Source of the DNA: a phage
Sequence record: PZ402305.1
Length of the DNA stretch: 64,000 nucleotides
Direction: 5' to 3' (one strand)
Part shown: positions 1 to 64,000 of the stretch, one piece after another
Numbering within the stretch: the first letter of the stretch is position 1
Layout: each line of letters begins with the position of its first letter
Made by a program: the position numbers and the translations under genes
Notes under the pieces: model-generated
What the model saw: the letters and a program-made list of their open reading frames with translations, nothing else
What the model was told of the DNA's origin: nothing
Database searches by the model: none

Positions 1-2076
1 GTGGCAAAGAAAAAGGCAGCAGGTAGTTTAGCTGGAGTAGATATTGAAGTAAAGGCTCAACCAGGTAAACAGACTCTTGCAATGGATTTAATGCCAGAAG
101 TTATGATTTATGGTGGTGCCGCTGGATGTGTTTCGGCTGAAACGGAATATCTTACAAAAGATGGTTGGAGGCAGATTAGTGAATATTCGGGAGAGGATAT
201 TTACCAATACAATCCTAAGAATAAGCGTTTAGAATTGGTAACACCTTATTTTGTAGAATATGATTTAAATGGAGATAACCTATACAGAATAACAAATGGT
301 GTAGGATTGTTCCAAGAACTTAGTATGGAACACCGTTTTGTATTCTATAAGAAAAAGAAATCAAAGAAACATTTCGAGATTCTTGTAGGAGATCTTATTG
401 CATTACAGCAAATAGGAAAACCCCTGCAAGGTTATGTAGAAAATCCATTCGGTAAACGTGTTCCTTTTAACATACCTGGTAAAAAGAGCACTTACTTAAA
501 AATACACGAGGTTATTTCAACAGATGATAAGAAATATTGTTTTGAGACTCCAAGCAGCTATATTGTCTTTAGACGTGGCGATCACTGCTTCGTTACTGGG
601 AATAGCGGCAAGTCTCGTCTGCTATTGCTGAAAGCTTTAAAATACGCCTATAAAGACCCTTTGTTTGGTGGAATACTTTTCCGTAAGAACACCACTGCTC
701 ACCGTAAACCAGGTGGTCTGTTTACAGAAGCAAAACGTTTGTATCTTCCTTTACAACCACACGTAAAAGAAAGTACAATGGATATCATTTTTGAAGCCAC
801 TGGTGGTGGAACCCTCAAATTTGACCATTTGGAAAATGATAACGTAACAGCAGAAACAAACCATCAGGGTACACAGTATTCAATGGTAGGTTTTGACGAG
901 TTAACCCACTTCACACAATATGAAATGCTCTATCTTCTGGGACGTATGCGTTCAGAGTCAGAAACAAGTTTCATGTTGTGCACATGTAACCCTGACGCAG
1001 ATAGTTGGGTTTTGAATTGGGTGTTACCTTATCTTGATGAGGGTGGTTATCCTAGAGAAGATATGTGTGGTAAACAAAAATATTTCATCATTGTTAACGA
1101 TGAACCTGTTTTTGCTGACACACCTGAAGAACTGAAAGAAAAATATCCAGAAAACTGTTTCATGGAAAACCCTAATACAGGGGAGACAGTTGTTATTGAA
1201 CCACAAACTTTCGTATTTATTGGTGGGACAATATTTGATAACCCAGAACTCATTAGGCTTAACCCTAATTACTTAGCACAGCTTAAATCACAAACAGCGA
1301 TCAAAAGAGCACAGCTTCTGGACGGTTGTTGGTTTGCACGTATCCAGAAAGAATCTTTCTTTCAACGTGAATGGTTACATAAAATATCTTATAAAGATGT
1401 TCCTAACAATCTTAAACTAATGCGAGCATGGGATAAAGCGGTTTCAGTTCCTACAGAAACTTACCGTTATCCAGACTATACAACATCTGTCAAAATGGGT
1501 AAAGACCAAGATGGAAATATCTACATCTTTGGCGACTATGATTATGATGCTGTGGATGAGAAAAGTAAAATTTTCGGAAGGTTTCGAAGACTACCTGGGG
1601 AAAGGGATAACCTGATTCTAAATCAATGTAAGATTGATGGACCAGAAGTTACAGTAGTGCTTCCTAAAGACCCATCTGGTGCTGGGACAATAGAATACAC
1701 AGAGTCTGCAAAGAAACTTATTCTAGAGGGTTTTGTTGTTAAACCAGATGCTATGCCAGGTAACAAGAAAAAGCTTCAGCGTTTTATGCCTTTTAGTAGT
1801 GCGTGTCAAAACGGCTTTGTTTATATTGTTGAAGATTCTTTCCCTAATGTGGAAACTTTAACCCACTTTTATAAAGAATTGGAATCTTTCAATGGTGAAA
1901 GATCTACAGCCACTATTAAAGATGACATTCCCGATGCTGCTGCCTCTTGTTTTAATACTCTGTCAAAAGAGAATACTTTCAAAGCAGTAGCAATCCCTAC
2001 AACAACAAATGCTCCTACAGGATACAGTAGAATGAACAGCGGATTTCATCAACCGTATAGTGTCCGTAAAAGATAA
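1..2076 (+). CDS. terL: Large terminase subunit, interrupted by a mini-intein; 5' end may lie upstream of the window
   Basis: 691-aa ORF directly upstream of the portal gene; removing residues 43-201 rebuilds a Walker A P-loop GGAAG|SGKS; ORF begins at window position 1 with GTG. Confidence 0.75.
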   Translation: MAKKKAAGSLAGVDIEVKAQPGKQTLAMDLMPEVMIYGGAAGCVSAETEYLTKDGWRQISEYSGEDIYQYNPKNKRLELVTPYFVEYDLNGDNLYRITNGVGLFQELSMEHRFVFYKKKKSKKHFEILVGDLIALQQIGKPLQGYVENPFGKRVPFNIPGKKSTYLKIHEVISTDDKKYCFETPSSYIVFRRGDHCFVTGNSGKSRLLLLKALKYAYKDPLFGGILFRKNTTAHRKPGGLFTEAKRLYLPLQPHVKESTMDIIFEATGGGTLKFDHLENDNVTAETNHQGTQYSMVGFDELTHFTQYEMLYLLGRMRSESETSFMLCTCNPDADSWVLNWVLPYLDEGGYPREDMCGKQKYFIIVNDEPVFADTPEELKEKYPENCFMENPNTGETVVIEPQTFVFIGGTIFDNPELIRLNPNYLAQLKSQTAIKRAQLLDGCWFARIQKESFFQREWLHKISYKDVPNNLKLMRAWDKAVSVPTETYRYPDYTTSVKMGKDQDGNIYIFGDYDYDAVDEKSKIFGRFRRLPGERDNLILNQCKIDGPEVTVVLPKDPSGAGTIEYTESAKKLILEGFVVKPDAMPGNKKKLQRFMPFSSACQNGFVYIVEDSFPNVETLTHFYKELESFNGERSTATIKDDIPDAAASCFNTLSKENTFKAVAIPTTTNAPTGYSRMNSGFHQPYSVRKR
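127..603 (+). other. Mini-intein (159 aa) inserted in the terminase P-loop
   Basis: Insertion starts with Cys (CVSAETEY) right after GGAAG and ends ...HCFVTGN followed by Ser of SGKS; too small for a homing endonuclease domain; SxxH block-B-like motif. Confidence 0.6.
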
Positions 2077-2079
2077 TTG

Positions 2080-2108
2080 TTGACAAAAGTCACTTTAAAG
2101 TGTATTAT
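2080..2108 (+). promoter_or_regulatory. Sigma70-like promoter (TTGACA-N17-TATTAT) upstream of portal gene
   Basis: Consensus -35 hexamer at 2080-2085, 17-nt spacer, -10 at 2103-2108, in the 101-nt gap after the terminase stop. Confidence 0.5.
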
Positions 2109-2177
2109 AACTAGATAGGTGAGGTTGTATATAATACAGCCTTGCCTTAACGATTTTATACCTGACTGGAGGAACAA

Positions 2178-3743
2178 GTGTCAACAGGAAAAAGAACGTA
2201 CACTAAAAAGTCAGAATACTGGGACAAAGGTGCTGCAAATAAAGCTGCTCTCTCTCCAACAAAAGAGGCAGAGAAAGAGAAAACGTTACTCCTGTCACCT
2301 GAAATAGGAACGATCGGATTAAACTCAATCAAAGCATTTACGAATTTCATGCAACCTTATGAGACTCGTTTCCCAGAATGTATTCGCACTTTTAAAGAGA
2401 TGGGTGAAGACCCTGATGTAGCTACTGCTCTTGACGCTACATATATCTTTGTAGATAGAGCATTCTTTGATTTCAAGATAAAATACAATGTAAACTCGGC
2501 AAAGTCAAGAAAAGCTGCTAAGTTTATTGATTACATGCTGCGCAATATGCAAGCCCCTCTACGTCAATATGTTAGATCACTTTTGACATATAAGCAATAT
2601 GGTTTTGCATTTGCAGAGAAAGTTTATGAGTTGGATGAAGATCCTAAAAGTCCTTACTTTGGGTATTGGCGATTAACCAAACTGGCTTTTAGACCACAAG
2701 ACACTCTTTACATGGCTCAACCTTTTACATATTCGGCAGACGGACGTTCTATTCTATCTGTTAACCAGAATATCACCAATACGATGTTAGCTCCAGGCAA
2801 TACAACTTTAGAAACTGGTATTAAAGAAATTCCTTTCAGTAAAGTTTTATTTGTTGGTAGCAACATTACAGAGAATAACCCACTAGGAGTTAGTCCGCTT
2901 TTAGCTGTATATCGTAGCTGGCGTGAAAAATCTCTTATTCAGGAATTTGAGGTTATTGGGGTATCTAAAGATTTAGGTGGTATGCCAGTTCTTAAGGTTC
3001 CAAGTGACATTCTAAACAGGGCATCTTTAGATCCTGCTGGGGATGAAGCACAATCTCTTCGAGTTCTCCAAGCCAACATCGCTAACCTGCACTCTGGTGA
3101 GCAAGCCTACATGGTATTGCCTTCAGACGTTTATGAAGGCACAGTGATGCGTCAATACGATCTTGTATTCCAAGGTGTTGATGGCACGGGTAAACAGTTT
3201 GACACTCAAGCACTAATCAAACAACGCAAACTGGACATTTATAACCGCTTTGGTGCGGGTGTGTTGATTATGGGTGATGGTGATGCAGGAAGTTTTGCGC
3301 TTTCTGACAACAAACAAACACTATTGTCTCATTTTATTGAGCGAGATGTAGATATTGTTGTAGAAGCTATAAACTCTCAACTGATCCCTCAAACACTACG
3401 ACTAAACAATATCTTCCTTTCTGATGAAGATATGCCTAAGTTTGTCAGTGGTGAAATGGGTGATCCTGATATTGAAGTAAATGCTAAAGCTATTCAGCAG
3501 TTGGTAGCCTCTGGTGCAATACCTTTAACCCCAGAAGTTATTAACGAGTTCCTTGAAAAAATTGGTTTTGAATATCGCATCCCTGACGATATTGTTGCCA
3601 ATAAAGAGAAATTCTTTGAATTCATGGATAACTATATGCCTGACAAAACTTCACGATCAGGAGATGGTTTAGCTACAGCGGGAACTGGAACATCTGACAC
3701 TGTTTCTGCTTTAGATCCTTCAGCACAAAACCTGTCGAATTAA
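2178..3743 (+). CDS. Portal protein (putative)
   Basis: 521-aa ORF immediately downstream of terminase; GTG start preceded by GGAGG RBS; size and position typical of portal. Confidence 0.65.
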   Translation: MSTGKRTYTKKSEYWDKGAANKAALSPTKEAEKEKTLLLSPEIGTIGLNSIKAFTNFMQPYETRFPECIRTFKEMGEDPDVATALDATYIFVDRAFFDFKIKYNVNSAKSRKAAKFIDYMLRNMQAPLRQYVRSLLTYKQYGFAFAEKVYELDEDPKSPYFGYWRLTKLAFRPQDTLYMAQPFTYSADGRSILSVNQNITNTMLAPGNTTLETGIKEIPFSKVLFVGSNITENNPLGVSPLLAVYRSWREKSLIQEFEVIGVSKDLGGMPVLKVPSDILNRASLDPAGDEAQSLRVLQANIANLHSGEQAYMVLPSDVYEGTVMRQYDLVFQGVDGTGKQFDTQALIKQRKLDIYNRFGAGVLIMGDGDAGSFALSDNKQTLLSHFIERDVDIVVEAINSQLIPQTLRLNNIFLSDEDMPKFVSGEMGDPDIEVNAKAIQQLVASGAIPLTPEVINEFLEKIGFEYRIPDDIVANKEKFFEFMDNYMPDKTSRSGDGLATAGTGTSDTVSALDPSAQNLSN

Positions 3744-3771
3744 AAATATTTAATATTTTTTAATTTTTCTA

Positions 3772-3800
3772 TTGACAAAACAACAAATATCCTGTAGACT
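3772..3800 (+). promoter_or_regulatory. Sigma70-like promoter (TTGACA-N17-TAGACT) with AT-rich upstream element
   Basis: -35 at 3772-3777, -10 at 3795-3800 preceded by TG; AT-rich tract 3744-3771. Confidence 0.45.
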
Positions 3801-3836
3801 AAGATTTATGGGATATCTGTTTTTAAGAGGTTTCAA

Positions 3837-4316
3837 ATGGAACTCAATAAAGATACACTGTGGGAACTCTTCAAAACCTTCGCTGGTTTTAAAGAGAATT
3901 CTGAATCCCAACAAGATTCTATACCATCTCAAAAACCTGAAACTCTAGTCAAACAAAATAAATTTGATGAAGAAAAGATGCAGGTTATTGAGGTCTTGTA
4001 TTGTCCACCTGAAGAAGACGATCTCCACGGAGAGCGCATGTCTGATTTGGAAATCAGGAAGATGGTTGACAACTTCAATGAGAATATTACCAACATTAGT
4101 GGTAATCTTGGTCACATGAAGAACACCGATAAGTTTTCTCCAATTAAAGCTTGGGTAAATGAAGTCGATTGTTACATTGGTGACGAACTCGTTGTGGAAG
4201 GAACTCCCCTCGTTAAAATCCAATTCAACGACCCTGAATTATATCAAGCTCGTAAAGACGGCGTTCTTAAAGGTTTGAGTATAGGCGCAATGGGCGTTAA
4301 AGTCAAGAAGGACTAA
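3837..4316 (+). CDS. Hypothetical head-morphogenesis protein
   Basis: 159-aa ORF with AGAGG RBS between portal and scaffold-like gene. Confidence 0.6.
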   Translation: MELNKDTLWELFKTFAGFKENSESQQDSIPSQKPETLVKQNKFDEEKMQVIEVLYCPPEEDDLHGERMSDLEIRKMVDNFNENITNISGNLGHMKNTDKFSPIKAWVNEVDCYIGDELVVEGTPLVKIQFNDPELYQARKDGVLKGLSIGAMGVKVKKD

Positions 4317-4318
4317 TC

Positions 4319-5434
4319 GTGGCAAATACATATTTAACTAACGTAGACTTTTCTGGAAAAGCTACGGAAGAGTCACTAGGTGCTCATATTGCTTACACTT
4401 TTGATTTTCAAGGTGGAGCGGCATCTGGTTACAATACCCCCCTTTTATTTAAGTCAGACGGATCTCCAGACATAACTTTTGAAAAGTTAGAAGCTCTCAC
4501 TAAAATGGGAGAAGATGTTACAGAGTTACGTAAAAGCTATATTCAACAAGTGATGGATCGCATTTCTGAAAAAGTGCGTGAAAAATTTGAAGCTGGTTGG
4601 GATTGGGTTTACGTTATTGATGCTGACTTCGATGCGAACGTTGCAATTTTCTGTTCAGATAACGGTATGTTCTCTGTTGGCTTTAAAGTTGACGGACTGA
4701 ATGTTGAAGTTGAAGAGGTTGCTAAACCTGTTGTTCGTGTTACTGATTATCAAGTTGTTGATGGTGATGTAATGATCTCCATTGATTTCTTTGAGGACGT
4801 TTTAGACGATGCTTTGAGTAATCTCGTTAAGAGTTCCTTGAAACAAAGTCAAGTTAAAGATTATTTAGTGAAAGCTCACGCTAAAGCTAATACAAACTCT
4901 GTGGATGCAGAGGCTAACCCCGCAGGTGATAAATCTGCAAACACAACTGGAATCAATAAAGGAGAAACCCCTTTGGAAAATATCAACAAAGAAGAATTCC
5001 TGAAATCTGCTGAATTCCAAGAACTGATGAAAGCACAGATCGCTGAAGCTGTAGAAAAAGCAGCCGCAGATGCACGTGCAGCCGCAGAACTTGAAGCACA
5101 GGAAAAAATCGCTAAGGCAGAACAGGAAGCAGAAGAACTTCGTAAAGCTGAACAAGCTCGTATCGAAGAAGAATATACAACTGTTGTTAAATCCTATTCT
5201 TTCGTAGAAGAAGACAAAGTTGAAGCTCTCGTTAAATATCTGGTAGACAATAAAGATATCGCTGAAACTATCGTCAAAGCATTCGAAAAAGCACGTGCAG
5301 AAGTGGACGCAGTTAAGAAAGAATTTGGAACAGAACGTGGTGTTGACGTGATCAATACTCAACCTGTAGCTAAATCTTCTTCTGAACTGATTAGTCAGAA
5401 AGCTGCTGAACTTAAAAAAGCCCAGAAACAATAA
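4319..5434 (+). CDS. Scaffolding-like protein (putative)
   Basis: 371-aa acidic ORF with long Ala/Glu/Lys-rich coiled-coil-like C-terminal half (AEELRKAEQARIEEE); GTG start 2 nt after upstream stop; lies between portal and capsid genes. Confidence 0.5.
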   Translation: MANTYLTNVDFSGKATEESLGAHIAYTFDFQGGAASGYNTPLLFKSDGSPDITFEKLEALTKMGEDVTELRKSYIQQVMDRISEKVREKFEAGWDWVYVIDADFDANVAIFCSDNGMFSVGFKVDGLNVEVEEVAKPVVRVTDYQVVDGDVMISIDFFEDVLDDALSNLVKSSLKQSQVKDYLVKAHAKANTNSVDAEANPAGDKSANTTGINKGETPLENINKEEFLKSAEFQELMKAQIAEAVEKAAADARAAAELEAQEKIAKAEQEAEELRKAEQARIEEEYTTVVKSYSFVEEDKVEALVKYLVDNKDIAETIVKAFEKARAEVDAVKKEFGTERGVDVINTQPVAKSSSELISQKAAELKKAQKQ

Positions 5435-5453
5435 TCTTAGGAGATTAAATTAA

Positions 5454-5852
5454 ATGGCTAAAGGAATTACTTTATCTAACTCTCGCCAGGAATTCGGACA
5501 CCTGGTTCTGGGTGGAGTGTTTAGCTCTGACCTTGGACACTGTGTACGTGAAGTTAACCTGGTTAAAACAGCAACCATGAAAATTGGTTCTATCCTGAAA
5601 GCTGACAACACTGAAGCTGCTAAAGCTGAAGCTGCCGATGCTGCTAAAGTTCTGATTTGGACTGATGCTCTGTTCGGTATTGACGATGTAGCAGTAGGTG
5701 ACACTTTCACCGCAGTTGTTGGCGTACGTGATCTTACTCTGAACCGCTTTGCAGTATACTACAAAGATGGCTCCCTGGTAGATGACGCTGGCGTAGCAGC
5801 ACTGGAAACACATGATCTGAAACTGACCGAAAAAGTCGTTTTCACTTCTTAA
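5454..5852 (+). CDS. Head decoration-like / minor capsid protein (putative)
   Basis: 132-aa ORF immediately upstream of the major capsid gene; shares the RBS context TAGGAGATTAA with the capsid gene. Confidence 0.4.
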   Translation: MAKGITLSNSRQEFGHLVLGGVFSSDLGHCVREVNLVKTATMKIGSILKADNTEAAKAEAADAAKVLIWTDALFGIDDVAVGDTFTAVVGVRDLTLNRFAVYYKDGSLVDDAGVAALETHDLKLTEKVVFTS

Positions 5853-5873
5853 TTTTAATAGGAGATTAATATA

Positions 5874-6875
5874 ATGCCAGCAGTAATTTTAGATCAGGTT
5901 GTAGATTTCAGCCCTATGATCGAACTTCAGGATTCCCCTGATACACTGATTGCCAGCCTGAATCTGTTCAGTGTTGACTATCATTCAACTACCGCTATTG
6001 AAATCGGTAAAGAAAAAGCTGAAGATGCTCTGATCTCCGCTCGTGAGCGTGGTGGTGAGCGTAACTTCCTGACCATGAAAAATCCAGAACTGAAAGCGTT
6101 CCGCATTCCGTTCTTCCCTCTGGATAAAAACATCAAAGCCCAAGATATTCAATCTTTCCGTAGCTTTGCAATGGCAGGAATCAATGACTCTCTGCGCACA
6201 GACGCTGAAGTTGTTAACCGCTATATGTCCCAGATTCTGCGTGACGTAGCAAAAACCAAAGAGAAAATCTTTGCAGAAGCAGTTATGGGTCGTGCCTATA
6301 ACGGCGTAGGTGGTGCAGCTAACTCTGCATACAACTGGTATACCGAATGGGGTGCTACCCAGAAATCTGTTGCTGTAGACTTTGCTTCTACCACTGTTTC
6401 TCCAGCAGCCACTATCGAACAAGAAGCTCGTGCTTACATCATCGATACTAAACAAGATGGCTCTACCGCTACCCGTATCGTAGCTCTGTGTTCTCGTGAG
6501 TTTTTCGCATCTCTGGTTAACTCTCCATTTGTTCGCCAGGCATATCAGTATTTCCAGGGAACTCCTAACCTTCTGCGTGACCGCCTTAGCGGTAACATGG
6601 ATGTTCAGGTGTTCGAATGGAACGGTGTAACTTACATTGAAGATATCCACGGTAACATCCCTGCTGGTGAAGCATATGTTCTGCCTATGGGTATCGAAGG
6701 TATGTTCCAGGCGCACTACGCTCCTGCGGATACTCCAGAACTGGCTAACACCCAGGCTCGTGAACTGTATACCTTCATGATCAGCCAGCACCGCACTATT
6801 CAGCTTCAGTCTGAATTCTCGCTGCTCGCAGTTAACACCCGTCCAGAACTGGTAGTTAAACTGACTACGGCTTAA
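5874..6875 (+). CDS. Major capsid protein (lambda gpE-like)
   Basis: 333-aa ORF; C-terminal ...NTQAR... segment resembles lambda gpE family; strong RBS; followed by a strong intrinsic terminator. Confidence 0.7.
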   Translation: MPAVILDQVVDFSPMIELQDSPDTLIASLNLFSVDYHSTTAIEIGKEKAEDALISARERGGERNFLTMKNPELKAFRIPFFPLDKNIKAQDIQSFRSFAMAGINDSLRTDAEVVNRYMSQILRDVAKTKEKIFAEAVMGRAYNGVGGAANSAYNWYTEWGATQKSVAVDFASTTVSPAATIEQEARAYIIDTKQDGSTATRIVALCSREFFASLVNSPFVRQAYQYFQGTPNLLRDRLSGNMDVQVFEWNGVTYIEDIHGNIPAGEAYVLPMGIEGMFQAHYAPADTPELANTQARELYTFMISQHRTIQLQSEFSLLAVNTRPELVVKLTTA

Positions 6876-6895
6876 TAGAACTCTGTTAATATTAG

Positions 6896-6929
6896 AGGCT
6901 CGTCCGTGATGGGCGAGCCTTTTCTGTTT
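6896..6929 (+). terminator. Rho-independent terminator after major capsid gene
   Basis: 10-bp GC-rich stem (aggctcgtcc / gggcgagcct), 5-nt loop, then tttctgttt. Confidence 0.7.
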
Positions 6930-6959
6930 ACAATAAGAGTTTACAATGAGGAGATTGAT

Positions 6960-7304
6960 ATGTCAAACCCAGAATTGAAACGTTACTTTAGTTATCACGA
7001 AATGATTCGTGATTTCGAATCGCTTTCACCACTGATTGATGCTGATAAAACATTAGTATCTGCGCCACCAATGTCTTTCTATCTGAAAGATGGTCGTATT
7101 GCATTAGGTGGAAACTTCATTCACTTCCTCACACGTTTGAGAGAAGAAACAGGTATTCTTGTGCATCCTTTTGCAAGTGAAGAACACATGGGTTACTATC
7201 TTGTAAGTTACGAAGACTATTCGCCTGTAAAAATCAAAGAAGAAGTTTTAAAAGTAGAAGTGGTAGACACTCCAGCTAAAAAACGTTCCCTTCGTAAAAA
7301 ATAA
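6960..7304 (+). CDS. Hypothetical head-tail joining protein (start revised to ATG 6960)
   Basis: Track ORF 6906..7304 starts inside the terminator stem; in-frame ATG at 6960 has a GAGGAG RBS. Confidence 0.55.
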   Translation: MSNPELKRYFSYHEMIRDFESLSPLIDADKTLVSAPPMSFYLKDGRIALGGNFIHFLTRLREETGILVHPFASEEHMGYYLVSYEDYSPVKIKEEVLKVEVVDTPAKKRSLRKK

Positions 7305-7313
7305 GGTGGGCTT

Positions 7314-7862
7314 ATGCTGAATGCGGTAGAGTTGGCACCACTGATCCGAATTCTTGTTTATAACCCTTCTCAAGAAGTATTGCCAGATGCAATGCTGATT
7401 CAGATCATCCAAACTTGGATTGATATCATAGGGAATGAAGATAAGGATAAGTGTGCAGTATTGTGGAACAGCTTGATTTCTGTTTTAGAGTATTTATGGA
7501 ACAACGATGTTCTTAACAACAGTACTCAAACAGGAGGAGCTATGTCCCGCAGAGAAAAGATGGGTGAAGTCGAAGTTGAAGTTAAATTTAACAACGGTCA
7601 AGTCACTTATAAATCTCCGTGGGAAGATATCTATCATAACTATTTAAATGGTCTTATGGTGATCCCTGGGTGCACGGCAGGACGAGGAGCAACTAGCAAA
7701 GTTCTTATTGGCGGTGTGGATGCTCGTGAGATTGATCGAGTAAACAGCGATCCTAACTCTGTAAATGGTCTTGGTAATGTTGCAAGTGTTGATCGTAATA
7801 CACGCAACGTTAATTATTTGCGAAATTACGGACCTGTTTCTTTTTATCGTAGGGACAAATAA
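7314..7862 (+). CDS. Hypothetical neck/adaptor protein
   Basis: 182-aa ORF with AAGGTGG RBS in the head-tail connector region. Confidence 0.55.
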   Translation: MLNAVELAPLIRILVYNPSQEVLPDAMLIQIIQTWIDIIGNEDKDKCAVLWNSLISVLEYLWNNDVLNNSTQTGGAMSRREKMGEVEVEVKFNNGQVTYKSPWEDIYHNYLNGLMVIPGCTAGRGATSKVLIGGVDAREIDRVNSDPNSVNGLGNVASVDRNTRNVNYLRNYGPVSFYRRDK

Positions 7863-8350
7863 TGGAAAGTGAGATCTTACCAGGTGACGATACAGATTGG
7901 GAAACCATTATCAAAAAGATGATGGACCTTGAACAAGTTCAAATCGAAGCTGGTTTTTTAACAAACAAAAGGCATCCTGAATCAGATCTCACTATTCCTG
8001 CAATAGCAGCTATTCAACAATATGGTAATGAAACAAATAACATACCTGCTCGCCCTTTTATAACAGATGGTGCTGTTATCTCACAGAACAATATCGCTAA
8101 AAAGATGAAGCAGGTGTTTGCAAATTACTTAATGAATAATGTCGGGTTAGCTGTTTTTGAGCCTATAGCGAGAGCCTCTAGAGAAGGAATAGCTCAAGCG
8201 ATTGCAATGCAACGTTATCGTCCTTTATCTCCTGTGACAATTAAGATACGACAAGATAAAGGCAACTATTCTAATCATATCTTAATAGATACGGCACACA
8301 TGATAAATGCAATCGAAACAAAAATCACAAAAAGCAAGTCTAAAAAATAA
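7862..8350 (+). CDS. Hypothetical neck protein
   Basis: 162-aa ORF; TAATG start/stop overlap with upstream gene. Confidence 0.55.
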   Translation: MESEILPGDDTDWETIIKKMMDLEQVQIEAGFLTNKRHPESDLTIPAIAAIQQYGNETNNIPARPFITDGAVISQNNIAKKMKQVFANYLMNNVGLAVFEPIARASREGIAQAIAMQRYRPLSPVTIKIRQDKGNYSNHILIDTAHMINAIETKITKSKSKK

Positions 8351-8351
8351 C

Positions 8352-8380
8352 TTGCATAAACTTTGTTTTTGATGTATACT
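8352..8380 (+). promoter_or_regulatory. Sigma70-like promoter (TTGCAT-N17-TATACT)
   Basis: -35 at 8352-8357, -10 at 8375-8380 preceded by TG, followed by AGGAG RBS and GTG at 8396. Confidence 0.5.
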
Positions 8381-8395
8381 AAAAAGGAGATACAA

Positions 8396-8812
8396 GTGTT
8401 ACTAGATCAATTTACTCTCCTTGATCTAACTGAATACCAAGGTCGTAGACGAGTCTACAAAGAGGCCGTTGGTTCAGTTATTGCTAACTTAGAAAGTAGT
8501 GTAGAATATGAACCATTTACTATTGAAGCGGCAAGCTTACAACCGATATCTGGTAAAACACTGAATGCACTACCCGAAGGTTACAGATCTAAGGCTCAAT
8601 ATAGTTTCTGGACTAAAACAGAAATGAAGGGGTTACAACAAGGAACAGAACAGTTATCAGATCAAATATTGATAGATGGTAAATGGTATTCTGTTTATTC
8701 CCTTAAAGATTGGACCAGAACATCTTTCTTAGTCCATCATCATTGTGTTGCAATATTAGACGATCAAAACAACTCCTGGTCTTATGGAACAGAAGGAGGA
8801 AACTTTGGCTAA
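8396..8812 (+). CDS. Hypothetical tail-completion/neck protein (start revised to GTG 8396)
   Basis: Track ORF start 8363 lies inside the predicted promoter; in-frame GTG at 8396 has an AAGGAG RBS. Confidence 0.5.
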   Translation: MLLDQFTLLDLTEYQGRRRVYKEAVGSVIANLESSVEYEPFTIEAASLQPISGKTLNALPEGYRSKAQYSFWTKTEMKGLQQGTEQLSDQILIDGKWYSVYSLKDWTRTSFLVHHHCVAILDDQNNSWSYGTEGGNFG

Positions 8813-9443
8813 TATTTACCAACAAATAGAAGCATACGAAAATGCCATCTACTTAAATATAGGTGGCTTCCTTCAAGAATTAGTGGGGTTGCCAGTCTAT
8901 GTTATGGATAAGCCATTCATTAAACCGGATACTCCTTACCTAGCACTACGTATTATCACTTCCAGCGATTCTGGAGGTTGGTCTTACCGAAGCTCTATTC
9001 AAAATGATATGTATTCCTACGAGATGGATAATACCTACGAGATTGAACTTGTAGCCTATCGTGGAAGACCTACCACTTTGATGAGCTATGTTCTGGCTGC
9101 TCTCCGTGGTGCAGAGGAATTAAAATACAAACATCTCTATTCTAAAGGTCTTGGTTTTTTAGGAGCCTCCAATATAGCTCAAGCCAATACTATTGTAGAC
9201 GGAGATAAGACTGAATTAAGAGCGCGTATGGTTATGACGTTCAACACTCGTATGAGTATTGAAGATATTGCTACTACACCAATAGAAGCAATCAACATGC
9301 ACATCCGTTCATTCAGAGATAGTTACAATGATCCTATCCCTTTAGATTTAATTCTAAACAGGGTTTATGCAATTACTTTGGTTCCAGGCGAATACTCGTC
9401 AGTCAATCAAAATGGATCATTATTTAACAACCCTACCGAATAA
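8784..9443 (+). CDS. Hypothetical tail/neck protein
   Basis: 219-aa ORF overlapping upstream gene end by 29 nt; precedes sheath gene. Confidence 0.5.
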   Translation: MEQKEETLANIYQQIEAYENAIYLNIGGFLQELVGLPVYVMDKPFIKPDTPYLALRIITSSDSGGWSYRSSIQNDMYSYEMDNTYEIELVAYRGRPTTLMSYVLAALRGAEELKYKHLYSKGLGFLGASNIAQANTIVDGDKTELRARMVMTFNTRMSIEDIATTPIEAINMHIRSFRDSYNDPIPLDLILNRVYAITLVPGEYSSVNQNGSLFNNPTE

Positions 9444-9477
9444 ACTCATTGGAATTAAGTTTCTAACAGGAGCATAA

Positions 9478-10851
9478 ATGGCAACTTTTCGTGAAAAGGT
9501 AGCAACCGTAACTTTACTGTATGGTGCTACATCAATTCGTGAAACCCAGTTCGATATTCCCCTGATCCTTACAGGTCAGAACGTAACTGGCGAAGCGATT
9601 CAATATTACTCTTCTTCCGATGCACTTTTGGAAGCAGGTTATGGATTAAATGATCCAGCGTATATTATGGCAGTCAAACTGTTTAACGGTTTGTTCCCAC
9701 CAGATCAAGTTATGGTTGGTAAGCGTGAAGTTACAAACTTTACTCTAACTCCAATCGTAGAAGATAGTGCAACTTACACAATTACCATCAAAAATGGTAC
9801 CAAGAAAAAAGAATTTAAATTCATTGCTGATGACACTGCAACTGCACAAGAGATTGTAGTTGGTCTGACTGAAATGATCAATGCAGATCTTGTTTATGGC
9901 CCACTGTTTACAGTAGCTAACAACGGCGCTGCAATGACTTTCACTCCAGTAGAAGGTAAGTTTGGTTCTATTGACAGCACAGGTTTCACTCAAGAAACTG
10001 TCTATGCTAATGCTATTACGGAAGATATTGCTGCTCTGCATGATATTGATAGTAGCTGGTTCTGGACCCTTTCAGATTCCCATGAAACAGAAGATGTTCT
10101 AGCTTTGGCTGCATGGGTAGAAGAGAATGATAAAGTTTACTTCTTCTCTAGTTCTGAACCTGGAATTAAAACGAAAGCAGAAGATAACGTTCTGGAACGA
10201 CTGAATGACCTCGGTTATAATAACACTTGCTTTGCTTTGTGGATGACCGATGCAGATTCTGTATTCCCAGAAGCAGCAGTTGTTGGTGCAATCTGTTCTC
10301 GTCAACCTGGTTTAACTACTCTTCACGGTAAAACACTGGTAGGTGTAGAGATCGAGAAACTGGATCAGACTTCGGAAAACAATATTGTTCAACAGAACGG
10401 TAACATCTATCGTAAAGAGCATGGAACTCTGTTCTATCGTGATGGATTGATGGTTAGCGGTTTCTTTGTTGACTATGTTGTTCATGCTTTGTGGTTTAAA
10501 GCTCGCACAGAAGAATCACTGTTTACACTGTTTAAACAACAGTCTATGCTGGGTGGTGGTGTTCGTGCTACTTCAAACGGTCTGGCTTTGATTCGACAAG
10601 CTGTTCTGGCTAACCCGATCCAAGTAGGTATCCTCAACGGTTCCATCGCTAATGAAGTTGTTACTTCTGAAGAGACTGGTTTGCGTGTCGATCTGAAACC
10701 TATTGTTTATATTCCTTCTCGTGCCGATATGACTGATGCGCAAATCAATGCTCGTCTGGTCGATGGGATGAAGATTGAATATGTTTACGCTGGCTTCTTC
10801 CATTACGTTAAAGTTCAGGTCAACGTCCTGACTAACCGTACTGCAAACTAA
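9478..10851 (+). CDS. Tail sheath protein (putative)
   Basis: 457-aa ORF directly upstream of a ~160-aa tube-like gene, chaperone and tape measure; followed by a hairpin. Confidence 0.6.
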   Translation: MATFREKVATVTLLYGATSIRETQFDIPLILTGQNVTGEAIQYYSSSDALLEAGYGLNDPAYIMAVKLFNGLFPPDQVMVGKREVTNFTLTPIVEDSATYTITIKNGTKKKEFKFIADDTATAQEIVVGLTEMINADLVYGPLFTVANNGAAMTFTPVEGKFGSIDSTGFTQETVYANAITEDIAALHDIDSSWFWTLSDSHETEDVLALAAWVEENDKVYFFSSSEPGIKTKAEDNVLERLNDLGYNNTCFALWMTDADSVFPEAAVVGAICSRQPGLTTLHGKTLVGVEIEKLDQTSENNIVQQNGNIYRKEHGTLFYRDGLMVSGFFVDYVVHALWFKARTEESLFTLFKQQSMLGGGVRATSNGLALIRQAVLANPIQVGILNGSIANEVVTSEETGLRVDLKPIVYIPSRADMTDAQINARLVDGMKIEYVYAGFFHYVKVQVNVLTNRTAN

Positions 10852-10856
10852 TACGG

Positions 10857-10873
10857 CGGGGGTTAAGCCCCCG
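10857..10873 (+). terminator. GC hairpin after sheath gene (weak terminator or RNA-stability element)
   Basis: cggggg / cccccg stem with 5-nt loop; only a short U-tract follows. Confidence 0.3.
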
Positions 10874-10897
10874 TTATCAAAATAAAGAGGATCTATA

Positions 10898-11377
10898 ATG
10901 GATAAAATGCTTACTGGCGTAATGGCCTACGACCCATCTCAAGTTATCCTTTCATTAGGTGGTTGGGAACCGTGGGGTTTTGCGGCTGATACTAAAATCG
11001 TTATTGCTAAATCTAACGATATTATCAACCCTTATTCAGGGACTGATGGCGACGTTTCACTAGCTTTGAGTCGTAACCGTTTGGGAACACTCACAATGTC
11101 TTTGCAACGCACATCTCCAGCTAACGAAGTACTTGCAACATATGCACAAACAATGTATTCTACTCGTCAAGTAGCGTTCAGTGTTTATTTAGAAGACCCA
11201 CGTGGCTATTACATTAGCACGATTGGATGGATTCAAAGTCAGCCTGAAGATACTATTGGCGAAATGATTACAGAGAACCAATGGGTTATTGGTCTTAAAG
11301 ATGCAAGCCTTCTGCGTAATGAAGTTGGTGTAGGTTTGAGCACCCTTAACTCAATCTCTGCTCTGACAATTCAATAA
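10898..11377 (+). CDS. Tail tube protein (putative)
   Basis: 159-aa ORF between sheath and chaperone genes; followed by intrinsic terminator. Confidence 0.55.
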   Translation: MDKMLTGVMAYDPSQVILSLGGWEPWGFAADTKIVIAKSNDIINPYSGTDGDVSLALSRNRLGTLTMSLQRTSPANEVLATYAQTMYSTRQVAFSVYLEDPRGYYISTIGWIQSQPEDTIGEMITENQWVIGLKDASLLRNEVGVGLSTLNSISALTIQ

Positions 11378-11383
11378 TAAATA

Positions 11384-11404
11384 AAGGGCAGAAATGCCCT
11401 TTTT
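11384..11404 (+). terminator. Rho-independent terminator after tube gene
   Basis: aagggca-gaaa-tgccctt stem-loop followed by tttt. Confidence 0.65.
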
Positions 11405-11422
11405 ATCATTAGAGAGGAAAAT

Positions 11423-11905
11423 ATGTCACAAGAACAAGATAACACAATTCAAAAATATGCTCGACCAGAAGAAGTAGTTGAGATTCCGTTAGATGGAAAC
11501 AGATCTGTTACTTTCCGTATTATGAAGTGGAGTCCATCTAAAGTGTTTGACAGGATTCCAGAATTGGGTAGTGTTCTGGTTGTTCCTATGACTATGTATA
11601 GCACAGCAACAATGTCCGCAGACGAAGACCTTGAGTCACGTATTGCTATGGCACTGATCCAACTTTTTGCAGGTTTGGAAGAAAAGAATTTAACGGTCTT
11701 TTTGCGTAAAATTTTAGATGAGGTTTATACTCAAGACGGTTATAACGTTGCAGAAAATTTTGATGAATTATTTATGGCTCACCCAGAACTAGTGTTAGAT
11801 CTTACTGCTAAAGTTCTGGAGGTAAACTACGGCCCTTTTTTCAAACGAGGTTTCGGAAAACTGTTCACACAGCTTCAGGCGATGACGAGTTTAGCAGCAA
11901 ATTAA
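11423..11905 (+). CDS. Tail assembly chaperone (short, G-like product)
   Basis: 160-aa ORF immediately upstream of tape measure gene; contains slippery heptamer near 3' end. Confidence 0.6.
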   Translation: MSQEQDNTIQKYARPEEVVEIPLDGNRSVTFRIMKWSPSKVFDRIPELGSVLVVPMTMYSTATMSADEDLESRIAMALIQLFAGLEEKNLTVFLRKILDEVYTQDGYNVAENFDELFMAHPELVLDLTAKVLEVNYGPFFKRGFGKLFTQLQAMTSLAAN

Positions 11906-12171
11906 CACCTGCGATTGAACATGCTATCGACATAGCAACGAAAACCCTTACTTTGAAGTGGTATGAGGTTATTCTTTGCAAAGTCGTTAAAGATACCTCG
12001 GAAACACTGAAAACATTGGATAACTACGGTGTAGATTATCTTTTAAAACTATATGAGTATTTAACATACGAAGAGTATGTTGAAGCCATGTATGTTAAAG
12101 ACACTTCAATAAAGAGAAAACATCAAAACCAGACAAATAAAATGTCAGATTTGTTTAAGAAACTTGTTTAA
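11423..12171 (+). CDS. Tail assembly chaperone, -1 frameshifted long (GT-like) product; shift at 11836-11842
   Basis: The -1 frame is open from 11764 to 12171 and overlaps the 3' end of the zero frame; slippery T_TTT_TTC in the overlap; predicted fusion about 249 aa. Confidence 0.5.
11836..11842 (+). other. Programmed -1 ribosomal frameshift slippery heptamer T_TTT_TTC
   Basis: X_XXY_YYZ heptamer in the zero frame of the chaperone gene (codons TTT TTC = Phe139-Phe140). Confidence 0.5.
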
Positions 12172-12191
12172 TCCAACACGAGGAACATACT

Positions 12192-14180
12192 TTGTTAGAA
12201 ATTAACGCCTCCAAAATTAGTAACGTGGTTACGTTTAAGGTGGACAAGAACAGTCTCAAGGAAGCAAAAGATGCCGTGTTGAGTGTTCAGAAGTTTGCAA
12301 ATAAAATGCAACCCACTATGAACATGACCAAGTTTAGACAACAAATGAAAGAGATTGAGCGTGAACTTAAGAAAGCTCAAACTCAAAGTCAAAAACCTAT
12401 GCGAGCACCTACTCCCGCTGGAGCGGGTGCTCCTGTAGGCGGATCTGGTAGACCTAGAACTCCTAAAACCCCGCAAGGAAGAGAAGAAGAAAAAGCTCGT
12501 AAAGCTGCTGAACGCGAAGCTAAAGCAGCAGCACGTAGGGAAGATTTAGGTAATCTTCGTTTGCAGAACTTTAACTATCGAGCAAGAGCATTTAGTAAAG
12601 CTAGTCCTGGCGCTATGCAAGAAGCTAGAGACGTTATGGGTAAAGCTGTAGAGCAATACAAAAAGGGTGAAATAACTCTTCAACGTATGAACCAAGCTCT
12701 TGCTCACCAGTTGGATGCTTTACGCAGATCTCATCGTGAAAAGAATGCTGAAATAGAAGACGAGGTTCGCGGTCGTCGCCGTATTCGTAGAGAGTTAGAA
12801 GCAGAAGCTAAAATGCGTATACGTATGCGAAATCGTGAACTTAGGGATATAGAACGAAATCGTAAGCGTGAATTAGCACAACAAAAACGTGATCGTGACC
12901 GTAGATATGGACAATTAAAAGAAGGTGCAGCAGGTCTTAATCCACGTATGATTGCATCCTCTTTGATAGGTGCTGGGCTGTTTGCAGGTGGTTCTGTAGT
13001 TGGTAACACGTTGATGAATACTAACGAAAGAATTAAACTTGTAAGCCGTGGTGCTGAAAACGTTCAGACAAACGCCAACGCTATTTTGGCAATGACAGCT
13101 TGGGGTGAACAGAACGGTGTAGACTCTGCAAATATTATTAAATCAATAGATAATATTAAAGACGTTCGTGAACGTCTTGGTAATACAGTTTTAGCTGCAA
13201 AGTGGAATGAGAAAGAAGGGAAGTGGAAAGGCGGTGATAATGGCATAACTGACATTATGAACTTGTTTGGATGGAATCCAGAACAGCTTAAACCTTTACA
13301 GAACGATCCTTTAGCTTTTATTCAGGCTACTGTTAATGAAGGTGAGCGTCGAGGTATGAACTCTGCTCAAATCGGGCGACTTCTTGAAAACCTTGGTGAT
13401 GACCTTATGCACTACCAACGTATGTTTAGTAAAAACGGCGAAGGGTATAATGAAGTATTGAAAATGCTTCAAAGAACAGGTGCAACATTAACTCAAGAAC
13501 AAATAGATGCTTCTAAAGAGTTTACTCGTTTTGCTGCAACAGTTCAGCTTGTAGGTCAAGGTATGCAGAACCATTTCTTAGAGGGTTTTGTAAAAGCTTT
13601 ACCTAAAGATGATTCTTGGTTGGATAACGTTAAAGTGCTAGATCAGTTCGCCAAAGATTTAGGTGAAGAACTTGGTAAAACAACAGTTCAACTTGGTGGT
13701 TTTGCTAAAGAATTAGGAGATGGTTTCGGATCTTTTACCAATTGGCTTAAAGAAACATTCCCAGATACCTTCGGAGACAACACAGATCCTAATAAATCTT
13801 TGGCACAAAAAGCATACGAGGCAACGCAAAGTGGAGACAGCAATCCTGTAGCAGATTGGTTGTACAATTTAACAGGTATTGATACACAAGATATTGGTCG
13901 TATGTGGAGAGGAGAACAAACAAGGACACGTGCTTTTGGATTTGGTAATCCTCTTGAAGATTTACGTGAATCAGCCTATACACCTAACGTAAGTTTGGCT
14001 CGTAATCAACCTGTTGTTGAGAATACGGTAGCAATACCAAGTGATCTTATCAAAGTTACGATCAGCCCTTCTTCCGAGTTTGGAAATATTCTTGATGCAA
14101 GAATTCAAAATAGCGGAAATAGTATTTTCCAACGTTTGTCTCTTTCAACTCTAAGTGGACAATCTAACACTGGTGGTTAA
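12192..14180 (+). CDS. Tail tape measure protein
   Basis: 662-aa ORF after chaperone pair; Arg/Glu-rich coiled-coil N-terminal half and hydrophobic glycine-rich segment (IGAGLFAGGSVVG); TTG start with GAGGAA RBS. Confidence 0.7.
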   Translation: MLEINASKISNVVTFKVDKNSLKEAKDAVLSVQKFANKMQPTMNMTKFRQQMKEIERELKKAQTQSQKPMRAPTPAGAGAPVGGSGRPRTPKTPQGREEEKARKAAEREAKAAARREDLGNLRLQNFNYRARAFSKASPGAMQEARDVMGKAVEQYKKGEITLQRMNQALAHQLDALRRSHREKNAEIEDEVRGRRRIRRELEAEAKMRIRMRNRELRDIERNRKRELAQQKRDRDRRYGQLKEGAAGLNPRMIASSLIGAGLFAGGSVVGNTLMNTNERIKLVSRGAENVQTNANAILAMTAWGEQNGVDSANIIKSIDNIKDVRERLGNTVLAAKWNEKEGKWKGGDNGITDIMNLFGWNPEQLKPLQNDPLAFIQATVNEGERRGMNSAQIGRLLENLGDDLMHYQRMFSKNGEGYNEVLKMLQRTGATLTQEQIDASKEFTRFAATVQLVGQGMQNHFLEGFVKALPKDDSWLDNVKVLDQFAKDLGEELGKTTVQLGGFAKELGDGFGSFTNWLKETFPDTFGDNTDPNKSLAQKAYEATQSGDSNPVADWLYNLTGIDTQDIGRMWRGEQTRTRAFGFGNPLEDLRESAYTPNVSLARNQPVVENTVAIPSDLIKVTISPSSEFGNILDARIQNSGNSIFQRLSLSTLSGQSNTGG

Positions 14181-14187
14181 TAAAATA

Positions 14188-14209
14188 CCTCGCTTCGGCG
14201 GGGTTTTTT
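14188..14209 (+). terminator. Rho-independent terminator after tape measure gene
   Basis: cctcgc-ttcg-gcgggg stem-loop (UUCG tetraloop) followed by tttttt. Confidence 0.7.
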
Positions 14210-14217
14210 CGTTTCCC

Positions 14218-14247
14218 TTGACACGAAGTTTCTATATGTGTTACAAT
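14218..14247 (+). promoter_or_regulatory. Sigma70-like promoter with extended -10 (TTGACA-N18-TGtTACAAT)
   Basis: -35 at 14218-14223, TG at 14239-14240, -10 at 14242-14247; 60-nt leader before ATG 14307. Confidence 0.6.
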
Positions 14248-14257
14248 AATCAATATG

Positions 14258-14280
14258 GGAAGATCTTGCATCTTCCTTTT
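14258..14280 (+). promoter_or_regulatory. Leader stem-loop followed by U-run, just after the predicted transcription start
   Basis: ggaagat-cttgc-atcttcc hairpin followed by tttt, about 10 nt downstream of the -10 element. Confidence 0.3.
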
Positions 14281-14306
14281 GGCATTATCATTACTACGAG
14301 GTTATC

Positions 14307-15008
14307 ATGGCAGCAATGACTCCACAACAGTCGGTGAGAGCCGTCTATAAGGCAGAACAGGAAATCAACTCTACCGAGAATAAAAATACCTCGGCATCTA
14401 CTGTAAAGGGTGATAATGGTTTCTGCATTTTAGCAAGTGTTTATAATAGTTCAAGTGATCAATACATTCAAAACTTTAAAGCAATTACTTTCGATTCGGT
14501 CCCTGAAGTAGGTGTAACTCGTGAGGCAGATGTTACAAGTTTTCCAGTAGAATCAGGATCGGATGTAAGTGATCACGTTCAAATAAAAAACAACAGATTT
14601 AAACTTTCAGGTATAATTACCGAAACACCAATTCGGCTTATGCGAGATCAATTATACAGTGCAGGTGTAAATGGGGCAAGGATTTCTCAAGCAATAGAAT
14701 ATCTAGATCAAATATTTGAGTCAAGACAACCAATAGTTCTTTTGACAGAACATAGGACTTTTGAAAATGTTATTCTCAAAGGCTACTCTTATGATTATAA
14801 ATCTGAATTTGCTATGCAATTTGATTTAGAGTTCGAACAAATCCGTCTAGTCTCTAAAGCCACTACTAACGCTATTGCTGTAAAAACAGCACCAAATAAG
14901 TCAACTGGTGGTGATGTGAAAGGTCAAGTTGCTTCCAATGGTCCTAAGTCAGATATTACAGTAAGAACTGCTGAAGCTACTAATACCCCAACAAACAACG
15001 GAGGTTAA
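14307..15008 (+). CDS. Hypothetical tail/baseplate protein
   Basis: 233-aa ORF with own promoter and RBS, downstream of tape measure. Confidence 0.55.
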   Translation: MAAMTPQQSVRAVYKAEQEINSTENKNTSASTVKGDNGFCILASVYNSSSDQYIQNFKAITFDSVPEVGVTREADVTSFPVESGSDVSDHVQIKNNRFKLSGIITETPIRLMRDQLYSAGVNGARISQAIEYLDQIFESRQPIVLLTEHRTFENVILKGYSYDYKSEFAMQFDLEFEQIRLVSKATTNAIAVKTAPNKSTGGDVKGQVASNGPKSDITVRTAEATNTPTNNGG

Positions 15009-15010
15009 TA

Positions 15011-15424
15011 GTGACAACTTATTCTAAAACAACAAGGTCTACAAGTAATACAGGCTACAGTGCAGTTTATCTAGAGGACCATTCTACTTATTTTGCATGG
15101 TATCTGAAAACTGAAGAGTATCCTGATCAAACATATACAGTTACATTGGATGGAGTTGATTATGACATTCGTTTAAGGTGGAACACTAGGGACGAGTCTT
15201 GGCAATGTCAGATTGGATTATCTGGAGATGATCCAAGTATAAGTTTCAAAGTTACAAATGGTTTAGATCTTCTTAAACCTTATAAATATCTTGAAAGTGT
15301 GCCAGATGGTCAATTGTATATAGTAGATACAGTTAAGATTAATGGTCGTCCTGGGTATACAACTACAGGTCGAGATAAACGTTTTGTATTGGTTTATATT
15401 GATAACAAACCTAATCAGGCGTAA
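15011..15424 (+). CDS. Hypothetical tail protein
   Basis: 137-aa ORF, GTG start with GGAGG RBS. Confidence 0.55.
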   Translation: MTTYSKTTRSTSNTGYSAVYLEDHSTYFAWYLKTEEYPDQTYTVTLDGVDYDIRLRWNTRDESWQCQIGLSGDDPSISFKVTNGLDLLKPYKYLESVPDGQLYIVDTVKINGRPGYTTTGRDKRFVLVYIDNKPNQA

Positions 15425-15433
15425 GGAGATAAT

Positions 15434-16444
15434 ATGGCAGAAAGAGAGTATACAAAAGCTCCTGCCCCTAATTTAAACAGGGCATACAAATTATTAATTG
15501 GTTCTGCCACAAATACAATACAGAAGAGAACTAAGAACTCGGCATTTAAATCTACAGTAGATTTGGATACCAAGTTAGGAACAACAGAAAAATCCTCTTC
15601 TAATTTGTATTTGTTGCAAGACCATCAAATAACCTTCAGTATTAAGAAAGATAATAACAAAGATCCTAACCAAGCAGAGATTGTAGTTTATAACCTTTCG
15701 GATGATACTGTTAACTATATAAACCGTGGTATCCGAAATAACTTGGCTGTTGCTTTAGCGGTAGGATACGAAGGTGAAGAGTTGGTTATGGTCTTCAAAG
15801 GAACTATCCAGTGGGTTAGTGATACTTTTGACTCGGTAGACAGGAAAACCACTTTACACTGTTTGGATGGCGGTATTAACATTGCAGAAGCAAGAACAAG
15901 TCGCAGTTATCCAAAAGGAACTAAAATCAAACGTGTTGTGACAGATTTGGTAAAGGATTTAGGAACTACAGAAGGTAATATACACGTAGATAATGATCAA
16001 ACCTTATCTTCAGCAACAGCTATGTGTGGAAACACTTCACATTACCTAGAACATATTTGTAAAAGTATTGATCACAATGTGTCAATACAAGATGGATCTG
16101 TTTATGTCACTCCTCGTTCACAAATGTCTAGTGCACGTAGCGCCTATATTAGCCCTGAAACTGGTCTGATAGGAAGTCCAGAACCATTCCACAACGATAT
16201 AAAACCTACTAAAAAAGTTACCAAGTCATCTAAGAAGGCAAAGAAACCTACAGATGGTGTTAAATTCAAATGCCAAATGAATGGTGCAATATTACCAGAA
16301 AAAACAATCTGGTTAAAAAGCCGAGATTATGATGGCCCATTTAAAGTTGTTTCTGTTTCTCACAATGGTGATAAAGAGGGTAAAGAGTGGGTTACTGAAG
16401 TGGAGTGTGTATCCGTGTCTGAAATAATGACTAAGGAGAAATAA
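15434..16444 (+). CDS. Baseplate hub-like protein (putative)
   Basis: 336-aa ORF between tape measure and spike-like gene; call is by position only. Confidence 0.4.
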   Translation: MAEREYTKAPAPNLNRAYKLLIGSATNTIQKRTKNSAFKSTVDLDTKLGTTEKSSSNLYLLQDHQITFSIKKDNNKDPNQAEIVVYNLSDDTVNYINRGIRNNLAVALAVGYEGEELVMVFKGTIQWVSDTFDSVDRKTTLHCLDGGINIAEARTSRSYPKGTKIKRVVTDLVKDLGTTEGNIHVDNDQTLSSATAMCGNTSHYLEHICKSIDHNVSIQDGSVYVTPRSQMSSARSAYISPETGLIGSPEPFHNDIKPTKKVTKSSKKAKKPTDGVKFKCQMNGAILPEKTIWLKSRDYDGPFKVVSVSHNGDKEGKEWVTEVECVSVSEIMTKEK

Positions 16445-17178
16445 TGGATGCATTGAATTTTGTCACAGCAATGCGTGGCTTAATGACAGAACAATTAGCA
16501 GAAGTCCATACAGCCTTGCCAGTCCGTGTGACTGGCGTTAATTATGGTGCTAAGACTGTCACCTTAGAATCTATTGTTAAAAACACACGATCTAGTGAAG
16601 ATGAAATAGATTATCCTACTTTTGAAGATGTTCCTTTTATGGTTAATGGGGGTGGGACAGGAAGAATCTCATTCCCTATTAAAGCTGGCGATTTAGGAAC
16701 TGTTATATTTTCTGAAAGAGATCCTTCTAATGCACTGCAAACTAGTGGAGAAACCTCTTCATCATCCACTTTTATGCAGCCTTGTGGATTATACCCTATT
16801 TGTTTTATTCCCAAAATAGCTACAGGAACAGATTCAACAGAAGCTGTAGATTCTGAAAAGGTAGTTATTTCTAATAACAAAAACACGTACGCTTCTTTCG
16901 ACCCTACAGGTAATATTTCAATATGGAATAGTCAAGGGATGAAAATAGATATTACTACCTCTGGTATTACTATTACAGATGGCACAGGGACTTTGGATCT
17001 AAAAGGTGGTAATTTAACTTTCAAAGGCGGCGTAGCAGATATTAATGGTCTTAAAATAGATCAGAACGGTTTGATGACAGATGGTAATGGCATCGGATTC
17101 CATACTCACACGCACACGGTTCGTAACATTCAGAGCGGTAGCTCAAGTGCCGAGTCCTTAAAACCAACAGGAGCCTAA
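16444..17178 (+). CDS. Baseplate central spike protein (gpV-like), His-rich apex
   Basis: 244-aa ORF; C-terminal Gly-rich segment (GGNLTFKGG) then HTHTHT motif, like the metal-binding HxH apex of contractile-tail spikes. Confidence 0.5.
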   Translation: MDALNFVTAMRGLMTEQLAEVHTALPVRVTGVNYGAKTVTLESIVKNTRSSEDEIDYPTFEDVPFMVNGGGTGRISFPIKAGDLGTVIFSERDPSNALQTSGETSSSSTFMQPCGLYPICFIPKIATGTDSTEAVDSEKVVISNNKNTYASFDPTGNISIWNSQGMKIDITTSGITITDGTGTLDLKGGNLTFKGGVADINGLKIDQNGLMTDGNGIGFHTHTHTVRNIQSGSSSAESLKPTGA

Positions 17179-17179
17179 C

Positions 17180-17806
17180 ATGGGAATCCCTTTTGACTTA
17201 AAGCTTGGACCAAACAACGACCTCATCATGGACGATGGGGATTTGGTCCTCACCACAACCAGAACAGAAATTGCAGCACAAACTCTTGGGATAACTCTGA
17301 ACACGTATCGTGGAGAGTGGTTTTTAAATACTAACTTCGGTGTTCCTTACTTACAAGAGATTATTGGTGTTGCTAGAAAGAAAGATATTGTAGACAGAAT
17401 ATTTTTAGCGGAGATTGCCAAAAACGTTTACATAGATACAATAAACAGTTATAAATCTGCTTATGACATGGACCAACGTTATTACTCAATGACAGTTATG
17501 GTGACAGTTGGAGCAGATACAGTAACATCCATATTCAATACTCAACCTTCTGAAGAGTTTATTTACCCTGAAGCTGGTGAAGACAATGCAGCGATCATTT
17601 GTGAAGCTTACAGTATTGTTGAGAATTCGAATAGACTTTATCGCTTTATCAACTTTGTTGGTTTGCCACGTGATACCTACTCTACTTGGTGGAATGAATG
17701 GTCTACAGAGTCAGCAGGGGAAAGAATCATGGTTAACGAAAAAGGTGATGCATTAGCTACAAACAATAATTTCGGTATAACAGCTATGACAGGAGTAGAA
17801 GAATAA
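17180..17806 (+). CDS. Baseplate protein (putative)
   Basis: 208-aa ORF directly after spike gene with AGGAG RBS. Confidence 0.4.
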   Translation: MGIPFDLKLGPNNDLIMDDGDLVLTTTRTEIAAQTLGITLNTYRGEWFLNTNFGVPYLQEIIGVARKKDIVDRIFLAEIAKNVYIDTINSYKSAYDMDQRYYSMTVMVTVGADTVTSIFNTQPSEEFIYPEAGEDNAAIICEAYSIVENSNRLYRFINFVGLPRDTYSTWWNEWSTESAGERIMVNEKGDALATNNNFGITAMTGVEE

Positions 17807-18279
17807 TGGCAGATTTAACTACGATCAAAGTTTCTGATCTTACACAAACAACCTCTGTATCTGATACAGATTTCTTTGTAACAGATCAGGCTGGAATAAC
17901 AAAGAAGACTTCTTTGAAAGTGCTGTTGATTGGTGCAGGGGTAACTAGAAACCGTTTAAATGCACGTGGAACAGTAACTAGCACCTTGGCATTAGATATT
18001 AGTTCAGCAGAATATTTTTCGGCAACTTTATCTTCTGCAACATGCACAATTAGTTTTACTAATATTCCAGTAGCAACGAATGCAGTTTTAAACTTTACTT
18101 TAGCTTTGCGTCAAGGAAGTGGCGCAAATAAAGTCGTATGGCCTTCTTCTGTAAAATGGAGTTTTGGTCGTTCCCCAGTTTTGAGTTATCGTCAAGGTGC
18201 AACAGACACTTTTGAGTTTATCAGTTATGATAATGGTGCAACTTGGACAGGTAGCTTAGTTTTAGCAGGAGTTATTTAA
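17806..18279 (+). CDS. Hypothetical baseplate/tail protein
   Basis: 157-aa ORF, TAATG coupling with neighbours. Confidence 0.5.
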   Translation: MADLTTIKVSDLTQTTSVSDTDFFVTDQAGITKKTSLKVLLIGAGVTRNRLNARGTVTSTLALDISSAEYFSATLSSATCTISFTNIPVATNAVLNFTLALRQGSGANKVVWPSSVKWSFGRSPVLSYRQGATDTFEFISYDNGATWTGSLVLAGVI

Positions 18280-21155
18280 TGTCAAGAGTTAAGCACAATA
18301 TTGACAACACGTTTCAGTTGATTGAAGGGTTGGTTCAGTTTTTGGAAAGAAATACTGGGCTTACCATAGATCCTACGGTTCAGCATTACATTATCAACCC
18401 ACAAAACGTATTGGCGAACAACAGACACTTTATTAACTGGACAGCGCAGGAAGGGCAACCAAACGGTGACGCTACTACCGAAGGTCAATCTGTACTTATC
18501 ACTGGTTTTGCTTATGCATATTTGGCTACAGGGGATAAAAAATATCTTGAATCTGCCGAGAAGTATTGGCAAGCCTATATAGATCACTTCTTCGGGGGCC
18601 AACCTATTCCTGATCCTCCGGCTAAGTATCGTCCCAACTGGATCATCAATGGTAAAGAACCACGTTTAGCACATTACCCTCTCACAGATGATGGGTATCC
18701 TACGCACGGTGGGTTCAAAGGTAGCATGATGACTTGGATTAACGGAAGGACTGTTATTCCTAAAGGTGCACCGCATTGGGGGGAATACTTAGATAAAGCT
18801 TGGTTTGCTTTCAATGGCAATCTTGGTTGGAACTCCGTTAACGCAACAGTTTATGCAACTAATCCAGATGGTTCAACCAACTGGAAAGAATATGGAGATC
18901 AGTGGGACGTTGAATGGATTATAGATCGTCTAGGACGTAAAGTTGATTGGGATGGTAACATTTTATCTACAGGTCACAGCTTCGCAGAATATGGAACAGT
19001 GCAACTTAAAAATGCTTCTGTGAACGGTGATTATAAATTCAACTACGCTACATGCAACCCTGTAGAACACGGTGGATATCTGCTTAAGCGTAATGAGATG
19101 TGGCATAACCGTCCTGTAAACGTTCCGGTAGAGTTAGGTTATCAAGATAATGCTTCCGATGCTGAAACGTGGTGGTGTGATGCAAACTACTTGATGTATC
19201 AGATCACAGGAGAGAGAAAATACTGGCTTTGCTGGCAATCTTCTTTATTGTTGTGTCAAGACTACTCAAACATCGATATGTTTGATAAATTCTTCCGTAG
19301 ATCTACGACAGCAATAATTCCTTTTACAGATGGTATCTCGTATGATTACTCATACCCATCTACAGCAATACCTAAATATTCTCGTGACGAATTAGGATAC
19401 ACAGTAATTCGCCAAGATGTTTCAGCACAAACAACTCTAGAACAACAGGCAGTTTGGTTCAGAGTAGATCAGAATTCAAAACTGCGTATTGAGTTTCAAG
19501 GTGTAGATGATGCAGGGGAAGGTGTTCTTTTCCGTCCAGAGCTAGAATTAAGCAAAACTAAGAGTGAAACAGACACAGTGACATATCGTTGTGGCTTACC
19601 TCTTGGTGCAGCTAATATGACTAAGATGGATATACCTTTATCTAGTTTTATGCGCACAGAACCTCCTGGAGGTGGTGTATATATTATTGCTGAACCCAGA
19701 ATTATTGTTGACTGGGGAAGCAATACTGTGATACAATATAAATATGCAACTGGTATTGCTGGGACAAATAGTGATCAGATAGTTTCTGCTAATATGGATT
19801 CAGATGGTGGTTTTACTGTTGGGTTTTGGTTAACACCAACTAAAACAGCCAATTTAAAATCTATTACGTATCGTTCATACGCAGATGATTTTAACATCAC
19901 TATTACGGATTCCGCAGGTTGGAGATGGTGGGCCATGTTAGAAAAAACAAATTCTGCATGGGTTACTAAAGCTTTAAGTCCTGCCGATTTCAAATTAAGT
20001 ACTTGGCAACCTAATCACGAAGACACAGAGGCAAAACCTTCGTCAATAAACCTGACTGCTGTTGATCAGATCAATATTGCATTGGATTCTGAACCTGCAA
20101 ATGGCTTGACAGGGGCAATCGATTTTTATTGCGTTAACGATATCCCATCTTTGTATTCTTCAGCCACTGGTGATGATTACACAATGTATTTCAGGGTTAC
20201 AGTTTCATCTGAAAATCCTTATACAGCAAAACTTGGAGATTGTACAATACTGGACTACAAACTTAACAGTTTGAATTATACTCCAGGAATCATTCCATTT
20301 TCCAATATCAGTGATCCTAACACAGCCTTATATGACGGTTGGCGTGGTATTCCTTACCCAGGTTATCAATACCCATCCTTATATTGTTTTAAAGGGAGAG
20401 ATATTGATTGGGTTCGTATGAACAACAGTATAGACTTTTTATATGATTCACAAATGTGGTTTTATAATAAGTTTGCTCCTGTGATGCCTGGACCAATGGC
20501 ACAAGCTTATGTTTGGGATCGTTGGGATGCTCATAAATACGGAAACAAGAATGAGTTCACAATGTATCATTGGAACGATAAAGCTTGGGATGGTTATGAA
20601 GCACGAGCATTCTTCTGTGCGTGTCATACAGTATACGAACTGAAACAACGAGGAGCAGAAGTTCCTGAAAAACTTTTAACAGTTTGTAAAAACTGGATCA
20701 ACTATCTAAAGTGGTTCCAAGACAACAACGAAGGAAGAACACCAACAATATTTTATCCCAACGGAGAAGTGGCAGCACCTGTAGATGACTTTACAAGTCA
20801 CATGTCTGCGCTCTTTATGGCAGGATGTGCTATAATGGGGATGGCTGGGTATGATTCAGAAATTCCTAACATTAAAATAGTAGCAGACCGCTGTTTTGAA
20901 CTTATTCAGGAAAATTATATTGTTCTTGGTCCTAATCATGTTATGAATGGCTGTTGGAGTTCCGCTCCTAGACCAGATAGTGATAACGGAGTCTTCTTTG
21001 GCTTCCACGCTGGAGAGTTGTTACGTGGTTTTGGGTTGTATGCTTTATACAAAAAACTTAATCCCCAAAATGCATTACCTGTTTTGGATTCGAGCAATAT
21101 TCCTGCACTTACTGTTTTGACAATGGCAAACATTAGTGTGGACGTTACCGAGTAA
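18279..21155 (+). CDS. Large virion structural protein (tail fiber or baseplate-associated, putative)
   Basis: 958-aa ORF in tail module, Trp/Tyr/Asn-rich, TAATG-coupled start. Confidence 0.45.
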   Translation: MSRVKHNIDNTFQLIEGLVQFLERNTGLTIDPTVQHYIINPQNVLANNRHFINWTAQEGQPNGDATTEGQSVLITGFAYAYLATGDKKYLESAEKYWQAYIDHFFGGQPIPDPPAKYRPNWIINGKEPRLAHYPLTDDGYPTHGGFKGSMMTWINGRTVIPKGAPHWGEYLDKAWFAFNGNLGWNSVNATVYATNPDGSTNWKEYGDQWDVEWIIDRLGRKVDWDGNILSTGHSFAEYGTVQLKNASVNGDYKFNYATCNPVEHGGYLLKRNEMWHNRPVNVPVELGYQDNASDAETWWCDANYLMYQITGERKYWLCWQSSLLLCQDYSNIDMFDKFFRRSTTAIIPFTDGISYDYSYPSTAIPKYSRDELGYTVIRQDVSAQTTLEQQAVWFRVDQNSKLRIEFQGVDDAGEGVLFRPELELSKTKSETDTVTYRCGLPLGAANMTKMDIPLSSFMRTEPPGGGVYIIAEPRIIVDWGSNTVIQYKYATGIAGTNSDQIVSANMDSDGGFTVGFWLTPTKTANLKSITYRSYADDFNITITDSAGWRWWAMLEKTNSAWVTKALSPADFKLSTWQPNHEDTEAKPSSINLTAVDQINIALDSEPANGLTGAIDFYCVNDIPSLYSSATGDDYTMYFRVTVSSENPYTAKLGDCTILDYKLNSLNYTPGIIPFSNISDPNTALYDGWRGIPYPGYQYPSLYCFKGRDIDWVRMNNSIDFLYDSQMWFYNKFAPVMPGPMAQAYVWDRWDAHKYGNKNEFTMYHWNDKAWDGYEARAFFCACHTVYELKQRGAEVPEKLLTVCKNWINYLKWFQDNNEGRTPTIFYPNGEVAAPVDDFTSHMSALFMAGCAIMGMAGYDSEIPNIKIVADRCFELIQENYIVLGPNHVMNGCWSSAPRPDSDNGVFFGFHAGELLRGFGLYALYKKLNPQNALPVLDSSNIPALTVLTMANISVDVTE

Positions 21156-21163
21156 GGGGTAAA

Positions 21164-23317
21164 ATGAAACAAGCTATATTTACTGTCACGCGAGACAAGA
21201 GAGTAAATGCGAGTTCATTTAACTACACGACTGTTGATGGAACAGCAGTCGCTGGTAGAGATTATATTGCAAAATCGGGAACACTTGTGTTCCCTGATGA
21301 TGCTGATTCTGCTACCATTGTGGTTGAAGTATTTGAACGACCAAAGAACTCAATAGATCTTAACTTCTCCCTCCAAGTTTCAGGGATTAGTCAAAATAAT
21401 ATGATGGTTGAAACAACCATCAATTGTATTATAACTACTATCCAAGAAAATACCACTCCAATAACTTGGACTACAAAAGACGTTAAAATGTTCTCTCCTA
21501 TGTATTGGACAATAGATTCTCAAGCAACGGAAAGTTGTTCTATTGTATCTCATGGAGACTCTTTTACTGCAAGATTTGTAAACAGAACAACAGCAGGTTT
21601 GGCAGGGGTTATCTGGAGCACAGTTGACAAATATGACCATAAAGGTGTTGGGTATTTACCCCACACAGATTTAAGTTCAGAGAAACTTTGGTTTAAAATG
21701 GAAATTAGTCAAAACATGCCAGGTTTTAAAGAAGAACCTTTGGTGCCGACTTTGACTGTAACTCTCCTGGATAAAAGTGTTCATTATGTCAGTTTAGGAT
21801 TCTACGCTTCAGATATTTCAGAAGATGGTAAAACAGCTACAATCAAGTTAGATTTTGGTAATATCTTTTCTGGCCCTAACAATGATATTCCTTTAGATAT
21901 GAGTGCTGTAGATAATATTTTCTTCTCTTTGATTACAGCAAGGTATGAAGAAATAGAAGAGATTGTACCTATTGCCAGTCAAGAGGCTTGGTTTACTTTC
22001 ACTCTTCTTGAACCTACTTCTGGTTACAGTATGATGAAAGTCAGCAACCTTGTCCAGCCTGAACATGATATTCGCATGTGCACATCTTATGATGATATGT
22101 ATAACCTGACCCCAGAGAGAGTTATTTACAATACATATGCACTAGGTTATCGTGGAATGATTAACCATTACAACGGAATGTCTCACTATTATGAATTCTC
22201 ATGGAACGGAACATCTTGGGCTTTAAATAGATCTGTTTTCCTGAATCCGGCTACAGAAGCTTGGCTTAACAGTTTCCATTCTATAGCTAATGAAAATGGC
22301 TACACAATAATGAACTCTTTGAGTTTTGAGTTGATGAGCACAGTTTGTCCTGTAGAATGGGTTCAACATGATTGGAACGATGCTCTTGCAGCAACAGGTT
22401 ATGAGCCGCCTAGTTATGTATTATCTCCAACAATTGATGAAGGTATGGAATATTTGCAAAATGTTATTAACAAAATAGCATCTATTTCTCAAGCTAACAA
22501 TATTCCAGTCGTCATTCAAATTGGTGAACCTTGGTGGTGGTATAATACAGCAAGTAAAATGCCTTGTATATATGATTACACTACCAAACTGGCATTCAAT
22601 ACAGAAACAGGCTTATTTGCACAAGATGCAGGAACAATAGATAATTATAAAACAGGAACGCCATTTGACGAATACTATGCATTTTTGTCTCGTAAACTAG
22701 GGTTAAGAGTTACAAAGTTTGCAACAGACACCAGAGCAACTTATCCTGGAGCTAAAGTAACATTGCTTCCGTTCTTACCATCAATTATCGGCAACGGTTT
22801 GATGGAGAAAGTTAACTTTCCGTCTGATTACTACATTCCTGAAGCTTTTGATTTTTATTGTTCAGAGTGTTACGACTGGCTTCTGGAAGGTAAAATGATG
22901 AAAGCATTTGATGCAATTACCATACCACATGAAAAATTAGGCTTTGAATATTCTGATATTCACTACCTTTCAGGTTTTGTTCCAGATGCTACTCTTGCAC
23001 CTTTGTATGGCTTTGTTCCTGAATCAAACTACCGCACATATCTTTGGAAGATGATTATAGGTAATATAGTGTTGAACGCCAATAAGTTCAATGGGCTTAC
23101 ACAATATATATGGGCCTATCCTCAAATAATGCATGATTCCATCACGGTAGTTAATTCTCAATCCCAAGTTTTCTATATGGGTAATGTGCCTTTGAATTGT
23201 TATTTGCAAGATATCACTCTTAAACAAGCAAATGTTGAGATTGCTACCATAAGTGGAATTACATTAGCTACTAAATCTGGAGAAGATTTAGTAACAACAC
23301 AAAAATTTTATATATAG
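21164..23317 (+). CDS. Tail fiber/structural protein (putative)
   Basis: 717-aa ORF with AAGGGG RBS in tail fiber region. Confidence 0.45.
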   Translation: MKQAIFTVTRDKRVNASSFNYTTVDGTAVAGRDYIAKSGTLVFPDDADSATIVVEVFERPKNSIDLNFSLQVSGISQNNMMVETTINCIITTIQENTTPITWTTKDVKMFSPMYWTIDSQATESCSIVSHGDSFTARFVNRTTAGLAGVIWSTVDKYDHKGVGYLPHTDLSSEKLWFKMEISQNMPGFKEEPLVPTLTVTLLDKSVHYVSLGFYASDISEDGKTATIKLDFGNIFSGPNNDIPLDMSAVDNIFFSLITARYEEIEEIVPIASQEAWFTFTLLEPTSGYSMMKVSNLVQPEHDIRMCTSYDDMYNLTPERVIYNTYALGYRGMINHYNGMSHYYEFSWNGTSWALNRSVFLNPATEAWLNSFHSIANENGYTIMNSLSFELMSTVCPVEWVQHDWNDALAATGYEPPSYVLSPTIDEGMEYLQNVINKIASISQANNIPVVIQIGEPWWWYNTASKMPCIYDYTTKLAFNTETGLFAQDAGTIDNYKTGTPFDEYYAFLSRKLGLRVTKFATDTRATYPGAKVTLLPFLPSIIGNGLMEKVNFPSDYYIPEAFDFYCSECYDWLLEGKMMKAFDAITIPHEKLGFEYSDIHYLSGFVPDATLAPLYGFVPESNYRTYLWKMIIGNIVLNANKFNGLTQYIWAYPQIMHDSITVVNSQSQVFYMGNVPLNCYLQDITLKQANVEIATISGITLATKSGEDLVTTQKFYI

Positions 23318-23325
23318 GAGTAAAA

Positions 23326-25392
23326 ATGTCAACTACAATTACTAATTTACCCGAAACATCAAAAGTTAATGATTCTGATTACCTGGTTTTAGACCAACCT
23401 GATAAGACTGTTAAAAGCACAGTTTCCAACTTTCTTACTGATACTGGGGTGGTTTTAGCCACCCAGTTGAAAGATACAAATGGAGCAGATTTAATACAAT
23501 CCTCAAATGGTAATACTGTTCAGGAAGAGTTGAATAACAATCTTCTTAATGATCGTGAACAGTGGCGTCGTAGTCTTGCCGAGGCTGGGTTAACTCTTGT
23601 TGATGGTAGTTTTGAAGAAGGGGCTACAGTGGGCAGTGTAACTGATGCTGTTTGGCACATTGCTGGTGGACAGTGTTATACATGGGACGGTGCTCTCCCT
23701 AAAACTGTTCCTGCTGACTCAACCCCTGAATCATCTGGTGGGGTTGGTGGCCGGAAGTGGGTTAGTGTTGGTGATGCGTCTTTAAAGACCATGCTTTATG
23801 GGTGGCAGGGCTATTCATTCATTGACGGTGGCAACTTATCATTATACAAAAAGAAAGGTATCTTTGGTGATTCAGGAACAATTCAAGATAAATACGAAGT
23901 AATTAAATATTCTGATGGGTTCTGGTATAAATATAACAACTCATTGCCATTCTCTTATGGTTCAGCCCCTGATTCCACTTGGACTAACGTAGGTAAGCTG
24001 AATGGTTTTGACGAGAATACCCCAGAGAATTTCGGGGCGGTTGTAAATAATAGTACGTATGACTGCCTGGATGCCATCAACAAGGCAATGGCGACTGGAT
24101 TTTTACGACTCACTGCTGGTGCTACTTATTTTGTTAGCGATGAAGTTGTTATCCCATCGAATTTAGTGATGGAAACAAACGGCGCAACCATTAAAGCGAT
24201 GAGTGGATATTCATGGGGCGGAAAGGCTGTAGTTCGAGCCAGCAAAAAACCAGTAGGAACATCCCCGGATCTTTCATTGCCTGAACAACAAGTTCGTGGA
24301 ATTAGGCACATTGGTACATTAAATATTGATGCTAACAATGTTGCGCCTTACGGTTTTTATGGTTTTGGTGTAGTTGCAGAATCTACCACAGACATTATAT
24401 ATGCTTATAATGCCACAGAAGTTGGAATTGTACTTCTTGGGAGTTGGTATCATAAAGTAAATCAATATATGGCAATTGATTGTGCACGAGGTGTATCTTT
24501 GGCACATGGTTTCTCCGGTGAAACCGGAGACGTAAACGTTAATGGTGTTGAATTTGGTGTCGTCGCTGCGTATAACACATCAAAATCTTTGTCCTATGGG
24601 TATGATCCGTATTCATCATCTTTAACCCCACAGCTCATAGGTGCTGGTGTCACTCTCGGGCAAGGATTGGCATCAAGAATAGGAACATTAATAGCTGAAA
24701 CCACAGCAGGCGCTGGTTTAGCTACTGTTAACGCTGTTAGTTGGTCTGTTGGTTCTATGTACTTCGAAAAATGCAGTGAAGCGCTTGAAGATAGTGCAGA
24801 GCCTGATATTGCGATATTATCAACTACAGGAAATGTCGAGGACCACGTATTTGACATTGGTAATATCCATTTTGGTATAGGGACTGGTATACTGCAAAGA
24901 GCAACGGCAAGTGAGTTTCTCAACATCCAATCCATATACCGTATAGACAATAAAAAAACATGGCATAGTTCTTCAAAGGCATCTTCAAGTTTTGTAAATT
25001 TCGTAAACTATTACGTTCTCAATCCTTATGATTACGTTAAACCTGCCCAACTAACTACTGACGTTGGCAAAGAGGTTGTCAGTTCATCGTCAATGCTTAA
25101 CTTTAAGGATTTTTCAAATACACCAAGTATACCTTTTGTATACACTGGAGGTGAGATAGCGATTCACGTTTCCATCTCTTCCGGTAGTGTAGTATCTACT
25201 GAATTCCAGGTGACTTCTGATTCAGGAATAGAATACATCACATGCACTGGCTCGCCTTTTCAGTTTAACCTTACGCAGCCGAGGACGGTAGGTAATACCT
25301 ATACCGTGACTCTAGCAACTGCGCAATCGGCAGCTTCCGGTCAAGGGGCGATACATATACTGAAACAAAAACCAAGCCAATGGCTTAGGTAA
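23326..25392 (+). CDS. Tailspike-like protein (putative beta-helix)
   Basis: 688-aa ORF; conserved-looking N-terminal anchor segment then Gly/Val/Asn-rich repeats suggestive of a beta-helix; followed by hairpins. Confidence 0.45.
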   Translation: MSTTITNLPETSKVNDSDYLVLDQPDKTVKSTVSNFLTDTGVVLATQLKDTNGADLIQSSNGNTVQEELNNNLLNDREQWRRSLAEAGLTLVDGSFEEGATVGSVTDAVWHIAGGQCYTWDGALPKTVPADSTPESSGGVGGRKWVSVGDASLKTMLYGWQGYSFIDGGNLSLYKKKGIFGDSGTIQDKYEVIKYSDGFWYKYNNSLPFSYGSAPDSTWTNVGKLNGFDENTPENFGAVVNNSTYDCLDAINKAMATGFLRLTAGATYFVSDEVVIPSNLVMETNGATIKAMSGYSWGGKAVVRASKKPVGTSPDLSLPEQQVRGIRHIGTLNIDANNVAPYGFYGFGVVAESTTDIIYAYNATEVGIVLLGSWYHKVNQYMAIDCARGVSLAHGFSGETGDVNVNGVEFGVVAAYNTSKSLSYGYDPYSSSLTPQLIGAGVTLGQGLASRIGTLIAETTAGAGLATVNAVSWSVGSMYFEKCSEALEDSAEPDIAILSTTGNVEDHVFDIGNIHFGIGTGILQRATASEFLNIQSIYRIDNKKTWHSSSKASSSFVNFVNYYVLNPYDYVKPAQLTTDVGKEVVSSSSMLNFKDFSNTPSIPFVYTGGEIAIHVSISSGSVVSTEFQVTSDSGIEYITCTGSPFQFNLTQPRTVGNTYTVTLATAQSAASGQGAIHILKQKPSQWLR

Positions 25393-25399
25393 AACAAAA

Positions 25400-25415
25400 C
25401 CCCGCTTCAGCGGGG
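25400..25415 (-). terminator. GC hairpin, terminator-like in minus orientation
   Basis: ccccgc-ttca-gcgggg stem-loop preceded by an A-run on the plus strand, so the U-tract is on the minus strand. Confidence 0.3.
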
Positions 25416-25505
25416 AATTATAAAGGTACTATCATGGTCTTCATTACGATTCACACAAACTATGTCCTGCAAGCGCATGTCATCGCCATGTGATAAAATG
25501 ATGAA

Positions 25506-25604
25506 AACATATCGTAGCAGGGTTAATCTTGTCTTTAGTTACTATCGTACTAACTCAAAATGTTGTCACTACCACTGCAAGCCCCTCCAAAGAGGGGTTT
25601 ACTT
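25506..25604 (+). ncRNA. Candidate small RNA (about 100 nt) between tailspike gene and next operon
   Basis: Extended -10-like element TGaTAAAAT at 25491-25499, no convincing RBS-led ORF, and an intrinsic terminator at 25582-25604. Confidence 0.2.
25582..25604 (+). terminator. Rho-independent terminator (plus strand)
   Basis: cccctc-caaa-gagggg stem-loop followed by tttactt. Confidence 0.5.
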
Positions 25605-25624
25605 AGAAAAACAAAGAGGTTGTT

Positions 25625-25933
25625 ATGAACGAAATGTTCTCCCAAGGTGGTAAAGGTTCAACCGGAATCTTAACCAATAAACAAGCAGTAGCCCGTCACT
25701 TTGGAGTTAAACAATCTGAGGTTGTTTACTTCTCAGTTGGTGTGGATTTGGGTGGGTATAAGGTTATCTATGATAAGGAGACGCAAAGGGCGTATTCCCT
25801 ACCTGCTGATATTGCCCTAGGTACTACTGCCATTAGTCTTAGTGCTGCTGTACTTGTGCATTCAGCGGGTTCTGTAGACCTTGGGGAATTAGCTGTATCT
25901 CGTGATTTAAAAAGTAAGGAGAACGCACCATGA
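25625..25933 (+). CDS. Hypothetical protein
   Basis: 102-aa ORF with AAGAGG RBS. Confidence 0.55.
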   Translation: MNEMFSQGGKGSTGILTNKQAVARHFGVKQSEVVYFSVGVDLGGYKVIYDKETQRAYSLPADIALGTTAISLSAAVLVHSAGSVDLGELAVSRDLKSKENAP

Positions 25934-26172
25934 GAAAGTTTTTAATCGGAATGTTTTGTACTTATCCAAACAACAAAATCAGTTCTACTAAAGTGTGGAA
26001 CGCACTGGGAATGCTAACCATGACAGGCATGTTTATCTTTTTAGGAATAGAAAAAGAAATTCCTGAATGGATGGGTTGGGCTTTTGTTTTCATGATAACC
26101 CCTTCTCGCCTCATGAAAAATCTTATTGATTTACGTTGGGGCAGATCACAATCTACCAAAGAGGATGACTAA
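25930..26172 (+). CDS. Small membrane protein (two predicted TM helices, charged C-terminus)
   Basis: 80-aa ORF with hydrophobic segments (MLTMTGMFIFLGI; WMGWAFVFMITP) and AAGGAG RBS; start overlaps upstream stop. Confidence 0.5.
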   Translation: MRKFLIGMFCTYPNNKISSTKVWNALGMLTMTGMFIFLGIEKEIPEWMGWAFVFMITPSRLMKNLIDLRWGRSQSTKEDD

Positions 26173-27659
26173 TGGACGAATATGGTTTGACAGATGCGGG
26201 ATTTGTAATCCCGACTTTTGACGATGTTCTAAACAATTATATGACAGCAGTAAAAAACACATTTGGTGCAGATGCAGCCACTTCGGAAGATACTGTGATC
26301 GGACAACTGTTTAGAATAATTGCATACACAGATTACACATTGTGGGAAGGTATGCAAGGTGTTTATAATACTCAAACACTGGATGGTGCAGAAGGTATTT
26401 ATCTTGACGAAATCTTTTCTAAACGCGGTTTCTATCGAGCAGGGGCAGCAGCAAGTACAGGTTATGCCTATGTTAAGAGTAATAACAAAGCAGCTTGGAC
26501 TTATGAGTTAGGCACGGATATTTACTTCAACTCTGATAGTGATATGAACTACTATGTTAGCACACCAACTATGTTGAATGCTAAGATTGCAGCTTATCAA
26601 ATCTCTCGTGCTAATGCAACTGCTACAGGTGTTCCAAATATTACTTTTTATGCACAAAGTGCGGTAGACGGAGGACTAAACAGTAAAACACTTGCACCTG
26701 GTTCTTCTACATTTATAACAGATCTTGAAACCTTTATCAAGGCGAATTTAACAGAAGCTGATCGTAGTCTTGTATTTTCTGATTCAGGTAACTTATCAAT
26801 TGGTTTTACTTCTTTAACCAGTGATACTCCAGTGGGACTGGTAACTCCTATTAAATTTTATGCTAGTGTTCCGGTTGGAACCAAGTGGAGTGAGATTCCG
26901 GTAGTTGCAGCAGAGAAAGGATACAATCCTGTTGGTGTGGAGTCTATTACAGGAATATCTTCTACCTTTACAGGTTATCTTGACAGCGGTAACTTCTATT
27001 CATTTTCTCCTGGTCGAGATGTTGAGACAGACGCAGAATTCCGCTCTCGTTTCAATGACAATGTTGATGAAGCTAACGCAGGGACACGAGCAGCCATTGT
27101 GAAAGCTCTGCTACTTACAGATGGTGTTACTAAGGTGAAGATTTATGATAACCCTACGTTACATGATCAAGAACACGCTCCAGCTATGACTTTCCAGACT
27201 ATAGTTTATGGAGGGAGTGCTGAAGAAGTTGCTGAAGTTATTTACAAAACTAAACCAATCAACAGTTTGACACATGGAACAACCAACATAACTGTTACAA
27301 CAGAAGACGGAGGACAAGAAATTATTCGTTTTTCTCCTGGTGCTTCTGCTACGTATTCCGTAAAACTTGTTTATCAAACTGTCAACGGAACAACTTTAAG
27401 TGGAACAGAAAAACAAAACATTGTAGAAGCTTTACAAAACCTGCAAGCTTACTTTGAATTAGGTTCTTCAGTAACGAACGATCAAATCAAAGGTGTTATT
27501 TATGCAGCACTTGCTTTTGGACGCTTGACTTCTCTTCGTGTTTATGTTAAACTTAATACTGAGGATGACAGTAAATATACAGAGAATAATATAGTTCCTG
27601 CTTATAATGTTGTCCCTTCTTTTGACCTTGATAACATTTCTTACGAGTACGGAGTGTAA
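26172..27659 (+). CDS. Baseplate wedge (J-like) protein (putative)
   Basis: 495-aa ORF upstream of I-like protein, tail fiber and fiber-assembly genes, a P2-like J-I-H-G gene order. Confidence 0.4.
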   Translation: MDEYGLTDAGFVIPTFDDVLNNYMTAVKNTFGADAATSEDTVIGQLFRIIAYTDYTLWEGMQGVYNTQTLDGAEGIYLDEIFSKRGFYRAGAAASTGYAYVKSNNKAAWTYELGTDIYFNSDSDMNYYVSTPTMLNAKIAAYQISRANATATGVPNITFYAQSAVDGGLNSKTLAPGSSTFITDLETFIKANLTEADRSLVFSDSGNLSIGFTSLTSDTPVGLVTPIKFYASVPVGTKWSEIPVVAAEKGYNPVGVESITGISSTFTGYLDSGNFYSFSPGRDVETDAEFRSRFNDNVDEANAGTRAAIVKALLLTDGVTKVKIYDNPTLHDQEHAPAMTFQTIVYGGSAEEVAEVIYKTKPINSLTHGTTNITVTTEDGGQEIIRFSPGASATYSVKLVYQTVNGTTLSGTEKQNIVEALQNLQAYFELGSSVTNDQIKGVIYAALAFGRLTSLRVYVKLNTEDDSKYTENNIVPAYNVVPSFDLDNISYEYGV

Positions 27660-27661
27660 AA

Positions 27662-28291
27662 ATGGCAGTGAGTGTTGACCATGTAACTACTTGGGCCAGT
27701 ATCAATGAAGACGTTAAAAACCTTCTGATTGAAGATTTTAAATCTTCTCCTAACATTGTCAAGCTCCTCTACATCGTATCCAGTGAAAAGCAAAAGATAG
27801 ATCAGGCAATGATCTATCTTGCTAAACACCGCTTGATCTCCACAGCCACAGGCAAATACCTAGATATCTTAGGAGAAGAAATGGGGATCGAACGTAATGG
27901 CTCTGATGATGAAGAGTATAGAACAATATTAAAAATCAGGGCTTACCGCGTAGCCTCCTCTGGGACTCGTGGTGACATAATTGATATCTTCGCCCGTTTC
28001 ACAGGAACAGAGCGTGAAACGCTTAATACTTACGTAGGTTTGAATAAAACCTTTGATGTGTTTTTCTACAACCTGTGTCTTCAATCTGATCAAGCTTTAG
28101 AGCAGTTGCTAAGTGTTTTCCCTATTATTAGTAGCTACCGTCTTGGAGCAAAAGCAGGATCAGCTTTTGGTTTTAGTTCTTATTATGCTACCAAACCGCC
28201 TCATGGTATTGGTGGTTTAGGTTCCCTGTACATGGAATCTACTGGGGATGAAACAGGACGCATGTGTACGCTTCTCAAGCAAATAGATTAA
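27662..28291 (+). CDS. Baseplate/tail protein (I-like, putative)
   Basis: 209-aa ORF between J-like and tail fiber genes. Confidence 0.4.
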   Translation: MAVSVDHVTTWASINEDVKNLLIEDFKSSPNIVKLLYIVSSEKQKIDQAMIYLAKHRLISTATGKYLDILGEEMGIERNGSDDEEYRTILKIRAYRVASSGTRGDIIDIFARFTGTERETLNTYVGLNKTFDVFFYNLCLQSDQALEQLLSVFPIISSYRLGAKAGSAFGFSSYYATKPPHGIGGLGSLYMESTGDETGRMCTLLKQID

Positions 28292-28300
28292 GGAGTTTAA

Positions 28301-29362
28301 ATGGCGAAGCCAATATATTATCCTGACTGGGCTACACAAACTGTAACGCTCCCAGGAACTTTAAACACAAACAAAATTAGACCTAAAGAAACCATCCGCA
28401 CAGTTGGGATGGATTATGGTCAAATCATGACTTGCGAAGAAATGAACTGGATTCTTAATAATATCGGTTTATGGATTCGCTATTTGGTGGATGACTTTCT
28501 TCCAACTTTACCTGATACTTACTTGCCTTTAGTTGGAACTAAGATTACAATGGCAGGTGATGCTACTGGTGAGGCTACTTGGAATGGTAATAAAGAAGTT
28601 ACTTTATCTATCCAAGTTCAAGATAACAGTCATAATCACTTGTCGGCAAACATTACAGATGCCACTAGTTCAACAGTAACACCAAACGTGTTGGTAAAAC
28701 GTGATGCGGGTGGTGCTATTTATGGTGGTGATGTTTATGTTAACGGTACTTCCACAACAGATCCTGCGACACTGTTTTTCAAAAACTTTGCAGGACAAAC
28801 TAATGGTGAGATTTCTGCCGAATACCAAAGTGGAGGTCAGCTTTATATTTATCGTAGAAATCCTAGCACAGGTAGTGTATCAGCAGGTGTTCGTTTATAT
28901 GATGCAGGTTATGTTCTAATAGACAGTCCAAGATCAAACAGTGGACAAGATACTTCTAACGGAAACGCTTTAGTTCGCTTAGATTATCTGAATTCTCGTT
29001 TGACTTCTCTTCAGAACACATTGCAGACGAATATTAACACTGTTCAAAACAACCTGAATAGTGTTAACAGCAACCTCTCTTCCCGTATAAACAATGTAGA
29101 AAGTAATCATCAAAGTCAGATTACAAACAACTACAATTATGCTAACGGAACCTTTGTAAGAGATATTCGTTACACTAGCCAAGGTGTGTATTATCCACCA
29201 GGGAACGAAGTTTCTTGGACTTATATCTGTTCTTCTGGTTATGTTCTTTCTGGTATTATTGTCCAGGAAACAGGGCGTAGTTCTGCGGATAACATCGGTG
29301 GGGTTTATTTCAAACGCCTCCAGCGCAACGTTAACGGAAACTGGTACGATATCGGAGGCTAA
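28301..29362 (+). CDS. Tail fiber protein
   Basis: 353-aa ORF, Asn/Ser/Thr/Gly-rich with short repeats (NTLQTNINTVQNNLNSVNSNLSSRINNV), followed by a tail-fiber-assembly-like gene. Confidence 0.5.
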   Translation: MAKPIYYPDWATQTVTLPGTLNTNKIRPKETIRTVGMDYGQIMTCEEMNWILNNIGLWIRYLVDDFLPTLPDTYLPLVGTKITMAGDATGEATWNGNKEVTLSIQVQDNSHNHLSANITDATSSTVTPNVLVKRDAGGAIYGGDVYVNGTSTTDPATLFFKNFAGQTNGEISAEYQSGGQLYIYRRNPSTGSVSAGVRLYDAGYVLIDSPRSNSGQDTSNGNALVRLDYLNSRLTSLQNTLQTNINTVQNNLNSVNSNLSSRINNVESNHQSQITNNYNYANGTFVRDIRYTSQGVYYPPGNEVSWTYICSSGYVLSGIIVQETGRSSADNIGGVYFKRLQRNVNGNWYDIGG

Positions 29363-29908
29363 ATGATATTTACAAATTTTAAAAGATATACTCCCGAAGA
29401 TCCCGAACTAAAAGAATTGGTAGAAGTAGAGAACATTCTTTTTCTTCGTTGCGATCAAGGTTACGATTGGTATGATTTACGTAGCACAGAATTCAATAAC
29501 GATAAAATGAAAGTCGTTTTTGACGATCAAAATCGTATTGTGTTTTGGAACACTGATCCTACATTACTTTGCCCTGAAGATCTTTCTATAGCACAAGTGG
29601 ACTTTAATATAGACACTTTTGAGGATATTAGAAACAAGGTTCTGGATTTAGAAACTTTGACTCTTAAGGATAAAGAGTATTCCCGTGAAGAGTTGATGAC
29701 ACAAGCTAGTGCAAAAATTCGCTCTTTACAAGAAACAGCGGTAGCACTTATAACACCTTTACAGTATGCTAAAGATTTAGAAATGGCTACTGAAGATGAA
29801 TTAGCTTATCTTAAAAATCTTCAAGTTTATGTGGTTAAACTAAACCGTGTTCCGCTTCAAAAAGACTATCCTTACACTATAGATTGGCCTACATTACCAA
29901 CGGAATAA
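29363..29908 (+). CDS. Tail fiber assembly protein (Tfa-like chaperone, putative)
   Basis: 181-aa ORF immediately downstream of a tail fiber gene; start overlaps fiber stop (TAAATG). Confidence 0.45.
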   Translation: MIFTNFKRYTPEDPELKELVEVENILFLRCDQGYDWYDLRSTEFNNDKMKVVFDDQNRIVFWNTDPTLLCPEDLSIAQVDFNIDTFEDIRNKVLDLETLTLKDKEYSREELMTQASAKIRSLQETAVALITPLQYAKDLEMATEDELAYLKNLQVYVVKLNRVPLQKDYPYTIDWPTLPTE

Positions 29909-29917
29909 GGGATCATT

Positions 29918-30253
29918 ATGGAATTTCAAGAAGCATGGGGACTTGCAAAGGATGCAATCATCCCTTTAATCGGAGTCATCTGGTTCTTTTTCAAACAAAA
30001 AATGGATAAATTCGGCTCTGATCTTGAGGAAATGGAGGAGAAAAGTCGAGAGCTAGAGAAGAAGTTGGTCTTTGTTGAATCAACCTATGCAACTAAAGCC
30101 GAACTTACCCAGATGCTAAATCAAATTAACTCTACATTAATGGCAAATAATAACACTCTTGAGCAAAAAATTGAAAAGATTATGGACCTCAAGAATGCGA
30201 CTATTCAAATGATGCTAGATGACATAGTTAAACGTACACAGAATAAGGGGTAA
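29918..30253 (+). CDS. Small protein with N-terminal TM helix and coiled-coil tail
   Basis: 111-aa ORF; hydrophobic segment IIPLIGVIWFFF then heptad-like charged region. Confidence 0.5.
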   Translation: MEFQEAWGLAKDAIIPLIGVIWFFFKQKMDKFGSDLEEMEEKSRELEKKLVFVESTYATKAELTQMLNQINSTLMANNNTLEQKIEKIMDLKNATIQMMLDDIVKRTQNKG

Positions 30254-30256
30254 TTA

Positions 30257-33200
30257 ATGGCAACATTCCCAACGTATCCAGCAACGTCTCTTGAACAGGG
30301 CGTAGATCTGGTTATTTTCTCGTCCAATCAACTTCATGATGTTATTAATGGAAGTGCGACAGAAAGTATTGAGACAGAATCAGGGTTGATACCAACCCTG
30401 AGAAAAGCCCTTGTTGATAACTTTTTCTTTAAAAGCCCATTGGATTGGGCGCAAGGCACAAATGAAACGGTTTTTAACCAACTACGTTATTTTCAGAATG
30501 GGGTATTGAGCGGTTATTATTATGCTCCTAATGCTACATTGGTAAACCCAATCCCTATGCAAGGTACTCCAGTAGGAGATAACAACTGGGTATTGTGGGG
30601 ATTGAAGACAGAACAATTGGCAACAGAAGTCACACCTTGGGTATATTCTGGTGCAACTGGTTATGAAACAGTAATCAGTCCTCCTTACATCTTTGATAGT
30701 GCTATTGTTACGATCAATGGTGTTATTCAGGTTCTGGGGGAAGCTTTCCGTATAGAAGATAGTAAGATCATCTTATCTGAACCTTTGGGACACGATCCTG
30801 CAACAGGACTGCCAAACAAGCTTTTTGCTTATATTGGTAAAATCGTAGCTTCAGCAGATACAGATCCTAATCTAGAGAACCGTCTTGTTAGTTTAGAAAC
30901 AAAAACGGAAGAACTAACAGAAAGCATGGATAAAGTCCCTCTGCAAACTATTGCTCGTAAGTATGGTTTGTTAGATGATGAGGTGGCTTACGCAACAGCA
31001 GGTCAATCGTTAACAGGGATTAAAGCTCTGTATGATCCGGTAGCACAGTCTTCCTACACATTACCTCCTAACATCACAGGAACTTTAACATCCTTATCTG
31101 TTTCTGGAGTAATGACTTATTCTGGAGGATCTGTAGACCTTTCTGCACTGGCTGTTGAGCGTGGACAGTTTGTTCATTTACCTACAAGCTTTGGTAATAA
31201 CGTAACTCTGACAGCTAAAAATCAGACGATTGGACGTGGTGCTGGTCGTTATCGTTGGGCTGGAAGTTTACCAAAAAGTATTTTGGCCTCTGATACATTG
31301 GAGACAAGCGGAGGATTAGGTCCAAATGCATGGGTTCTGACTAATACAGAAGGACTGTTAACCCCTCGTGGTGGAACATACAACGATCTATTCGATGTTG
31401 TCTACTTGTCAGAATTTGCTAACAATACAACTACCTATACCACACCAGAAGCAGCTTTCCAGGCGGCACTGTTAGCAGCAAAAGCTTCGAAAAGCAAGAT
31501 TCTCGATGCTTACGGTTGCGATATGACTTTCACGACAAGCTCTTTTGATATTCAAGATATCACTTTGCGTGGTGGTGTGTTCCGTGGTCAACGTGACTAT
31601 CGTGTGCAGAATGCTACAGTAGAAGGCACAACTTTCCGTAACTCTCGTGTTATGTATTGGGGTGGTGCTGTGCGCATGTTCGATTGTTTGTGGGACGGTG
31701 CTCCTCGCCCAGGTCAAGTTGGTAGCTTGGTATTCCAAGGCAACCCAATATCAGGTACTTTTGAAATTGATAATTGTACTTTTAAAAACGGGTTGTATGG
31801 CATCCTTCAACAAGGGACAGGGGAACCAGTAACACGCGGTGTCTTCCGTAACCTTACCTTCATGGACATGCAAGGTGATGCAATAGAACTGAACGTCATC
31901 AATAAACATTATGACGATGGTTGTGTGATTGAGAATATTTACCTGTCTAATATCGATGGGACTAACGCTCCTATTCCTCTGTCCAACTGGGGTATCGGTA
32001 TCGGTGTAGCTGGTAAAGGACCATATGGTTACGGAATCCCTGATGATCAATATTGCAAGAATATTACAATTCGTAACGTTTTTGCAAAACGTTGTCGTCA
32101 GATTGTCCACGTAGAAGTTGGTCGTAATATCTCTATCGAAAACATTCATGGCGATCCAGACCAGACCGTATCTGTTGGGACAGGTTTGGCAACTGGCGCA
32201 GTTGTAATGTATGGAAGTAAAGATTTTACGATTGACGGTGTTTACGGAGAGCCTAAAACAGACGGTAGCACACTTGCAAGTAATATCCGTATGATTTATT
32301 TGGAGTGGGGAACTAACGCAGTTCTGGACGAAGAGGGTAATCCGGTAGTTCCGGCACAGGGTAGACCTTCAAACCCATGCTTTAACTATTCTGTTCGTAA
32401 CATTCACACCAAAACTGGGCGTGTTTTTGCGGGAGTTTCCGCTGGGCCAGGTTATGAAAACAGAGTTAGCTTTGAAAATATTCGTTGCGCTGCATTGCAG
32501 TTGTTCGGTATAGCTTCTTGGCTTTCAATGTCTAACATCACCTGTAATATCTTCGATTGTGTTGGTCAACCTGAATCTGGTCCAGGGACATTTTATGATG
32601 GATTCTTCCGTAGAGAAAAATCTGTTCTTGAAATGGTTAACGTAAACTGTTACCCAGATGGCAAGACGATGGTTACTGGTCGTCCACAGTGGAGCCGTTG
32701 CCGTTACTCGGATATTCATCGTGTCAACTGTAATGTTGAAGCTAATATGTATACCAATATCGCAGGTGGTATTGGAGCTATTGTAGGGACAACGGGCAAA
32801 GTTTATTACTTAGAGCCTAATCCTAGTCGAAACATTGATGGAATGCATTTCCCAACAGGGAAAGAGTTTGACAAAGGTGATATGATAGTCAAGGCGGATA
32901 ATACGTTCTTCCTTGTAACAACAAGTGGGGCATATATTCCAGATATCCCAGCTTTCGGTATTCGAGCTACACAGGCAGGAGATACCTTCCTGACACAGAA
33001 CTTGACTCCTAACGGGACAGCAACAAATGCTTCTTGGTTGTATCATTACCCTCTGTCAGCAGGGACACGTATTCGTATTCCTGGTGCTGGCGTAGGTGGA
33101 GCAGATTTGGACACAGTTATTACTCGTGCACCTTATCAAGATAATGATACGTGGACTAACCCAGTTAAAATAGACATTGCAGATCCAATTGTAACGCCTA

Positions 33201-33310
33201 CAAGTGCTGGAGTTAGAATTAAAACCATACCTAATGATTCCAGTAATGTTTCTGTAGGTAATACTGCGGTTATTCGCCCAACGCCAGTAGTAGATGTGCC
33301 AACAACCTAA
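30257..33310 (+). CDS. Tailspike/tail fiber with predicted right-handed beta-helix (depolymerase-like)
   Basis: 1017-aa ORF; central region with repeated N-x-x-I/V-x-N ladders (NITIRNVFAKRC..NISIENIHGD) typical of pectate-lyase-like beta-helices. Confidence 0.5.
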   Translation: MATFPTYPATSLEQGVDLVIFSSNQLHDVINGSATESIETESGLIPTLRKALVDNFFFKSPLDWAQGTNETVFNQLRYFQNGVLSGYYYAPNATLVNPIPMQGTPVGDNNWVLWGLKTEQLATEVTPWVYSGATGYETVISPPYIFDSAIVTINGVIQVLGEAFRIEDSKIILSEPLGHDPATGLPNKLFAYIGKIVASADTDPNLENRLVSLETKTEELTESMDKVPLQTIARKYGLLDDEVAYATAGQSLTGIKALYDPVAQSSYTLPPNITGTLTSLSVSGVMTYSGGSVDLSALAVERGQFVHLPTSFGNNVTLTAKNQTIGRGAGRYRWAGSLPKSILASDTLETSGGLGPNAWVLTNTEGLLTPRGGTYNDLFDVVYLSEFANNTTTYTTPEAAFQAALLAAKASKSKILDAYGCDMTFTTSSFDIQDITLRGGVFRGQRDYRVQNATVEGTTFRNSRVMYWGGAVRMFDCLWDGAPRPGQVGSLVFQGNPISGTFEIDNCTFKNGLYGILQQGTGEPVTRGVFRNLTFMDMQGDAIELNVINKHYDDGCVIENIYLSNIDGTNAPIPLSNWGIGIGVAGKGPYGYGIPDDQYCKNITIRNVFAKRCRQIVHVEVGRNISIENIHGDPDQTVSVGTGLATGAVVMYGSKDFTIDGVYGEPKTDGSTLASNIRMIYLEWGTNAVLDEEGNPVVPAQGRPSNPCFNYSVRNIHTKTGRVFAGVSAGPGYENRVSFENIRCAALQLFGIASWLSMSNITCNIFDCVGQPESGPGTFYDGFFRREKSVLEMVNVNCYPDGKTMVTGRPQWSRCRYSDIHRVNCNVEANMYTNIAGGIGAIVGTTGKVYYLEPNPSRNIDGMHFPTGKEFDKGDMIVKADNTFFLVTTSGAYIPDIPAFGIRATQAGDTFLTQNLTPNGTATNASWLYHYPLSAGTRIRIPGAGVGGADLDTVITRAPYQDNDTWTNPVKIDIADPIVTPTSAGVRIKTIPNDSSNVSVGNTAVIRPTPVVDVPTT

Positions 33311-33316
33311 TGGAAT

Positions 33317-33340
33317 AGAGGGGGAATCCCCCTCTTCTTC
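33317..33340 (+). terminator. Rho-independent terminator
   Basis: gagggggaatccccctc hairpin followed by ttcttcc. Confidence 0.6.
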
Positions 33341-33371
33341 CAATAGAATGGTCTAATGATAGGAGAGATAA

Positions 33372-35396
33372 ATGAATTTAACAAGACCTAATAGTGCGAT
33401 AGCCGATCTGGTAGAAGCTACTTATCGAAAACGTCGCAGCTTTGAGGCAGGTTTTACATTACGTAATTCCCGTGAAGTTTTGCTGTTAGCAGCAGAAGGG
33501 AATTATTACCAATGGAAAGGAACTTTTCCTAAAGTAGTTCCAGCAAACTCTACGCCAGCCACCACAGGTGGTATTTCTTCCCTTGCATGGCAAAGTGTTG
33601 GGACCGCTGATGATATAGCAATTATCAATGCCAAGTTTACGGCAATGCAGCAACAAATTGATGATCTGTCGGAAACAATACCTGAAGCTGGTAAATCGGC
33701 TTATCAGATCGCACTTGATAATGGTTTTGTTGGAACAGAAGCACAATGGCTTGCCTCTTTGAAAGGGGATACTGGTGCTCAACTCAATATTAAAGGATCA
33801 TTAGCAAGCACTAGTGAACTACCATCCACAGGTAACGTTGCAGGGGATGGTTATATCGTAGGCGATGTAATCTACGCTTGGGATGGTTCTGTTTGGAAAC
33901 TTATTTCTTCTCTTGGACCAGAAGGTAAATCAGCTTACGAGGTATGGTTGGCAGATGGTAATACAGGATCTGTTTATGATTTTCTTACCTCTATAAAAGG
34001 TGATAAAGGCGATGTTGGTCCTACAGGGCCACAGGGAGCACCTGGTGTTAACGCCAACGGTTTTGATTATCGTGGAGATTTGCCTTCTACAAGTAACTTA
34101 CCACAACCTAACTCTGAAAACGTAAGCCAAGCTTATTCTATCAGTGGTAATCTTTATGTCTCTAATGGGACAGCTTGGGTCAACATGGGTAATATTGTTG
34201 GTCCTCAAGGTCCACAAGGTGAGGCAGGTAAAGACGGTCTAGATGGAACAGATGGAGATGAAGGGAAATCTGCATATCAAAGTTGGCTGGATGCTGGTAA
34301 TGAAGGGACAGAAGTAGATTTTATTGCCTCGCTTAAAGGTCCAAAAGGAGACAAGGGTGATCAAGGAGAGCGAGGTCCACAAGGCGAATTAGGTCCACAA
34401 GGACCAGTAGGCGCAACAGGATCAGGCTTAGAGATTATCGGGGTTCTGAACAGCGAAGCTGAACTTCCTCCGACTGGAGAAGTAGGTGATGCATATAAAA
34501 TTAATAATGATTTGTATGTTTGGGTCCAAGATGCTACGGAATGGATGAATGTTGGCAGTCTCGGAGGAACATCAATTACAGCTAAAGGTCATGTTCCGAA
34601 CAGTGAAGCTCTCCCTGTTTACAATAACTATGGTGATGCTTACTTAACTGAAGACACTAGTAATCTTTACATCTATACCTACGATCAAGACACCAATTCC
34701 GCATCTTTTGTTGACATGGGAAGTATTAAAGGCGACAAAGGTGAAAAAGGGGATAAAGGAGATAAGGGTGATCCTGGAACAAACGGAACCAACGGTACTG
34801 ATGGGACCAACGGTAAGGACGGCGCACAGTGGTTTGTAGCAACAACTAATCCAGTCGCAGGAGACGGTGTTATCAATGATTACGCCTTCAATACTACCAC
34901 TGGAGCAGTGTTTAAGAAAACAGATTCTTCTACGTGGACACTTATAGGAACTCTTCCTAGTATACCAGAAGCCCCTCAAGACGGCTTGACGTATGGTCGT
35001 TCTGATGGAAACTGGATCGAAATATCAGGATCAGATCCTACGGAAGCTATAACACCAACTAGAGTTACAGCAGGTTTCATGGAACTTGAAACAACTACTG
35101 CCAACTCTGGAGCATCTTGGACTCCTTCTGGAACTTCCAATATGTATGTTGTTACAGTAACTGACGCTCTGACAGTTGGAGCATGGCCTGGTGTCACTGG
35201 CTCTACAAAACCTAAAGCGTTTTCAGCAATGATTTATTTGATTCAAGATACAACGGGACACACGGTTACACTAGATGCGTCTTATGGAGCACTAAATGAT
35301 ACAGAAATAGCAACTACTGCTAACGCAGTAACAATTTTGCAATTAACGTATCCTGGTGTGGGTGATATCGTGGACATGGTTGTTGTAACACGATAA
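33372..35396 (+). CDS. Tail fiber protein with collagen-like Gly-X-Y repeats
   Basis: 674-aa ORF with runs of GPQGPQGEAGKDGLDGTDG and GDKGEKGDKGDKGDPGTNGTNGTDGTNGKDG. Confidence 0.7.
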   Translation: MNLTRPNSAIADLVEATYRKRRSFEAGFTLRNSREVLLLAAEGNYYQWKGTFPKVVPANSTPATTGGISSLAWQSVGTADDIAIINAKFTAMQQQIDDLSETIPEAGKSAYQIALDNGFVGTEAQWLASLKGDTGAQLNIKGSLASTSELPSTGNVAGDGYIVGDVIYAWDGSVWKLISSLGPEGKSAYEVWLADGNTGSVYDFLTSIKGDKGDVGPTGPQGAPGVNANGFDYRGDLPSTSNLPQPNSENVSQAYSISGNLYVSNGTAWVNMGNIVGPQGPQGEAGKDGLDGTDGDEGKSAYQSWLDAGNEGTEVDFIASLKGPKGDKGDQGERGPQGELGPQGPVGATGSGLEIIGVLNSEAELPPTGEVGDAYKINNDLYVWVQDATEWMNVGSLGGTSITAKGHVPNSEALPVYNNYGDAYLTEDTSNLYIYTYDQDTNSASFVDMGSIKGDKGEKGDKGDKGDPGTNGTNGTDGTNGKDGAQWFVATTNPVAGDGVINDYAFNTTTGAVFKKTDSSTWTLIGTLPSIPEAPQDGLTYGRSDGNWIEISGSDPTEAITPTRVTAGFMELETTTANSGASWTPSGTSNMYVVTVTDALTVGAWPGVTGSTKPKAFSAMIYLIQDTTGHTVTLDASYGALNDTEIATTANAVTILQLTYPGVGDIVDMVVVTR

Positions 35397-35400
35397 CAGA

Positions 35401-35425
35401 AGCCCCGAAAGGGGCTTTCTTTTTA
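35401..35425 (+). terminator. Rho-independent terminator
   Basis: agcccc-gaaa-ggggct stem-loop followed by ttcttttt. Confidence 0.7.
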
Positions 35426-35437
35426 TGGAGGGTTTAA

Positions 35438-38113
35438 ATGTTTCCAATTCCAATATTTACTATTATGACCAGCACTGGTGTTGTTCCTCTGCCAGCAGGT
35501 ATTGTTAAAAAAGTAATCACTTTAGATTACCCAGATAATGCTGGTAATTCTAACAGCAGTTTAGCAATTTTGCTTAATGATGGTAGATTGTTTACTCAAG
35601 GCGCAAACCTTTTTGGTGAGATTGCAGATGGAACTCGTAGTGCACGATTCAATAATTTCCATTTAGCTTCTACTGTAGTAGCGGATGTGTTTACCGCAGA
35701 TCGTTGTTTTGTTATTAAAACTAACAGTGGGGGATGGCAATATTCAGGATTGACAGCAGGGTTGGTAGGATCTATAGCAGCAGGTGGTACGGACGCATGT
35801 GTAACTACTTGGACCAGCTTTCCATCTGTAATAACAGGGACTATCTCTTTAGCTAATCTTAAAGAGGTTAAGGGAGGATATAACAACACTCTCTGGTTAA
35901 TGAATAGTGGTGTTCTTTATGGATCAGGTCAAAACACAGTAGGCAGTTTAGGTGCAAGTACTACTAACGAAGTTTCTACTCCTCGTCAGATAACAAGTGC
36001 AGCAGTTGCTTTTGATGCAGGTTACAACCAATGCTCTTATGTCAACAATGTGGGAACCTTGCGTGTTTGTGGAGCTAGTAAAGGTTTAGCAGGTAATAAT
36101 AACACAACAACAGCTTTTGTCAATGCTAAGATATCCGCTACTGAAACAGTGTATGTCAAAGATTACATCAATACAGTTTCCCAGACAATAGTTGTAGGAG
36201 ATACCTCCGGTGGCACGGGTACAGTAAACTACTTATATGTTAGGTCTAATACAGAAACAACCTACACTAAACTGGATACCTTTGCAGCAGGTTTCTCAAC
36301 ATGGAAGTTTCCACCAAGCCGCCACTCTTTTTTCGTTGGGATCAATAATTCCTTGTGGGCTATTGGTAAGAACTACACTGCAAACTTAGGTTTGGGGTAT
36401 GATTCTGCGAGCGGAGATCCACTCCAAGTGGGAAAACCAGTTAAACCTGAAGGAGTGGGTTCTTGGGATATAAACAAGCTCACAAGCGTTCATACGCTGA
36501 ATATGGATGTTACTAACCAATTAGGTTATCAAGGAACCTTTTTCGTTTATAATGGAGATATGTATTATTCCGGTATTTGGAAAGATGGGAAAGCCTCGTA
36601 TCTGTTCAATAGCGGTCTAAACTATAATAAATTCACACCAATAGCAAGCTCCGTGATTACGGGTGATATTCTGGCAACTGGCTTAACTACAGATTCTTTA
36701 GGAATTTGTATTGTAGGTGGAACTAAACAGTTGACACATTCTGTTAGCCCAGAAGGAGGTAAACTTTTCAATATTAAATACACTTCTTCTGCCCCTGCAA
36801 ACATGACAATATCATCTACTGGTTTAATGACTTTCCATGCAGAAGGTGGTTTTGATGCAGGTATGACAGCCTTAAACGCCGAAGGAACAACTTTATCAGA
36901 TACCTCTGGAGGATATGCTTCAACATTGAGTGTTTACACCCCTAGCTTATCTGCGATGGATGTAGGAACAACACAAACAATGGTAGCAGAAATAACGCCA
37001 ACAGGAGCAGCAAGCTTACCTGGTATGGTTGTTGAGTATTTCTCTAATGACCCTACGGTAGCAACAGTTGACCCTGTTACAGGCGTTATTACAGCGGTTG
37101 CTGATGGAGGTTGTCGTATCGGTTGTAGAGCAACTTATCAAGGTGTGGTAACTGCCGAAGATAGTTCTTATCTCACAGTGAATGCTGTGGTGATTGTGAT
37201 GGATTATGATTTGACGCAAGAAACTATTCCGGCGGATGTAAAGGTCAACAGGAGTAACCGTTATGCCAGGGCTTCTGGAGATATCCTTGTACCTACAGAG
37301 AGTTCTGCTCCCGTAGCACCTTTAGAATATGTTGGTACAACTCCACAAGGTAGACGTGTTGTAGCAGCCAACCGTACACATATCTTTATCAACAATAACT
37401 TGACAACAGCTTCCCCGTGGTTGAAGACGAACTTGACAGTCACAGCATCAACAATCAACTCTCCGGTTGGAACTACGGCTAACACTTACAAGTTAACACC
37501 TTCTACAACTTCAGGACAACATATTTTATCAGCAGTGAATACAGCTTCTGATATTACAGCAGGTAAGCACTGGGCGGCATCCGTATTCTTGAAGCCAGAT
37601 GGGATCACTAAAGTGAAACTCAAATTGACTTCAGGAGATGAGATTAACGAAGGGACTTATGATCTTGTAGCTGGAACATTTACAGGTGCAGATGCAAACA
37701 TAATCGATATGGGGAATGGTTGGTATCGTGTAATTCTACACAAAGTGACAGTTGCCAAACAAGCATCTATAACCTATGAGATTATAGCTTTGAATGCAAG
37801 TGGATCAGACACTTTCGCAGGAGATGGTACGGCAGGTCTTATTGCTTGGGTTCCACAGCTTGAGATGGGTGATATGACAAATCCAGTTTGGGCGGGGACA
37901 CCATTTGTTTGTTCTTATGCACGAGACACTACCAGTGCTGTTACCTTCACTATTCCTAAGAATGGACATACTGGCGTGGACATTTACCACACTGATGGTA
38001 CTGTGCAACGAGAGGTCTTCACTGGTACAGCTACAACTTGGATGTTGACGTTCACCGCCGCAAGTGCGGATTGGGGATCGAAGTTCATTACAGGTTTGAA
38101 ATATTACGACTAA
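35438..38113 (+). CDS. Tail fiber / receptor-binding protein (putative)
   Basis: 891-aa Thr/Gly/Ser/Ala-rich ORF, last gene of plus-strand arm. Confidence 0.45.
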   Translation: MFPIPIFTIMTSTGVVPLPAGIVKKVITLDYPDNAGNSNSSLAILLNDGRLFTQGANLFGEIADGTRSARFNNFHLASTVVADVFTADRCFVIKTNSGGWQYSGLTAGLVGSIAAGGTDACVTTWTSFPSVITGTISLANLKEVKGGYNNTLWLMNSGVLYGSGQNTVGSLGASTTNEVSTPRQITSAAVAFDAGYNQCSYVNNVGTLRVCGASKGLAGNNNTTTAFVNAKISATETVYVKDYINTVSQTIVVGDTSGGTGTVNYLYVRSNTETTYTKLDTFAAGFSTWKFPPSRHSFFVGINNSLWAIGKNYTANLGLGYDSASGDPLQVGKPVKPEGVGSWDINKLTSVHTLNMDVTNQLGYQGTFFVYNGDMYYSGIWKDGKASYLFNSGLNYNKFTPIASSVITGDILATGLTTDSLGICIVGGTKQLTHSVSPEGGKLFNIKYTSSAPANMTISSTGLMTFHAEGGFDAGMTALNAEGTTLSDTSGGYASTLSVYTPSLSAMDVGTTQTMVAEITPTGAASLPGMVVEYFSNDPTVATVDPVTGVITAVADGGCRIGCRATYQGVVTAEDSSYLTVNAVVIVMDYDLTQETIPADVKVNRSNRYARASGDILVPTESSAPVAPLEYVGTTPQGRRVVAANRTHIFINNNLTTASPWLKTNLTVTASTINSPVGTTANTYKLTPSTTSGQHILSAVNTASDITAGKHWAASVFLKPDGITKVKLKLTSGDEINEGTYDLVAGTFTGADANIIDMGNGWYRVILHKVTVAKQASITYEIIALNASGSDTFAGDGTAGLIAWVPQLEMGDMTNPVWAGTPFVCSYARDTTSAVTFTIPKNGHTGVDIYHTDGTVQREVFTGTATTWMLTFTAASADWGSKFITGLKYYD

Positions 38114-38120
38114 TAAAAAA

Positions 38121-38149
38121 GGGAACCCGCAAAGGTTCCCTTTTCTTTT
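38121..38149. terminator. Bidirectional rho-independent terminator at the convergence of the two arms
   Basis: gggaacc-cgcaaa-ggttccc stem-loop flanked by an A-run (38114-38120) and T-run (38141-38149), between convergent stop codons at 38113 and 38177. Confidence 0.75.
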
Positions 38150-38176
38150 ATAAAAACTCTTTATAAATCAATAAGA

Positions 38177-39064
38177 TCAGAATGGAATATCATCGTCGAA
38201 GTCCATTGGAGGTTCTTCTTGATTACTTGGAGTTGGTTCTGGTTGTGGTTCAGGTTTCTTAACTTCTTTCTTCTCTTCTTTCTTAGGCTGTTCTGCGGAA
38301 CCACGAATGGCAGCAGCAACTTTATCAGACAGAGCCAGAACTTTACGAGCAGAATCAATCAGATCTTCTACAGAGACAGTCTTAATGGTATGGTCTTTAC
38401 AAGCATTGAGAATAGCGTGACCAACAGATGCCCCAAGATCATAATCATTAATATCAACGCCACGAGATTCAGCAATTTCAGATTTCAGCGTGACAGTTGC
38501 AGATTGAACAACCCCAGCGATATCGAAAGCATCGCCTTTAACACCATTACGAATCAGTTCCAGTGCACCATTTACTGCGTGACCAGTTTCCAGACCTACA
38601 GTATCACGTTTTTTATAGGACTGCTTAGGAGCAGCATCGTTGGAACCTTTATTGCCAGAAGATTTGTTAGACTTCTGAACACCATCGGTAGACAATACTG
38701 TAATACGAGATTTTTTAGTATTGTAGTAAGTTTTACCGCCTTTATTGTCAACGCGATCAATATCAATACTTACTTCTACACCTTTTTCAATAGTGATCCA
38801 ATTATCACCTTCTTTGACTTGCAGGTTTTCATAACCTTCTTTCAGTTCAATGTCACCAAGAGAAATCCAAACACCTTTCTCATCTGGTTTAGCACCTTTC
38901 TCTTTCAGAACAAGAGAAGCTCGGTGAGTTGAAACAATCGTTTTTCCTTCCCAATGGAAAGTTTTAGGTTCAGCGAATTTATCCAGTTTAACGTAGTCTA
39001 CGATACCAGTTGCATAAGTTACGGTTTTGCCTTTACGATCAGTTTCAGTATTAATTACGGACAT
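38177..39064 (-). CDS. ssb: Single-stranded DNA-binding protein with acidic C-terminal tail
   Basis: 295-aa ORF; Pro/Glu/Lys-rich linker and C-terminal ...MDFDDDIPF, the hallmark acidic tail of bacterial-type SSBs. Confidence 0.65.
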   Translation of the reverse strand: MSVINTETDRKGKTVTYATGIVDYVKLDKFAEPKTFHWEGKTIVSTHRASLVLKEKGAKPDEKGVWISLGDIELKEGYENLQVKEGDNWITIEKGVEVSIDIDRVDNKGGKTYYNTKKSRITVLSTDGVQKSNKSSGNKGSNDAAPKQSYKKRDTVGLETGHAVNGALELIRNGVKGDAFDIAGVVQSATVTLKSEIAESRGVDINDYDLGASVGHAILNACKDHTIKTVSVEDLIDSARKVLALSDKVAAAIRGSAEQPKKEEKKEVKKPEPQPEPTPSNQEEPPMDFDDDIPF

Positions 39065-39080
39065 TATTATCTCCTCTACA

Positions 39081-39473
39081 TTACATTAATTTTGCACAGA
39101 AAGAGCGGAGTCTTTCCATATCATCTTGCTCTAACAGGTATTTACCTTTACCTATTCCAACTCCAATTTCACCATTAGGAAAATGAACTATTTGCACTGG
39201 GAAACCTCCGAGTTTAATTGTGGCAGCTTTGCCTTCTTCGTCTATAACGTTTCGGATTGTATCTTGTAGTGAAATGAATTCTTTGTTTGTAACAGTGGTT
39301 TCAATTATTTCAGATGTTTCGACACGAGCAGTTAGCTTCTTGTTTCCACCTTGAATAACCAAAATTTGAAAATAAAAAGAGTTGTCAAGACCTACAACAT
39401 TTTTCTCAACTAGTGTCAAACTGGTATAGTTTCCATAAACAGTTTCAACAGCTATCTTAGAACGTTCAGTCAT
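39081..39473 (-). CDS. Hypothetical protein
   Basis: 130-aa ORF with AGGA RBS. Confidence 0.55.
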   Translation of the reverse strand: MTERSKIAVETVYGNYTSLTLVEKNVVGLDNSFYFQILVIQGGNKKLTARVETSEIIETTVTNKEFISLQDTIRNVIDEEGKAATIKLGGFPVQIVHFPNGEIGVGIGKGKYLLEQDDMERLRSFCAKLM

Positions 39474-39518
39474 TGAATGCTATCCTATCATAAAATGTTT
39501 AATATTGTCAAGCTTTAA

Positions 39519-40112
39519 TTACCAAGGAATATCATCTTCTTCCAATCTGGTATCTACTTGAGGTGGACGTGGAACCTTAACCTCTTTCACAAAACGAAGA
39601 TATGGGAAACGTGTAGCAATTTTAATAACATGTTTGGCATCTTCTCTAACATCTTTGTGCAAGAAGCAGATCCCTGTTTCCAAGGTTGTTTCAAAATCTT
39701 TAGAATAATAACAGTCCTTCCCATCAAATGCAGCCTGGCAGATGGACAGATCGAACTCATTTAGAAAGGTTGTCATTACGCTTGGTTCCATAATCATAAG
39801 GTTGCAAAGCTGACCATCACGTTCAAACTCAAAAACGTGTTTAAGACCAGTAACACCTTCATAATTGTCAGAAGCCTCTTTGTTTCCTAGTTTACGAATA
39901 TTGGTTCCCATTAAAGCAGATGCAATTAATCCTTGTATTTGTTCTTCAGTCCGATGTGCAGGAAGGGATGTATAGAAATCCAGATCACGTCCAGCAATAT
40001 CAAGAATACGCCAATCACGAACAGCACCGCCAGCCAAGACAGAATTAGGATCAGCGATCTTTAGTATGGTAAGAATTTCTTTGGCAATATTGATTTGTTT
40101 TGATTTAGTCAT
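39519..40112 (-). CDS. Pol-beta-superfamily nucleotidyltransferase (CCA-adding/poly(A) polymerase head-domain-like, putative)
   Basis: 197-aa ORF containing GGAVRDWRILDIAGRDLDF, matching the GG-x-VRD ... D-x-D signature of tRNA nucleotidyltransferase head domains. Confidence 0.4.
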   Translation of the reverse strand: MTKSKQINIAKEILTILKIADPNSVLAGGAVRDWRILDIAGRDLDFYTSLPAHRTEEQIQGLIASALMGTNIRKLGNKEASDNYEGVTGLKHVFEFERDGQLCNLMIMEPSVMTTFLNEFDLSICQAAFDGKDCYYSKDFETTLETGICFLHKDVREDAKHVIKIATRFPYLRFVKEVKVPRPPQVDTRLEEDDIPW

Positions 40113-40323
40113 TGATACGCTCCACAGTTACTTTTACAACATCGTCCATATTAATCTCATCCCCCAAGACCTCAATAACACCTTCCTCATAAAGTCGAGC
40201 GCATTCTTCCCACACTTCAGCTTCCGTCATTCCACCTGCAATCTTATTTGCAAGACCTTTAATAACATCTTCATTTTGTTCATCAACAAGAATTGAAACA
40301 TTAAAGCTCACTAATTTACGCAT
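40105..40323 (-). CDS. Hypothetical small protein
   Basis: 72-aa acidic ORF with AAGGAG RBS. Confidence 0.5.
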   Translation of the reverse strand: MRKLVSFNVSILVDEQNEDVIKGLANKIAGGMTEAEVWEECARLYEEGVIEVLGDEINMDDVVKVTVERIND

Positions 40324-40333
40324 TGTTTTCTCC

Positions 40334-40501
40334 TTATACTTCTAAACGGAAAGTTTCTTTAGATACAAAATCGTATCCACCTTTTTCAAGCCAGTCATTG
40401 TAAACCTCATCGGCTTGAGACTCTATCATAAAATACCGAGTGGTAACTTCGTCTCCGACAATACGCACAATTTTATAGCAAATCATGATACCATTTCCCA
40501 T
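40334..40501 (-). CDS. Hypothetical small protein (55 aa; shorter than the ORF track's 60-aa cut-off)
   Basis: ATG overlaps upstream stop (TAATG) and is preceded by a GGAGGAAG RBS; fills an otherwise empty gap. Confidence 0.4.
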   Translation of the reverse strand: MGNGIMICYKIVRIVGDEVTTRYFMIESQADEVYNDWLEKGGYDFVSKETFRLEV

Positions 40502-40797
40502 TAATCTTCCTCCAGATCAATTTCATTATAACAATGTATGCAGAAACCATCATTGTGCATATGTTGTTCATAAGACATATCTTTACCACAAGACCAACAA
40601 CGGATATCCCCATCGTCCCATTCACGTTCTTCTTCACCTTCAAATTCATCTGGTAGGTAAGGCATACCAAGACAATCTAAATCGTAACTCATATCTTCTC
40701 CTATAAAGGGGCAGAAGCCCCTTATAAAACAATACGTTAGATCAGTGACAACTGGCCCAGGAATTCCCCACATCATATCCAGCAGTAAGCTGAACAT
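40501..40797 (-). CDS. Small zinc-ribbon protein
   Basis: 98-aa ORF with CWSCGKD ... CIHCYN Cys pairs. Confidence 0.5.
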   Translation of the reverse strand: MFSLLLDMMWGIPGPVVTDLTYCFIRGFCPFIGEDMSYDLDCLGMPYLPDEFEGEEEREWDDGDIRCWSCGKDMSYEQHMHNDGFCIHCYNEIDLEED

Positions 40798-43339
40798 TAA
40801 GATTGTAAAATTCTCCAGCCTTAGTAACAGCTAAGGCAGCAAGTTCACCTGCCCGACTATAGGCTGTAAACCATCCACCTTTGGGAGATTCATGAATGTT
40901 AGCCCAAATTTGTCCCGTCTCTTTTTCCTTATTATGCTTCCATTCTTCAACTTTAGCAAGGCATTCTTTATCAATTTTCTTTTGTTCTTCAGGATCGTCT
41001 ACTTTCTTCCAACCTAATGATTCAGGTGAAAACCATTTAAATTCTACAAGGTTACGAGAAACTTCAAGCTGGGCTTCATCGTGATATGCAATCATTTGTT
41101 GCACGAAGTCTTTATTCTTCCAGTCATCTTTAAAGAAGTCAACACTTAGTCCTTCTTCTTCGATCATGTCGTCATAAATAACCATTGCACGTTTAGCACA
41201 GATAACCCCACCACTTTGGAACAGAGAGTTAAGAATCGCGTGAGCAGAACGAGTAGGAACCTTACGACCGTCAATACCCAAAACATATTGTTTACCAGTC
41301 TTAACCCAGAAATCGTTTAAACGTTCTTTAAGACGCGCCAATGGGAATGCAGCTTCCCAGAAAGCATCAAACACTAATTGACCTGTAAACTTATCGCTAC
41401 CAATTGTTTTAGCAACCTTGTCGGCTTGTGCACCATAGGTAATACCATACTTAACAGCTTTAGCAGGACTACGTTCAAATTTACGTCCAATAGTTTCAGT
41501 GATACGTTTTGCCATCATTGTGTGAACATCGTTAGGTTTCTCTAACAACAGAGCGTTACAATATTCGTGTGGCTCCGGCTCGTACCGCCAACAGTAGTGT
41601 GATTCAATTTTTGCTTCCAAAGAGTCGAAGTCGTAGCCGATCTGGAAGTATTTAGGAACCTCTACACCAAACAAGTTACGCATCTCCCATCCAAACAAAG
41701 ATGTGACACGAGGAATATTAGCTACAGATCTATGCTTCATACGAGAGGTTGCAGCATCACATGTAGCGGCTGGGGTAGGAATACGCCCATCCGCCCTTAC
41801 TGCGGCTAAGAAACCTTTATCGTATTCTTGATCTTCTTCATCTTCTTCCCAATCAGCACCGCCACCTAAAATAGAGTTCCTACGATGCTTATACGTTAAG
41901 TATTCTACAATCTGTGTAGCATAAGGAAACTTCTCACCCAAAGCTTGCAGGTTAGGACAAATTTCTTTTTCCTGACCTTTGGTAAAACATGGGTTAGTCA
42001 ATACTTTAAGACCGCGACCTTTACCTTTTGCTATACGCTCTTGAATCTTCCTTTCCAGGGTTTCCGGTGTGCACTCCAGATGATCACAACGATCCTGACA
42101 AAAATTAGAAGATAGAGTTTGCTCAACGTAAGCTCGAATACCTTTCTGAAGTTCTTCCTCGCTCTTTTTAATCTTGGTGCCAGATTTAAGAGTCAAGTCT
42201 TTATCTTTATATTCAGACGGTACCCAACCTAATCCTACAAGCCAGTTTTTAATATGGGTTGTATCGTTCAATGTTGCAGGAATGTTAGGATCACATAGAG
42301 GTTCATCTGCTGCAACTGGCAGTTTCCACTCTTTCCCCAACATAACTAACCACCAATCGCCATCCCTCTCTTCCAAATGACCATCATGTTTCTTAGCAAA
42401 ATTGATCATATGGTTAGTTGGCTCTAAGTTCTTTTTAATTTGCAACTTAGGTGGAATAAAAGCCTTAAGATAACCTTTTGTTGCTGGTTTAGGTGGCAAA
42501 ATAGGCTCAACGAGTAAACGAAGACGCTCCATTTCTGCATCCAAAAAAGCAAGGTTCTCTTCTGCTTGTTTCATGTTAAAAGCAAACCCACGGTGCTCCT
42601 GGCGTGTAATAATGTCTGCTACACGTTGTTCAAGTTCAAATGGACCTTCCCATTTATCATAATCACCCCATTCTTCCATAAGGTAATTATATACGCTCGT
42701 ATTGGCTTTGTTGTCATAGATACAGTAATAAAGCATATCAGCAGCAAAAGTCTTAAATCGATCTTCTTCTGGAATCTCTTTACGGAAATCTATTTTTACA
42801 TCACCACCTGCCTTTCGAGAAAGTGCTGCCAAACTATGTCCTGATTTGCCCTCAATCTTTCGATCTGGGTTTAACACTTTACTCAAAATCAAGGAGTCAA
42901 TAAGTTTTACCTTATTTTTGCCCCACGTATTATATTTAACACTGTAATCTAATCCATAAAACAGTTTTGTAGCCAACCAGTCGTAGTTGATACCGTTGTG
43001 AGCCACAGCCATTTCAACCAGATATTCAGGCTTGTCTTTAAAATAACCTTCATGATTAATAAAATCTGGGAAATCTTTTAGTTGAAAATGTGTGTAATCT
43101 TGCGCCACATACTCTTTAAGAACATATGTGTATTTACCATCTGACTCTTCATAAGGACGCCCATCAAAGATGTATTTAGGGCCATCGTGGAAAGCTACTA
43201 TTTCTCCTGTTTCATGGTTCTCTAAGACAATACAGTGCATTTGAAATGTGTCTTTGAGACGATAAGGACTAGCTAAATAATCAATAGTGTCATTATTCAA
43301 CAATCCGTTTGCTTCAATATCCCATGTAAACTTACTCAC
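40742..43339 (-). CDS. DNA polymerase, family A (T7-like, with 3'-5' exonuclease domain)
   Basis: 865-aa ORF; exo motif DIEANGL near N-terminus; polymerase motif A (GYDFDSLEAKIE), motif B (RSPAKAVKYGITYG) and motif C (YHDEAQLE). Confidence 0.85.
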   Translation of the reverse strand: MSKFTWDIEANGLLNNDTIDYLASPYRLKDTFQMHCIVLENHETGEIVAFHDGPKYIFDGRPYEESDGKYTYVLKEYVAQDYTHFQLKDFPDFINHEGYFKDKPEYLVEMAVAHNGINYDWLATKLFYGLDYSVKYNTWGKNKVKLIDSLILSKVLNPDRKIEGKSGHSLAALSRKAGGDVKIDFRKEIPEEDRFKTFAADMLYYCIYDNKANTSVYNYLMEEWGDYDKWEGPFELEQRVADIITRQEHRGFAFNMKQAEENLAFLDAEMERLRLLVEPILPPKPATKGYLKAFIPPKLQIKKNLEPTNHMINFAKKHDGHLEERDGDWWLVMLGKEWKLPVAADEPLCDPNIPATLNDTTHIKNWLVGLGWVPSEYKDKDLTLKSGTKIKKSEEELQKGIRAYVEQTLSSNFCQDRCDHLECTPETLERKIQERIAKGKGRGLKVLTNPCFTKGQEKEICPNLQALGEKFPYATQIVEYLTYKHRRNSILGGGADWEEDEEDQEYDKGFLAAVRADGRIPTPAATCDAATSRMKHRSVANIPRVTSLFGWEMRNLFGVEVPKYFQIGYDFDSLEAKIESHYCWRYEPEPHEYCNALLLEKPNDVHTMMAKRITETIGRKFERSPAKAVKYGITYGAQADKVAKTIGSDKFTGQLVFDAFWEAAFPLARLKERLNDFWVKTGKQYVLGIDGRKVPTRSAHAILNSLFQSGGVICAKRAMVIYDDMIEEEGLSVDFFKDDWKNKDFVQQMIAYHDEAQLEVSRNLVEFKWFSPESLGWKKVDDPEEQKKIDKECLAKVEEWKHNKEKETGQIWANIHESPKGGWFTAYSRAGELAALAVTKAGEFYNLNVQLTAGYDVGNSWASCH

Positions 43340-44133
43340 TATTCCTCCTTTCTAATGTTCTCCAGAACCCACTGAAGTTCTTTTAAACTTAAACTTCTTA
43401 CTCCCGCAGTTTTACTAGCTTCAGCTTTAAGTAACGGGTAAGCCTCAATGATACGTGTTTTAAGATCAGAAGTCAAGGCTTTTAAAAAGTAGGTAGAGGC
43501 TTCAGATAAAGAATCCTCTTCTGATAACACTTTACCTGCACTTGCTCCCGCTCTCCTAACGGCTATGTCGTAGTCTTTACTGTTGCCTAATACGAATAGT
43601 CGATTTTCTCCTAAAACAACGGGAGAACGCTTCTCGTTGCGTTTAATCCATATCTGGAATACACAAGGAACATCCCAAGGTTCTCCATGAAGAATAAAAG
43701 ATCCTTTTGGACATTCTTCTTCGTAAAGAAGATGCATGTGGGGATTTAGTTTGTGTGCAAAAAAGATTTTTTGAAATGTGCGAGGCAAGATAAAACAAAT
43801 ACCACCTTCGTTATCCAGCATTTCAGCACAATGGTTAAAGAATTTAATGGCAAGACTAGCATTTTTTCCAAACGGAGGATTACCGACAAAAGCAGTTACA
43901 CTGCCAACAGACTCAACAGATTGAGCTAAAAAATCTGCCTCAATACAATCTTCAAACTTAGGGTCAATATCAAAAGAAGTTATGTTTTTAAAACAAGAAG
44001 AGAAAGCTCCTTCTCCCGCAGATGGTTCTACGTAGTTAGCTTCCTCTCCAAAAATTTCTTTGATCTTATCACATAAGAACCCCGCATAAGCGGGGTTAGT
44101 GTAATATTGATCAAGTGTGTTCAACTTGCTCAA
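43339..44133 (-). CDS. DNA N6-adenine methyltransferase (gamma-class amino-MTase, putative)
   Basis: 264-aa ORF with DQYYTNP (Q-Y/F-F/Y-T-P-like motif X), EPSAGEGAF (AdoMet motif I) and NPPFG (motif IV). Confidence 0.6.
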   Translation of the reverse strand: MSKLNTLDQYYTNPAYAGFLCDKIKEIFGEEANYVEPSAGEGAFSSCFKNITSFDIDPKFEDCIEADFLAQSVESVGSVTAFVGNPPFGKNASLAIKFFNHCAEMLDNEGGICFILPRTFQKIFFAHKLNPHMHLLYEEECPKGSFILHGEPWDVPCVFQIWIKRNEKRSPVVLGENRLFVLGNSKDYDIAVRRAGASAGKVLSEEDSLSEASTYFLKALTSDLKTRIIEAYPLLKAEASKTAGVRSLSLKELQWVLENIRKEE

Positions 44134-44142
44134 TAGTCCTCC

Positions 44143-44574
44143 TTAGTTGTTAGCGAACTCAATAGTGAGGTCAACTTTACCATCGTCAGAAATAACCATG
44201 TTTTTGGTATTTTTAAAGATGATATCTACTTTACCTTCACTTACACGACAGAATGCAACACCATCTGCAACTTTATCGATATAATATTTGTAAGAAAGAA
44301 TACCCACTTTACTACGACCAGCACCTTTTGTGAAAGAAGGGCTTACATCGAAACGGAAACCTTTAGAAGAAACAACACGGTAAGAACGTCCAGTTGGAAG
44401 ATGTTCAATAACAGAGACATTGTTCTCAACAACTTTTACAGCAAACTCTTCAGGATGATCCTCAACAATCATATGTGGGATGGCAAATGCCAACGCTTGT
44501 TTGTGTTTAATAACACCAGCACCCAGAGCACCAGCAGCTTTAACTTTTGCATTCAGATCGATTGTCATACGCAT
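44143..44574 (-). CDS. Hypothetical protein (own promoter)
   Basis: 143-aa ORF with GAGGAG RBS downstream of a predicted sigma70 promoter. Confidence 0.55.
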   Translation of the reverse strand: MRMTIDLNAKVKAAGALGAGVIKHKQALAFAIPHMIVEDHPEEFAVKVVENNVSVIEHLPTGRSYRVVSSKGFRFDVSPSFTKGAGRSKVGILSYKYYIDKVADGVAFCRVSEGKVDIIFKNTKNMVISDDGKVDLTIEFANN

Positions 44575-44607
44575 TTTTACTTCTCCTCTTGTTTGGTTGA
44601 TGAGACA

Positions 44608-44636
44608 AGTATAAGTCCCTTCCGTAAAGTTGTCAA
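44608..44636 (-). promoter_or_regulatory. Sigma70-like promoter (TTGACA-N17-TATACT) on minus strand
   Basis: -35 at 44631-44636 and -10 at 44608-44613 (minus-strand reading), about 27-nt leader with RBS before ATG at 44574. Confidence 0.55.
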
Positions 44637-44640
44637 CAGG

Positions 44641-44668
44641 TATTTTTAATAAAAGGGCCGAAGCCCTT
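44641..44668 (-). terminator. Rho-independent terminator after primase-helicase gene
   Basis: Minus-strand aagggc-uucg-gcccuu stem-loop followed by UUUUAUU; overlaps the stop codon. Confidence 0.6.
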
Positions 44669-46445
44669 AATAGTTGCTATCCGTAGGCAAATTAGCAGGA
44701 TTGTTGAAATACTGCTCTTTGTCATGCAGAGTTGCAGTTCTAATGTCATAGTAAAACTGCCCTGCCGGACCAGTTTCCGAGAACTCACGGTTTTTTAGGA
44801 TAAAGCAATGAGTCGTATTGCGTTCTACAGGGTCTTCAGCGGCTTTATCTCGTTCCAAAGCCAAGGTAATACCAGCACCTTTAGCCAAGAAACTACTACC
44901 CATTGCATCGTCCTCTGTTAAGTGTTCATTGCCACCATTAGCCGACTTCTTAACGTGTGAGATGACGATAATGGTTATAGCATACTCTTTCATGATGCGC
45001 TTCAACCATGTTGCTAACTCTTCCTGGGCTTGAACATCCATACCAGAAAGCAAATCAGAATAAGGGTCGATAACAAGAATTGTTACTCCAAAATAGATGA
45101 TCATCTCCAAAACTTTTTCTTTGATAGACTCCACATCTGCTCCACGATCATCACACACATAAAAACGTGGTGATCCATCTTCTCTTTCGTAAAAATCTAG
45201 GATTTTTTCTTTATTCTCTTCCAAGATTTGAAATTTCTCTTCCGGTGTTTTCCTGTGTAGAGGAATATGCAGGAACGAGGACAACAGGTTACGAGAATAT
45301 TTCTTATAAGTTGCTTCCAAGGACAGAATACCTAGGGTATGTTCTGGGTGTGCAACAATAATATGTTTGGTGATCTCATTCACCATCAAAGTTTTACCGA
45401 TACTGGTCTTTGCCAGGATGACTGTAATCTCTTCCTCTACTAAACCACCACCCAGCATATTTGCAGCAACACGCATAAAAGGAGGCAAGGTAATCATCTT
45501 GGATTCCAAGCATTCTAATGCAGCTTCATACAAGACATTAGAAGCATAAACACCTGCTGGGGTGTATAGACGAGCACTCCAAAAAGCTTTTACGAAATCT
45601 TTTGCACGACCTTCTTCCAGATACTGATTGGCATCCTTAAGATCCATCTGCATACGGTAGACTTTGTTACGAGGCAGCACCTTAACAATATTTTCAAATG
45701 CCTCATTACCTGCTTTGTCATTATCCATGCAAACAATAATCTTCTTAAATTTTTCAAAGAAAGGATATTGTGCCTGAACTTGTTTATACATACTGGTTTC
45801 ACCAGTTGTGCCACTAACTACTGCTGGAAGTTCATATTTGTTGTCCAAGTTTTCAGACAGCATTTGATAAGCTGCCAGAGCATCGTGTTCACCACCTGTA
45901 ATTACCACAGTATGAGAACGGTCTGCAAAACGAATTTGTCCAAAAAGATCTACATCTTTACCTACTTGACCAATAGGTTTGCTGAAATCTTTAGGATGAA
46001 TACGACGCTTAAAACCAACCAACTCTTTACCGATAGTAGTTGGATATAAACAACTTTCTACTACCATCTGATCCCCTTCCTGACGGTATTCATAACGAAC
46101 ACCATAGAAAGATGAAACTTTTTCTTTAATGCCTCGATAACCACGTGGGTTGGTTGATGTTTCTTGAACAATTTTACGATGAATCTGTTTATTAAATTCC
46201 GAACCCACAATCTCCTCCTCTTCTTCTAAAACTTCACCATTTTCTCGTAACCATTCTACGCTAGGAATAGTGTATTCACACGCAAAGCACTTAGCACCCT
46301 TATGCTCTCCATTAGAATCTAATCCATAAACCATCAGGTTATTACGAGAGCGATCCTTGCCATTTTTCATGCAGCGCGGACAACCTGTATGCCCTTCCTT
46401 GCTAAGATCAACATCAAATCCATATTTAGTTATAATGTGCGACAC
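44667..46445 (-). CDS. Bifunctional DNA primase-helicase (T7 gp4-like)
   Basis: 592-aa ORF; N-terminal zinc ribbon (CPRC ... CFAC), TOPRIM-like acidic motifs (GGEHD, CMDNDKAG), C-terminal DnaB-type Walker A (AKTSIGKT) and Walker B (ILVIDP). Confidence 0.85.
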   Translation of the reverse strand: MSHIITKYGFDVDLSKEGHTGCPRCMKNGKDRSRNNLMVYGLDSNGEHKGAKCFACEYTIPSVEWLRENGEVLEEEEEIVGSEFNKQIHRKIVQETSTNPRGYRGIKEKVSSFYGVRYEYRQEGDQMVVESCLYPTTIGKELVGFKRRIHPKDFSKPIGQVGKDVDLFGQIRFADRSHTVVITGGEHDALAAYQMLSENLDNKYELPAVVSGTTGETSMYKQVQAQYPFFEKFKKIIVCMDNDKAGNEAFENIVKVLPRNKVYRMQMDLKDANQYLEEGRAKDFVKAFWSARLYTPAGVYASNVLYEAALECLESKMITLPPFMRVAANMLGGGLVEEEITVILAKTSIGKTLMVNEITKHIIVAHPEHTLGILSLEATYKKYSRNLLSSFLHIPLHRKTPEEKFQILEENKEKILDFYEREDGSPRFYVCDDRGADVESIKEKVLEMIIYFGVTILVIDPYSDLLSGMDVQAQEELATWLKRIMKEYAITIIVISHVKKSANGGNEHLTEDDAMGSSFLAKGAGITLALERDKAAEDPVERNTTHCFILKNREFSETGPAGQFYYDIRTATLHDKEQYFNNPANLPTDSNY

Positions 46446-46457
46446 TTTGTTCTCCTG

Positions 46458-46736
46458 TTAAAATGGTTCGTTAGTCTCCATCATATATTCTGCTTCTAGT
46501 TCTTCCATGTGCTTTCTAAATTGGAAAGCAATTTCTGCTACAGTTACATTTAAATCTTTTTCAAAAACTTCTGTAGAGCCTTCATAAAAACGAATACCGT
46601 CAATTAAAAGCCCTCCGTGGTAATCCCAATCACTTTCACGAGAAAGCGGGTTAGGCTCTTCATAATAGTAATCCACCTCCACGACTAAGGCTTTCCCGTT
46701 ACGAGTGGTGTATTCAAAATCAAAAGTGTTAATCAT
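46458..46736 (-). CDS. Hypothetical protein
   Basis: 92-aa acidic ORF between helicase and glycosyltransferase genes. Confidence 0.5.
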   Translation of the reverse strand: MINTFDFEYTTRNGKALVVEVDYYYEEPNPLSRESDWDYHGGLLIDGIRFYEGSTEVFEKDLNVTVAEIAFQFRKHMEELEAEYMMETNEPF

Positions 46737-47680
46737 TATAGCTCCTCAAATAAAAGTCTACGACGCTCATTCAACACATCAATGTGATAATGAGTCCTGA
46801 CATACTTAGCTAATGCTAATCCTTTCTCCATGCAAACATCGGGAGCACTTAATAAGTATTCCGTAATATCTTTCCACTCGGAAGGTGTTTCAGCAAAGAA
46901 TAACAAATCTTTAAACTCTTGTGTATGATAATTCTCACGAGGAGAACAGATCAAAGGTAAACCCTTAGCACCTGCCTCAAGAATTTTAAGATTGCTTTTT
47001 GCATTATTAAACACGTTATCAAGCAATGGCGCAAGACTGATTTGATGACCATCGTAAGATTCCATGTAGTTGGCATATGGTCTTACACCTTCATAAACAC
47101 AAGTTGGTGCTACATTTTCTCTGATCACAGACCATTCACGACTACTTAAAACTTCAGAATCCCTACGAAAACCACATATTGTAAGATCTTTACCAAAATC
47201 GGGCAAGATAGCCAAATCTTGTTTATGTGTTTCACTTCCAGCCCAGACTAATGGAGTTTTGGAGTAGCGATCACGGGTCAACACAAATTGACCTTCATCG
47301 TAAGGAAGACCATTAGGGATTATGTGCACATTATCATTGTATTGTGAAAGTTCAACTTGCAAAGCAGGTGTCGTAGTTGTAACAAGATCGCTGTGCTCTA
47401 AAAACCATTTTAAATGTTCACGAATACCTGATTCAAAAATACCTTCTAACATGTGTCCTTTTGGAATAACTAAAGAGTCATCCAAATCCATAACCATTTT
47501 AAAGCCTAGGTTTTTAAGGGCTAAAAAGCCCTCTTTACCTTTTGTTGGCACTCCGTTAAAAACGAAAACGTTGTGTTTAGGTTGTGAAGAGAACTGCCTT
47601 GAGTAAGGCAGCACTACCCTATGGAAATCGCAGACACTATAATTGATTCCGTTACGATTGTCAAGAATTATTTGTCCCAT
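46736..47680 (-). CDS. Glycosyltransferase, GT-B-fold-like (paralog 2 of tandem pair)
   Basis: 314-aa ORF; paralogous to 47688..48635 (shared FNNAKSNLKILEAGAKGLP, VRTHY); the KILEAGAKG-P-hh motif resembles GT4-type donor-binding region. Confidence 0.45.
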   Translation of the reverse strand: MGQIILDNRNGINYSVCDFHRVVLPYSRQFSSQPKHNVFVFNGVPTKGKEGFLALKNLGFKMVMDLDDSLVIPKGHMLEGIFESGIREHLKWFLEHSDLVTTTTPALQVELSQYNDNVHIIPNGLPYDEGQFVLTRDRYSKTPLVWAGSETHKQDLAILPDFGKDLTICGFRRDSEVLSSREWSVIRENVAPTCVYEGVRPYANYMESYDGHQISLAPLLDNVFNNAKSNLKILEAGAKGLPLICSPRENYHTQEFKDLLFFAETPSEWKDITEYLLSAPDVCMEKGLALAKYVRTHYHIDVLNERRRLLFEEL

Positions 47681-47687
47681 ACTTCAC

Positions 47688-48635
47688 CTACAAACTTTCA
47701 ATAACCTGGCGTCGCAACTCGTTTGCATCTGCCAGATTATAATGTGTTCGAACATGTTCAGCCAAGAACAAGCCACGATCTTCCCGATAGTTTGGATTGC
47801 GAAGAAGCTTAACAATTTCGTAATGCCATTCTGCTTTATTCTCTGCGTAAGCAACAGCGCGAGCATCTACAGGGTTAAAATAAGGTAATACCTTAGAACA
47901 AACAATTGGAATACCTTTTGCTCCAGCTTCCAGGATTTTGAGATTACTTTTACAATTATTAAAATCATTATCTACCAAAGGAGCTATAGCAATAGCATGA
48001 CTTTCGTAAACACTCATGTAATTATCTAAATCTTTTACAGCGGCTTTATATTTGGCATTTGGTAAATTTCTGCGAATCTTAATCCACTCTTGTCCCGTGA
48101 TGCTTTGTGATGCTTCATATCCCGCAATAGTAAGAAGTTCATCATCGAAAGTATTAGAGACTAGTCGTAAGTCTGGTTCGTGACTAGCACCGCCAGCCCA
48201 TACAACAGGGGTACCGGATGAACGATCATTTGACAAAGTGAATTGTCCGCTATCAAAAGGAAGTGCATTTCGGATCACAACAACATTCCTATTTAAGTGA
48301 CGGATCTTATATGCCAAATATTCCGTAGTCACAATAACCACATCAGCAAGCTTAACCATAGCTACAATAGCATGAGTGTTTGACTCGTATAGACTTGCTA
48401 AATAATGTTCTGGATTAAGTTGGTAAAAATCATCTAAGTCTACAACAACCTTAACACCTTGACGTTTCAAAGATAAAACGTATTCTGCACCTTTAGAGTG
48501 GATACGGTTAAACACAACAACATCTTTCTTAGGTTGAATATTATTGTTGTTAAATGGTATAACAATACGATGATAGTCACAACCGCTGTGAGGTTTTGCA
48601 TCAATTTTTAGTTTAGACCATTTTTTATTTGACAT
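47688..48635 (-). CDS. Glycosyltransferase, GT-B-fold-like (paralog 1 of tandem pair)
   Basis: 315-aa ORF; clear collinear similarity to 46736..47680. Confidence 0.45.
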   Translation of the reverse strand: MSNKKWSKLKIDAKPHSGCDYHRIVIPFNNNNIQPKKDVVVFNRIHSKGAEYVLSLKRQGVKVVVDLDDFYQLNPEHYLASLYESNTHAIVAMVKLADVVIVTTEYLAYKIRHLNRNVVVIRNALPFDSGQFTLSNDRSSGTPVVWAGGASHEPDLRLVSNTFDDELLTIAGYEASQSITGQEWIKIRRNLPNAKYKAAVKDLDNYMSVYESHAIAIAPLVDNDFNNCKSNLKILEAGAKGIPIVCSKVLPYFNPVDARAVAYAENKAEWHYEIVKLLRNPNYREDRGLFLAEHVRTHYNLADANELRRQVIESL

Positions 48636-49308
48636 GTGCTAGTGCCTCCTCATAGGAAATTCGGATTTTCCCATTTTTAATATCCTCTAAAGATGCTTTA
48701 TATTCTTCCCAGTTAATCCCAATAGCAGCCTCTTTCTCTTCTTTTGTCAGGTTAGCAAAAGGCATAGGATTGTTTCCAAAAACATCGTCTGGGTGGATAT
48801 AAGCCATGATACGAAGTGGACAAGGTGTTGCCTGAATACCATGATTCAAACCAGCAGCTTGCAAACGGTGTCCCCATTCAGCATCTTCAAAACCATAACC
48901 GTGAGTGTAAGGACGGAAATAACCCATCTTCTCAACAACGGCACGAGAATACATTGCAAATTGACACATTGCAAGTTCCCAGAGAATAACTTCTCCTTTG
49001 CTTCCAACAACTTTATCTTTGAAATACTCCGGCATACCAAAGAAATCCCATCCTCCAGAGACAGCTTGATCTACAAAGTATGTTTCCCATCCCTCCATGA
49101 CTGGGTAGCAATCATCGTCAAAAATAAACCAATAATCATAACCTTCTTCATAAAACTGGTGCATAAGTTCATTCCTGGCATAAGCTACACCTTTACGATC
49201 TGGATCGTTGAATACTCGAAAATCTGCACGTGGATCTGTTACAAGGTAGTCTTTAAGTGGACGGACACCTACAGTGATAACACCCACTCCGATTTTAATA
49301 TTTTCCAT
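48625..49308 (-). CDS. Glycosyltransferase, GT-A fold (family-2-like)
   Basis: 227-aa ORF with N-terminal GVGVITVGVRP, acidic DxD-type motif YWFIFDDDCYP, and GYGFEDAEWGHRL resembling the GT2 signature. Confidence 0.55.
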   Translation of the reverse strand: MENIKIGVGVITVGVRPLKDYLVTDPRADFRVFNDPDRKGVAYARNELMHQFYEEGYDYWFIFDDDCYPVMEGWETYFVDQAVSGGWDFFGMPEYFKDKVVGSKGEVILWELAMCQFAMYSRAVVEKMGYFRPYTHGYGFEDAEWGHRLQAAGLNHGIQATPCPLRIMAYIHPDDVFGNNPMPFANLTKEEKEAAIGINWEEYKASLEDIKNGKIRISYEEALAHVK

Positions 49309-49316
49309 TTTCTCTC

Positions 49317-49880
49317 CTAAATAGTTTTACTGTGATCATGACAGTGTAATAAATGATGTATAGACCGTTGAGGATTTGTTTGACCTAATCTGTAAATGTG
49401 AAACAGATACATTCCCCGCATCAATCCTAACCTCTTTCCTTTTTCATGTAAAGTGCGAGAGAAAATTAAGTCGAATTGGATAGATTTTTCTTCGAAAGGA
49501 ATTTCATTCCACAATGATTTTCTAAAAAGCAAAAAGAAACCTGCCAGAGGTGTTCCGAAAGGAACTTCTTCAACACTTACTTTATGATATTCTCTTGCAA
49601 TCTTAGCATATTCTATATGGTTTAGAATATCGGGATCATCGTTAATTTGGTTAGAGAAAAGCTGATAACCACTACCTAACCTGTTACAAGTTGCACCTAT
49701 TACATCAAAAGGCGGGTTTGACATAACAAGCTCTTCAAGCATAGAGGGTTGATCAGGTAGGAGGAACATTGTATCGGTATCTCTTAAACACACCCAACTA
49801 TCATCTGGAAGAACGGCAATGGCTTCATTGATAGCCTTGCCGATATTTCCTGTCAGATAGGGAGTAATATAATAAATCAT
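49317..49880 (-). CDS. Glycosyltransferase-like protein (GT-A-like, putative)
   Basis: 187-aa ORF with LRDTDTMF (DxD-like) motif; adjacent to three other glycosyltransferase-like genes. Confidence 0.35.
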   Translation of the reverse strand: MIYYITPYLTGNIGKAINEAIAVLPDDSWVCLRDTDTMFLLPDQPSMLEELVMSNPPFDVIGATCNRLGSGYQLFSNQINDDPDILNHIEYAKIAREYHKVSVEEVPFGTPLAGFFLLFRKSLWNEIPFEEKSIQFDLIFSRTLHEKGKRLGLMRGMYLFHIYRLGQTNPQRSIHHLLHCHDHSKTI

Positions 49881-49896
49881 TCTCCCCTCCGTTATA

Positions 49897-50088
49897 TTAA
49901 CTGTCAGCTACAATCCCACGTTTAATCATTTCTTGTTGGATCTGAATCACACGATCTCGTGCTTCCATATATTCTTTAAAAGATTCTTGGAGATGGTCAC
50001 GGGCTACGTCCCGTAGTTTAATCAGTTTGTCGTTTGTCACTTCTTGAAGACAGATCTCGCCAGTTTCATTGGTCCCAAGCGTTTTCAT
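49897..50088 (-). CDS. Hypothetical small protein
   Basis: 63-aa ORF. Confidence 0.4.
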   Translation of the reverse strand: MKTLGTNETGEICLQEVTNDKLIKLRDVARDHLQESFKEYMEARDRVIQIQQEMIKRGIVADS

Positions 50089-50344
50089 TTACAACCTCCT
50101 TAATAGCTACTGCACAGTTCTTACAAATACATTGACCTTTGTTCTTAGAAATTTCAATGTAAGGTTCATTTTCGTTTTCTCCGCGTCGTGAGTCATATAT
50201 TACTGTATTGAAGCAGACAACGCAAATGTTTTTAATAACGACATATTTTTGCACTTTCTGTTTAGTGCGAAAATTGACTTCAATGACTTCTCCCATCAAT
50301 GAATCTCCCCTAAAATGTTGTTTTGAGACATTACTGCGGAGCAT
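50066..50344 (-). CDS. Small Cys-rich (zinc-finger-like) protein
   Basis: 92-aa ORF with CVVC ... CICKNC. Confidence 0.45.
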   Translation of the reverse strand: MLRSNVSKQHFRGDSLMGEVIEVNFRTKQKVQKYVVIKNICVVCFNTVIYDSRRGENENEPYIEISKNKGQCICKNCAVAIKEVVNENAWDQ

Positions 50345-50580
50345 TCTACAGCATCATGAGTCCTTGCAAAACGCTCCCACAACACAGCATCTACTTTAAG
50401 AACCATACAAGGATAAATACTGTCGTTGATCATGTCAATGCTATATTTATCTACATCCTTTTCATCTTCCATAAACAAAGTAGCGTATGCTTCTAAATGC
50501 TTACGGGTGTAGTATACATCCTCTTCAGTAAGACCGACAACCAGGTAACTTGCTACAACAACAGTATTATCTTCTTGCAT
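50296..50580 (-). CDS. Hypothetical protein (start revised to ATG 50580)
   Basis: Internal ATG preceded by GGGGAG RBS lies just after the hydrolase stop; the track start 50643 would overlap the hydrolase by 62 nt. Confidence 0.5.
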   Translation of the reverse strand: MQEDNTVVVASYLVVGLTEEDVYYTRKHLEAYATLFMEDEKDVDKYSIDMINDSIYPCMVLKVDAVLWERFARTHDAVECSAVMSQNNILGEIH

Positions 50581-50581
50581 T

Positions 50582-51103
50582 TTAACTCCCCTTTGGTAGA
50601 TAGAAACCATGCACTTTATCTCGATAAACAAGACGCATATCACGTTCCCAGTGTGTCCTTATATTCCGTTTCTTGAAGTATAGAGCACCTTTAGTAACAT
50701 CTAAAACAGACCGCAATTCAGGAAAATGTTTCTCTAAATAAAGTAAACGCTCCGCTATTGCTTTTGCTTCCTGCCACTTATCTTTCTCTGTTACGTTAAA
50801 AGTTTTCGCATATGAGAATTGCCCTTTCTGGAACAAGACTTCTCTGACTGTGTTAGGGAAGTAGGTATCATTTCTTCTGTTGATTACCACATTCCCAACG
50901 GCATTCATTCCTTTTTTACCCAGACCGCGACCTTCTGCGTAAATTGCACAAGCTAATAGAATTTTATCATTATATTGCTTTGTACATTTGTGAACTACTT
51001 TAGCGGTTTTTACGTTTGCAGCTTCGGCTTTCGCCACAACAGGTGTAAATGTAAAAGCAGTTAAGGATAGTAACGCAACTGTTACAAAGTTTTTTATCAG
51101 CAA
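50582..51103 (-). CDS. Secreted cell-wall hydrolase (SleB/Hydrolase_2-like), candidate endolysin
   Basis: 173-aa ORF; N-terminal signal peptide (MLIKNFVTVALLSLTAFTFTPVVAKA); CAIYAEGRG motif resembling SleB-type hydrolases; TTG start with AAGGAGG RBS and own promoter. Confidence 0.5.
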   Translation of the reverse strand: MLIKNFVTVALLSLTAFTFTPVVAKAEAANVKTAKVVHKCTKQYNDKILLACAIYAEGRGLGKKGMNAVGNVVINRRNDTYFPNTVREVLFQKGQFSYAKTFNVTEKDKWQEAKAIAERLLYLEKHFPELRSVLDVTKGALYFKKRNIRTHWERDMRLVYRDKVHGFYLPKGS

Positions 51104-51135
51104 ATTTTGCCTCCTTTTTAAGTTAACGAATTTCT

Positions 51136-51164
51136 AGTATAACACGATAGAGGCTTTATTGCAA
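51136..51164 (-). promoter_or_regulatory. Sigma70-like promoter (TTGCAA-N17-TATACT, TG-extended) for the hydrolase gene
   Basis: -35 at 51159-51164 and -10 at 51136-51141 on minus strand; about 25-nt leader with RBS. Confidence 0.55.
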
Positions 51165-51184
51165 GAGGGGGATTTCTCCCCCTC
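51165..51184 (-). terminator. Terminator-like hairpin after TerD gene
   Basis: Minus-strand gaggggg-agaaau-cccccuc stem-loop 20 nt after the TerD stop; U-tract weak. Confidence 0.4.
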
Positions 51185-51202
51185 AAAATCATTTGTTAAT
51201 TA

Positions 51203-51805
51203 TTATGGACATTCATACCATTCTTTTTTACCACCGAAGGCCATCACCACATCACAAATATCCAGACCAGCTTTGCCTACACCATATGCTTTCAGCTTCC
51301 ATTCCCCATCTTCACGAACCAAGGAAGCCACGTGGCAGATTGTGTTGCCAGCTACTTCAGGAGCCAGGAAGTCAAAATCCAGAATTTCCACATTGCGCTC
51401 GGAGTCGAAGATTTTAAGCATACCTTCAGAAGCATGACCAAAACGTTTCAGACCTGTATCATCATCAATGGTCAGAACAAAGGCAATCTCTTGTGCATCA
51501 GGAGAGATTTTAGCCAGAGTAATATCAATCTGCTCCATGCTGCCAGTTCCATCACGAACATCGTCACCAGCGAAGGTAGAACGTTCAGGATCAAACTTGT
51601 TAGCATAGCAAACCAGATGACGTGCAGACAGCATTTCAGGATTGCCAGCGGCATTGTGACGACAAACCAGTGCACTTACATCCAGATCCAGTTTAGAATC
51701 AGATTTCCAAGAGAATTCCAGGCGCAGTTCTTTCAGAGCCGGAGCAACCTTCTTCAGGGAAATTTTTTCGCTAGAGCCTTTTTTCAGGGAAATTTTATCA
51801 GTCAT
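51203..51805 (-). CDS. terD: TerD-family protein (tellurite-resistance/stress response TerD domain)
   Basis: 200-aa ORF; collinear with TerD proteins: N-terminal ISLKK repeats, LDLDVSALV, FVLTIDDD and C-terminal GEWKLKAYGVGKAGL. Confidence 0.8.
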   Translation of the reverse strand: MTDKISLKKGSSEKISLKKVAPALKELRLEFSWKSDSKLDLDVSALVCRHNAAGNPEMLSARHLVCYANKFDPERSTFAGDDVRDGTGSMEQIDITLAKISPDAQEIAFVLTIDDDTGLKRFGHASEGMLKIFDSERNVEILDFDFLAPEVAGNTICHVASLVREDGEWKLKAYGVGKAGLDICDVVMAFGGKKEWYECP

Positions 51806-51820
51806 CTTTTGTCTCCTCTA

Positions 51821-52090
51821 TTATTTAAGTGTAATACCAGTTACAGTCAATTCTACTTCCAAAAGCTTAGATGTGTTTTGGATTGATACTAATTGTGCAT
51901 GATGGTTTAGTTCTACAGCAGAATAATCATTTTCCCCATCATCTACTTTTAAATAAACAATAATTTCACTAAGGTCTAAACCATTTTCGTCAAATGCATT
52001 TTCATAGACGAAAGTATCTCCTACATCCAAATCTTTAATAGTAAGGCATCGTTTATTTACTTTTTGCTCATCAATTTCGAAGTTTAACAC
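51821..52090 (-). CDS. Small protein, paralog B of a duplicated ~90-aa family
   Basis: 89-aa ORF, GTG start with AGGAGG RBS; shares DLDVGxTF ... GLD ... TxTGITLK with 53112..53390. Confidence 0.55.
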   Translation of the reverse strand: MLNFEIDEQKVNKRCLTIKDLDVGDTFVYENAFDENGLDLSEIIVYLKVDDGENDYSAVELNHHAQLVSIQNTSKLLEVELTVTGITLK

Positions 52091-52319
52091 TTCTTCCTCC
52101 TAATGTTATCTCCGGTTTGTATATACGAAGAATTATAGCATTTTCATTTTCTTTGTCAACCCATTCTTCATAATCAGGCCATACATGAATCTCTACTCTA
52201 CTTACAATATCTTCCATTCGCACAGTCCCAATGAAATACTCTTTGAGACTGCGCATAATGAAAGCTTCTCTCTCACGCCAATAATTTTCTATGACTTGAG
52301 AGGCAAGCTCGTCGATCAT
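52071..52319 (-). CDS. Hypothetical small protein
   Basis: 82-aa ORF; start overlaps vWA stop (ATGA). Confidence 0.45.
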   Translation of the reverse strand: MIDELASQVIENYWREREAFIMRSLKEYFIGTVRMEDIVSRVEIHVWPDYEEWVDKENENAIILRIYKPEITLGGRSVKLRN

Positions 52320-53110
52320 TTTTTAGCACCTACTTTAACAACCCACTCTCCGAACTCTTCAGATAAGAGTTTGTCATAAAGCTCTGAATCTGTCAAGTCT
52401 AAATCTTTAATGCCAATAAAACCAACATTATCATAAGCATTTGCCAGTTCTTTCAGGAAGCCAAACTTCTCATTACCAACGCCAACCATGAACCAATAAA
52501 TAGGTTTATTCTTATTCTCTTCGATAAGACGACGAACAGCACTAGGATCACCATTCTCACCATCAGTCTGGAAGAATACAACACCAGGGGTAACGTCAGA
52601 ACCTGGTTCAGATACAGCTACAACTTTTTCACGCTCTACAGACACTGTTTCAGTTTTACCAAGCAGACGATTAAAGAAGCCTTTCTTTGGAGCCTCCTCT
52701 TGTACCACTTGTTTAGTGGTAATATATTTAGTAACAGTGCCAAAATACTCATCGTAGATATCCGCCATTACAGGGGCGTAATTTGTTCCACCTCCGATAC
52801 GAACATTACGCATACATTTACCAACATAGTCATCGTAAACATCTGCTGTTGCTGGAGTAAGCTCTTGGGAACTCGTATTGAAGGCCCACATATCAATTTG
52901 TTGATTATCGTCGAACAGCATACCAAAAGGAAGCAGTTTACCTACAAAATCACTCACTACCCCACTAGAATATAGACCATGCATACTACCAGAAATATCT
53001 AGAGCACATGCTACACGAAGAACAATCTTACCTTCATTCAGGTTCTTATTCTTTTTCAGAGAGAAAGCAAGGTTTTCTTGACGTTTTTTCAGGCTGATTT
53101 TCTCGGACAT
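52316..53110 (-). CDS. vWA-domain protein (TerY/TerF-like) with TerD-like N-terminal ISLKK motif
   Basis: 264-aa ORF; MIDAS motif DISGSM at start of a vWA-like domain; N-terminus MSEKISLKK mirrors the TerD N-terminus; AAGGAG RBS. Confidence 0.65.
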   Translation of the reverse strand: MSEKISLKKRQENLAFSLKKNKNLNEGKIVLRVACALDISGSMHGLYSSGVVSDFVGKLLPFGMLFDDNQQIDMWAFNTSSQELTPATADVYDDYVGKCMRNVRIGGGTNYAPVMADIYDEYFGTVTKYITTKQVVQEEAPKKGFFNRLLGKTETVSVEREKVVAVSEPGSDVTPGVVFFQTDGENGDPSAVRRLIEENKNKPIYWFMVGVGNEKFGFLKELANAYDNVGFIGIKDLDLTDSELYDKLLSEEFGEWVVKVGAKK

Positions 53111-53111
53111 A

Positions 53112-53390
53112 TTATTTCTCCTTCTTAAGTGTAATATTGGTAACTTCTAAATCTACTTCCACCATATTTGTATCTGGTGGGATGCAATGAGTATAGCCTC
53201 GTTGTGCTAGTGATCCATTAATACAGATCGCACTGTTTGTGGAATTTTTAATGAACACCAAGTTACGGTAGGTATCCAACCCTGCGTCTTCATAGGCATC
53301 ATAATACATGAATGTGGCCCCTACGTCAAGATCTTCGAAAGCAATAGGTAAATCCTGACTTTTTTCTTCTTGAATATTGAATCTAAACAC
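53112..53390 (-). CDS. Small protein, paralog A of duplicated family (start revised to internal GTG)
   Basis: Internal GTG at 53390 has a GAGGAGG RBS and aligns with the start of paralog B; track start 53456 lacks an RBS. Confidence 0.5.
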   Translation of the reverse strand: MFRFNIQEEKSQDLPIAFEDLDVGATFMYYDAYEDAGLDTYRNLVFIKNSTNSAICINGSLAQRGYTHCIPPDTNMVEVDLEVTNITLKKEK

Positions 53391-53946
53391 GCATACCTCC
53401 TCTACCAATTTTGAAGCCCAAATCGTAAGCTTCCTTAGTGATCTTTTGTAACTCACTTATAGGAAGTGTTACAAGAGGATCATCTTCTTCAATTTCCATC
53501 TTGTCATCTTCTGTTTCAATGAGAGTATTATGCACTTTGTGATAAGGGTTGTCAACACGTTTAAACTTATTCTTTTCTGTGCTGAAAAAACAATCTGGAT
53601 CTTCTTCACCATCACCCCAACCTTGGTTAGGATCTCCGTCAGATTGTTCTGTAGGGATTTCACCTGTAAAGTACTCTTCCAGCACCATAGCGATACCGTC
53701 CCTTGGATTTGAGGAATGCATCAAATCACAAACCTTACTCCAATCCATAGCCCATTCGAACCGTTCACGAACGCCGTTTTCATCCTCCTTTCCAGAGAAA
53801 ACACAACCATAACTATCATAGTTGCCATACATCTCTTCAATAACAACACCGTCCTTCAAAAGAAAGAGATAACAAGGCGATCCGTCGAAAGAAGTAGAAA
53901 GGGCAGCTTTGCCCGATTCTTTGCACAAAAAGCTAAAACAACCCAT
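53383..53946 (-). CDS. Hypothetical acidic protein
   Basis: 187-aa ORF within the Ter-like block; start overlaps upstream stop. Confidence 0.5.
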   Translation of the reverse strand: MGCFSFLCKESGKAALSTSFDGSPCYLFLLKDGVVIEEMYGNYDSYGCVFSGKEDENGVRERFEWAMDWSKVCDLMHSSNPRDGIAMVLEEYFTGEIPTEQSDGDPNQGWGDGEEDPDCFFSTEKNKFKRVDNPYHKVHNTLIETEDDKMEIEEDDPLVTLPISELQKITKEAYDLGFKIGRGGMRV

Positions 53947-54149
53947 TACAAACCCTCCTTCAGATTATCAAGAGCTACAGTGGTTTCACAAAAGTCTCCA
54001 TAAGTTTTATGATGTTCCAGAAAAGCTTCGGGTCCACCCCAGTCATTATCTTGTGTATTCCAGCCATCAATAAAAGCATCTTCAATGATTGTGATCAGTT
54101 CTTGTCGGGTTAACTGGATAATATTAGGATCGTTATCGTAGTTAAACAT
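53946..54149 (-). CDS. Hypothetical small protein
   Basis: 67-aa ORF; ATG overlaps the stop of the upstream micro-ORF. Confidence 0.45.
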   Translation of the reverse strand: MFNYDNDPNIIQLTRQELITIIEDAFIDGWNTQDNDWGGPEAFLEHHKTYGDFCETTVALDNLKEGL

Positions 54150-54315
54150 CCTCTTCCTCCTCTAAAATATGGAACCCGTAATTACAATAGTCCTGAAAGG
54201 TTTCGTGCGCAAGATCTTCTATATCCTCTTGAGACATATCATCTTCAATTTCGATATCCACAACCTCATTGCATCCACACCAAGCAGTTTCAATATTCAC
54301 TCGTAATATTTTCAT
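54142..54315 (-). CDS. Hypothetical small acidic protein (57 aa; shorter than the ORF track's 60-aa cut-off)
   Basis: ATG overlaps upstream stop (TAATG) and follows a GAGGAGGAG RBS; its stop overlaps the next start. Confidence 0.4.
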   Translation of the reverse strand: MKILRVNIETAWCGCNEVVDIEIEDDMSQEDIEDLAHETFQDYCNYGFHILEEEEDV

Positions 54316-54509
54316 TACTCCTCCTCATTGAAGTCAATATCTGCAAGGAGTTCGAATTTACGGAAGTTACGACAACCTTCATAAATATAACAATCACGAC
54401 AAACTGCTAGAACACTTGGGGGATATATGCCTCCCATCGGTGCGAATCGTTTTTCGTCATCATAACGGACACCAATGTCTTCATCAATTATATAGATACG
54501 GATTCTCAT
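54315..54509 (-). CDS. Hypothetical small protein
   Basis: 64-aa ORF; start overlaps TelA-like stop. Confidence 0.45.
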   Translation of the reverse strand: MRIRIYIIDEDIGVRYDDEKRFAPMGGIYPPSVLAVCRDCYIYEGCRNFRKFELLADIDFNEEE

Positions 54510-55618
54510 TTACCAAGCCCTCGTTTCACAGCAGCTACCATCCCGTCTTCCAGAGATTGAACTTCATTAATATAATCAACACGAGCAGCACGGGCTTCCG
54601 TATTGATGCGGTTAGTTTCTTCCAGCATCTTAACCAAGTTTTCCTGATCGTGACGCAGAGTTTCAATATCCAACACTTGACGGTTAGCCAGTGCTGCTGC
54701 TTCGATCTGATTCTGTGTGGCAAGATCGCTACCCAGTTTAATTGCCAGGTTAAATTCATCAAGAACGTTATTCTGCGTCTCTGCTGCTTTCATTTGACGT
54801 AAGCTCTCGATATACATTGAGAAGTTAGCAGAGTAAGCAGGAATAACATTATTTACTATGTTACGCGCAGATCGCATTAAGCTTGCAGAAACTTTTTGCA
54901 TACCTTGTACACGCGGTCCCATTTGGACACACAGTAGGCGCAATGCTTTTAAATCTGCAATACGAATCTCCAGAAGATCCAAAGTATCTCGGATCACTTG
55001 TCGCTGTTCTACTGCATCTTCTGGAAGAGCAGCCAAAGCTTGTTCTTCTTTTTCATAGGTTGCTGTTAGAAGCTGCATATCTCGGTTCAAACTTGCAGCA
55101 TATTGTCCAATAGCTTGATGTAGCTTTTCAAGATATACCAAGGAATCTTCTTCTTTGCGAATATCCATTTGAAGGTTCTTTACCAACTCTTCAATACGGT
55201 TATTAACATTATCAAACTCCCCAAACAGGTCTTCTTTCATACCCATAACTTTTTTAATGAGTTTAGTAATACCCTTGCTTTGTTTAATAGAGTTTGGATC
55301 AAGTTGTTTTGCCTGTTTAATCAAAGCTGTGAGTCGTTCACTCATCTGATCGCCTTGATTACTACGTTGATGTTTTAATACCTCGGCATTCAAGGAACGC
55401 AAGGTTGTTCCTGCCTCTGCCCCAATCTCTTCGATCTCTTGTCGGGTCATAGAAGGCAAAACTGGAACTTCTTGCGGTGCCGCTGGTGCATAAACAGGAC
55501 TGGCATCTAACACGCTTGGAGCGAATACAGATTTACTTGCATCTGTTGTTGCAGCAAATACGCTCATTTCAGGCTTCTTCTGACCACCAGTAGCTGCTTT
55601 TAAAAATGGACTTGTCAT
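54506..55618 (-). CDS. TelA-like (toxic anion resistance / KlaB-like) protein, putative
   Basis: 370-aa largely alpha-helical, Gln/Leu/Glu-rich ORF of TelA-typical size, between TerD/vWA and TerC genes; call rests mainly on context. Confidence 0.4.
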   Translation of the reverse strand: MTSPFLKAATGGQKKPEMSVFAATTDASKSVFAPSVLDASPVYAPAAPQEVPVLPSMTRQEIEEIGAEAGTTLRSLNAEVLKHQRSNQGDQMSERLTALIKQAKQLDPNSIKQSKGITKLIKKVMGMKEDLFGEFDNVNNRIEELVKNLQMDIRKEEDSLVYLEKLHQAIGQYAASLNRDMQLLTATYEKEEQALAALPEDAVEQRQVIRDTLDLLEIRIADLKALRLLCVQMGPRVQGMQKVSASLMRSARNIVNNVIPAYSANFSMYIESLRQMKAAETQNNVLDEFNLAIKLGSDLATQNQIEAAALANRQVLDIETLRHDQENLVKMLEETNRINTEARAARVDYINEVQSLEDGMVAAVKRGLGK

Positions 55619-56205
55619 TCTTCATTCTCCTCTTCTGCATCTCTTATATATGGTGAAACACCGTACTCTTTAGCTACTTTAACCCAATCGTCCCATTTAT
55701 ACAACCATAATTTTCCTTCGGTCCCTTCTTTATCTGATTTCAACCACATATTAGGTTGCTTACCTGGGTACATGCGATTAGGTTTACGATTATAACCTCT
55801 AACACATCTTGTCGCAAACCTATCTACCAGAACAAGAACATATTTATACTCGTGGTTCAACGGCTCTTTGGAAGTGGCTTTAGGATTAGCCCCTAATTCT
55901 GCTGCCAGTTTTTGCCAATGAGCACCGTGCCTACTAAACTTACCCATACAACCATCAATAGCATGAGCAATTTCGTGCTTCATTGTATCCACGATCATAT
56001 CTCTTGTGGAGTTCTTATGCAAGTGCCAATTTACAACAACAATTTTATCTCGGTAGTTGCACCAACCGAAAGAGTTATTCACTTTGTTTCTAACACAAGC
56101 TTTATATCCTGCTTCACGTAACATGTTGTAGTAAACAGGAAAATCTTCTTTTATTTCCTGCATCACTTCCCACCACAAGAGTTGCAAGTCTCTCTCGGTA
56201 TGCAT
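55615..56205 (-). CDS. SprT-like zinc metallopeptidase (putative)
   Basis: 196-aa ORF with HEIAH (HExxH) zinc-binding motif and a downstream His. Confidence 0.45.
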   Translation of the reverse strand: MHTERDLQLLWWEVMQEIKEDFPVYYNMLREAGYKACVRNKVNNSFGWCNYRDKIVVVNWHLHKNSTRDMIVDTMKHEIAHAIDGCMGKFSRHGAHWQKLAAELGANPKATSKEPLNHEYKYVLVLVDRFATRCVRGYNRKPNRMYPGKQPNMWLKSDKEGTEGKLWLYKWDDWVKVAKEYGVSPYIRDAEEENEE

Positions 56206-56208
56206 AAC

Positions 56209-56802
56209 TTACACCTTAAAAGTGAAATGCGTGGTCGTGGCTTCAAAATCAGGACCAGATAAACGTGCACTGAAATCTGAAATATTTGTAATTAAAAAGC
56301 TTTTATGCATACCTAACACAGCCACGCTTTCAATATCTTCTACTAACATTTCAATCATGTTAGAAACATGGCTGAACGTAGAGTTTTGTTTTTTGATGGT
56401 GTAGAAAGAAAGATTCCCACCTGCTGTATAAGATACCTCTTCAAAATCTTTAATCGTATATTGTGTGCCATCAGTAAAGAAAATGGTAGCTTTATTCGTA
56501 GCACGTTTCTTGTTTTTTGGTCCTTTTTTACGTTTACTGCGAGTAGGCAAACCGTTTGGGAACACCATAGCTACAAATTCTTCAGCAGAAACCTCCTTAC
56601 CGAAATCATAACCATAAGAGACAGCATCTATAAACTCGTCATCTTCATTTTTAAAATAATGGAAATAGGGCCAATTTGAAAGATTATCAAGCATCTTATG
56701 CTCGTCCACAGCAGAGAATGTATCCCTCAAAGCGCGTGTGATTTGCAAAGCATTAGGCAACCTTTTAACACCTACGATGGAAGTACGAATAGAAATTGTC
56801 AT
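56209..56802 (-). CDS. Hypothetical protein
   Basis: 197-aa ORF with AAGGAG RBS; Lys-rich central segment. Confidence 0.5.
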   Translation of the reverse strand: MTISIRTSIVGVKRLPNALQITRALRDTFSAVDEHKMLDNLSNWPYFHYFKNEDDEFIDAVSYGYDFGKEVSAEEFVAMVFPNGLPTRSKRKKGPKNKKRATNKATIFFTDGTQYTIKDFEEVSYTAGGNLSFYTIKKQNSTFSHVSNMIEMLVEDIESVAVLGMHKSFLITNISDFSARLSGPDFEATTTHFTFKV

Positions 56803-56816
56803 TGTTTTTCTCCTTA

Positions 56817-57254
56817 TTAACGTCGCTTGCTACGAGATGAACTCTTTTTACTTAAAGGGCTATTGTAAGATTTACGAGTTGTATAGCTACTATTTGTTTT
56901 AAAAGTTTGTCTCGGCTTTTCATAAGTTTTTATCTCTGGCTTAGGCTTACCATAAAAATTAGTTTTCGGTTTAGGTGTGTTATAATGTTTATTAATAATC
57001 GTTCTGTTATCGTTATAATCCCCGCTGCTACGATTACTACCGCCACTCATCATATGCCCTAACAACATACCTGTAGCAAACTCACCAACACCGCTACTAC
57101 TAGAACCGCCACCATTGTTGATAATAGTTGTATCTCCGTCAGATCCTTGTTGAGCGTATTGTTGAGGAGGTTGTTGGTATTGTGCAGGATTTGTTTCATC
57201 CTCGCAAGCTGTTAAAAAGATACAGCCAATTAAAATCAGGGCTAGTTTTTTCAT
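56817..57254 (-). CDS. Lipoprotein (start revised to ATG 57254)
   Basis: Signal peptide MKKLALILIGCIFLTAC with lipobox LTAC; internal ATG has GAGGA RBS; mature part Gln/Pro/Gly/Ser-rich. Confidence 0.5.
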   Translation of the reverse strand: MKKLALILIGCIFLTACEDETNPAQYQQPPQQYAQQGSDGDTTIINNGGGSSSSGVGEFATGMLLGHMMSGGSNRSSGDYNDNRTIINKHYNTPKPKTNFYGKPKPEIKTYEKPRQTFKTNSSYTTRKSYNSPLSKKSSSRSKRR

Positions 57255-57441
57255 ATTTGCTTTCCTCATTTTGACTATTAATACATCTGTGTTTGAAATC
57301 TCCAGAGAAGCAATAAAGTTGCTCTCCATCTCGGTATAAACTCACTTTACTGCCGTTGATTACGCTTGTCAATACAAAAATTACAACAAACAACCCTATT
57401 GCAAAACAAATATTTTCAAACACAATCAACAAGTATTTCAT
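57196..57441 (-). CDS. Small membrane protein (uncertain)
   Basis: 81-aa ORF with N-terminal hydrophobic helix; ATGA coupling to upstream gene; 3' end overlaps the lipoprotein start. Confidence 0.3.
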   Translation of the reverse strand: MKYLLIVFENICFAIGLFVVIFVLTSVINGSKVSLYRDGEQLYCFSGDFKHRCINSQNEESKYEKTSPDFNWLYLFNSLRG

Positions 57442-57788
57442 TTTAAAAATACCTCATCATCAGTTTCATTATCCCAGAAGAACAAATCCCAACCATTCGG
57501 ATCATTCCATTTGGCTGCTGGAGAAGTCCATATTTGTTCGATATCAATATTCAAAACTTCACCGTTTCGTTTTGAAACAGCTTTAGTTAATTCCCAACGA
57601 GATACAGGCTCTACTTCCCCTGAACCACTCCCACAACAAGCTACCACGTTAGGAGGCAAATTAATTGGATCTTTGGTCACGATCATAACGCTTACCCCAG
57701 GGTAAACTTTTGAAAGATAATCTAAAACGTAATCCACATCACCAGATAAATCCCAAACAAGTTCTTGAATTTCATCAAAATTATTCAT
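57438..57788 (-). CDS. Hypothetical acidic protein
   Basis: 116-aa ORF with AGGAGAG RBS just after the TerC terminator. Confidence 0.5.
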   Translation of the reverse strand: MNNFDEIQELVWDLSGDVDYVLDYLSKVYPGVSVMIVTKDPINLPPNVVACCGSGSGEVEPVSRWELTKAVSKRNGEVLNIDIEQIWTSPAAKWNDPNGWDLFFWDNETDDEVFLK

Positions 57789-57799
57789 AAGTCTCTCCT

Positions 57800-57824
57800 A
57801 TAAAATAGCCTCCCGAAGGAGGCT
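57800..57824 (-). terminator. Rho-independent terminator after TerC gene
   Basis: Minus-strand agccucc-uucg-ggaggcu stem-loop followed by AUUUUAU. Confidence 0.6.
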
Positions 57825-57830
57825 CATCTA

Positions 57831-58805
57831 TTAAACAGCAGCTTCTTCTTTTTCAGGGAAGATAAAGCTTGCAATAACACCAAGAGCTAATGTGCCTAGA
57901 ACAATCATCAGACTTACGTTAGGGGAAATATCATGCGGGAGGAATGACCACTTGGCATGAAGTGTTTCACCGAACGGGTGATACATAAGTTTAGCACCGA
58001 CAAATACCAGAACCACAGCAACAGCTTTCTCTAAGTGAACCAGATATTTCACAGCCACACTTAACACAAAGAAAAGTGCACGTAAACCAAGAACAGCCAT
58101 CAGCATTGCAGAATAAACTAGCAGAGGTTCTTGTGTCACACCGATCACAGCCGGAACTGAATCAAAAGAGAAGACAATATCTGTAAGCTCAATAACAAAC
58201 ACACAAAGAAGAGCAGGAGTTGCATATTTAATACCATTCTTAATGGTGATGAACTTTTCACCATCCAGTGCATTGTGCACAGGCAGAACTTTACCTACTA
58301 AACGAACAGCCCAATGCTTAGAGTAATCAATATCCTCTTCTTCGTCACCACCTTTGATGATAGCCACGGCAGACCAAGCTACAATCAAACCGAACAACAC
58401 TTGGACCGACCAATGAAGGTTAAACAAAGCGGTCCCTGCTGCAACAAAAATACCTCGGAAGACAATGGCTCCTGCAATTCCCCAAAGTAAAATCTTATGT
58501 TGGAGATGTGTGCTCTTAATTCCAAAGCTTGCAAAAATTGCCATGAACACCATCAGGTTATCTACAGAAAGACTCTTTTCCAACACATAGCCACTTAGGA
58601 AAAGCGCGGCAAACTCTTTACCATGTTCTACCCAAATGAATGCGTAATATCCTAAAGCTAAAGCAATCCAAAAAACAGACCAAAGCAAAGCAGATTTAAT
58701 TCCAATTTCTTTATTCTCTTTATGACCAAAGAAATCAATACCAATAGACAATGCTAAAATACCAACTAAAACAACTACATCAATAATGGGGAAACCAAGT
58801 TGCAT
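57831..58805 (-). CDS. terC: TerC-family integral membrane protein
   Basis: 324-aa ORF with multiple TM helices and the TerC-family signature EKSLSVDN. Confidence 0.75.
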   Translation of the reverse strand: MQLGFPIIDVVVLVGILALSIGIDFFGHKENKEIGIKSALLWSVFWIALALGYYAFIWVEHGKEFAALFLSGYVLEKSLSVDNLMVFMAIFASFGIKSTHLQHKILLWGIAGAIVFRGIFVAAGTALFNLHWSVQVLFGLIVAWSAVAIIKGGDEEEDIDYSKHWAVRLVGKVLPVHNALDGEKFITIKNGIKYATPALLCVFVIELTDIVFSFDSVPAVIGVTQEPLLVYSAMLMAVLGLRALFFVLSVAVKYLVHLEKAVAVVLVFVGAKLMYHPFGETLHAKWSFLPHDISPNVSLMIVLGTLALGVIASFIFPEKEEAAV

Positions 58806-58824
58806 TATTTTCTCCTTTCTCTTT

Positions 58825-58843
58825 GCGGGGAACCACTCCCCGC
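58825..58843 (-). promoter_or_regulatory. 5' leader stem-loop upstream of TerC start
   Basis: gcgggga-guggu-uccccgc hairpin between predicted -10 and the AAGGAG RBS. Confidence 0.3.
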
Positions 58844-58855
58844 CTCATGTGATAC

Positions 58856-58883
58856 ATCTTACTCTATTCTAAAACTTTGTCAA
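58856..58883 (-). promoter_or_regulatory. Sigma70-like promoter (TTGACA-N16-TAAGAT) dedicated to TerC
   Basis: -35 at 58878-58883 and -10 at 58856-58861 on minus strand, 50-nt leader to ATG at 58805. Confidence 0.5.
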
Positions 58884-58886
58884 CAC

Positions 58887-59108
58887 TTATTTTGAAGAAC
58901 TTGAGGAAAAGATCCCACGTAGTACAGCCATGATAAATGCCACACACACCACAGTCCAGAAGGTGACAGGAACAGTGATATCTGTGTGACCCATCATTTC
59001 AACAACGTAGTTATAAGCCAGCAGCAGAAGCCATGCTGGAATCATACTAATCAGAAAAGCAATAACAAACACAATAATCACTGCAAGAATACCTGCTAAA
59101 ACGTCCAT
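58887..59108 (-). CDS. Small membrane protein (two TM helices)
   Basis: 73-aa hydrophobic ORF (MDVLAGILAVIIVFVIAFLISMIPAWLLLLAY...). Confidence 0.5.
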   Translation of the reverse strand: MDVLAGILAVIIVFVIAFLISMIPAWLLLLAYNYVVEMMGHTDITVPVTFWTVVCVAFIMAVLRGIFSSSSSK

Positions 59109-59121
59109 AATATTTCTCCTC

Positions 59122-59595
59122 TTAAAGTTTATAAATAGTCACATCGTGACCTGTTTTTACTAAAGTTTCTTCAATCATCACTTCAATGATAGCCCAATTA
59201 CCTCCTGCCAACCCTGCTCCAATCATAGGTAAGCCGATCTTACATTTTTGGTCACGGAGAAGCAAATCGTTAGCCATAGCTATTAGTGCATCGTAAAGTG
59301 CATCATAGTCCAACTGACGACCTTTAGCATTGTATCCGTAACGGTATTGCCCGTATAGATTATATACCAAAGGGTCTGATTGTTCGTCTGGCACCCCTAA
59401 ACTAAAACAACCTAGTTTACTTTGATCACCAGCCATTGTGTCTAAGTCTGCTGCATATGCGTAAGGAAATGCTTGTTTGATTTGTGGGGCAATACCTGCC
59501 CCCATATTACACATACAGTTGCAACAATGAGCAATAACAGTTACTTCACCTGCTTTAGCGGCATCAATAAGATTACCTGTTTTCATTTTAAGCAT
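59122..59595 (-). CDS. Macro-domain protein (ADP-ribose binding/processing, putative; start revised to ATG 59595)
   Basis: Macro-like motifs VIAHCCNCMCNMGAGIA and GLPMIGAGLAGGNW; ATG at 59595 has AAGGAG RBS just after the PRTase stop. Confidence 0.45.
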   Translation of the reverse strand: MLKMKTGNLIDAAKAGEVTVIAHCCNCMCNMGAGIAPQIKQAFPYAYAADLDTMAGDQSKLGCFSLGVPDEQSDPLVYNLYGQYRYGYNAKGRQLDYDALYDALIAMANDLLLRDQKCKIGLPMIGAGLAGGNWAIIEVMIEETLVKTGHDVTIYKL

Positions 59596-59608
59596 TTTTA
59601 GCTCCTTA

Positions 59609-60436
59609 TTACAGAATGTGTTGTTTTGTGTAACGATCCAAGAATTCAAAGTTTTCAGCATACTTTGAAATTCGGTTGTAACCTTCTCCCAAGCATCCAA
59701 AGAAAAGTTGCTCTACATAGTAATGTGGCAATTGGCTAAGAATGATTTTGAAGTCTTCATGATTTTGGCCCATAAGATACTTAATAGGACGAACAAGACA
59801 CTGTGCATCACGTTCTTCATTAATCATTTTAACAAACGCTTCTGGTGTATTAATGTAGTTAAAATTCAGTTTAGCTTCGGTATCTGCTTGATTACCTTCA
59901 TATTTTGCAAAATACAGGAAGTAAACATCATTTTTAACTTGATTTTCATTAAGGATCTCAATCAGTTTGTCTTCATGCGTTCCAGTGATATTTACATCAT
60001 CAATGAATACAAGCTTCTTATCACCCCAGAATTCTTTGTTACAGTAGAATGTATCCCCATCAATAAGTTTCTTACGACTAGCTTTATCCAAGAAACCATA
60101 ATCGTTGATATAGCTAACTTTACGATGAATAATGTCCAGTTCTGCTGAACGACCTTGATCATATTGTGCTTGCAACATATTAAAGTAATTAATAAAATGA
60201 TCTGTCATCATTGTTGCAGCATTATGCACATGGTTGTAAGGAGAAGGAATGATAACAAATTGTTCCCCAATATGTTTCATTGCCACTTGAGCAAAAAACT
60301 GAAGTGCCAATTCTTTACCCATACGACGCGCAGCTTGGTTACTACCAAATTTCAATTTTGAATAATCTTGGATATCAAAAGTAGCAGTTTCCAGGTCATC
60401 AAATTTATTTGCAAAAATTTGAGTTTGATTACGCAT
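59609..60436 (-). CDS. Phosphoribosyltransferase (type I PRTase fold) domain protein
   Basis: 275-aa ORF with PRPP-binding signature KKLVFIDDVNITGTHEDKL. Confidence 0.55.
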   Translation of the reverse strand: MRNQTQIFANKFDDLETATFDIQDYSKLKFGSNQAARRMGKELALQFFAQVAMKHIGEQFVIIPSPYNHVHNAATMMTDHFINYFNMLQAQYDQGRSAELDIIHRKVSYINDYGFLDKASRKKLIDGDTFYCNKEFWGDKKLVFIDDVNITGTHEDKLIEILNENQVKNDVYFLYFAKYEGNQADTEAKLNFNYINTPEAFVKMINEERDAQCLVRPIKYLMGQNHEDFKIILSQLPHYYVEQLFFGCLGEGYNRISKYAENFEFLDRYTKQHIL

Positions 60437-61085
60437 TTACAATTTCTCCTCTTTTAAGTTTCTCTAGTAAGTCGTTAGGGTTCTTAATATGACAGAAGTT
60501 AAACCCTAAGTCAACACATTTTCCATCATATTCTTCACTATCGCCTACGTGCAACACTTCGTGCCCTAACAGAGGGATCGGAGAATACGTGAGCGTGCGA
60601 GCAAAGAATCGCGGATCTGGTTTACAAAGTAAAGCTTCATCCGAGAAATGGGTGAACTCAAAACAATTCCAACTATCAAACTTACAAGCACGACGCAGAA
60701 TATCCCCTGATATGAAGTTGGTATTGCTCTTAATACTCAAATCATAACGCCCAGAAAGATACAGCAAGTACATCGGCAGATCTACGGCTACGTGTGGTGG
60801 AAACTTAAGAAACCACTGTTCACACTCGAAACGAAGCTTTGCAGACTTCCAAGGCGTTATCCCAAGTTCAGAACCAAGTCTTTCCCAGGCGTATGCTGCA
60901 CACTCGGCTTTGCCTTGAAGTGCTGCATTATCCAGTTCCTTTTTGATCTTTTTATAAGCTGCTCTTGCTTCAACTTCCGTAATATCTCCATATTTTGCGA
61001 TAGTCCAGGCTCGCATGTCTGCGTAATTGGAGTTTGCTGTGATCAGTGTGTTCCATACATCAAAAGAGATATGTTTAATAGTCAT
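60429..61085 (-). CDS. HAD-superfamily hydrolase (phosphatase-like)
   Basis: 218-aa ORF with HAD motif I-like FDVWNTL, motif III-like KPDPRFF and motif IV-like VGDSEEYD. Confidence 0.55.
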   Translation of the reverse strand: MTIKHISFDVWNTLITANSNYADMRAWTIAKYGDITEVEARAAYKKIKKELDNAALQGKAECAAYAWERLGSELGITPWKSAKLRFECEQWFLKFPPHVAVDLPMYLLYLSGRYDLSIKSNTNFISGDILRRACKFDSWNCFEFTHFSDEALLCKPDPRFFARTLTYSPIPLLGHEVLHVGDSEEYDGKCVDLGFNFCHIKNPNDLLEKLKRGEIVNA

Positions 61086-61086
61086 A

Positions 61087-61692
61087 TTAAGCCCACCATG
61101 CGTCTAAGTTAAGATTACTGTCCACTACCACTTGTTCTATGTGGTAGCCTTTTATCTGTATCCCACTGTTCAAGAGCATATCATACGCTTCATTGAAACG
61201 CAACTTATCTTCTGCGGAATATAAGCGAGCATTATAAAATCGGTAATCAATTTCTTCAGCATTAGAAGAAATACGGAAGAAGTTTGTTTCTACTTCGGGA
61301 TCACTTGCTGAAGTCTTAATGTGAACTTCTCCATAATTTTCTTTACTTAGATCCATGAAAAGAACACAGGCAACATGTTTAAACATTCGTTCCAGTTTGT
61401 AACGAACAACATTGAAACCTGCATTCTCAAGTTTTTCTACACACTGCAACATTAAAGTAGTGTCGAGATCGCTTTGATACTTTGTTAACATACGATCACG
61501 TTGAGACTTTGTATCCCGATGTAAATCAATTGTTGTGCATTTGGCACCAATAATCTTAGCTGCTTTCATCAACTCTTCAGAACTAACGTTAGATAAAGTA
61601 AGATGAAAATGGGCTTTCCACACTTTTTTAGCAGGGACACCAAAAGATTTATCCCCACTATTCGGCATGTTGACTACTACACTATGTTGCAT
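61087..61692 (-). CDS. Hypothetical protein (one HLTL motif reminiscent of 2H phosphoesterases; unconfirmed)
   Basis: 201-aa ORF; only a single H-x-T-x motif seen, so the 2H assignment is not supported. Confidence 0.5.
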   Translation of the reverse strand: MQHSVVVNMPNSGDKSFGVPAKKVWKAHFHLTLSNVSSEELMKAAKIIGAKCTTIDLHRDTKSQRDRMLTKYQSDLDTTLMLQCVEKLENAGFNVVRYKLERMFKHVACVLFMDLSKENYGEVHIKTSASDPEVETNFFRISSNAEEIDYRFYNARLYSAEDKLRFNEAYDMLLNSGIQIKGYHIEQVVVDSNLNLDAWWA

Positions 61693-61707
61693 TACTTATC
61701 TCCTCAC

Positions 61708-61899
61708 TTAAAATGGAAGTCTTTGAAGTTCATCTCCTCCGATATCAAGTAATTTAGCAACATCTCGATCAGAAAGCAACTCTTTTCTTTGTAAAATATC
61801 CACAAGGGTTGCAAGAATGTCCTTAACGTCCCGATCACTGTTCTTCAAAAGTTCTCCTGCCGTCCCTACTCTATCTCCTACAGCAAAATATGTAACCAT
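61708..61899 (-). CDS. Hypothetical small protein (start revised to ATG 61899)
   Basis: Internal ATG preceded by AGGAGG RBS directly downstream of nrdG; the track start 61932 would overlap nrdG. Confidence 0.45.
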   Translation of the reverse strand: MVTYFAVGDRVGTAGELLKNSDRDVKDILATLVDILQRKELLSDRDVAKLLDIGGDELQRLPF

Positions 61900-61912
61900 G
61901 AAACCTCCTAAG

Positions 61913-62383
61913 TTAATCTGATTGCCAACCACTTGCCGTTTTGGTCCATAATCTTTGATTATCTGACCCTCTGAAAGGTTTTGTAGTTGGATTGTTTATT
62001 TCATACTTTCCGTCTACAATAATGTCAACAAGATTTTTAATATACAAAGGCACTTCCTCAAAAGTATATCCTGTATACACCATTATATCTTTGCTTGACC
62101 CATAAACATCTCTAACCTTTTCTATAAGGTTTTTAACATTGTAAATATTCTGCGGATCTAATGGCTCTCCTCCTAAAATTGTTAAACCTTTTACAAACGG
62201 TCTTGACAAATCTTTTAAAACTTGCTCTACATTTTCGTGAGTAAACGGTTTCCCATAAGAATAAGACCAGGCTTTTTGGTTAAAACAGCCACGACAACCG
62301 TGGCTACAACCACTAACCCAGAGTGAGCACCTAACTCCCTCGCCATTAATAAGATCTACAGGTTCATATCCTGCAAAATTCAA
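61913..62383 (-). CDS. nrdG: Anaerobic ribonucleotide reductase activating protein (radical SAM)
   Basis: 156-aa ORF with CxxxCxxC radical-SAM cluster motif (CSHGCRGC); ATGA-coupled to nrdD. Confidence 0.8.
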   Translation of the reverse strand: MNFAGYEPVDLINGEGVRCSLWVSGCSHGCRGCFNQKAWSYSYGKPFTHENVEQVLKDLSRPFVKGLTILGGEPLDPQNIYNVKNLIEKVRDVYGSSKDIMVYTGYTFEEVPLYIKNLVDIIVDGKYEINNPTTKPFRGSDNQRLWTKTASGWQSD

Positions 62384-64000
62384 AGATGTTTCTCCCTTTG
62401 CAAAACTTCCTGCATTTTACCTTTGTTGTAAGGGCGTGAATTAGGGGCAGAAAGATACCCTGACACACGTCTAACTACAGAAATAGTTTCTTCTTCATGG
62501 TTGCCACAATCAGGACACTCAAACCCTTTAGCCGTTGCCTTAAATTCTCCATGAAAACCACACTTAAAGCATTGATCCACGGGCTGATTAATACCAAAAT
62601 AGTGAATATGTTCATAAGCGTAGTCTACTAAAGTCTCCAAAGCTTCTAAGTTATTCTTTAAGTTTGGTGTTTCGACATAACTTATGTTACCACCATTACT
62701 AATCTGTGCAAAACCTGCTTCATAATCCCATTTTTCAAAAGGATTTGTTACCAGCCATACAGGTTGATGAAAAGAGTTAGTAAGATAGTCTCTTTCTACC
62801 AAACCTGGGTATTTTTCATTTAAAGCTGTTGCAAACTTATAGCACAAGGATTCTGCTGGAGTTCCATAGAGACTAAACGCCAGCTTAGATCGTTCTTTAA
62901 ACACAGCACACACATCTTTCATATGTTGCAGAATGCTTTTACCAAGTTCCTTTTTATCTTTTTCTTCTGGATAAAGGATTTCCAAAGCTTCGGCAAGACC
63001 TACATAACCAATACTAATAGAAGCATAACCACCTTCAAACAAAACACCAATTTCATCATTGGCATTTAAACGCGCTAAAGCCCCTTCCATGAAAAGAATA
63101 GGGTTTTCAGATGCTTTGGTATGTCTGATACGGTTTACACGTAGCATGTGAGCATCATAGGCTATCTCCATATGTTTATTAAGAAGATCGGTGAAAGATT
63201 CTCCTTTACTTCTCGCTTCCGCAGCGATCAGAGGTAAGTTGATAGAAACTACTCCAAGGTTGAATCGTCCATCGTATTTTTCTCCTTGTTCGGTGGCATA
63301 GTACGACAAAAAGGAACGACAACCCATACTCGTAACAGTACCATCTGCTGATCCCGTAACTTCTTTGTTCAAAGGAACAGAAATAAAATCTGGATAAATA
63401 CGATCAGCACAACATGCCAAAGCTTGTTGCTTAAGATCATAGTTAGGATCACTAGGTTTCATGTTAACACCTTCTTGTAAAAAGAAAATAACTTTAGGGA
63501 ATACAGGCGTTACATGATCTTTGCCTAGACCGTTACTATGCACTTTAAGATAGTTGGCTGTGATCATTCTGCCAAAAACAGAGGTATCCAGACCCATACT
63601 GATTGTAATAAAAGGAGATTGTCCATTAACACTCATTAAAGTATTAACCTGATACAAGAGAGTTTGCATAGCATCGTATACATCTTGTTCGGTCATTTCT
63701 AGGGCTTCTTTCCTTGCATAACAACCGTAGCGACGTTTGGTTATCTCCATGTTTTTAAGGAAACTAGCTTCAACATAAGGACTAAGACCTTTATCAATGT
63801 GCGCACACGTCTGACCTCCATACTGACTGGAGGCAACAGCTTGGATGATTTGAGTTAGCACTGTGGTAGCTACTCCAATAGATTTTGGTTTTTCTATCTG
63901 TGCAGCACCGATCTTAAAACCATTTTCTAACATATCTTGATAATTAACAAGACAACAGTTTGTAAGAGGAGAGAGCAGATAATCCAAGTCGTGAATATGT
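62380..64000 (-). CDS. nrdD: Anaerobic ribonucleoside-triphosphate reductase, C-terminal part (N-terminus beyond window end)
   Basis: Reading frame stays open to position 64000; C-terminal glycyl-radical motif RVSGYL and zinc ribbon CFKCGF ... CPDCGN. Confidence 0.8.
   Translation of the reverse strand, partial: HIHDLDYLLSPLTNCCLVNYQDMLENGFKIGAAQIEKPKSIGVATTVLTQIIQAVASSQYGGQTCAHIDKGLSPYVEASFLKNMEITKRRYGCYARKEALEMTEQDVYDAMQTLLYQVNTLMSVNGQSPFITISMGLDTSVFGRMITANYLKVHSNGLGKDHVTPVFPKVIFFLQEGVNMKPSDPNYDLKQQALACCADRIYPDFISVPLNKEVTGSADGTVTSMGCRSFLSYYATEQGEKYDGRFNLGVVSINLPLIAAEARSKGESFTDLLNKHMEIAYDAHMLRVNRIRHTKASENPILFMEGALARLNANDEIGVLFEGGYASISIGYVGLAEALEILYPEEKDKKELGKSILQHMKDVCAVFKERSKLAFSLYGTPAESLCYKFATALNEKYPGLVERDYLTNSFHQPVWLVTNPFEKWDYEAGFAQISNGGNISYVETPNLKNNLEALETLVDYAYEHIHYFGINQPVDQCFKCGFHGEFKATAKGFECPDCGNHEEETISVVRRVSGYLSAPNSRPYNKGKMQEVLQREKHL

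What the first reader, a model, noticed from the sequence alone, without database searches (positions are those of the whole stretch)
127..603. Mini-intein splitting the terminase Walker A loop
The terminase ORF carries a 159-aa insertion that begins with Cys immediately after GGAAG and ends ...HCFVTGN immediately before SGKS. Removing it rebuilds a canonical P-loop GGAAGSGKS, so packaging ATPase activity would depend on protein splicing. The element is too small for a homing endonuclease domain and ends GN rather than the usual HN, which makes it an unusual minimal intein.
Basis: partly seen in the sequence, partly recalled or inferred. Interest (0 to 1): 0.6.

Follow-up and report, generated by a model that had tools for sequence, protein, structure and literature searches.

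The report
Self-splicing mini-intein in phage terminase
The DNA-packaging motor gene of this E. coli phage is interrupted, inside its ATP-binding loop, by a small self-excising protein element (an intein); this is a real but ordinary kind of element, and its odd-looking "GN" ending is normal for the large phage intein family it belongs to.

Summary
ORF 1..2076 (+) is the terminase large subunit (TerL) of a Phapecoctavirus-like coliphage. Codons 43-201 (nt 127-603) are a 159-aa in-frame insert, GGAAG|C...TGN|SGKS. Removing it gives GGAAGSGKS, the exact Walker A loop of at least 50 insert-free homologues (up to 64% identical, aligned without a gap across the junction).

It lacks an endonuclease domain; about 300-aa relatives carry a roughly 200-aa middle domain at the same site.

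"Unusual" is overstated. Penultimate Gly occurs in 182 of 185 family copies and in an experimentally spliced relative.

Whether splicing starts from Cys1 or Cys138 cannot be settled here. Splicing itself is inferred, not shown.

Verdict: new member of a known kind, with modest interest.

The parts
1..2076 (+). Terminase large subunit (TerL) precursor gene, 691 codons plus stop. GTG start at window base 1.
   Evidence: ORF listing. PHROG phrog_979 'terminase large subunit' at E 1.4e-216, and Pfam Terminase_6N at 5e-17. 99.6% nucleotide identity to annotated TerL genes of Phapecoctavirus phages. Followed by Mu-type portal and S78 protease genes.
1..126 (+). N-extein, 42 aa, ending ...VMIYGGAAG. 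This is the first half of the Walker A loop.
   Evidence: Aligns to residues 6-33 of insert-free P0025.
127..603 (+). Mini-intein, 159 aa (HINT domain, no endonuclease domain).
127..168 (+). Block A: C1-V-S-A-E-T6-E7-Y-L-T-K-D-G13-W14. Cys1 is the candidate first nucleophile.
   Evidence: C1, T6, G13 and W14 are invariant in alignment A1. Cys1 is present in 184/185 family copies.
322..339 (+). Block B core: S66-M-E-H69-R70-F71 (positions B:7 Ser, B:10 His, B:11 Arg, B:12 Phe).
   Evidence: His is 185/185, Ser/Thr 176/185 and Arg 100/185. B:12 is hydrophobic, with Trp in only 2 copies. AceL NrdHF has the same pattern, S65..H68-R69-M70 (alignment; PMC7891396).
349..465 (+). Linker of about 36-40 aa (intein 75-113), in the position where relatives carry a roughly 200-aa middle domain. 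It includes the conserved basic patch KKKKSKK and a short helix.
   Evidence: BLASTP of the window intein against the 327-aa intein of P0032 aligns 1-77 with 1-75 and 114-159 with 282-327 only. The middle domain of the relatives gives a weak LAGLIDADG_3 hit, E 0.012, below the Pfam cut-off.
532..558 (+). Block F: K136-Y137-C138-F-E-T-P142-S-S. Cys138 is at position F:4, the class 3 branch-point position.
   Evidence: K, Y and C are invariant in A1. Cys at F:4 is 182/185. The C-x3-P spacing matches AceL NrdHF C124...P128 (PMC7891396).
592..603 (+). Block G: V156-T157-G158-N159 (G:5 Thr, G:6 Gly, G:7 terminal Asn).
   Evidence: Asn is 185/185, Gly 182/185 and Thr/Ser 166/185. Identical to T144-G145-N146 of AceL NrdHF (PMC7891396).
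604..2073 (+). C-extein, 490 aa, starting with S+1-G-K-S. This is the second half of Walker A, followed by the rest of the ATPase domain and the nuclease domain.
   Evidence: Pfam Terminase_6N and Terminase_6C hits on the spliced sequence. Gapless alignment with P0025.

Best explanation
Nt 127-603 encode a splicing-competent mini-intein without an endonuclease domain. It is fixed in the TerL gene of phi92/phAPEC8-like coliphages (Stephanstirmvirinae).

Proposed sequence of events:
1. TerL is translated as a 691-aa precursor whose phosphate-binding loop is broken between Gly42 and Ser202.
2. The 159-aa HINT domain folds and brings the two junctions together.
3. It activates the upstream Gly42-Cys43 peptide bond with block B Ser66/His69.
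4. It passes the N-extein, through a thioester on Cys1 and/or Cys138, to the side chain of Ser+1.
5. It releases itself by cyclisation of Asn159. Arg70 probably stands in for the missing penultimate His, as Arg69 does in AceL NrdHF.
6. This leaves a normal peptide bond that recreates GGAAGSGKS.

Only the spliced 532-aa protein can bind ATP and package DNA.

The element descends from a large, mostly endonuclease-bearing, phage-borne intein family that repeatedly targets the G|xGK[S/T] position of P-loop ATPases. Here the middle domain has been lost and the element is now inherited vertically.

What is shown: the insert, its boundaries, the HINT fold (predicted), the catalytic-residue pattern, the family distribution and purifying selection. 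What is inferred: splicing itself, the order of the steps, and which cysteine starts the reaction.
For: Boundaries and restored P-loop:
-.
- The insert-free allele sits in a syntenic TerL-portal-protease module on a 141-kb contig. A one-piece tblastn alignment across the junction is also seen in Vibrio phage K408 at 56% identity.

Same-site inserts of 146, 158/159 and 246-328 aa:
- They share only the N- and C-terminal halves.

Intein homology and fold:
- Profile hit to 6zgq at E 1e-11 plus weaker hits to PolII, TFIIB, RecA and DnaB inteins.
- AF2 model pLDDT 88.3, pTM 0.79.
- Foldseek top hit 6zgq, followed by hedgehog, BIL and intein structures.

Mobility signature:
- The same intein type occurs in a DnaB-like helicase, a PhoH-like ATPase and RtcB of unrelated phages.
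- PHROG's PhoH-like family also matches the insert.
- 11,822 cluster representatives match at E<=1e-3. Of 185 full copies analysed, 78 sit at G|xGK[S/T].

Catalytic residues near-invariant across 185 copies:
- Cys1 184, His B:10 185, Cys F:4 182, Gly G:6 182, Asn 185, and +1 always Ser, Cys or Thr.

Selection:
- dN/dS is 0.061 in the intein and 0.064 in the extein between the window and Justusliebigvirus ALITA.
- Intein identity tracks extein identity.

Only one TerL place per complete genome, and these phages are propagated isolates.

Experimental precedent:
- AceL NrdHF, with S..HR, C(F:4) and TGN|S, splices in minutes (PMC7891396).
- Mycobacteriophage TerL inteins splice and are required for function (PMC5050341).
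Against: - No experimental or proteomic evidence of a spliced 59-kDa TerL exists for this phage group in the literature I could search.
- Pfam-A and NCBIfam intein/Hint models do not recognise the insert at E<=1. A single-sequence search of PDB finds no intein. The assignment therefore rests on the family profile and a predicted structure.
- Ser+1 is also a Walker A consensus residue, so its conservation is not independent evidence for splicing.
- I could not inspect model coordinates, so active-site geometry is unverified.
- dS is near saturation (pS about 0.66-0.69), so the dN/dS values are approximate.
Confidence: 0.9

Rival explanations
1. Sub-mechanism A (class 1 route). Cys1 performs the N-S acyl shift, Ser+1 takes over the N-extein, and Asn159 cyclises. 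Cys138 merely replaces the usual block F Asp as an assisting residue.
For: Cys1 is present in 184/185 family copies, which argues that it is needed. Three copies keep Cys1 but have Ser or Gly at F:4. B:12 is hydrophobic (Phe/Val/Met), as in class 1, and not Trp (PMC7891396). Block B has a class-1-like Ser/Thr-x-x-His.
Against: Cys at F:4 is as invariant as Cys1 (182/185), and Thr/Ser at G:5 is strongly kept. High conservation of Thr at G:5 is described as specific to class 3 (PMC7891396). The nearest characterised relative uses the F:4 Cys and has Ala1.
Confidence: 0.45
2. Sub-mechanism B (class 3 route). [quoted passage not shown] Cys1 is dispensable, or serves as a back-up or redox partner.
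For: - The closest solved and biochemically tested relative, by both sequence profile and fold, is a proven class 3 intein. It has the same S..H-R, C-x3-P and T-G-N|S motifs and a non-Trp B:12.
- Cys F:4, Thr G:5, Ser+1, a P-loop site and a phage host gene are all class 3 traits (PMC2807308).
- One family member (P0204) has Pro at position 1 but keeps KYCF and TGN.
- Inteins carrying the class 3 triplet together with an N-terminal Ser or Cys are on record (PMC2807308). An N-terminal nucleophile is stated not to be required for class 3 splicing (PMC5222942).
Against: Near-universal retention of Cys1 is unexpected if it is dispensable. Trp at B:12 is absent. Hoffmann et al. define class 3 operationally as lacking Cys at position 1. 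P0204 is a single metagenomic sequence and could be an error or a dead copy.
Confidence: 0.4
3. The 159 residues are a permanent, non-excised accessory domain of TerL. They are either a HINT-derived domain that has lost splicing or a dead intein tolerated in the loop.
For: Every Phapecoctavirus and Justusliebigvirus record examined carries it, and it is under purifying selection. That pattern alone would also fit a domesticated domain. One GenBank record calls it an 'N-terminal endonuclease domain'.
Against: - It sits between Gly and Ser of GxxxxGK[S/T], where a 159-aa domain would break the phosphate-binding loop.
- Homologues at 56-64% identity work without it and have an uninterrupted loop.
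- Exactly the residues needed for splicing chemistry are the invariant ones.
- The length of the middle part varies freely, 146-328 aa, while the ends are fixed.
- The same module occurs in unrelated host proteins, always flanked by a +1 Ser, Thr or Cys.
Confidence: 0.04
4. The insert is removed at the nucleic-acid level (self-splicing intron or translational bypass) rather than as protein.
For: Phage genes do carry group I introns, and T4 gene 60 shows translational bypass (general knowledge).
Against: The insert is in frame with no stop codon. It shows protein-level purifying selection with near-saturated synonymous change. It is predicted to fold confidently as a HINT domain. No Rfam family, including introns, matches nt 1-2500 at E<=1.
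Confidence: 0.01

Closest known systems
AceL NrdHF-1-1 intein (PDB 6ZGQ; Hoffmann et al. 2020, PMC7891396)
   Different: AceL NrdHF begins with Ala, so it is obligately class 3. It is naturally split into 98-aa and 48-aa fragments and sits in a ribonucleotide reductase beta subunit. The window intein begins with Cys, is contiguous and sits in TerL Walker A.
Mycobacteriophage TerL inteins (Kelley et al. 2016, PMC5050341)
   Same: These are inteins inside the ATPase domain of phage terminase large subunits, including the Walker A loop. They were shown to splice, and splicing is argued to be required for pentamer assembly and ATPase activity. The penultimate His is often replaced, including by Gly in the Bethlehem gp51 intein.
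   Different: They occur in Terminase_1 and other TerL families of actinophages. The P-loop sites described there (TerL1-a between Lys and Thr, and TerL1-b one residue away) differ from the G|SGKS site used here. Most carry LAGLIDADG endonucleases. Their class 3 members have Trp-Cys-Thr and no residue-1 nucleophile.
Canonical class 3 inteins (MP-Be DnaB, Msm/Mch DnaB-1; Tori et al. 2010, PMC2807308)
   Same: Cys at F:4, Thr at G:5, Ser/Thr at +1, a preference for P-loops of helicase-like ATPases including terminases, and a proposed phage origin.
   Different: They have Trp at B:12, penultimate His is usual, and there is no Cys/Ser/Thr at position 1. The window intein has Phe at B:12, Gly at G:6 and Cys1.
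Standard class 1 mini-inteins (e.g. Npu/Ssp DnaB, Mtu RecA splicing domain, gp41-1)
   Different: They normally have Asp at F:4 and His at the penultimate position, and no conserved Thr at G:5.

Membership tests
Intein (HINT-domain protein-splicing element) | In-frame insertion in a host protein whose removal restores a conserved host motif, with insert-free homologues existing | tested here: met
   GGAAG|159 aa|SGKS becomes GGAAGSGKS. At least 50 homologues have the intact loop. The spliced sequence aligns without a gap to P0025 and to Vibrio phage K408.
Intein (HINT-domain protein-splicing element) | HINT fold | tested here: met
Intein (HINT-domain protein-splicing element) | Splicing blocks: A (residue-1 nucleophile), B (hydroxyl-x-x-His), F, G (C-terminal Asn), and a +1 Ser/Thr/Cys | tested here: met
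   C1; S66-x-x-H69; K-Y-C138-F; T-G-N159; S+1. The penultimate His is absent, but it is also absent in proven active inteins.
Intein (HINT-domain protein-splicing element) | Actual excision with ligation of the flanks (protein splicing) | not testable with these tools
   No expression or mass-spectrometry data are available. Splicing is inferred from TerL being essential and single-copy, from purifying selection and from active relatives (PMC7891396; PMC5050341).
Mini-intein (no homing endonuclease) | No endonuclease domain between blocks B and F, and none in another frame | tested here: met
   There are 159 aa in all, with only about 36-40 residues between the two splicing halves, against about 206 in P0032. 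No ORF of 50 aa or more lies in another frame in 127-603. No endonuclease family is hit.
Class 3 intein | Cys at block F position 4 | tested here: met
   Cys138. It is invariant in A1 and present in 182/185 family copies.
Class 3 intein | Thr at block G position 5 | tested here: met
   Thr157. Thr/Ser is present in 166/185 copies.
Class 3 intein | Trp at block B position 12 | tested here: not met
   Phe71. The family has Val, Met, Ile, Phe or Leu here, with Trp in 2/185. The proven class 3 AceL NrdHF intein also lacks Trp, having Met.
Class 3 intein | No Cys/Ser/Thr nucleophile at intein position 1 (original and Hoffmann 2020 operational definition) | tested here: not met
   Cys1 is present here and in 184/185 copies. 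The literature notes that inteins with the class 3 triplet and an N-terminal Ser or Cys exist, and that an N-terminal nucleophile is not required for class 3 splicing.
Class 3 intein | Splicing proceeds through a block F branched thioester and strictly requires the F:4 Cys | not testable with these tools
   This needs C1A and C138A/S mutants and detection of the intermediate.
Class 1 intein | Residue-1 Cys/Ser/Thr that forms the linear (thio)ester and is essential | tested here: inconclusive
   Cys1 is present and conserved, but whether it is essential is unknown. The usual F:4 Asp and G:6 His are absent.
Terminase large subunit (Terminase_6 / phrog_979) | N-terminal P-loop ATPase plus C-terminal RNaseH-like nuclease, located next to the portal gene | tested here: met
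   phrog_979 at E 1.4e-216. The spliced sequence hits PF03237 at 4e-19, and PF17289 only weakly (18.9 bits, below its 22.6 cut-off). The portal (PF06074) and S78 protease genes follow directly downstream.

The most novel reading that the evidence does not exclude
The window intein represents a very large phage intein clade that keeps both possible first nucleophiles, Cys1 and block F Cys138, together with the class 3 Thr. This clade could be the long-postulated 'standard phage intein' state from which class 3 inteins arose. It might be able to splice by either route. Alternatively, the two active-site cysteines might form a disulfide that makes TerL maturation, and therefore DNA packaging, redox-gated.
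Probability: 0.15. Interest if true: 0.6.

Novelty: new member of a known kind. Interest (0 to 1): 0.3.

Why it matters
Practical value:
- The terminase of a widely used group of therapeutic and model coliphages (phi92-, phAPEC8- and ESCO-type) is made as a precursor that must splice.
- GenBank records sampled here label the gene only as 'terminase large subunit' or 'hypothetical protein'. One calls the insert an endonuclease domain.
- Pfam and NCBIfam models miss the insert entirely. TerL-based phylogenies, structure predictions and recombinant expression of this protein would be distorted unless the 159 residues are removed.

Conceptual value:
- The case adds nothing new to the established picture that inteins favour P-loops of phage ATPases.
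- It does point to a family of thousands of representatives, poorly covered by standard models, whose residue pattern sits between class 1 and class 3.
- It offers a small, endonuclease-free, easily tested member from a cultivable E. coli phage. Such a member could also be useful as a protein-engineering tool, given how fast its relative AceL NrdHF splices.

Tried and rejected
- Pfam-A and NCBIfam scans of the insert alone gave no family at E<=1. A phmmer search of the single sequence, and of its last 47 residues, against PDB chains gave no intein. Only a profile built from 25 same-site inserts found inteins.
- The search for homologous proteins with the insert alone returned just 5 fragments. 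The full-length protein was needed.
- I considered that the helix VGDLIALQQ in the linker is a remnant of a LAGLIDADG helix, which a MAFFT alignment suggested. BLASTP shows no significant similarity in the middle region, so I dropped the idea. The endonuclease type of the long relatives is only weakly indicated (LAGLIDADG_3, E 0.012, below cut-off).
- A search for a second copy of this intein type in the 64-kb window found none.
- An RNA-level element was rejected: no Rfam hit in nt 1-2500.
- Recent horizontal arrival was rejected. Intein identity tracks extein identity across 34 homologues. GC content is only modestly lower, 34.6% against 38.4%.
- Literature searches for an intein report in phAPEC8, phi92, Phapecoctavirus or rV5 phages found none that was specific.
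- The paper that extended class 3 to inteins with an N-terminal nucleophile (Tori and Perler 2011, PMC3133030) is not held. I cite only what other papers say about it.
- Model coordinates are not exposed, so I could not measure distances between Cys1, Cys138, His69, Thr157 and Asn159.
Full report
**1. What is in the sequence**

The window opens with a 2,076-nt ORF (GTG at base 1, 691 codons) on the + strand. It is a terminase large subunit (TerL). PHROG phrog_979 matches at E 1.4e-216 and Pfam Terminase_6N at 5e-17. It is 99-99.6% identical in DNA to the TerL genes of dozens of Phapecoctavirus coliphages such as vB_EcoM_ASO2A, nieznany, tuntematon and ESCO5. A Mu-type portal gene and an S78 protease gene follow it.

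Residues 37-42 read Y-G-G-A-A-G. Residue 43 is Cys (nt 127-129). Residues 195-201 read H-C-F-V-T-G-N (Asn at nt 601-603). Residues 202-205 read S-G-K-S. The finding's coordinates and its description are therefore exact. No ORF of 50 aa or more lies in any other frame inside 127-603.

**2. It is an insertion, and it is polymorphic**

Among the 120 best TerL homologues from public genomes and metagenomes, at least 50 are 470-530 aa long and carry an uninterrupted GG[AS]AGSGK[ST] loop. Thirty-six carry an insert at exactly the same place. Every insert starts with Cys after GG[AS]AG and ends [TS]-G-N before SGKS. The inserts are 146, 149, 158/159 or 246-328 aa long.

The in-silico spliced window protein aligns with insert-free P0025 at 64% identity over 505 residues, with no gap at the junction: VMIYGGAAGSGKSRLLLLKALKYA against VLIYGGAAGSGKSRLILLKALKYA. 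P0025 lies on a 141-kb contig in the same gene order, TerL then Mu-type portal then S78 protease. Its DNA reads GGT GGT GCA GCA GGA TCT GGT AAG across the site. In the phage collection, Vibrio phage K408 (56% identity) and Felixounavirus-type TerLs (about 37%) also align in one piece across the junction. All Phapecoctavirus and Justusliebigvirus records carry the insert.

**3. It is an intein**

Standard libraries do not see it. Pfam-A and NCBIfam give nothing for the insert at E<=1, and a single-sequence search of PDB gives no intein.

A profile of 25 same-site inserts (alignment A1) changes the picture. It matches the solved AceL NrdHF-1-1 intein at E 1e-11, and more weakly the PolII, TFIIB, RecA, DnaB and gp41-1 inteins and a BIL domain.

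The invariant columns of A1 are the residues that intein chemistry needs:
- Cys1, Thr6, Gly13 and Trp14 (block A);
- His69, with Ser66 three residues before it (block B);
- Lys136, Tyr137 and Cys138 (block F);
- Gly158 and Asn159 (block G).

The C-extein starts with Ser.

**4. It belongs to a large, mobile, phage-borne family**

Translated searches with the insert hit internal segments of unrelated phage proteins: RtcB ligase, ribonucleotide reductase, primase/helicase and other terminases.

Reading three of these hits shows the same module, about 320 aa long:
- a DnaB-like helicase of Enterocloster phage CB457P1: GGSG|CVDSETEY...KYCF...ITGN|SGKT;
- a PhoH-like ATPase of Acinetobacter phage P577: GFAG|CVDADTEF...KYCF...VTGN|TSKT;
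- RtcB of Corynebacterium phage Lederberg: VDIG|CVDADTEY...AYCF...ITGN|CGM.

PHROG's PhoH-like family also matches the insert.

A full HMMER scan of 1.84 billion cluster representatives with profile A1 finds 11,822 proteins at E<=1e-3, 3,047 at E<=1e-10 and 141 at E<=1e-30. The 148 best newly returned proteins contain 185 full-length copies, with the following properties.

| Position or property | Count out of 185 |
|---|---|
| Cys1 | 184 |
| B:10 His | 185 |
| B:7 Ser/Thr | 176 |
| B:11 Arg | 100 |
| B:12 Trp (otherwise Val/Met/Ile/Phe/Leu) | 2 |
| F:4 Cys | 182 |
| G:5 Thr/Ser | 166 |
| G:6 Gly | 182 |
| G:7 Asn | 185 |
| +1 Ser / Cys / Thr | 104 / 51 / 30 |
| Inserted at the Walker A position G\|xGK[S/T] | 78 |
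| Length 280 aa or more | 160 |
| Length under 200 aa | 12 |

The window element is thus a rare short member of a family that normally carries a middle domain. BLASTP against the 327-aa intein of P0032 aligns residues 1-77 and 114-159 with the two ends of the long intein. About 206 residues in the long intein are left unmatched, against about 36 here. The middle domain of the long relatives is probably a LAGLIDADG endonuclease, but that evidence is weak (E 0.012, below the Pfam cut-off).

**5. Is it functional?**

Between the window and Justusliebigvirus ALITA, synonymous sites are almost saturated while non-synonymous change is low. dN/dS is 0.061 for the intein and 0.064 for the flanking TerL, and the value is similar in the splicing halves (0.057) and the linker (0.069). 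Across 34 homologues, intein identity falls in step with extein identity. This points to long vertical co-inheritance rather than recent invasion.

Each complete genome has a single TerL locus, and these are propagated, plaque-forming isolates. A 159-residue domain between Gly and Ser of GxxxxGK[S/T] is incompatible with a phosphate-binding loop. This follows from established knowledge of P-loop NTPases, and Kelley et al. make the same argument for TerL inteins (PMC5050341).

The best-supported reading is that the precursor splices efficiently and that packaging depends on it. This is an inference: nothing here shows a spliced product.

**6.

The penultimate Gly is not an oddity of this element. 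It is the family norm (182/185).

The closest characterised relative, AceL NrdHF, ends T144-G145-N146|S. It lacks both assisting histidines, yet splices to near completion within minutes. It is inactivated by G145H, and its B:11 Arg69 contacts the C-terminal scissile carbonyl as a probable substitute (PMC7891396). The window intein has the same Arg (Arg70) after His69. It also has the same Cys-x3-Pro in block F (C138...P142, against C124...P128) and the same T-G-N|S ending. A penultimate-Gly mycobacteriophage intein likewise splices better than its Gly-to-His mutant (PMC5050341).

More distinctive is the combination of Cys at F:4 and Thr at G:5. These are two of the three residues of the class 3 'WCT' signature (PMC2807308). 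They occur here together with Ser+1, a P-loop site and a phage ATPase host, all of which are class 3 traits. Yet Cys1 is retained and B:12 is hydrophobic rather than Trp.

AceL NrdHF (Ala1, Met at B:12) was shown experimentally to use the class 3 route. So the window intein may start from Cys138 (class 3), from Cys1 (class 1), or from either.

Natural variants cut both ways. One family member has Pro at position 1 with KYCF and TGN intact. Three copies have Ser or Gly at F:4 with Cys1 intact. These are single metagenomic sequences and prove nothing. I put the two routes at roughly equal odds.

**7. Rivals**

- A permanent, non-excised domain is very unlikely. Homologues are insert-free, the middle length is variable while the ends are fixed, the invariant residues are the catalytic ones, and the same module appears in unrelated hosts.
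- RNA-level removal is excluded for practical purposes. The insert is in frame, is selected at the protein level, is predicted to fold as a HINT domain, and gives no Rfam hit in nt 1-2500.

**8. Comparison with what is known, and novelty**

Inteins in terminase large subunits, including in the Walker A loop, are well documented (PMC2807308; PMC5050341; bioRxiv 10.1101/2025.01.02.630785). Mini-inteins and penultimate-Gly inteins are also known.

The new points are modest:
- I found no report or annotation of this intein in the phi92/phAPEC8 phage group. One record calls it an endonuclease domain.
- The insertion point G|SGKS differs from the mycobacteriophage TerL1-a and TerL1-b sites.
- Its family, which is large and poorly covered by Pfam and NCBIfam, has a mixed class 1 / class 3 residue pattern.

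I classify it as a new member of a known kind, with interest about 0.3. The most novel reading not excluded is a dual-nucleophile, possibly ancestral-to-class-3 or redox-gated, intein clade. I give that about 15% probability.

Noticed in passing
Related proteins P0153, P0130, P0187, P0142: Some metagenomic polypeptides carry up to 7 matched stretches of this intein type (P0153, 2,583 aa; P0130 has 5). Neighbouring copies can be separated by only 2-8 extein residues, for example P0187 414->417 'SE', P0130 1890->1895 'SGYQ' and P0142 643->650.
   Followed up: no
P0204 residues 31-45; P0144 and P0242: One terminase-like family member has Pro instead of Cys at intein position 1 while keeping KYCF and TGN|SGKS. 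Three other copies keep Cys1 but have Ser or Gly at block F position 4. These are natural variants relevant to the class 1 versus class 3 question, but each is a single sequence.
   Followed up: partly
window 337-381 (intein residues 71-85, FVFYKKKKSKKHFEI): Within the 158/159-aa clade, the most conserved stretch is this basic linker after block B rather than a classical splicing block. It is unchanged in nearly all clade members, with only single substitutions (K-to-R, Y-to-F, or at His82/Glu84) even in P0021, whose splicing halves are about 50% identical. Synonymous divergence in the linker is not reduced, so the constraint is on the protein. Its role is unexplained.
   Followed up: partly
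GenBank records MG065650.1, MG065639.1, OP562383.1, MH252123.1: Records labelled Campylobacter, Acinetobacter or Klebsiella phages carry TerL/intein sequences 99-100% identical to E. coli Phapecoctavirus, or 87% identical as in Justusliebigvirus. The host labels look doubtful, or these phages have an unexpectedly broad distribution.
   Followed up: no
LC483177.1 Klebsiella phage 05F01; PP359570.1 and PQ529420.1: Public annotations do not mark the intein. One describes the protein as a 'large terminase with N-terminal endonuclease domain'. Phage Eryne's CDS starts at record position 82, which gives a 667-aa product.
   Followed up: partly
window 1-3: The window begins exactly at the GTG start codon of TerL, so no upstream ribosome-binding site or terminase small-subunit gene can be examined. 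The source record was probably re-ordered to start at terL.
   Followed up: no
window 1-64000: No tRNA or tmRNA gene was found in the 64-kb window. Only one copy of this intein family is present in it.
   Followed up: yes
L007 1-448 (contig ERR12405939_1414): In one contig carrying the insert-free TerL relative, an IS605 OrfB / Cas12f-like TnpB gene lies about 2.5 kb upstream of terL. It is not among the genes called in the corresponding stretch of the otherwise similar contig L006.
   Followed up: no

Follow-up and report, generated by a model that had tools for sequence, protein, structure and literature searches.

Coliphage rV5 carries 33 predicted sigma-70 promoters, distributed over the whole genome and including the late region, and the paper describing them noted that a T4-style reprogramming of the polymerase may not occur (Kropinski et al. 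2013, PMC3606486). In T4-type phages, the intergenic elements known as PeSLs (promoter-early stem-loops) combine a strong sigma-70-like promoter with an AT-rich tract, a Shine-Dalgarno sequence, and a stem-loop that can lie upstream of, over, or downstream of the -10 element (Arbiol et al. 2010, PMC2839356; Comeau et al. 2014, PMC4122927).

The window analyzed here, a 64,000-nucleotide stretch of record PZ402305.1, belongs to a Phapecoctavirus, a phAPEC8-like E. coli myovirus (99% identity). Structural genes occupy the plus strand (1-38113) and replication and accessory genes the minus strand, while the early part of the genome, the expected seat of polymerase modifiers, lies outside the window. 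An earlier note on this DNA had claimed seven host-type promoters, and all seven could be read exactly where it had placed them, each in an intergenic region and on the same strand as the downstream gene. Four are on the plus strand (2080, 3772, 8352, and 14218) and three on the minus strand (44636, 51164, and 58883), so that promoters are indeed present in the structural as well as the replication/accessory module. With three additional minus-strand sites, 39511, 57372, and 52159, the set in the window amounts to ten. Near-consensus -35 and -10 elements spaced by 16-18 bp occupy nearly all sizeable intergenic gaps, always on the coding strand. Eight of the ten have TTGACA as their -35 hexamer, and two have TTGCAA or TTGCAT instead; T-12, A-11, and T-7 of the -10 hexamer are present in all ten, and the spacers measure 16 (two sites), 17 (six sites), or 18 nt (two sites). 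These promoters are like those of rV5, a phage of the same rV5/phi92/phAPEC8 lineage, in their TTGACA-N15-18-TAnnnT pattern, often with an extended -10, and in their occurrence in early, replication, and late regions. The phAPEC8 record (NC_020079) already contains "host dependent promoter" features at two of the seven sites, 44636 and 58883. Five of the seven are missing from the public annotation checked: neither the phAPEC8 nor the ASO2A record has an annotation at 51164 or at the four structural-region sites. A comparative footprint of the window promoters is absent from both the rV5 paper and the phAPEC8 record.

The -10 consensus proposed previously, TA(T/C)A(C/A)T, describes four of the seven boxes and fails for the remaining three, and because the corresponding strict regular expression fits only 4/7 sites, a relaxed motif and a position weight matrix (PWM) took its place. 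The relaxed motif occurs nine times in about 1.5 kb of sense intergenic DNA and not once antisense in the same regions; dinucleotide shuffles matched to the composition of these regions predict 0.10 occurrences, and none of 5000 reached nine. Its density is 5.4 per kb in intergenic-sense DNA versus 0.21 per kb elsewhere (25-fold, Fisher p=7e-10), so the motif is not equally frequent in coding DNA, an objection that the earlier note had itself anticipated. In the PWM search, 8 of the 30 best matches fell in sense intergenic DNA, which makes up 1.3% of the 128 kb of strand searched, and in the whole genome of phAPEC8, 41 intergenic-sense matches compare with 2 antisense. These numbers bear directly on whether the sites could have arisen by chance in intergenic DNA that is AT-rich, a reading to which we assign almost no probability and which is already refuted by the shuffles, by the lack of antisense matches, and by the base-specific conservation between lineages. 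What can be said for it is that intergenic GC is only 35% and that loose 9-of-12 matches to the consensus are no commoner in positions 1-20000 than in shuffled sequence (48 observed, 51.3 expected). The same count gave 71 observed versus 51.9 expected in positions 38001-58000. Loose counting was abandoned as uninformative; strong matches instead concentrate in intergenic sense DNA.

Anchored alignments against phi92 and IMG/VR relatives provided a footprint for nine of the sites. Site 44636 was left out since the relatives lack the gene that follows it; there, only the position is conserved, in the relative L040, whose matching junction has a hairpin and TTGACT-18-TGnTACCCT. In the relatives, whose hexamers were placed by eye so that the figures carry some ascertainment bias, identity is 143/150 (95%) for the -35 hexamer, 75/75 (100%) for -10 positions 1, 2, and 6, 56% for -10 positions 3-5, and 67% for the spacer sequence (contact bases versus spacer, Fisher p=1e-20). 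Spacer length is the same in all lineages at 7/9 sites and is 17 or 18 nt at 2080 and 14218. Fixed hexamers, a mostly fixed spacer length, and a drifting spacer are the pattern expected for sigma-70 recognition. As judged from the alignments, purifying selection falls on the predicted sigma-70 contact bases: TTGACA, then T-12, A-11, and T-7, and TGn where the -35 is weak. This conservation bears out the interpretation of the sites as host sigma-70-type promoters, and the seven are genuine, evolutionarily conserved predicted promoters of the E. coli sigma-70 type.

In the structural module, the predicted promoter 5' of the portal gene (2080..2108, plus strand; TTGACA-17-TATTAT) has a -35 unchanged in six lineages and the TAxxxT of its -10 kept, with a diverged spacer. 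A hairpin follows in the portal mRNA 5'-leader (2117..2147, plus strand; -20.8 kcal/mol, z=-4.0), and in relatives this place is taken by a hairpin with another sequence; the ASO2A record labels the 2117-2159 hairpin a terminator. The predicted promoter 5' of the prohead protease/scaffold/capsid operon (3772..3800, plus strand; TTGACA-17-TAGACT) is preceded by an AT-rich tract, and its hexamers are kept across five distinct sequence variants, one of which has TAGAAT. A hairpin over its spacer and -10, followed by TTTTT (3782..3821, plus strand; -13.7 kcal/mol, z=-2.5), gives the site the look of a composite terminator/promoter. About 45 nt of this region are almost invariant between lineages, and since this conservation reaches well past the hexamers, another function probably shares the same DNA. 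The predicted promoter 5' of the neck/minor head gene 8396-8812 (8352..8380, plus strand; TTGCAT-17-TATACT) is the weakest of the set (PWM rank 57). Relatives keep TTGCAW and TATACT and vary in the 5' half of the spacer; the gap is only 45 nt, and part of the conservation could stem from the stop codon and the ribosome-binding site. A hairpin over its -35 (8334-8355) was dropped from consideration, as it is not conserved in phi92. An intrinsic terminator, annotated in phAPEC8, follows the tape-measure gene (14182..14209, plus strand; hairpin and T6) and is followed by the predicted promoter of the baseplate/fibre operon (14218..14247, plus strand; TTGACA-18-TGnTACAAT). There, TTGACA-18-TGnTAxxxT is kept in three lineages despite an unrelated spacer, and a lineage with 54% identity has TTTACT-17-TGnTATGAT. 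Upstream of the gene 14307 homologue in the more distant relatives L019-L029 (57% identity), a promoter was not recognizable, which limits this type of conservation to closer genera plus the 54%-identity lineage. The leader hairpin 3' of this promoter is weak in the window (14257..14277, plus strand; z=-0.5), and phi92 has a different hairpin at the equivalent position (z=-3.8).

Among the minus-strand sites, the predicted promoter at 39482..39511 (TTGACA-18-TGnTAGGAT), which was not in the earlier list, is conserved in L040 and phi92, with TTGACA in the window and phi92 and TTGACT in L040; an ATG lies 9 nt past its -10, so its mRNA could be near-leaderless. After the primase/helicase, the predicted promoter at 44608..44636 (TTGACA-17-TATACT) is preceded by a GC hairpin, GGGCTTCGGCCC, and TTTTATT (44653..44668, minus strand; -8.9 kcal/mol), an element that is terminator-like but fails the strict terminator rule of the prediction tool. 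At the predicted endolysin promoter (51136..51164; TTGCAA-17-TGnTATACT), five lineages retain TTGCAA-17-TGnTAxAxT with a divergent spacer, and the strong hairpin adjoining its -35 (51165..51184, minus strand; -16.9 kcal/mol, z=-3.7) shows compensatory changes in relatives. The two other newly added sites are a promoter candidate within the 3' end of a CDS (52132..52159; TTGACA-16-TGnTATAAT) and another in a 108-nt AT-rich gap (57344..57372; TTGACA-17-TAAAGT). The former matches the consensus at 12/12 positions, has PWM rank 1, and precedes the start of gene 51821-52090 by 41 nt; L040 keeps both of its hexamers although spacer and protein diverge. The latter is also kept in L040, whose downstream protein is only 46% identical. 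The early-class promoter predicted at 58856..58883 (TTGACA-16-TAAGAT) corresponds to TTGACT-16-TAxAGT in phi92 and L038. Its leader hairpin, GCGGGGAGTGGTTCCCCGC (58825..58843, minus strand; -14.3 kcal/mol, z=-3.2), has compensatory variants in these two relatives and belongs to a repeated hairpin family, labeled "PHIRE promoters" in phAPEC8, that has at least 10 members, one of them in the window. In the early region of phAPEC8, outside the window, 10 PHIRE features are copies of this one family and cluster among small accessory genes. In phi92, an extra gene is inserted immediately upstream of the equivalent cassette.

A TG upstream of the -10 had been described as frequent. The canonical TGn is present among the seven only at 14218 and 51164, and there is no TG at 44636 and 58883; at 2080, 3772, and 8352, a TG does occur but directly adjoins the hexamer and thus stands one base away from its canonical position, which excludes these sites from the extended -10 class. 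Site 51164, with its weak -35 (TTGCAA) and strictly conserved TGn, is like extended -10 promoters of E. coli, as is 39511, with TGn in the window, phi92, and L040.

Hairpins are present at six of the seven listed sites, the exception being 8352. Hairpins or terminators are located upstream of the promoter at 14218, 44636, and 51164, over the -10 at 3772, and in the leader at 2080, 14218, and 58883. The proposal that several promoters directly follow intrinsic terminators and form insulated units holds cleanly at 14218 and plausibly at 44636; at 51164, the adjoining hairpin is strong but lacks a U-run, and none of the other four sites follows a terminator, so insulation may apply to two to three sites and not to the others. 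From their layout, several sites appear to be composite promoter/hairpin units resembling T4-type PeSLs: 58883 shares the PeSL layout with the early-region repeats of phAPEC8, and 3772, 14218, 44636, and 51164 would be terminator-plus-promoter variants of it. The likeness seen here is one of sequence layout and does not extend to recombination, mini-circles, or an association with gene insertion or deletion; the one hint of gene shuffling is the extra phi92 gene next to the cassette equivalent to 58883. T4-type PeSLs further differ in belonging to another phage family, the window having one copy of a repeated hairpin and late-region hairpins of unique sequence. An Rfam search with the leader hairpins returned no family for any of them.

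The hairpins also raise the question of whether conservation of these blocks chiefly reflects a terminator or attenuator role, mRNA stabilization or processing, or PeSL-type recombination, with promoter activity secondary or absent. The frequency of hairpins, the terminator label in ASO2A, the membership of the 58843-58825 hairpin in the PHIRE family, and the fact that T4-type PeSLs join exactly such parts and mediate gene shuffling are compatible with this. Between lineages, however, hairpin sequences have been swapped wholesale while the hexamers stayed fixed, which indicates that selection acts on the hexamers themselves, and PeSL promoters are active promoters, so that such roles would supplement promoter function and not replace it. 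As a replacement for it, we consider them very improbable.

The reading that we favor, with a probability of about 0.82, is that the sites are ordinary sigma-70-dependent promoters, predicted to be read by the E. coli RNA polymerase holoenzyme at operon boundaries. The plus-strand promoters would restart structural transcription in four segments, one for the portal, one from protease to capsid, one from neck to tail tube, and one from baseplate to fibres, and those on the minus strand would serve the endolysin gene plus replication and accessory genes. A composite unit would halt or attenuate incoming transcripts and then restart transcription at a defined level, perhaps also stabilizing the new mRNA 5' end. 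Neither the whole-genome annotation of phAPEC8 nor that of phi92 at 56-130 kb names an RNA polymerase or sigma factor product, which makes use of the host enzyme the parsimonious reading. A search for transcriptomic or 5'-end mapping literature on Phapecoctavirus, Vequintavirinae, and Stephanstirmvirinae found nothing relevant. Against the favored reading, we count that strong sigma-70 promoters before late genes, four of them for a 38-kb late block, do not explain temporal control.

Structural genes normally need delayed expression, and 2080, 3772, 8352, and 14218 might instead be regulated late promoters, dependent on a host polymerase modified by the phage, on help from an activator or anti-sigma switch of phage origin, or on a sigma-70-like phage factor. 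The near-invariant 45-nt block at 3772, with its inverted repeat over the -10, could be a protein operator, and the rV5 paper reported an Srd-like anti-sigma candidate (PMC3606486). We nevertheless judge such regulation unlikely: the late-region -35 and -10 elements are complete and cannot be told apart from their replication-region counterparts, the phAPEC8 and phi92 annotations just mentioned also name no activator, and a Pfam scan of ten small promoter-adjacent proteins yielded only TerD and no transcription factor. The "late" motif of rV5 is itself of the extended -10 type; its sequence TGGTAAAATA is not enriched in the window (14 occurrences, 9.3 expected), and none of the matches listed lies in a plus-strand gap. 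A T4-type late class dependent on gp55/gp33/gp45 was rejected because its motif TATAAATA is neither enriched (5 versus 4.5 expected in the window) nor intergenic in any match listed.

Promoters of the sigma-70 type had already been described genome-wide in the phAPEC8-like group, and the finding is sound and ordinary. Nor is the idea of host polymerase use new, the same inference having been made for rV5 (Kropinski et al. 2013, PMC3606486). The group-level view of transcription is unchanged, and how late genes are timed behind strong host-type promoters is a question raised for rV5 in 2013. The outcome is a curated, comparatively validated map of ten predicted promoters and their hairpins over 64 kb, which, as phAPEC8-type phages are widely used in therapy collections, helps annotation, engineering, and the design of transcript mapping. 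More tentatively, and with more doubt than confidence, we propose that Stephanstirmvirinae carry PeSL-like mobile regulatory cassettes of a sigma-70 promoter and a conserved hairpin, in which the annotated 20-mer PHIRE elements would be the leader hairpins and late-region units such as 3772 would have their promoter nested within a terminator hairpin. If so, 58883 would be one copy of a PeSL-like cassette family lying outside the T4 lineage. Units of the 3772 type would stop incoming transcripts, whereas transcripts initiated there would escape, and such nested units would allow the dosage or timing of structural genes to be controlled segment by segment without a phage sigma factor.

The sequence is 99% identical by megablast to genomes of the genus Phapecoctavirus, among them phAPEC8, vB_EcoM_01 and nieznany. 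These phages are E. coli myoviruses of roughly 150 kb within the Stephanstirmvirinae; their relatives include phi92 and, at a greater distance, rV5. ORF layout and the phAPEC8 annotation place a structural module on the plus strand (1-38113; large terminase, portal, protease/scaffold/capsid, neck, sheath, tube, tape measure, baseplate and fibres) and replication and accessory genes on the minus strand (38177-64000; DNA polymerase I, primase/helicase, four glycosyltransferases, endolysin, TerD/TerC-like proteins and anaerobic ribonucleotide reductase).

Some gene assignments differ between records. The portal ORF contains a GTG at 2178 (+), 6 nt after a GGAGG ribosome-binding site, and aligns with the phi92 portal from residue 1; the start annotated in phAPEC8 is later, at window position 2292. 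Gene 3837-4316 (+), a "DNA methyltransferase" in the RefSeq annotation, is an XkdF-like serine protease or head maturation protease in other records, and its location between portal and scaffold suits the protease name. The tailspike region (23326-26172, +) holds a 688-aa ORF and three small ORFs, unlike phAPEC8, which has a 921-aa endo-N-acetylneuraminidase-like protein there; host-range cassettes have probably been exchanged.

Direct reading confirmed all seven promoters that an earlier note had listed: on the plus strand 2080 (TTGACA, 17-nt spacer, TATTAT), 3772 (TTGACA, 17, TAGACT), 8352 (TTGCAT, 17, TATACT) and 14218 (TTGACA, 18, TACAAT), and on the minus strand 44636 (TTGACA, 17, TATACT), 51164 (TTGCAA, 17, TATACT) and 58883 (TTGACA, 16, TAAGAT). 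Their description required some correction. The proposed -10 consensus, TA(T/C)A(C/A)T, holds at four sites but not at the other three, and the TG described upstream of the -10 forms a canonical extended -10 (TGn) at two sites only, 14218 and 51164; it lies directly against the hexamer, one base off register, at 2080, 3772 and 8352. Several sites were also said to follow terminators, but a textbook terminator precedes only 14218 (14182-14209, +); 44636 is preceded by a short GC hairpin (44668-44653, -) with TTTTATT, and 51164 by a strong hairpin (51184-51165, -) lacking a U-run. Three further minus-strand promoters had been missed: 39511 (TTGACA-18-TGnTAGGAT), 57372 (TTGACA-17-TAAAGT) and 52132-52159 (TTGACA-16-TGnTATAAT), the last matching the consensus at 12/12 positions and lying within the 3' end of a coding sequence (52071-52319), 41 nt before the next gene start. 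Both of its hexamers persist in a relative with a protein identity of only about 40%. At 39511, just 9 nt separate the -10 box TAGGAT from the ATG of gene 39081-39473 (-), so RNA started here would have almost no leader. The only Shine-Dalgarno-like AGGA of this gene falls inside that box, and phi92 shares the tight arrangement seen at 39473-39511.

Loose matches to the consensus (9/12) were not enriched (48 found, 51.3 expected) and therefore mean nothing. Using hand-curated gene coordinates, intergenic DNA amounts to 1660 bp, or 2.6% of the window, yet 8 of the 30 top PWM matches on both strands were intergenic and on the coding strand. The relaxed pattern TTGACA/TTGCAW-N16-18-TAnnnT gave nine intergenic-sense matches, at 5.4 per kb versus 0.21 per kb elsewhere (Fisher p=7e-10). 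Because intergenic DNA is AT-rich (35% GC), the 19 intergenic regions were shuffled 5000 times with dinucleotides preserved; 0.10 matches were expected and none of the 5000 shuffles attained nine. On the antisense strand of these regions, the pattern had 0 matches. Given this sense-intergenic concentration, the shuffle result and the empty antisense strand, the equal frequency within coding sequence that the earlier note named as evidence against its proposal is not what the window contains. In a reconstructed phAPEC8 genome, the relaxed motif had 41 intergenic-sense versus 2 intergenic-antisense matches, spread across the early, tRNA, structural and replication blocks.

Orthologous junctions were compared in phi92 (76% nucleotide identity) and in IMG/VR contigs retrieved by searching with the portal, a baseplate protein and the endolysin. 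At nine of ten promoters, the lineages retain the -35 hexamer and the -10 pattern T-A-x-x-x-T, with the spacer sequence replaced; TGn is retained wherever present, and spacer length is the same in all lineages at seven of these nine sites and 17 or 18 nt at 2080 and 14218. With hexamers in relatives picked by eye in alignments anchored on flanking genes, pooled identity was 143/150 (95%) for the -35 and 75/75 (100%) for -10 positions 1, 2 and 6, against 56% for -10 positions 3-5 and 67% for spacers (contact bases versus spacers, Fisher p about 1e-20). This is the profile expected from contacts by sigma-70 regions 2 and 4. The endolysin promoter keeps TTGCAA in all five lineages compared, with spacer TAAAGCCTCTATCGTGT and TATACT in the window, AACAGCCTCTTCTGTGT and TACAAT in phi92 (one spacer base differs in contigs L035 and L036), AATCCTCCCTCCTGTGA and TAGAAT in L037 and L038, AATCCTCCCTCCTGTGG and TAGAAT in L039, and AAACGCCTCTCATGTGT and TATACT in L040. 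The baseplate-operon promoter reads TTGACA-18-TGn-TAxxxT in three lineages with unrelated spacers, and a lineage with a 54%-identical protein has TTTACT-17-TGn-TATGAT at its position. Site 44636 is comparable by position only: in the nearest other lineage, this junction carries a hairpin and TTGACT-18-TGnTACCCT, with a different gene downstream.

Many of the promoters are accompanied by hairpins. Leader hairpins follow the promoters at 2080 (portal leader; 2117-2147, +; -20.8 kcal/mol, z=-4.0), 14218 (14257-14277, +; weak in the window) and 58883 (58843-58825, -; -14.3 kcal/mol, z=-3.2). In relatives, their sequence is wholly different and a hairpin still occupies the same location, which indicates that leader structure is selected. 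The ASO2A record labels the portal leader hairpin a terminator. At 3772, a hairpin followed by TTTTT (3782-3821, +; -13.7 kcal/mol) spans the spacer and -10. Read-through RNA from the portal gene would carry both arms, and RNA started at 3772 the 3' arm alone. About 45 nt here are almost invariant in all lineages, exceeding the conservation of flanking coding DNA, which fits a double constraint on one DNA; the element may be a nested terminator/promoter or a protein operator. Intergenic gaps free of promoters also contain GC-rich hairpins, some of them with U-runs (10852-10897, 25393-25461, 33311-33371, 35397-35437, 40693-40741 and 57789-57830); these probably act as partial terminators or attenuators behind strongly expressed genes, such as those for sheath and fibres.

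Six "host dependent promoters (MEME)" are annotated in the phAPEC8 record, including the equivalents of 44636 and 58883; its early region also has annotated 20-mer "PHIRE promoters" ("putative promoter determined with PHIRE"). All ten 20-mers examined with their flanks are a conserved GC hairpin, TAGGGCGGCAATGGTGCCGC or GCGGGAATAGTTCCCGC (copies at 556-575, 937-956, 1787-1806, 3202-3221 and within 143712-147561 of phAPEC8), about 8 nt 3' of the -10 of a sigma-70-type promoter with an A-rich upstream tract. Site 58883 has this layout and the single copy of the hairpin family within the window (58825-58843, -). The promoter-early stem-loops (PeSLs) of T4-type phages combine an AT-rich tract, a sigma-70-like promoter, a stem-loop of variable position and a Shine-Dalgarno sequence (Arbiol et al. 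2010, PMC2839356; Comeau et al. 2014, PMC4122927), a layout matched by the PHIRE units and 58883. This suggests that the 20-mers are leader hairpins of PeSL-like cassettes and not promoters. In phi92, an extra small gene, gp183 (14047-14295 of phi92 sequence L007), lies directly upstream of the cassette equivalent to 58883 (window 58887), a single hint of gene insertion beside such a cassette. A broader reading, to which we give about three chances in ten, is that the group has PeSL-like promoter-hairpin cassettes, that the "PHIRE promoters" are mislabeled, and that terminator-nested late promoters provide segment-wise control.

No alternative late-promoter class is visible in the window, which shows no enrichment of the putative rV5 "late" motif TGGTAAAATA or of the T4 late motif TATAAATA; none of the matches listed is intergenic. 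By its published table (PMC3606486), the rV5 motif is itself an extended -10 (TGnTAAAAT), accompanied in some cases by a -35. Neither the phAPEC8 annotation nor that of the phi92 portion covered (56-130 kb) names a product as RNA polymerase or sigma factor, a Pfam scan of ten small proteins beside the promoters gave no transcription factor, and no transcript-mapping study was found in the literature on this phage group.

For rV5, Kropinski et al. (2013, PMC3606486) reported 33 sigma-70-like promoters, in agreement with the genome-wide phAPEC8 matches, found no gp33, gp45 or gp55 homologues, noted an Srd-like anti-sigma candidate, and had already made the inference, also proposed in the earlier note, that the phage may rely largely on unmodified host polymerase. 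Both phenomenon and interpretation are published for this phage group. Of the seven sites, two already carry annotation in the 99%-identical phAPEC8 record. The remaining five (2080, 3772, 8352, 14218 and 51164), which lack annotation in phAPEC8 and ASO2A, are further instances and not a new kind of element. The overall finding is sound and ordinary: the window sites are best explained, from their sequence, as ordinary sigma-70-holoenzyme promoters at operon boundaries.

What the first reader, a model, noticed from the sequence alone, without database searches (positions are those of the whole stretch)
11423..12171. Programmed -1 frameshift in the tail assembly chaperone gene
Between the tube and tape-measure genes, the -1 frame is open from 11764 to 12171 and overlaps the 3' end of the 160-codon chaperone ORF. 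A slippery heptamer T_TTT_TTC (11836-11842) sits in the overlap in the correct register. This matches the conserved G/GT-type frameshift of tailed-phage chaperones and predicts a low-abundance fusion of about 249 aa that the ORF track reports as two separate ORFs.
Basis: partly seen in the sequence, partly recalled or inferred. Interest (0 to 1): 0.4.

Follow-up and report, generated by a model that had tools for sequence, protein, structure and literature searches.

The report
Tail chaperone -1 frameshift, phAPEC8-like phage
An E. coli phage of the phAPEC8 group almost certainly makes a second, longer form of its tail-assembly chaperone by a ribosome slipping back one base on UUUUUUC; this is the ordinary lambda-type trick, is kept unchanged in every relative examined, and is missing from the database annotations.

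Summary
The window is a Phapecoctavirus (phAPEC8-like myovirus, 99.8% identical to vB_EcoM_UP17). Between the tube gene and the tape-measure gene lie a 160-codon tail assembly chaperone gene (11423-11905; Pfam Phage_TAC_15, E 1e-23) and a -1-frame open stretch, 11812-12171.

The heptamer T_TTT_TTC (11836-11842) is in register inside the overlap. It predicts a 249-aa, 28.8-kDa fusion (..NYGPFF/QTRFRK..).

In one genome the heptamer could be chance: about 12% for any in-register heptamer in 31 codons. Comparison makes the case:
- All 52 related loci examined carry the same in-register heptamer and a 108-149-codon -1 frame. They comprise 27 distinct sequence contexts from Stephanstirmvirinae and Vequintavirinae, down to about 25-30% chaperone identity.
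- The annotated start codons of the small downstream ORF are not conserved, have no Shine-Dalgarno sequence, or are absent.
- Protein-level conservation runs upstream of those starts to the chaperone stop.

No RNA stimulator was found. No inspected GenBank record and no database protein carries the fusion. A homologous site (GTTTTT) was proposed in 2025 for the related Vandenendeviridae and Andersonviridae.

It is a new member of a known kind, useful for annotation and of low surprise.

The parts
11423..11905 (+). Tail assembly chaperone gene (the 'G' or TAC-N form): 160 aa, 18.2 kDa, stop TAA at 11903-11905.
   Evidence: ORF listing. Pfam PF21822 Phage_TAC_15, E 1.3e-23, 84 bits against a cut-off of 22. 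PHROG 3840 'tail assembly chaperone', E 2.8e-55. GAGAGG lies 6-11 nt upstream of the ATG.
11836..11842 (+). Slippery heptamer T_TTT_TTC, the proposed site of the -1 slip. The P-site and A-site tRNA-Phe move from UUU/UUC to UUU/UUU. Base 11842 is read twice.
   Evidence: Register read from the sequence. Invariant and in register in 52/52 related loci, 27 distinct contexts. The motif class is efficient in E. coli (PMC4066793).
11833..11839 (+). Overlapping second canonical heptamer C_CCT_TTT. It would yield the same fusion protein.
   Evidence: Present in all Stephanstirmvirinae loci, but replaced by TGT or AGT in nearly all Vequintavirinae-like loci, so it is not the conserved element.
11842..12171 (+). 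-1-frame coding extension (the 'T' or TAC-C part): 109 codons plus stop TAA at 12169-12171. The full fusion is join(11423..11842,11842..12171), 249 aa, 28.8 kDa.
   Evidence: Translation. Homologous -1 extensions of 108-149 codons occur in all relatives. tblastn of the fusion finds two-piece matches covering both parts in Stephanstirmvirinae and Vequintavirinae. PHROG 16039 and 10409, function unknown, match the C-terminal part.
11906..11952 (+). Stretch annotated as intergenic between the chaperone stop and the TTG. It behaves as coding sequence in the -1 frame (..TPAIEHAIDIATKTLT..).
   Evidence: The protein alignment is conserved across it. Pairwise differences by codon position 1/2/3 are 90/51/153. 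pN/pS is 0.47 in the -1 frame, against 1.01 and 1.78 in the other two frames.
11953..12171 (+). The 72-codon 'hypothetical protein' ORF as annotated in GenBank relatives (TTG start). It is most likely only the 3' part of the frameshift product.
   Evidence: Annotated as a separate CDS in phAPEC8 and others. No SD in the 25 nt upstream. Annotated starts fall at different alignment columns in different phages, and slur16 and Hena1 have none.
11818..11823 (+). SD-like GGAGGT 12 nt upstream of the heptamer, a possible 5' stimulator of the dnaX type. This is inference only.
   Evidence: Sequence. GAGGT or GGAGG is present in most Stephanstirmvirinae and in rV5-like phages, but absent in Mydo, CR8 and ChuuTotoro. 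It is therefore not a conserved requirement, and it is also constrained by the Leu-Glu-Val coding.
11849..11856 (+). Conserved GGTTTCGG, coding G-F in frame 0 and R-F-R in frame -1. It contains an in-register U_UUC tetramer (11851-11854), a weaker alternative slip site.
   Evidence: The -1-frame R-F is kept in 23/23 distinct relatives and in KPP10. The 0-frame F becomes L (GGTTTA/GGTTTG) in rV5-like phages and in L036, which removes the good tetramer.
11383..11402 (+). Terminator-like hairpin with a T-run between the tube gene and the chaperone gene. Context only: it may lower chaperone transcription relative to the tube gene.
   Evidence: The same element is annotated as a putative terminator in phAPEC8 NC_020079.
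10898..11377 (+). Tail tube gene (context).
   Evidence: PHROG 280. Pfam KPP10_Orf10, 24.4 bits, just under the cut-off of 25. Annotated as tail tube in SKA64, REC and 05F01. The rV5/phi92 tube was identified by proteomics (PMC3606486).
12192..14180 (+). Tape measure protein gene (context).
   Evidence: PHROG 16051 'tail length tape measure protein', E 0. GAGGA lies 8-12 nt upstream of the TTG start.

Best explanation

Proposed mechanism:
- Most ribosomes translate 11423-11905 and release the 160-aa chaperone.
- A minority slip back one base when tRNA-Phe occupies both the P site (UUU, 11837-39) and the A site (UUC, 11840-42). Both tRNAs then re-pair perfectly with UUU/UUU.
- Decoding continues at CAA (11842) in the -1 frame to the stop at 12169-71. 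The product is a 249-aa protein with the same 140 N-terminal residues and a new 109-residue C-terminal domain.

By analogy with lambda gpG/gpGT and P2 gpE/E+E', the common N-terminal part should coat the tape measure protein (gene 12192-14180). The rare C-terminal extension should recruit the tube protein (gene 10898-11377), so that the fixed low ratio of long to short form sets up correct tail assembly.

What is shown: anatomy, register, conservation, and a coding signature in the -1 frame upstream of any start codon. What is inferred: that the slip occurs, its efficiency (probably a few percent, with no RNA structure to boost it), and the binding roles of the two parts.
For: 1. Identity and context. 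The window is 99.8% identical to Phapecoctavirus genomes. Gene order is sheath (DUF3383), tube, TAC (PF21822, E 1e-23; PHROG 3840, E 3e-55), -1 ORF, TMP (PHROG 16051).

2. T_TTT_TTC is in register and inside the overlap.

3. Conservation of the heptamer.
- It is present in 8/8 Stephanstirmvirinae (phi92, phiWec188/181, KP2025, phi1_175008, 05F01, KP13-16 and the window).
- It is present in 6/6 Vequintavirinae (slur16, Hena1, Mydo, SSE121, CR8, ChuuTotoro).
- It is present in 38/38 IMG/VR loci.
- Position X is a 0-frame synonymous site and is always T, although the codon is CCT, TGT or AGT. Other third positions nearby are only 37-85% conserved.

4. The downstream frame is always -1, is 108-149 codons long, and ends just before the TMP start in the loci where that was measured.

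5. Independent initiation does not fit.
- TTG 11953 has no SD, whereas the G, tube and TMP starts all have GAGG 7-9 nt upstream.
- Annotated starts differ in codon and alignment column between phages and are absent in slur16 and Hena1.

6. Coding signature upstream of those starts: conserved peptide PAIxxAxxxAxxTLxL. Codon-position differences are 90/51/153. pN/pS is 0.47 in the -1 frame only.

7. The -1-frame R-F(-R) motif 2-4 codons after the heptamer is kept in all relatives and in KPP10, even where the 0-frame residue changes. This places the shift upstream of the motif, at the heptamer.

8. U_UU.U_UU.C and C_CC.U_UU.U fall in the H_HH.U_UU.Y class, among the most efficient -1 motifs measured in E. 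coli (PMC4066793).

9. A homologous site (invariant GTTTTT, -1 frame uninterrupted) was independently proposed for the related Vandenendeviridae and Andersonviridae (PMC12846349; Moogle, PMC4319497). KPP10 shows it at the equivalent position.
Against: - There is no direct evidence of the fusion protein. No proteomic or reporter data were found for this clade.
- No 3' stimulatory RNA structure was found. Folding z-scores were -0.49 to +1.04, and RNAalifold found 0 conserved pairs in 12 sequences.
- The upstream SD-like GGAGGT is not conserved across the clade. Efficiency may therefore be low.
- In-register heptamers are not rare in this AT-rich genome: 81 in 19,459 codons, 5 of them TTTTTTC.
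- Part of the nucleotide invariance downstream of the heptamer can be explained by dual coding alone.
- The IMG/VR loci were partly retrieved with a peptide pattern that contains the two Phe residues. That biases residues, though not codon choice.
- None of 17 inspected GenBank records annotates the slippage, and no fused protein appears among 41 homologues in a 5.8-billion-protein collection.
Confidence: 0.85

Rival explanations
1. Two independent genes. The 72-codon ORF 11953-12171 is translated on its own from the TTG start, or by re-initiation after the chaperone stop, and the heptamer is incidental.
For: This is how GenBank records annotate it. The PHROG 16039 profile corresponds exactly to the 72-aa ORF. 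In-register heptamers occur by chance in about 12% of overlaps of this size.
Against: - There is no SD before the TTG, unlike the three neighbouring genes.
- The start position and start codon are not conserved, and rV5-like and Hena1 records have none.
- Amino-acid conservation and third-position bias continue upstream of every candidate start, through to the chaperone stop and into the overlap.
- The heptamer is invariant at synonymous sites in 52/52 loci.
Confidence: 0.05
2. The frame change is made by RNA polymerase, not by the ribosome. Transcriptional slippage on the T6 run would delete one U, or add two, in a fraction of mRNAs.
For: The shift site is a homopolymer run. U7 and A7 runs are under-represented in E. 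coli genes, possibly because of transcriptional slippage (PMC4066793). A mechanism other than ribosomal frameshifting has been suggested for T4-like chaperones (title of Vladimirov et al. 2022, cited).
Against: - The run is only 6 T here and 5 T in the homologous KPP10 site. From general knowledge, efficient slippage by bacterial RNA polymerase needs runs of about 8-9 or more.
- What is conserved is the exact reading register X_XXY_YYZ. That matters for tRNA re-pairing and not for polymerase slippage.
Confidence: 0.04
3. Ribosomal -1 frameshifting occurs, but at the downstream in-register U_UUC tetramer (GGT_TTC, 11851-11854) and not at the heptamer. The product would be ..FFKRGF/RKTV...
For: GGTTTC is conserved 6 or 9 nt after the heptamer in 21 of 23 distinct relatives and in KPP10. 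U_UU.C is the second-best tetramer in E. coli when a stimulator is present (PMC4066793).
Against: - rV5-like phages and L036 have GGTTTA or GGTTTG, which are poor tetramers, yet keep the -1-frame R-F.
- Without a stimulator, tetramers are barely shifty, and no stimulator was found.
- This site cannot explain the invariance of the synonymous T at 11836 or of TTT rather than TTC at 11837-39.
Confidence: 0.05

Closest known systems
Phage lambda gpG/gpGT tail assembly chaperones (Levin et al. 1993; Xu, Hendrix & Duda 2004, 2013, 2014; summarised in PMC5009743)
   Same: - Two overlapping ORFs lie between the major tail (tube) gene and the tape measure gene.
[quoted passage not shown]
- The long form shares the N-terminal domain.
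- No RNA stimulator was found here. From memory, lambda needs none either.
- The expected roles are that G coats the tape measure and T recruits the tube subunit.
   Different: - The heptamer is U_UUU_UUC (tRNA-Phe), not G_GGA_AAG (tRNA-Lys).
- The phage has a contractile tail with a sheath.
- No sequence similarity to lambda G or T was detected. The chaperone falls in Pfam Phage_TAC_15, and the T part has no Pfam family.
- Nothing has been tested experimentally.
Phage P2 gpE / gpE+E' (myovirus chaperone frameshift; mentioned in PMC5009743)
   Same: Both are contractile-tailed phages. The position between the tube and tape-measure genes is the same. The slip is -1 on a U-rich heptamer (T_TTT_TTG in P2, from memory).
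   Different: The protein family is different. P2 efficiency is reported as 2-3 times that of lambda, and efficiency here is unknown.
TAC-N/TAC-NC -1 frameshift proposed for Vandenendeviridae (Pakpunavirus Adele, KPP10-like) and Andersonviridae (Moogle-like) at an invariant GTTTTT motif (PMC12846349; PMC4319497)
   Same: - The tail module is homologous: DUF3383 sheath, KPP10_Orf10-type tube, and a chaperone with weak similarity to the KPP10 chaperone (BLASTP E 6e-4).
- The slip run sits at the equivalent place after the ..N(Y/F)G.. motif.
- The same -1-frame T-R-F-R motif follows directly after the slip site.
- The downstream piece is routinely mis-annotated as a separate hypothetical protein.
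   Different: - Here the run is a full canonical heptamer, U_UUU_UUC. KPP10 has only GUUUUUC, an A-site tetramer with imperfect P-site re-pairing.
- The published analysis did not cover Stephanstirmvirinae or Vequintavirinae for this feature.
E. coli dnaX -1 frameshift (A_AAA_AAG with an upstream SD-like stimulator and a downstream hairpin)
   Same: Both are -1 slips on a homopolymeric heptamer in E. coli. An SD-like GGAGGT lies 12 nt upstream in the window. From memory, this is within the spacing range that stimulates dnaX frameshifting.
   Different: There is no downstream hairpin here. The SD-like element is not conserved among relatives. The outcome is an extension, not a truncation.

Membership tests
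G/GT-type tail assembly chaperone frameshift (Xu et al. 2004) | The gene pair lies immediately between the major tail/tube gene and the tape measure gene, on the same strand. | tested here: met
   Tube 10898-11377, TAC 11423-11905, -1 ORF to 12171, TMP 12192-14180. The order is the same in 15 annotated relatives.
G/GT-type tail assembly chaperone frameshift (Xu et al. 2004) | The second ORF overlaps the 3' end of the first in a shifted frame and has no credible translation start of its own. | tested here: met
   The frame is -1 and the overlap is 91 nt. There is no SD before TTG 11953. Starts are not conserved or are absent in relatives.
G/GT-type tail assembly chaperone frameshift (Xu et al. 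2004) | A shift-prone sequence in the correct register lies within the overlap. | tested here: met
   T_TTT_TTC at 11836-11842, with overlapping C_CCT_TTT. Both belong to an efficient motif class in E. coli.
G/GT-type tail assembly chaperone frameshift (Xu et al. 2004) | The arrangement and slip site are conserved among diverged relatives. | tested here: met
   52/52 loci, 27 distinct contexts, two subfamilies, chaperone identity down to 24-39%.
G/GT-type tail assembly chaperone frameshift (Xu et al. 2004) | The first ORF product belongs to a recognised tail assembly chaperone family. | tested here: met
   Pfam PF21822 Phage_TAC_15, 84 bits against a cut-off of 22. PHROG 3840, 1613, 1688 and 11820, all 'tail assembly chaperone'. 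No solved structure matched by sequence, and the single-sequence model was unusable (pLDDT 46).
G/GT-type tail assembly chaperone frameshift (Xu et al. 2004) | A fusion protein is made at a low fixed ratio, and both forms are required for tail assembly but absent from virions. | not testable with these tools
   This needs western blot or mass spectrometry of infected cells, plus genetics. No published data for this clade were found.
Vandenendeviridae/Andersonviridae GTTTTT chaperone frameshift (PMC12846349) | A T-run slip motif lies near the 3' end of TAC-N, with an uninterrupted -1 frame across the 'intergenic' stretch to the tape measure gene. | tested here: met
   The window has CTTTTTTC and Vequintavirinae have GTTTTTTC. 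The -1 frame is uninterrupted in all 52 loci. KPP10 has GTTTTTC at the equivalent site.
Vandenendeviridae/Andersonviridae GTTTTT chaperone frameshift (PMC12846349) | The chaperone and its extension are homologous to those of that clade. | tested here: inconclusive
   Window G against KPP10 G gives only a local BLASTP match: residues 108-141, 32% identity, E 6e-4. The shared post-shift TRFR motif and shared Pfam families for sheath and tube point to common ancestry. No profile-profile test of the T parts was run.
Structure-stimulated -1 PRF (IS3/IS911 or dnaX type) | A stable hairpin or pseudoknot starts 5-9 nt 3' of the heptamer. | tested here: not met
   Minimum free energies are no better than shuffles, with z from -0.49 to +1.04. 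RNAalifold found 0 pairs in 12 sequences.

The most novel reading that the evidence does not exclude
The invariant U6C and the nearly invariant GGUUUC 6-9 nt downstream are retained from Stephanstirmvirinae and Vequintavirinae to KPP10-like phages. They persist although chaperone identity falls to about 25-30%, and no RNA secondary structure is present.

They may together form a structure-independent frameshift cassette. One possibility is that the downstream linear element, or the nascent/encoded R-F-R motif, itself tunes slippage. Another is that a second low-level slip site sets the ratio of long to short chaperone. Either would be a kind of 3' stimulator not yet described for phage chaperone genes.
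Probability: 0.08. Interest if true: 0.45.

Novelty: new member of a known kind. Interest (0 to 1): 0.25.

Why it matters
- Annotation. All 17 GenBank/RefSeq records inspected, which span phAPEC8-, phi92-, rV5- and PVP-SE1-like therapeutic-candidate phages, either list a spurious 'hypothetical protein' or leave a gap of about 315 nt where the C-terminal domain of the long chaperone is encoded. A join(11423..11842,11842..12171)-type feature would correct this.
- Evolution. The finding extends the recently proposed T-run chaperone frameshift of Vandenendeviridae and Andersonviridae to two more large subfamilies. This supports one ancestral slip site kept at nucleotide level across a very old myovirus tail module.
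- Phage engineering. Recoding or codon-optimising this gene would destroy an essential signal.
- It does not change what is understood about frameshifting or tail assembly.

Tried and rejected
- Downstream RNA stimulator. Folding of 35-118-nt segments after the heptamer, in the window and three relatives, was no better than shuffles. RNAalifold on 12 sequences predicted no pairs. Rejected.
- Upstream SD-like stimulator. It is present in the window (GGAGGT, 12 nt upstream) but absent in several Vequintavirinae. Kept only as a possible local enhancer.
- Search for an already deposited fusion protein or a natural in-frame fusion. The 249-aa fusion was searched against 5.8 billion proteins. All 41 hits were chaperones of 158-175 aa covering 57-64% of the query. 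None found.
- Solved structures by sequence: none at E <= 1.
- AlphaFold2 of the fusion without an alignment gave mean pLDDT 46 and an all-helical low-confidence C-terminal part. It was not used and no fold search was run.
- Literature on Phapecoctavirus, Stephanstirmvirinae, Vequintavirinae, phi92 and rV5 frameshifting found no report for these clades. The rV5 'gp133' seen in proteomics is an unrelated gene.
- First attempts at scripted analysis failed. One had a file-layout problem and one a register bug in the heptamer scan. They were corrected.
- Chance explanation. It is plausible for one genome (12%) but rejected by the conservation data.
Full report
**What the window is.** Region 10898-12400 is 99.4-99.8% identical to many Phapecoctavirus genomes (phAPEC8, ESCO5, vB_EcoM_UP17 and others; Stephanstirmvirinae; about 150-kb myoviruses of E. 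coli). The local gene order on the + strand is:
- sheath, 9478-10851 (Pfam DUF3383);
- tube, 10898-11377 (PHROG 280; KPP10_Orf10-like);
- a terminator-like hairpin, 11383-11402;
- a 160-codon gene, 11423-11905 (Pfam Phage_TAC_15, E 1.3e-23; PHROG 3840 'tail assembly chaperone', E 2.8e-55);
- a 72-codon TTG-initiated ORF, 11953-12171, with no Pfam match;
- the tape measure gene, 12192-14180 (PHROG 16051)

.

**Checking the observation.**
- The 0-frame codons are CCT TTT TTC (11834-11842), so T_TTT_TTC at 11836-11842 is in the X_XXY_YYZ register.
- The downstream ORF is in the -1 frame.
- A slip gives ..NYGPFF/QTRFRK.. and a 249-aa, 28.8-kDa protein, against 160 aa and 18.2 kDa for the unshifted form.

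One coordinate is wrong. The -1 frame has a TAA at 11809-11811, so it is open only from 11812, not from 11764, and the overlap is 91 nt. The heptamer still lies inside the overlap.

The run is actually CCCTTTTTTC, so a second canonical heptamer, C_CCT_TTT, overlaps the first and would give the same protein.

On its own this is weak evidence. In long ORFs of this 39%-GC window, in-register XXXYYYZ heptamers occur once per 240 codons. That gives about 12% for any such heptamer in a 31-codon overlap, and about 0.8% for TTTTTTC.

**Comparative evidence.** I collected the homologous region from three sources:
- 7 diverged Stephanstirmvirinae: phi92, phiWec188, phiWec181, KP2025, phi1_175008, 05F01 and KP13-16 (73% nucleotide identity, down to patchy matches);
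- 6 Vequintavirinae: slur16 (rV5-like), Hena1, Mydo, SSE121, CR8 and ChuuTotoro (24-31% chaperone identity);
- 38 IMG/VR contigs

.

In all 52 loci, which make 27 distinct 70-nt contexts, three things hold:
- The same T_TTT_TTC is in register and lies inside the overlap.
- The downstream frame is -1 and is open for 108-149 codons.
- Where the distance was measured, the open frame ends 20-66 nt before the tape measure start

.

The first T of the heptamer is a synonymous third position of a codon that is itself variable (CCT, TGT or AGT), yet it is always T. The first Phe codon is always TTT, never TTC. Other third positions nearby are 37-85% conserved. C_CCT_TTT is confined to the Stephanstirmvirinae-like loci, so the universal element is U_UUU_UUC.

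One caveat applies. One of the two peptide patterns used to fetch the IMG/VR loci contains the Phe-Phe pair, which biases residues but not codon choice.

**Is the small ORF a gene of its own?** The evidence says no.
- The chaperone, tube and tape measure starts each have GAGG 7-9 nt upstream. TTG 11953 has nothing comparable.
- In relatives the annotated start is TTG or ATG at residue 31, 32, 38, 40, 49, 66, 80 or 86 of the aligned extension.
- The slur16 and Hena1 records annotate no ORF at all. That leaves about 315 nt of 'intergenic' DNA that is fully open in the -1 frame.
- The aligned extension is conserved upstream of all these starts (PAIxxAxxxAxxTLxL, directly after the chaperone stop).
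- In those 16 codons, pairwise differences fall 90/51/153 on codon positions 1/2/3 of the -1 frame. pN/pS is 0.47 in that frame, against 1.01 and 1.78 in the other two.
- Inside the overlap, the -1-frame motif R-F(-R), 2-4 codons after the heptamer, is kept in every distinct relative. It is kept even where the 0-frame Phe becomes Leu, in the rV5-like phages and L036.

The -1 frame is therefore translated from a point upstream of that motif. This points to the heptamer and not to the weaker in-register U_UUC tetramer at 11851-11854.

**Mechanism.** tRNA-Phe on UUU (P site) and UUC (A site) can re-pair perfectly one base back, on UUU/UUU. The systematic E. coli study of Sharma et al. places H_HH.U_UU.Y, which includes both heptamers here, among the most efficient -1 motifs. 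It also lists U_UU.U_UU.C among motifs that shift above 0.1% without any stimulator and are under-represented in E. coli genes (PMC4066793).

I found no 3' stimulator. Folding energies of the 35-118 nt after the site are no better than shuffles, with z from -0.49 to +1.04. RNAalifold finds no conserved pair.

An SD-like GGAGGT lies 12 nt upstream in the window, which resembles the dnaX arrangement. It is absent in several Vequintavirinae and is confounded by the Leu-Glu-Val coding.

I therefore expect a low, structure-independent efficiency, as in lambda. There the G:GT ratio is about 30:1 and that ratio is what matters for tail assembly (PMC5009743).

By that precedent, the shared N-terminal domain coats the tape measure protein and the rare C-terminal domain recruits the tube protein. 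These roles are inferred and were not tested here.

**Rivals.**
- Independent initiation is contradicted by the start-codon and coding-signature data above.
- Transcriptional slippage is unlikely on a run of six T (five in KPP10). It also does not explain why the reading register is conserved.
- A shift at the U_UUC tetramer is contradicted by phages that have lost it.

Each rival is given about 4-5%.

**Comparison with what is known.** The kind is well known: lambda G/GT, P2 E/E+E', and the survey by Xu et al. 2004.

A 2025 paper on Pseudomonas phage Adele argues for a conserved -1 frameshift at an invariant GTTTTT in the chaperone genes of Vandenendeviridae and Andersonviridae. It notes that the downstream piece is routinely mis-annotated, and it recognises Vequintavirinae and Stephanstirmvirinae as related clades, but it does not analyse this feature in them (PMC12846349). 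The Moogle genome announcement already mentions the frameshift (PMC4319497).

KPP10 has GTTTTTC at the equivalent place, a 100-codon -1 frame and the same T-R-F-R after the site. The present site is therefore very probably the same ancestral one.

For the phAPEC8, phi92 and rV5 groups:
- I found no paper reporting the frameshift.
- None of the 17 inspected records annotates a joined CDS.
- No fused protein appears among the database homologues.

**Verdict.** It is a new member of a known kind. Its value lies in annotation and in showing how old and how rigid this slip site is. Surprise is low.

**What did not help.** The PDB sequence search found no match. The single-sequence structure model had a mean pLDDT of 46 and was unusable.

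Noticed in passing
window 11383-11402 (+ T-run to about 11407): A terminator-like GC hairpin (AAAGGGCAGAAATGCCCTTT followed by a T-rich tail, TTATCATT) lies between the tube gene stop and the chaperone start. The same element is annotated as a putative terminator in phAPEC8. It may lower chaperone and tape measure transcription relative to sheath and tube.
   Followed up: partly
window 11849-11856; relatives L004-L016, L018-L055; L017 about 8026-8032: GGTTTC(G) lies 6 or 9 nt after the heptamer and is conserved across Stephanstirmvirinae, Vequintavirinae and KPP10. It encodes G-F in frame 0 and R-F-R in frame -1. Dual coding can explain it, but a role in frameshifting has not been excluded.
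   Followed up: partly
GenBank MG065650, MG065639, MG065656 and others ('Campylobacter phage'); OP562383 ('Acinetobacter phage vB_AbaM_ABPW7'): Records labelled as Campylobacter or Acinetobacter phages match coliphage sequence in this region. MG065650 and OP562383 are 99.6-99.7% identical to the window. MG065639 and MG065656 are about 74.6% identical, as the phi92-like coliphages are. The host labels look doubtful.
   Followed up: no
L011 (slur16, NC_028248) 1360-1673; L012 (Hena1, MN732867) 1354-1678: These Vequintavirinae records leave about 315 nt between the chaperone and tape measure genes without any annotated ORF. The stretch is open in the -1 frame and encodes a conserved domain.
   Followed up: yes
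GenBank PV659873.1 (Escherichia phage WPEC1, 161,280 bp): The chaperone-region query matches 7 separate places in this record, and the best match is split into 2 pieces. This may be duplication or misassembly.
   Followed up: no
window 12192 (tape measure start) and 11953: The tape measure gene starts with TTG preceded by GAGGA. The window uses TTG starts for real genes, so the TTG start of the 72-codon ORF is not in itself evidence against it. What counts against it is the lack of an SD and of conservation.
   Followed up: yes
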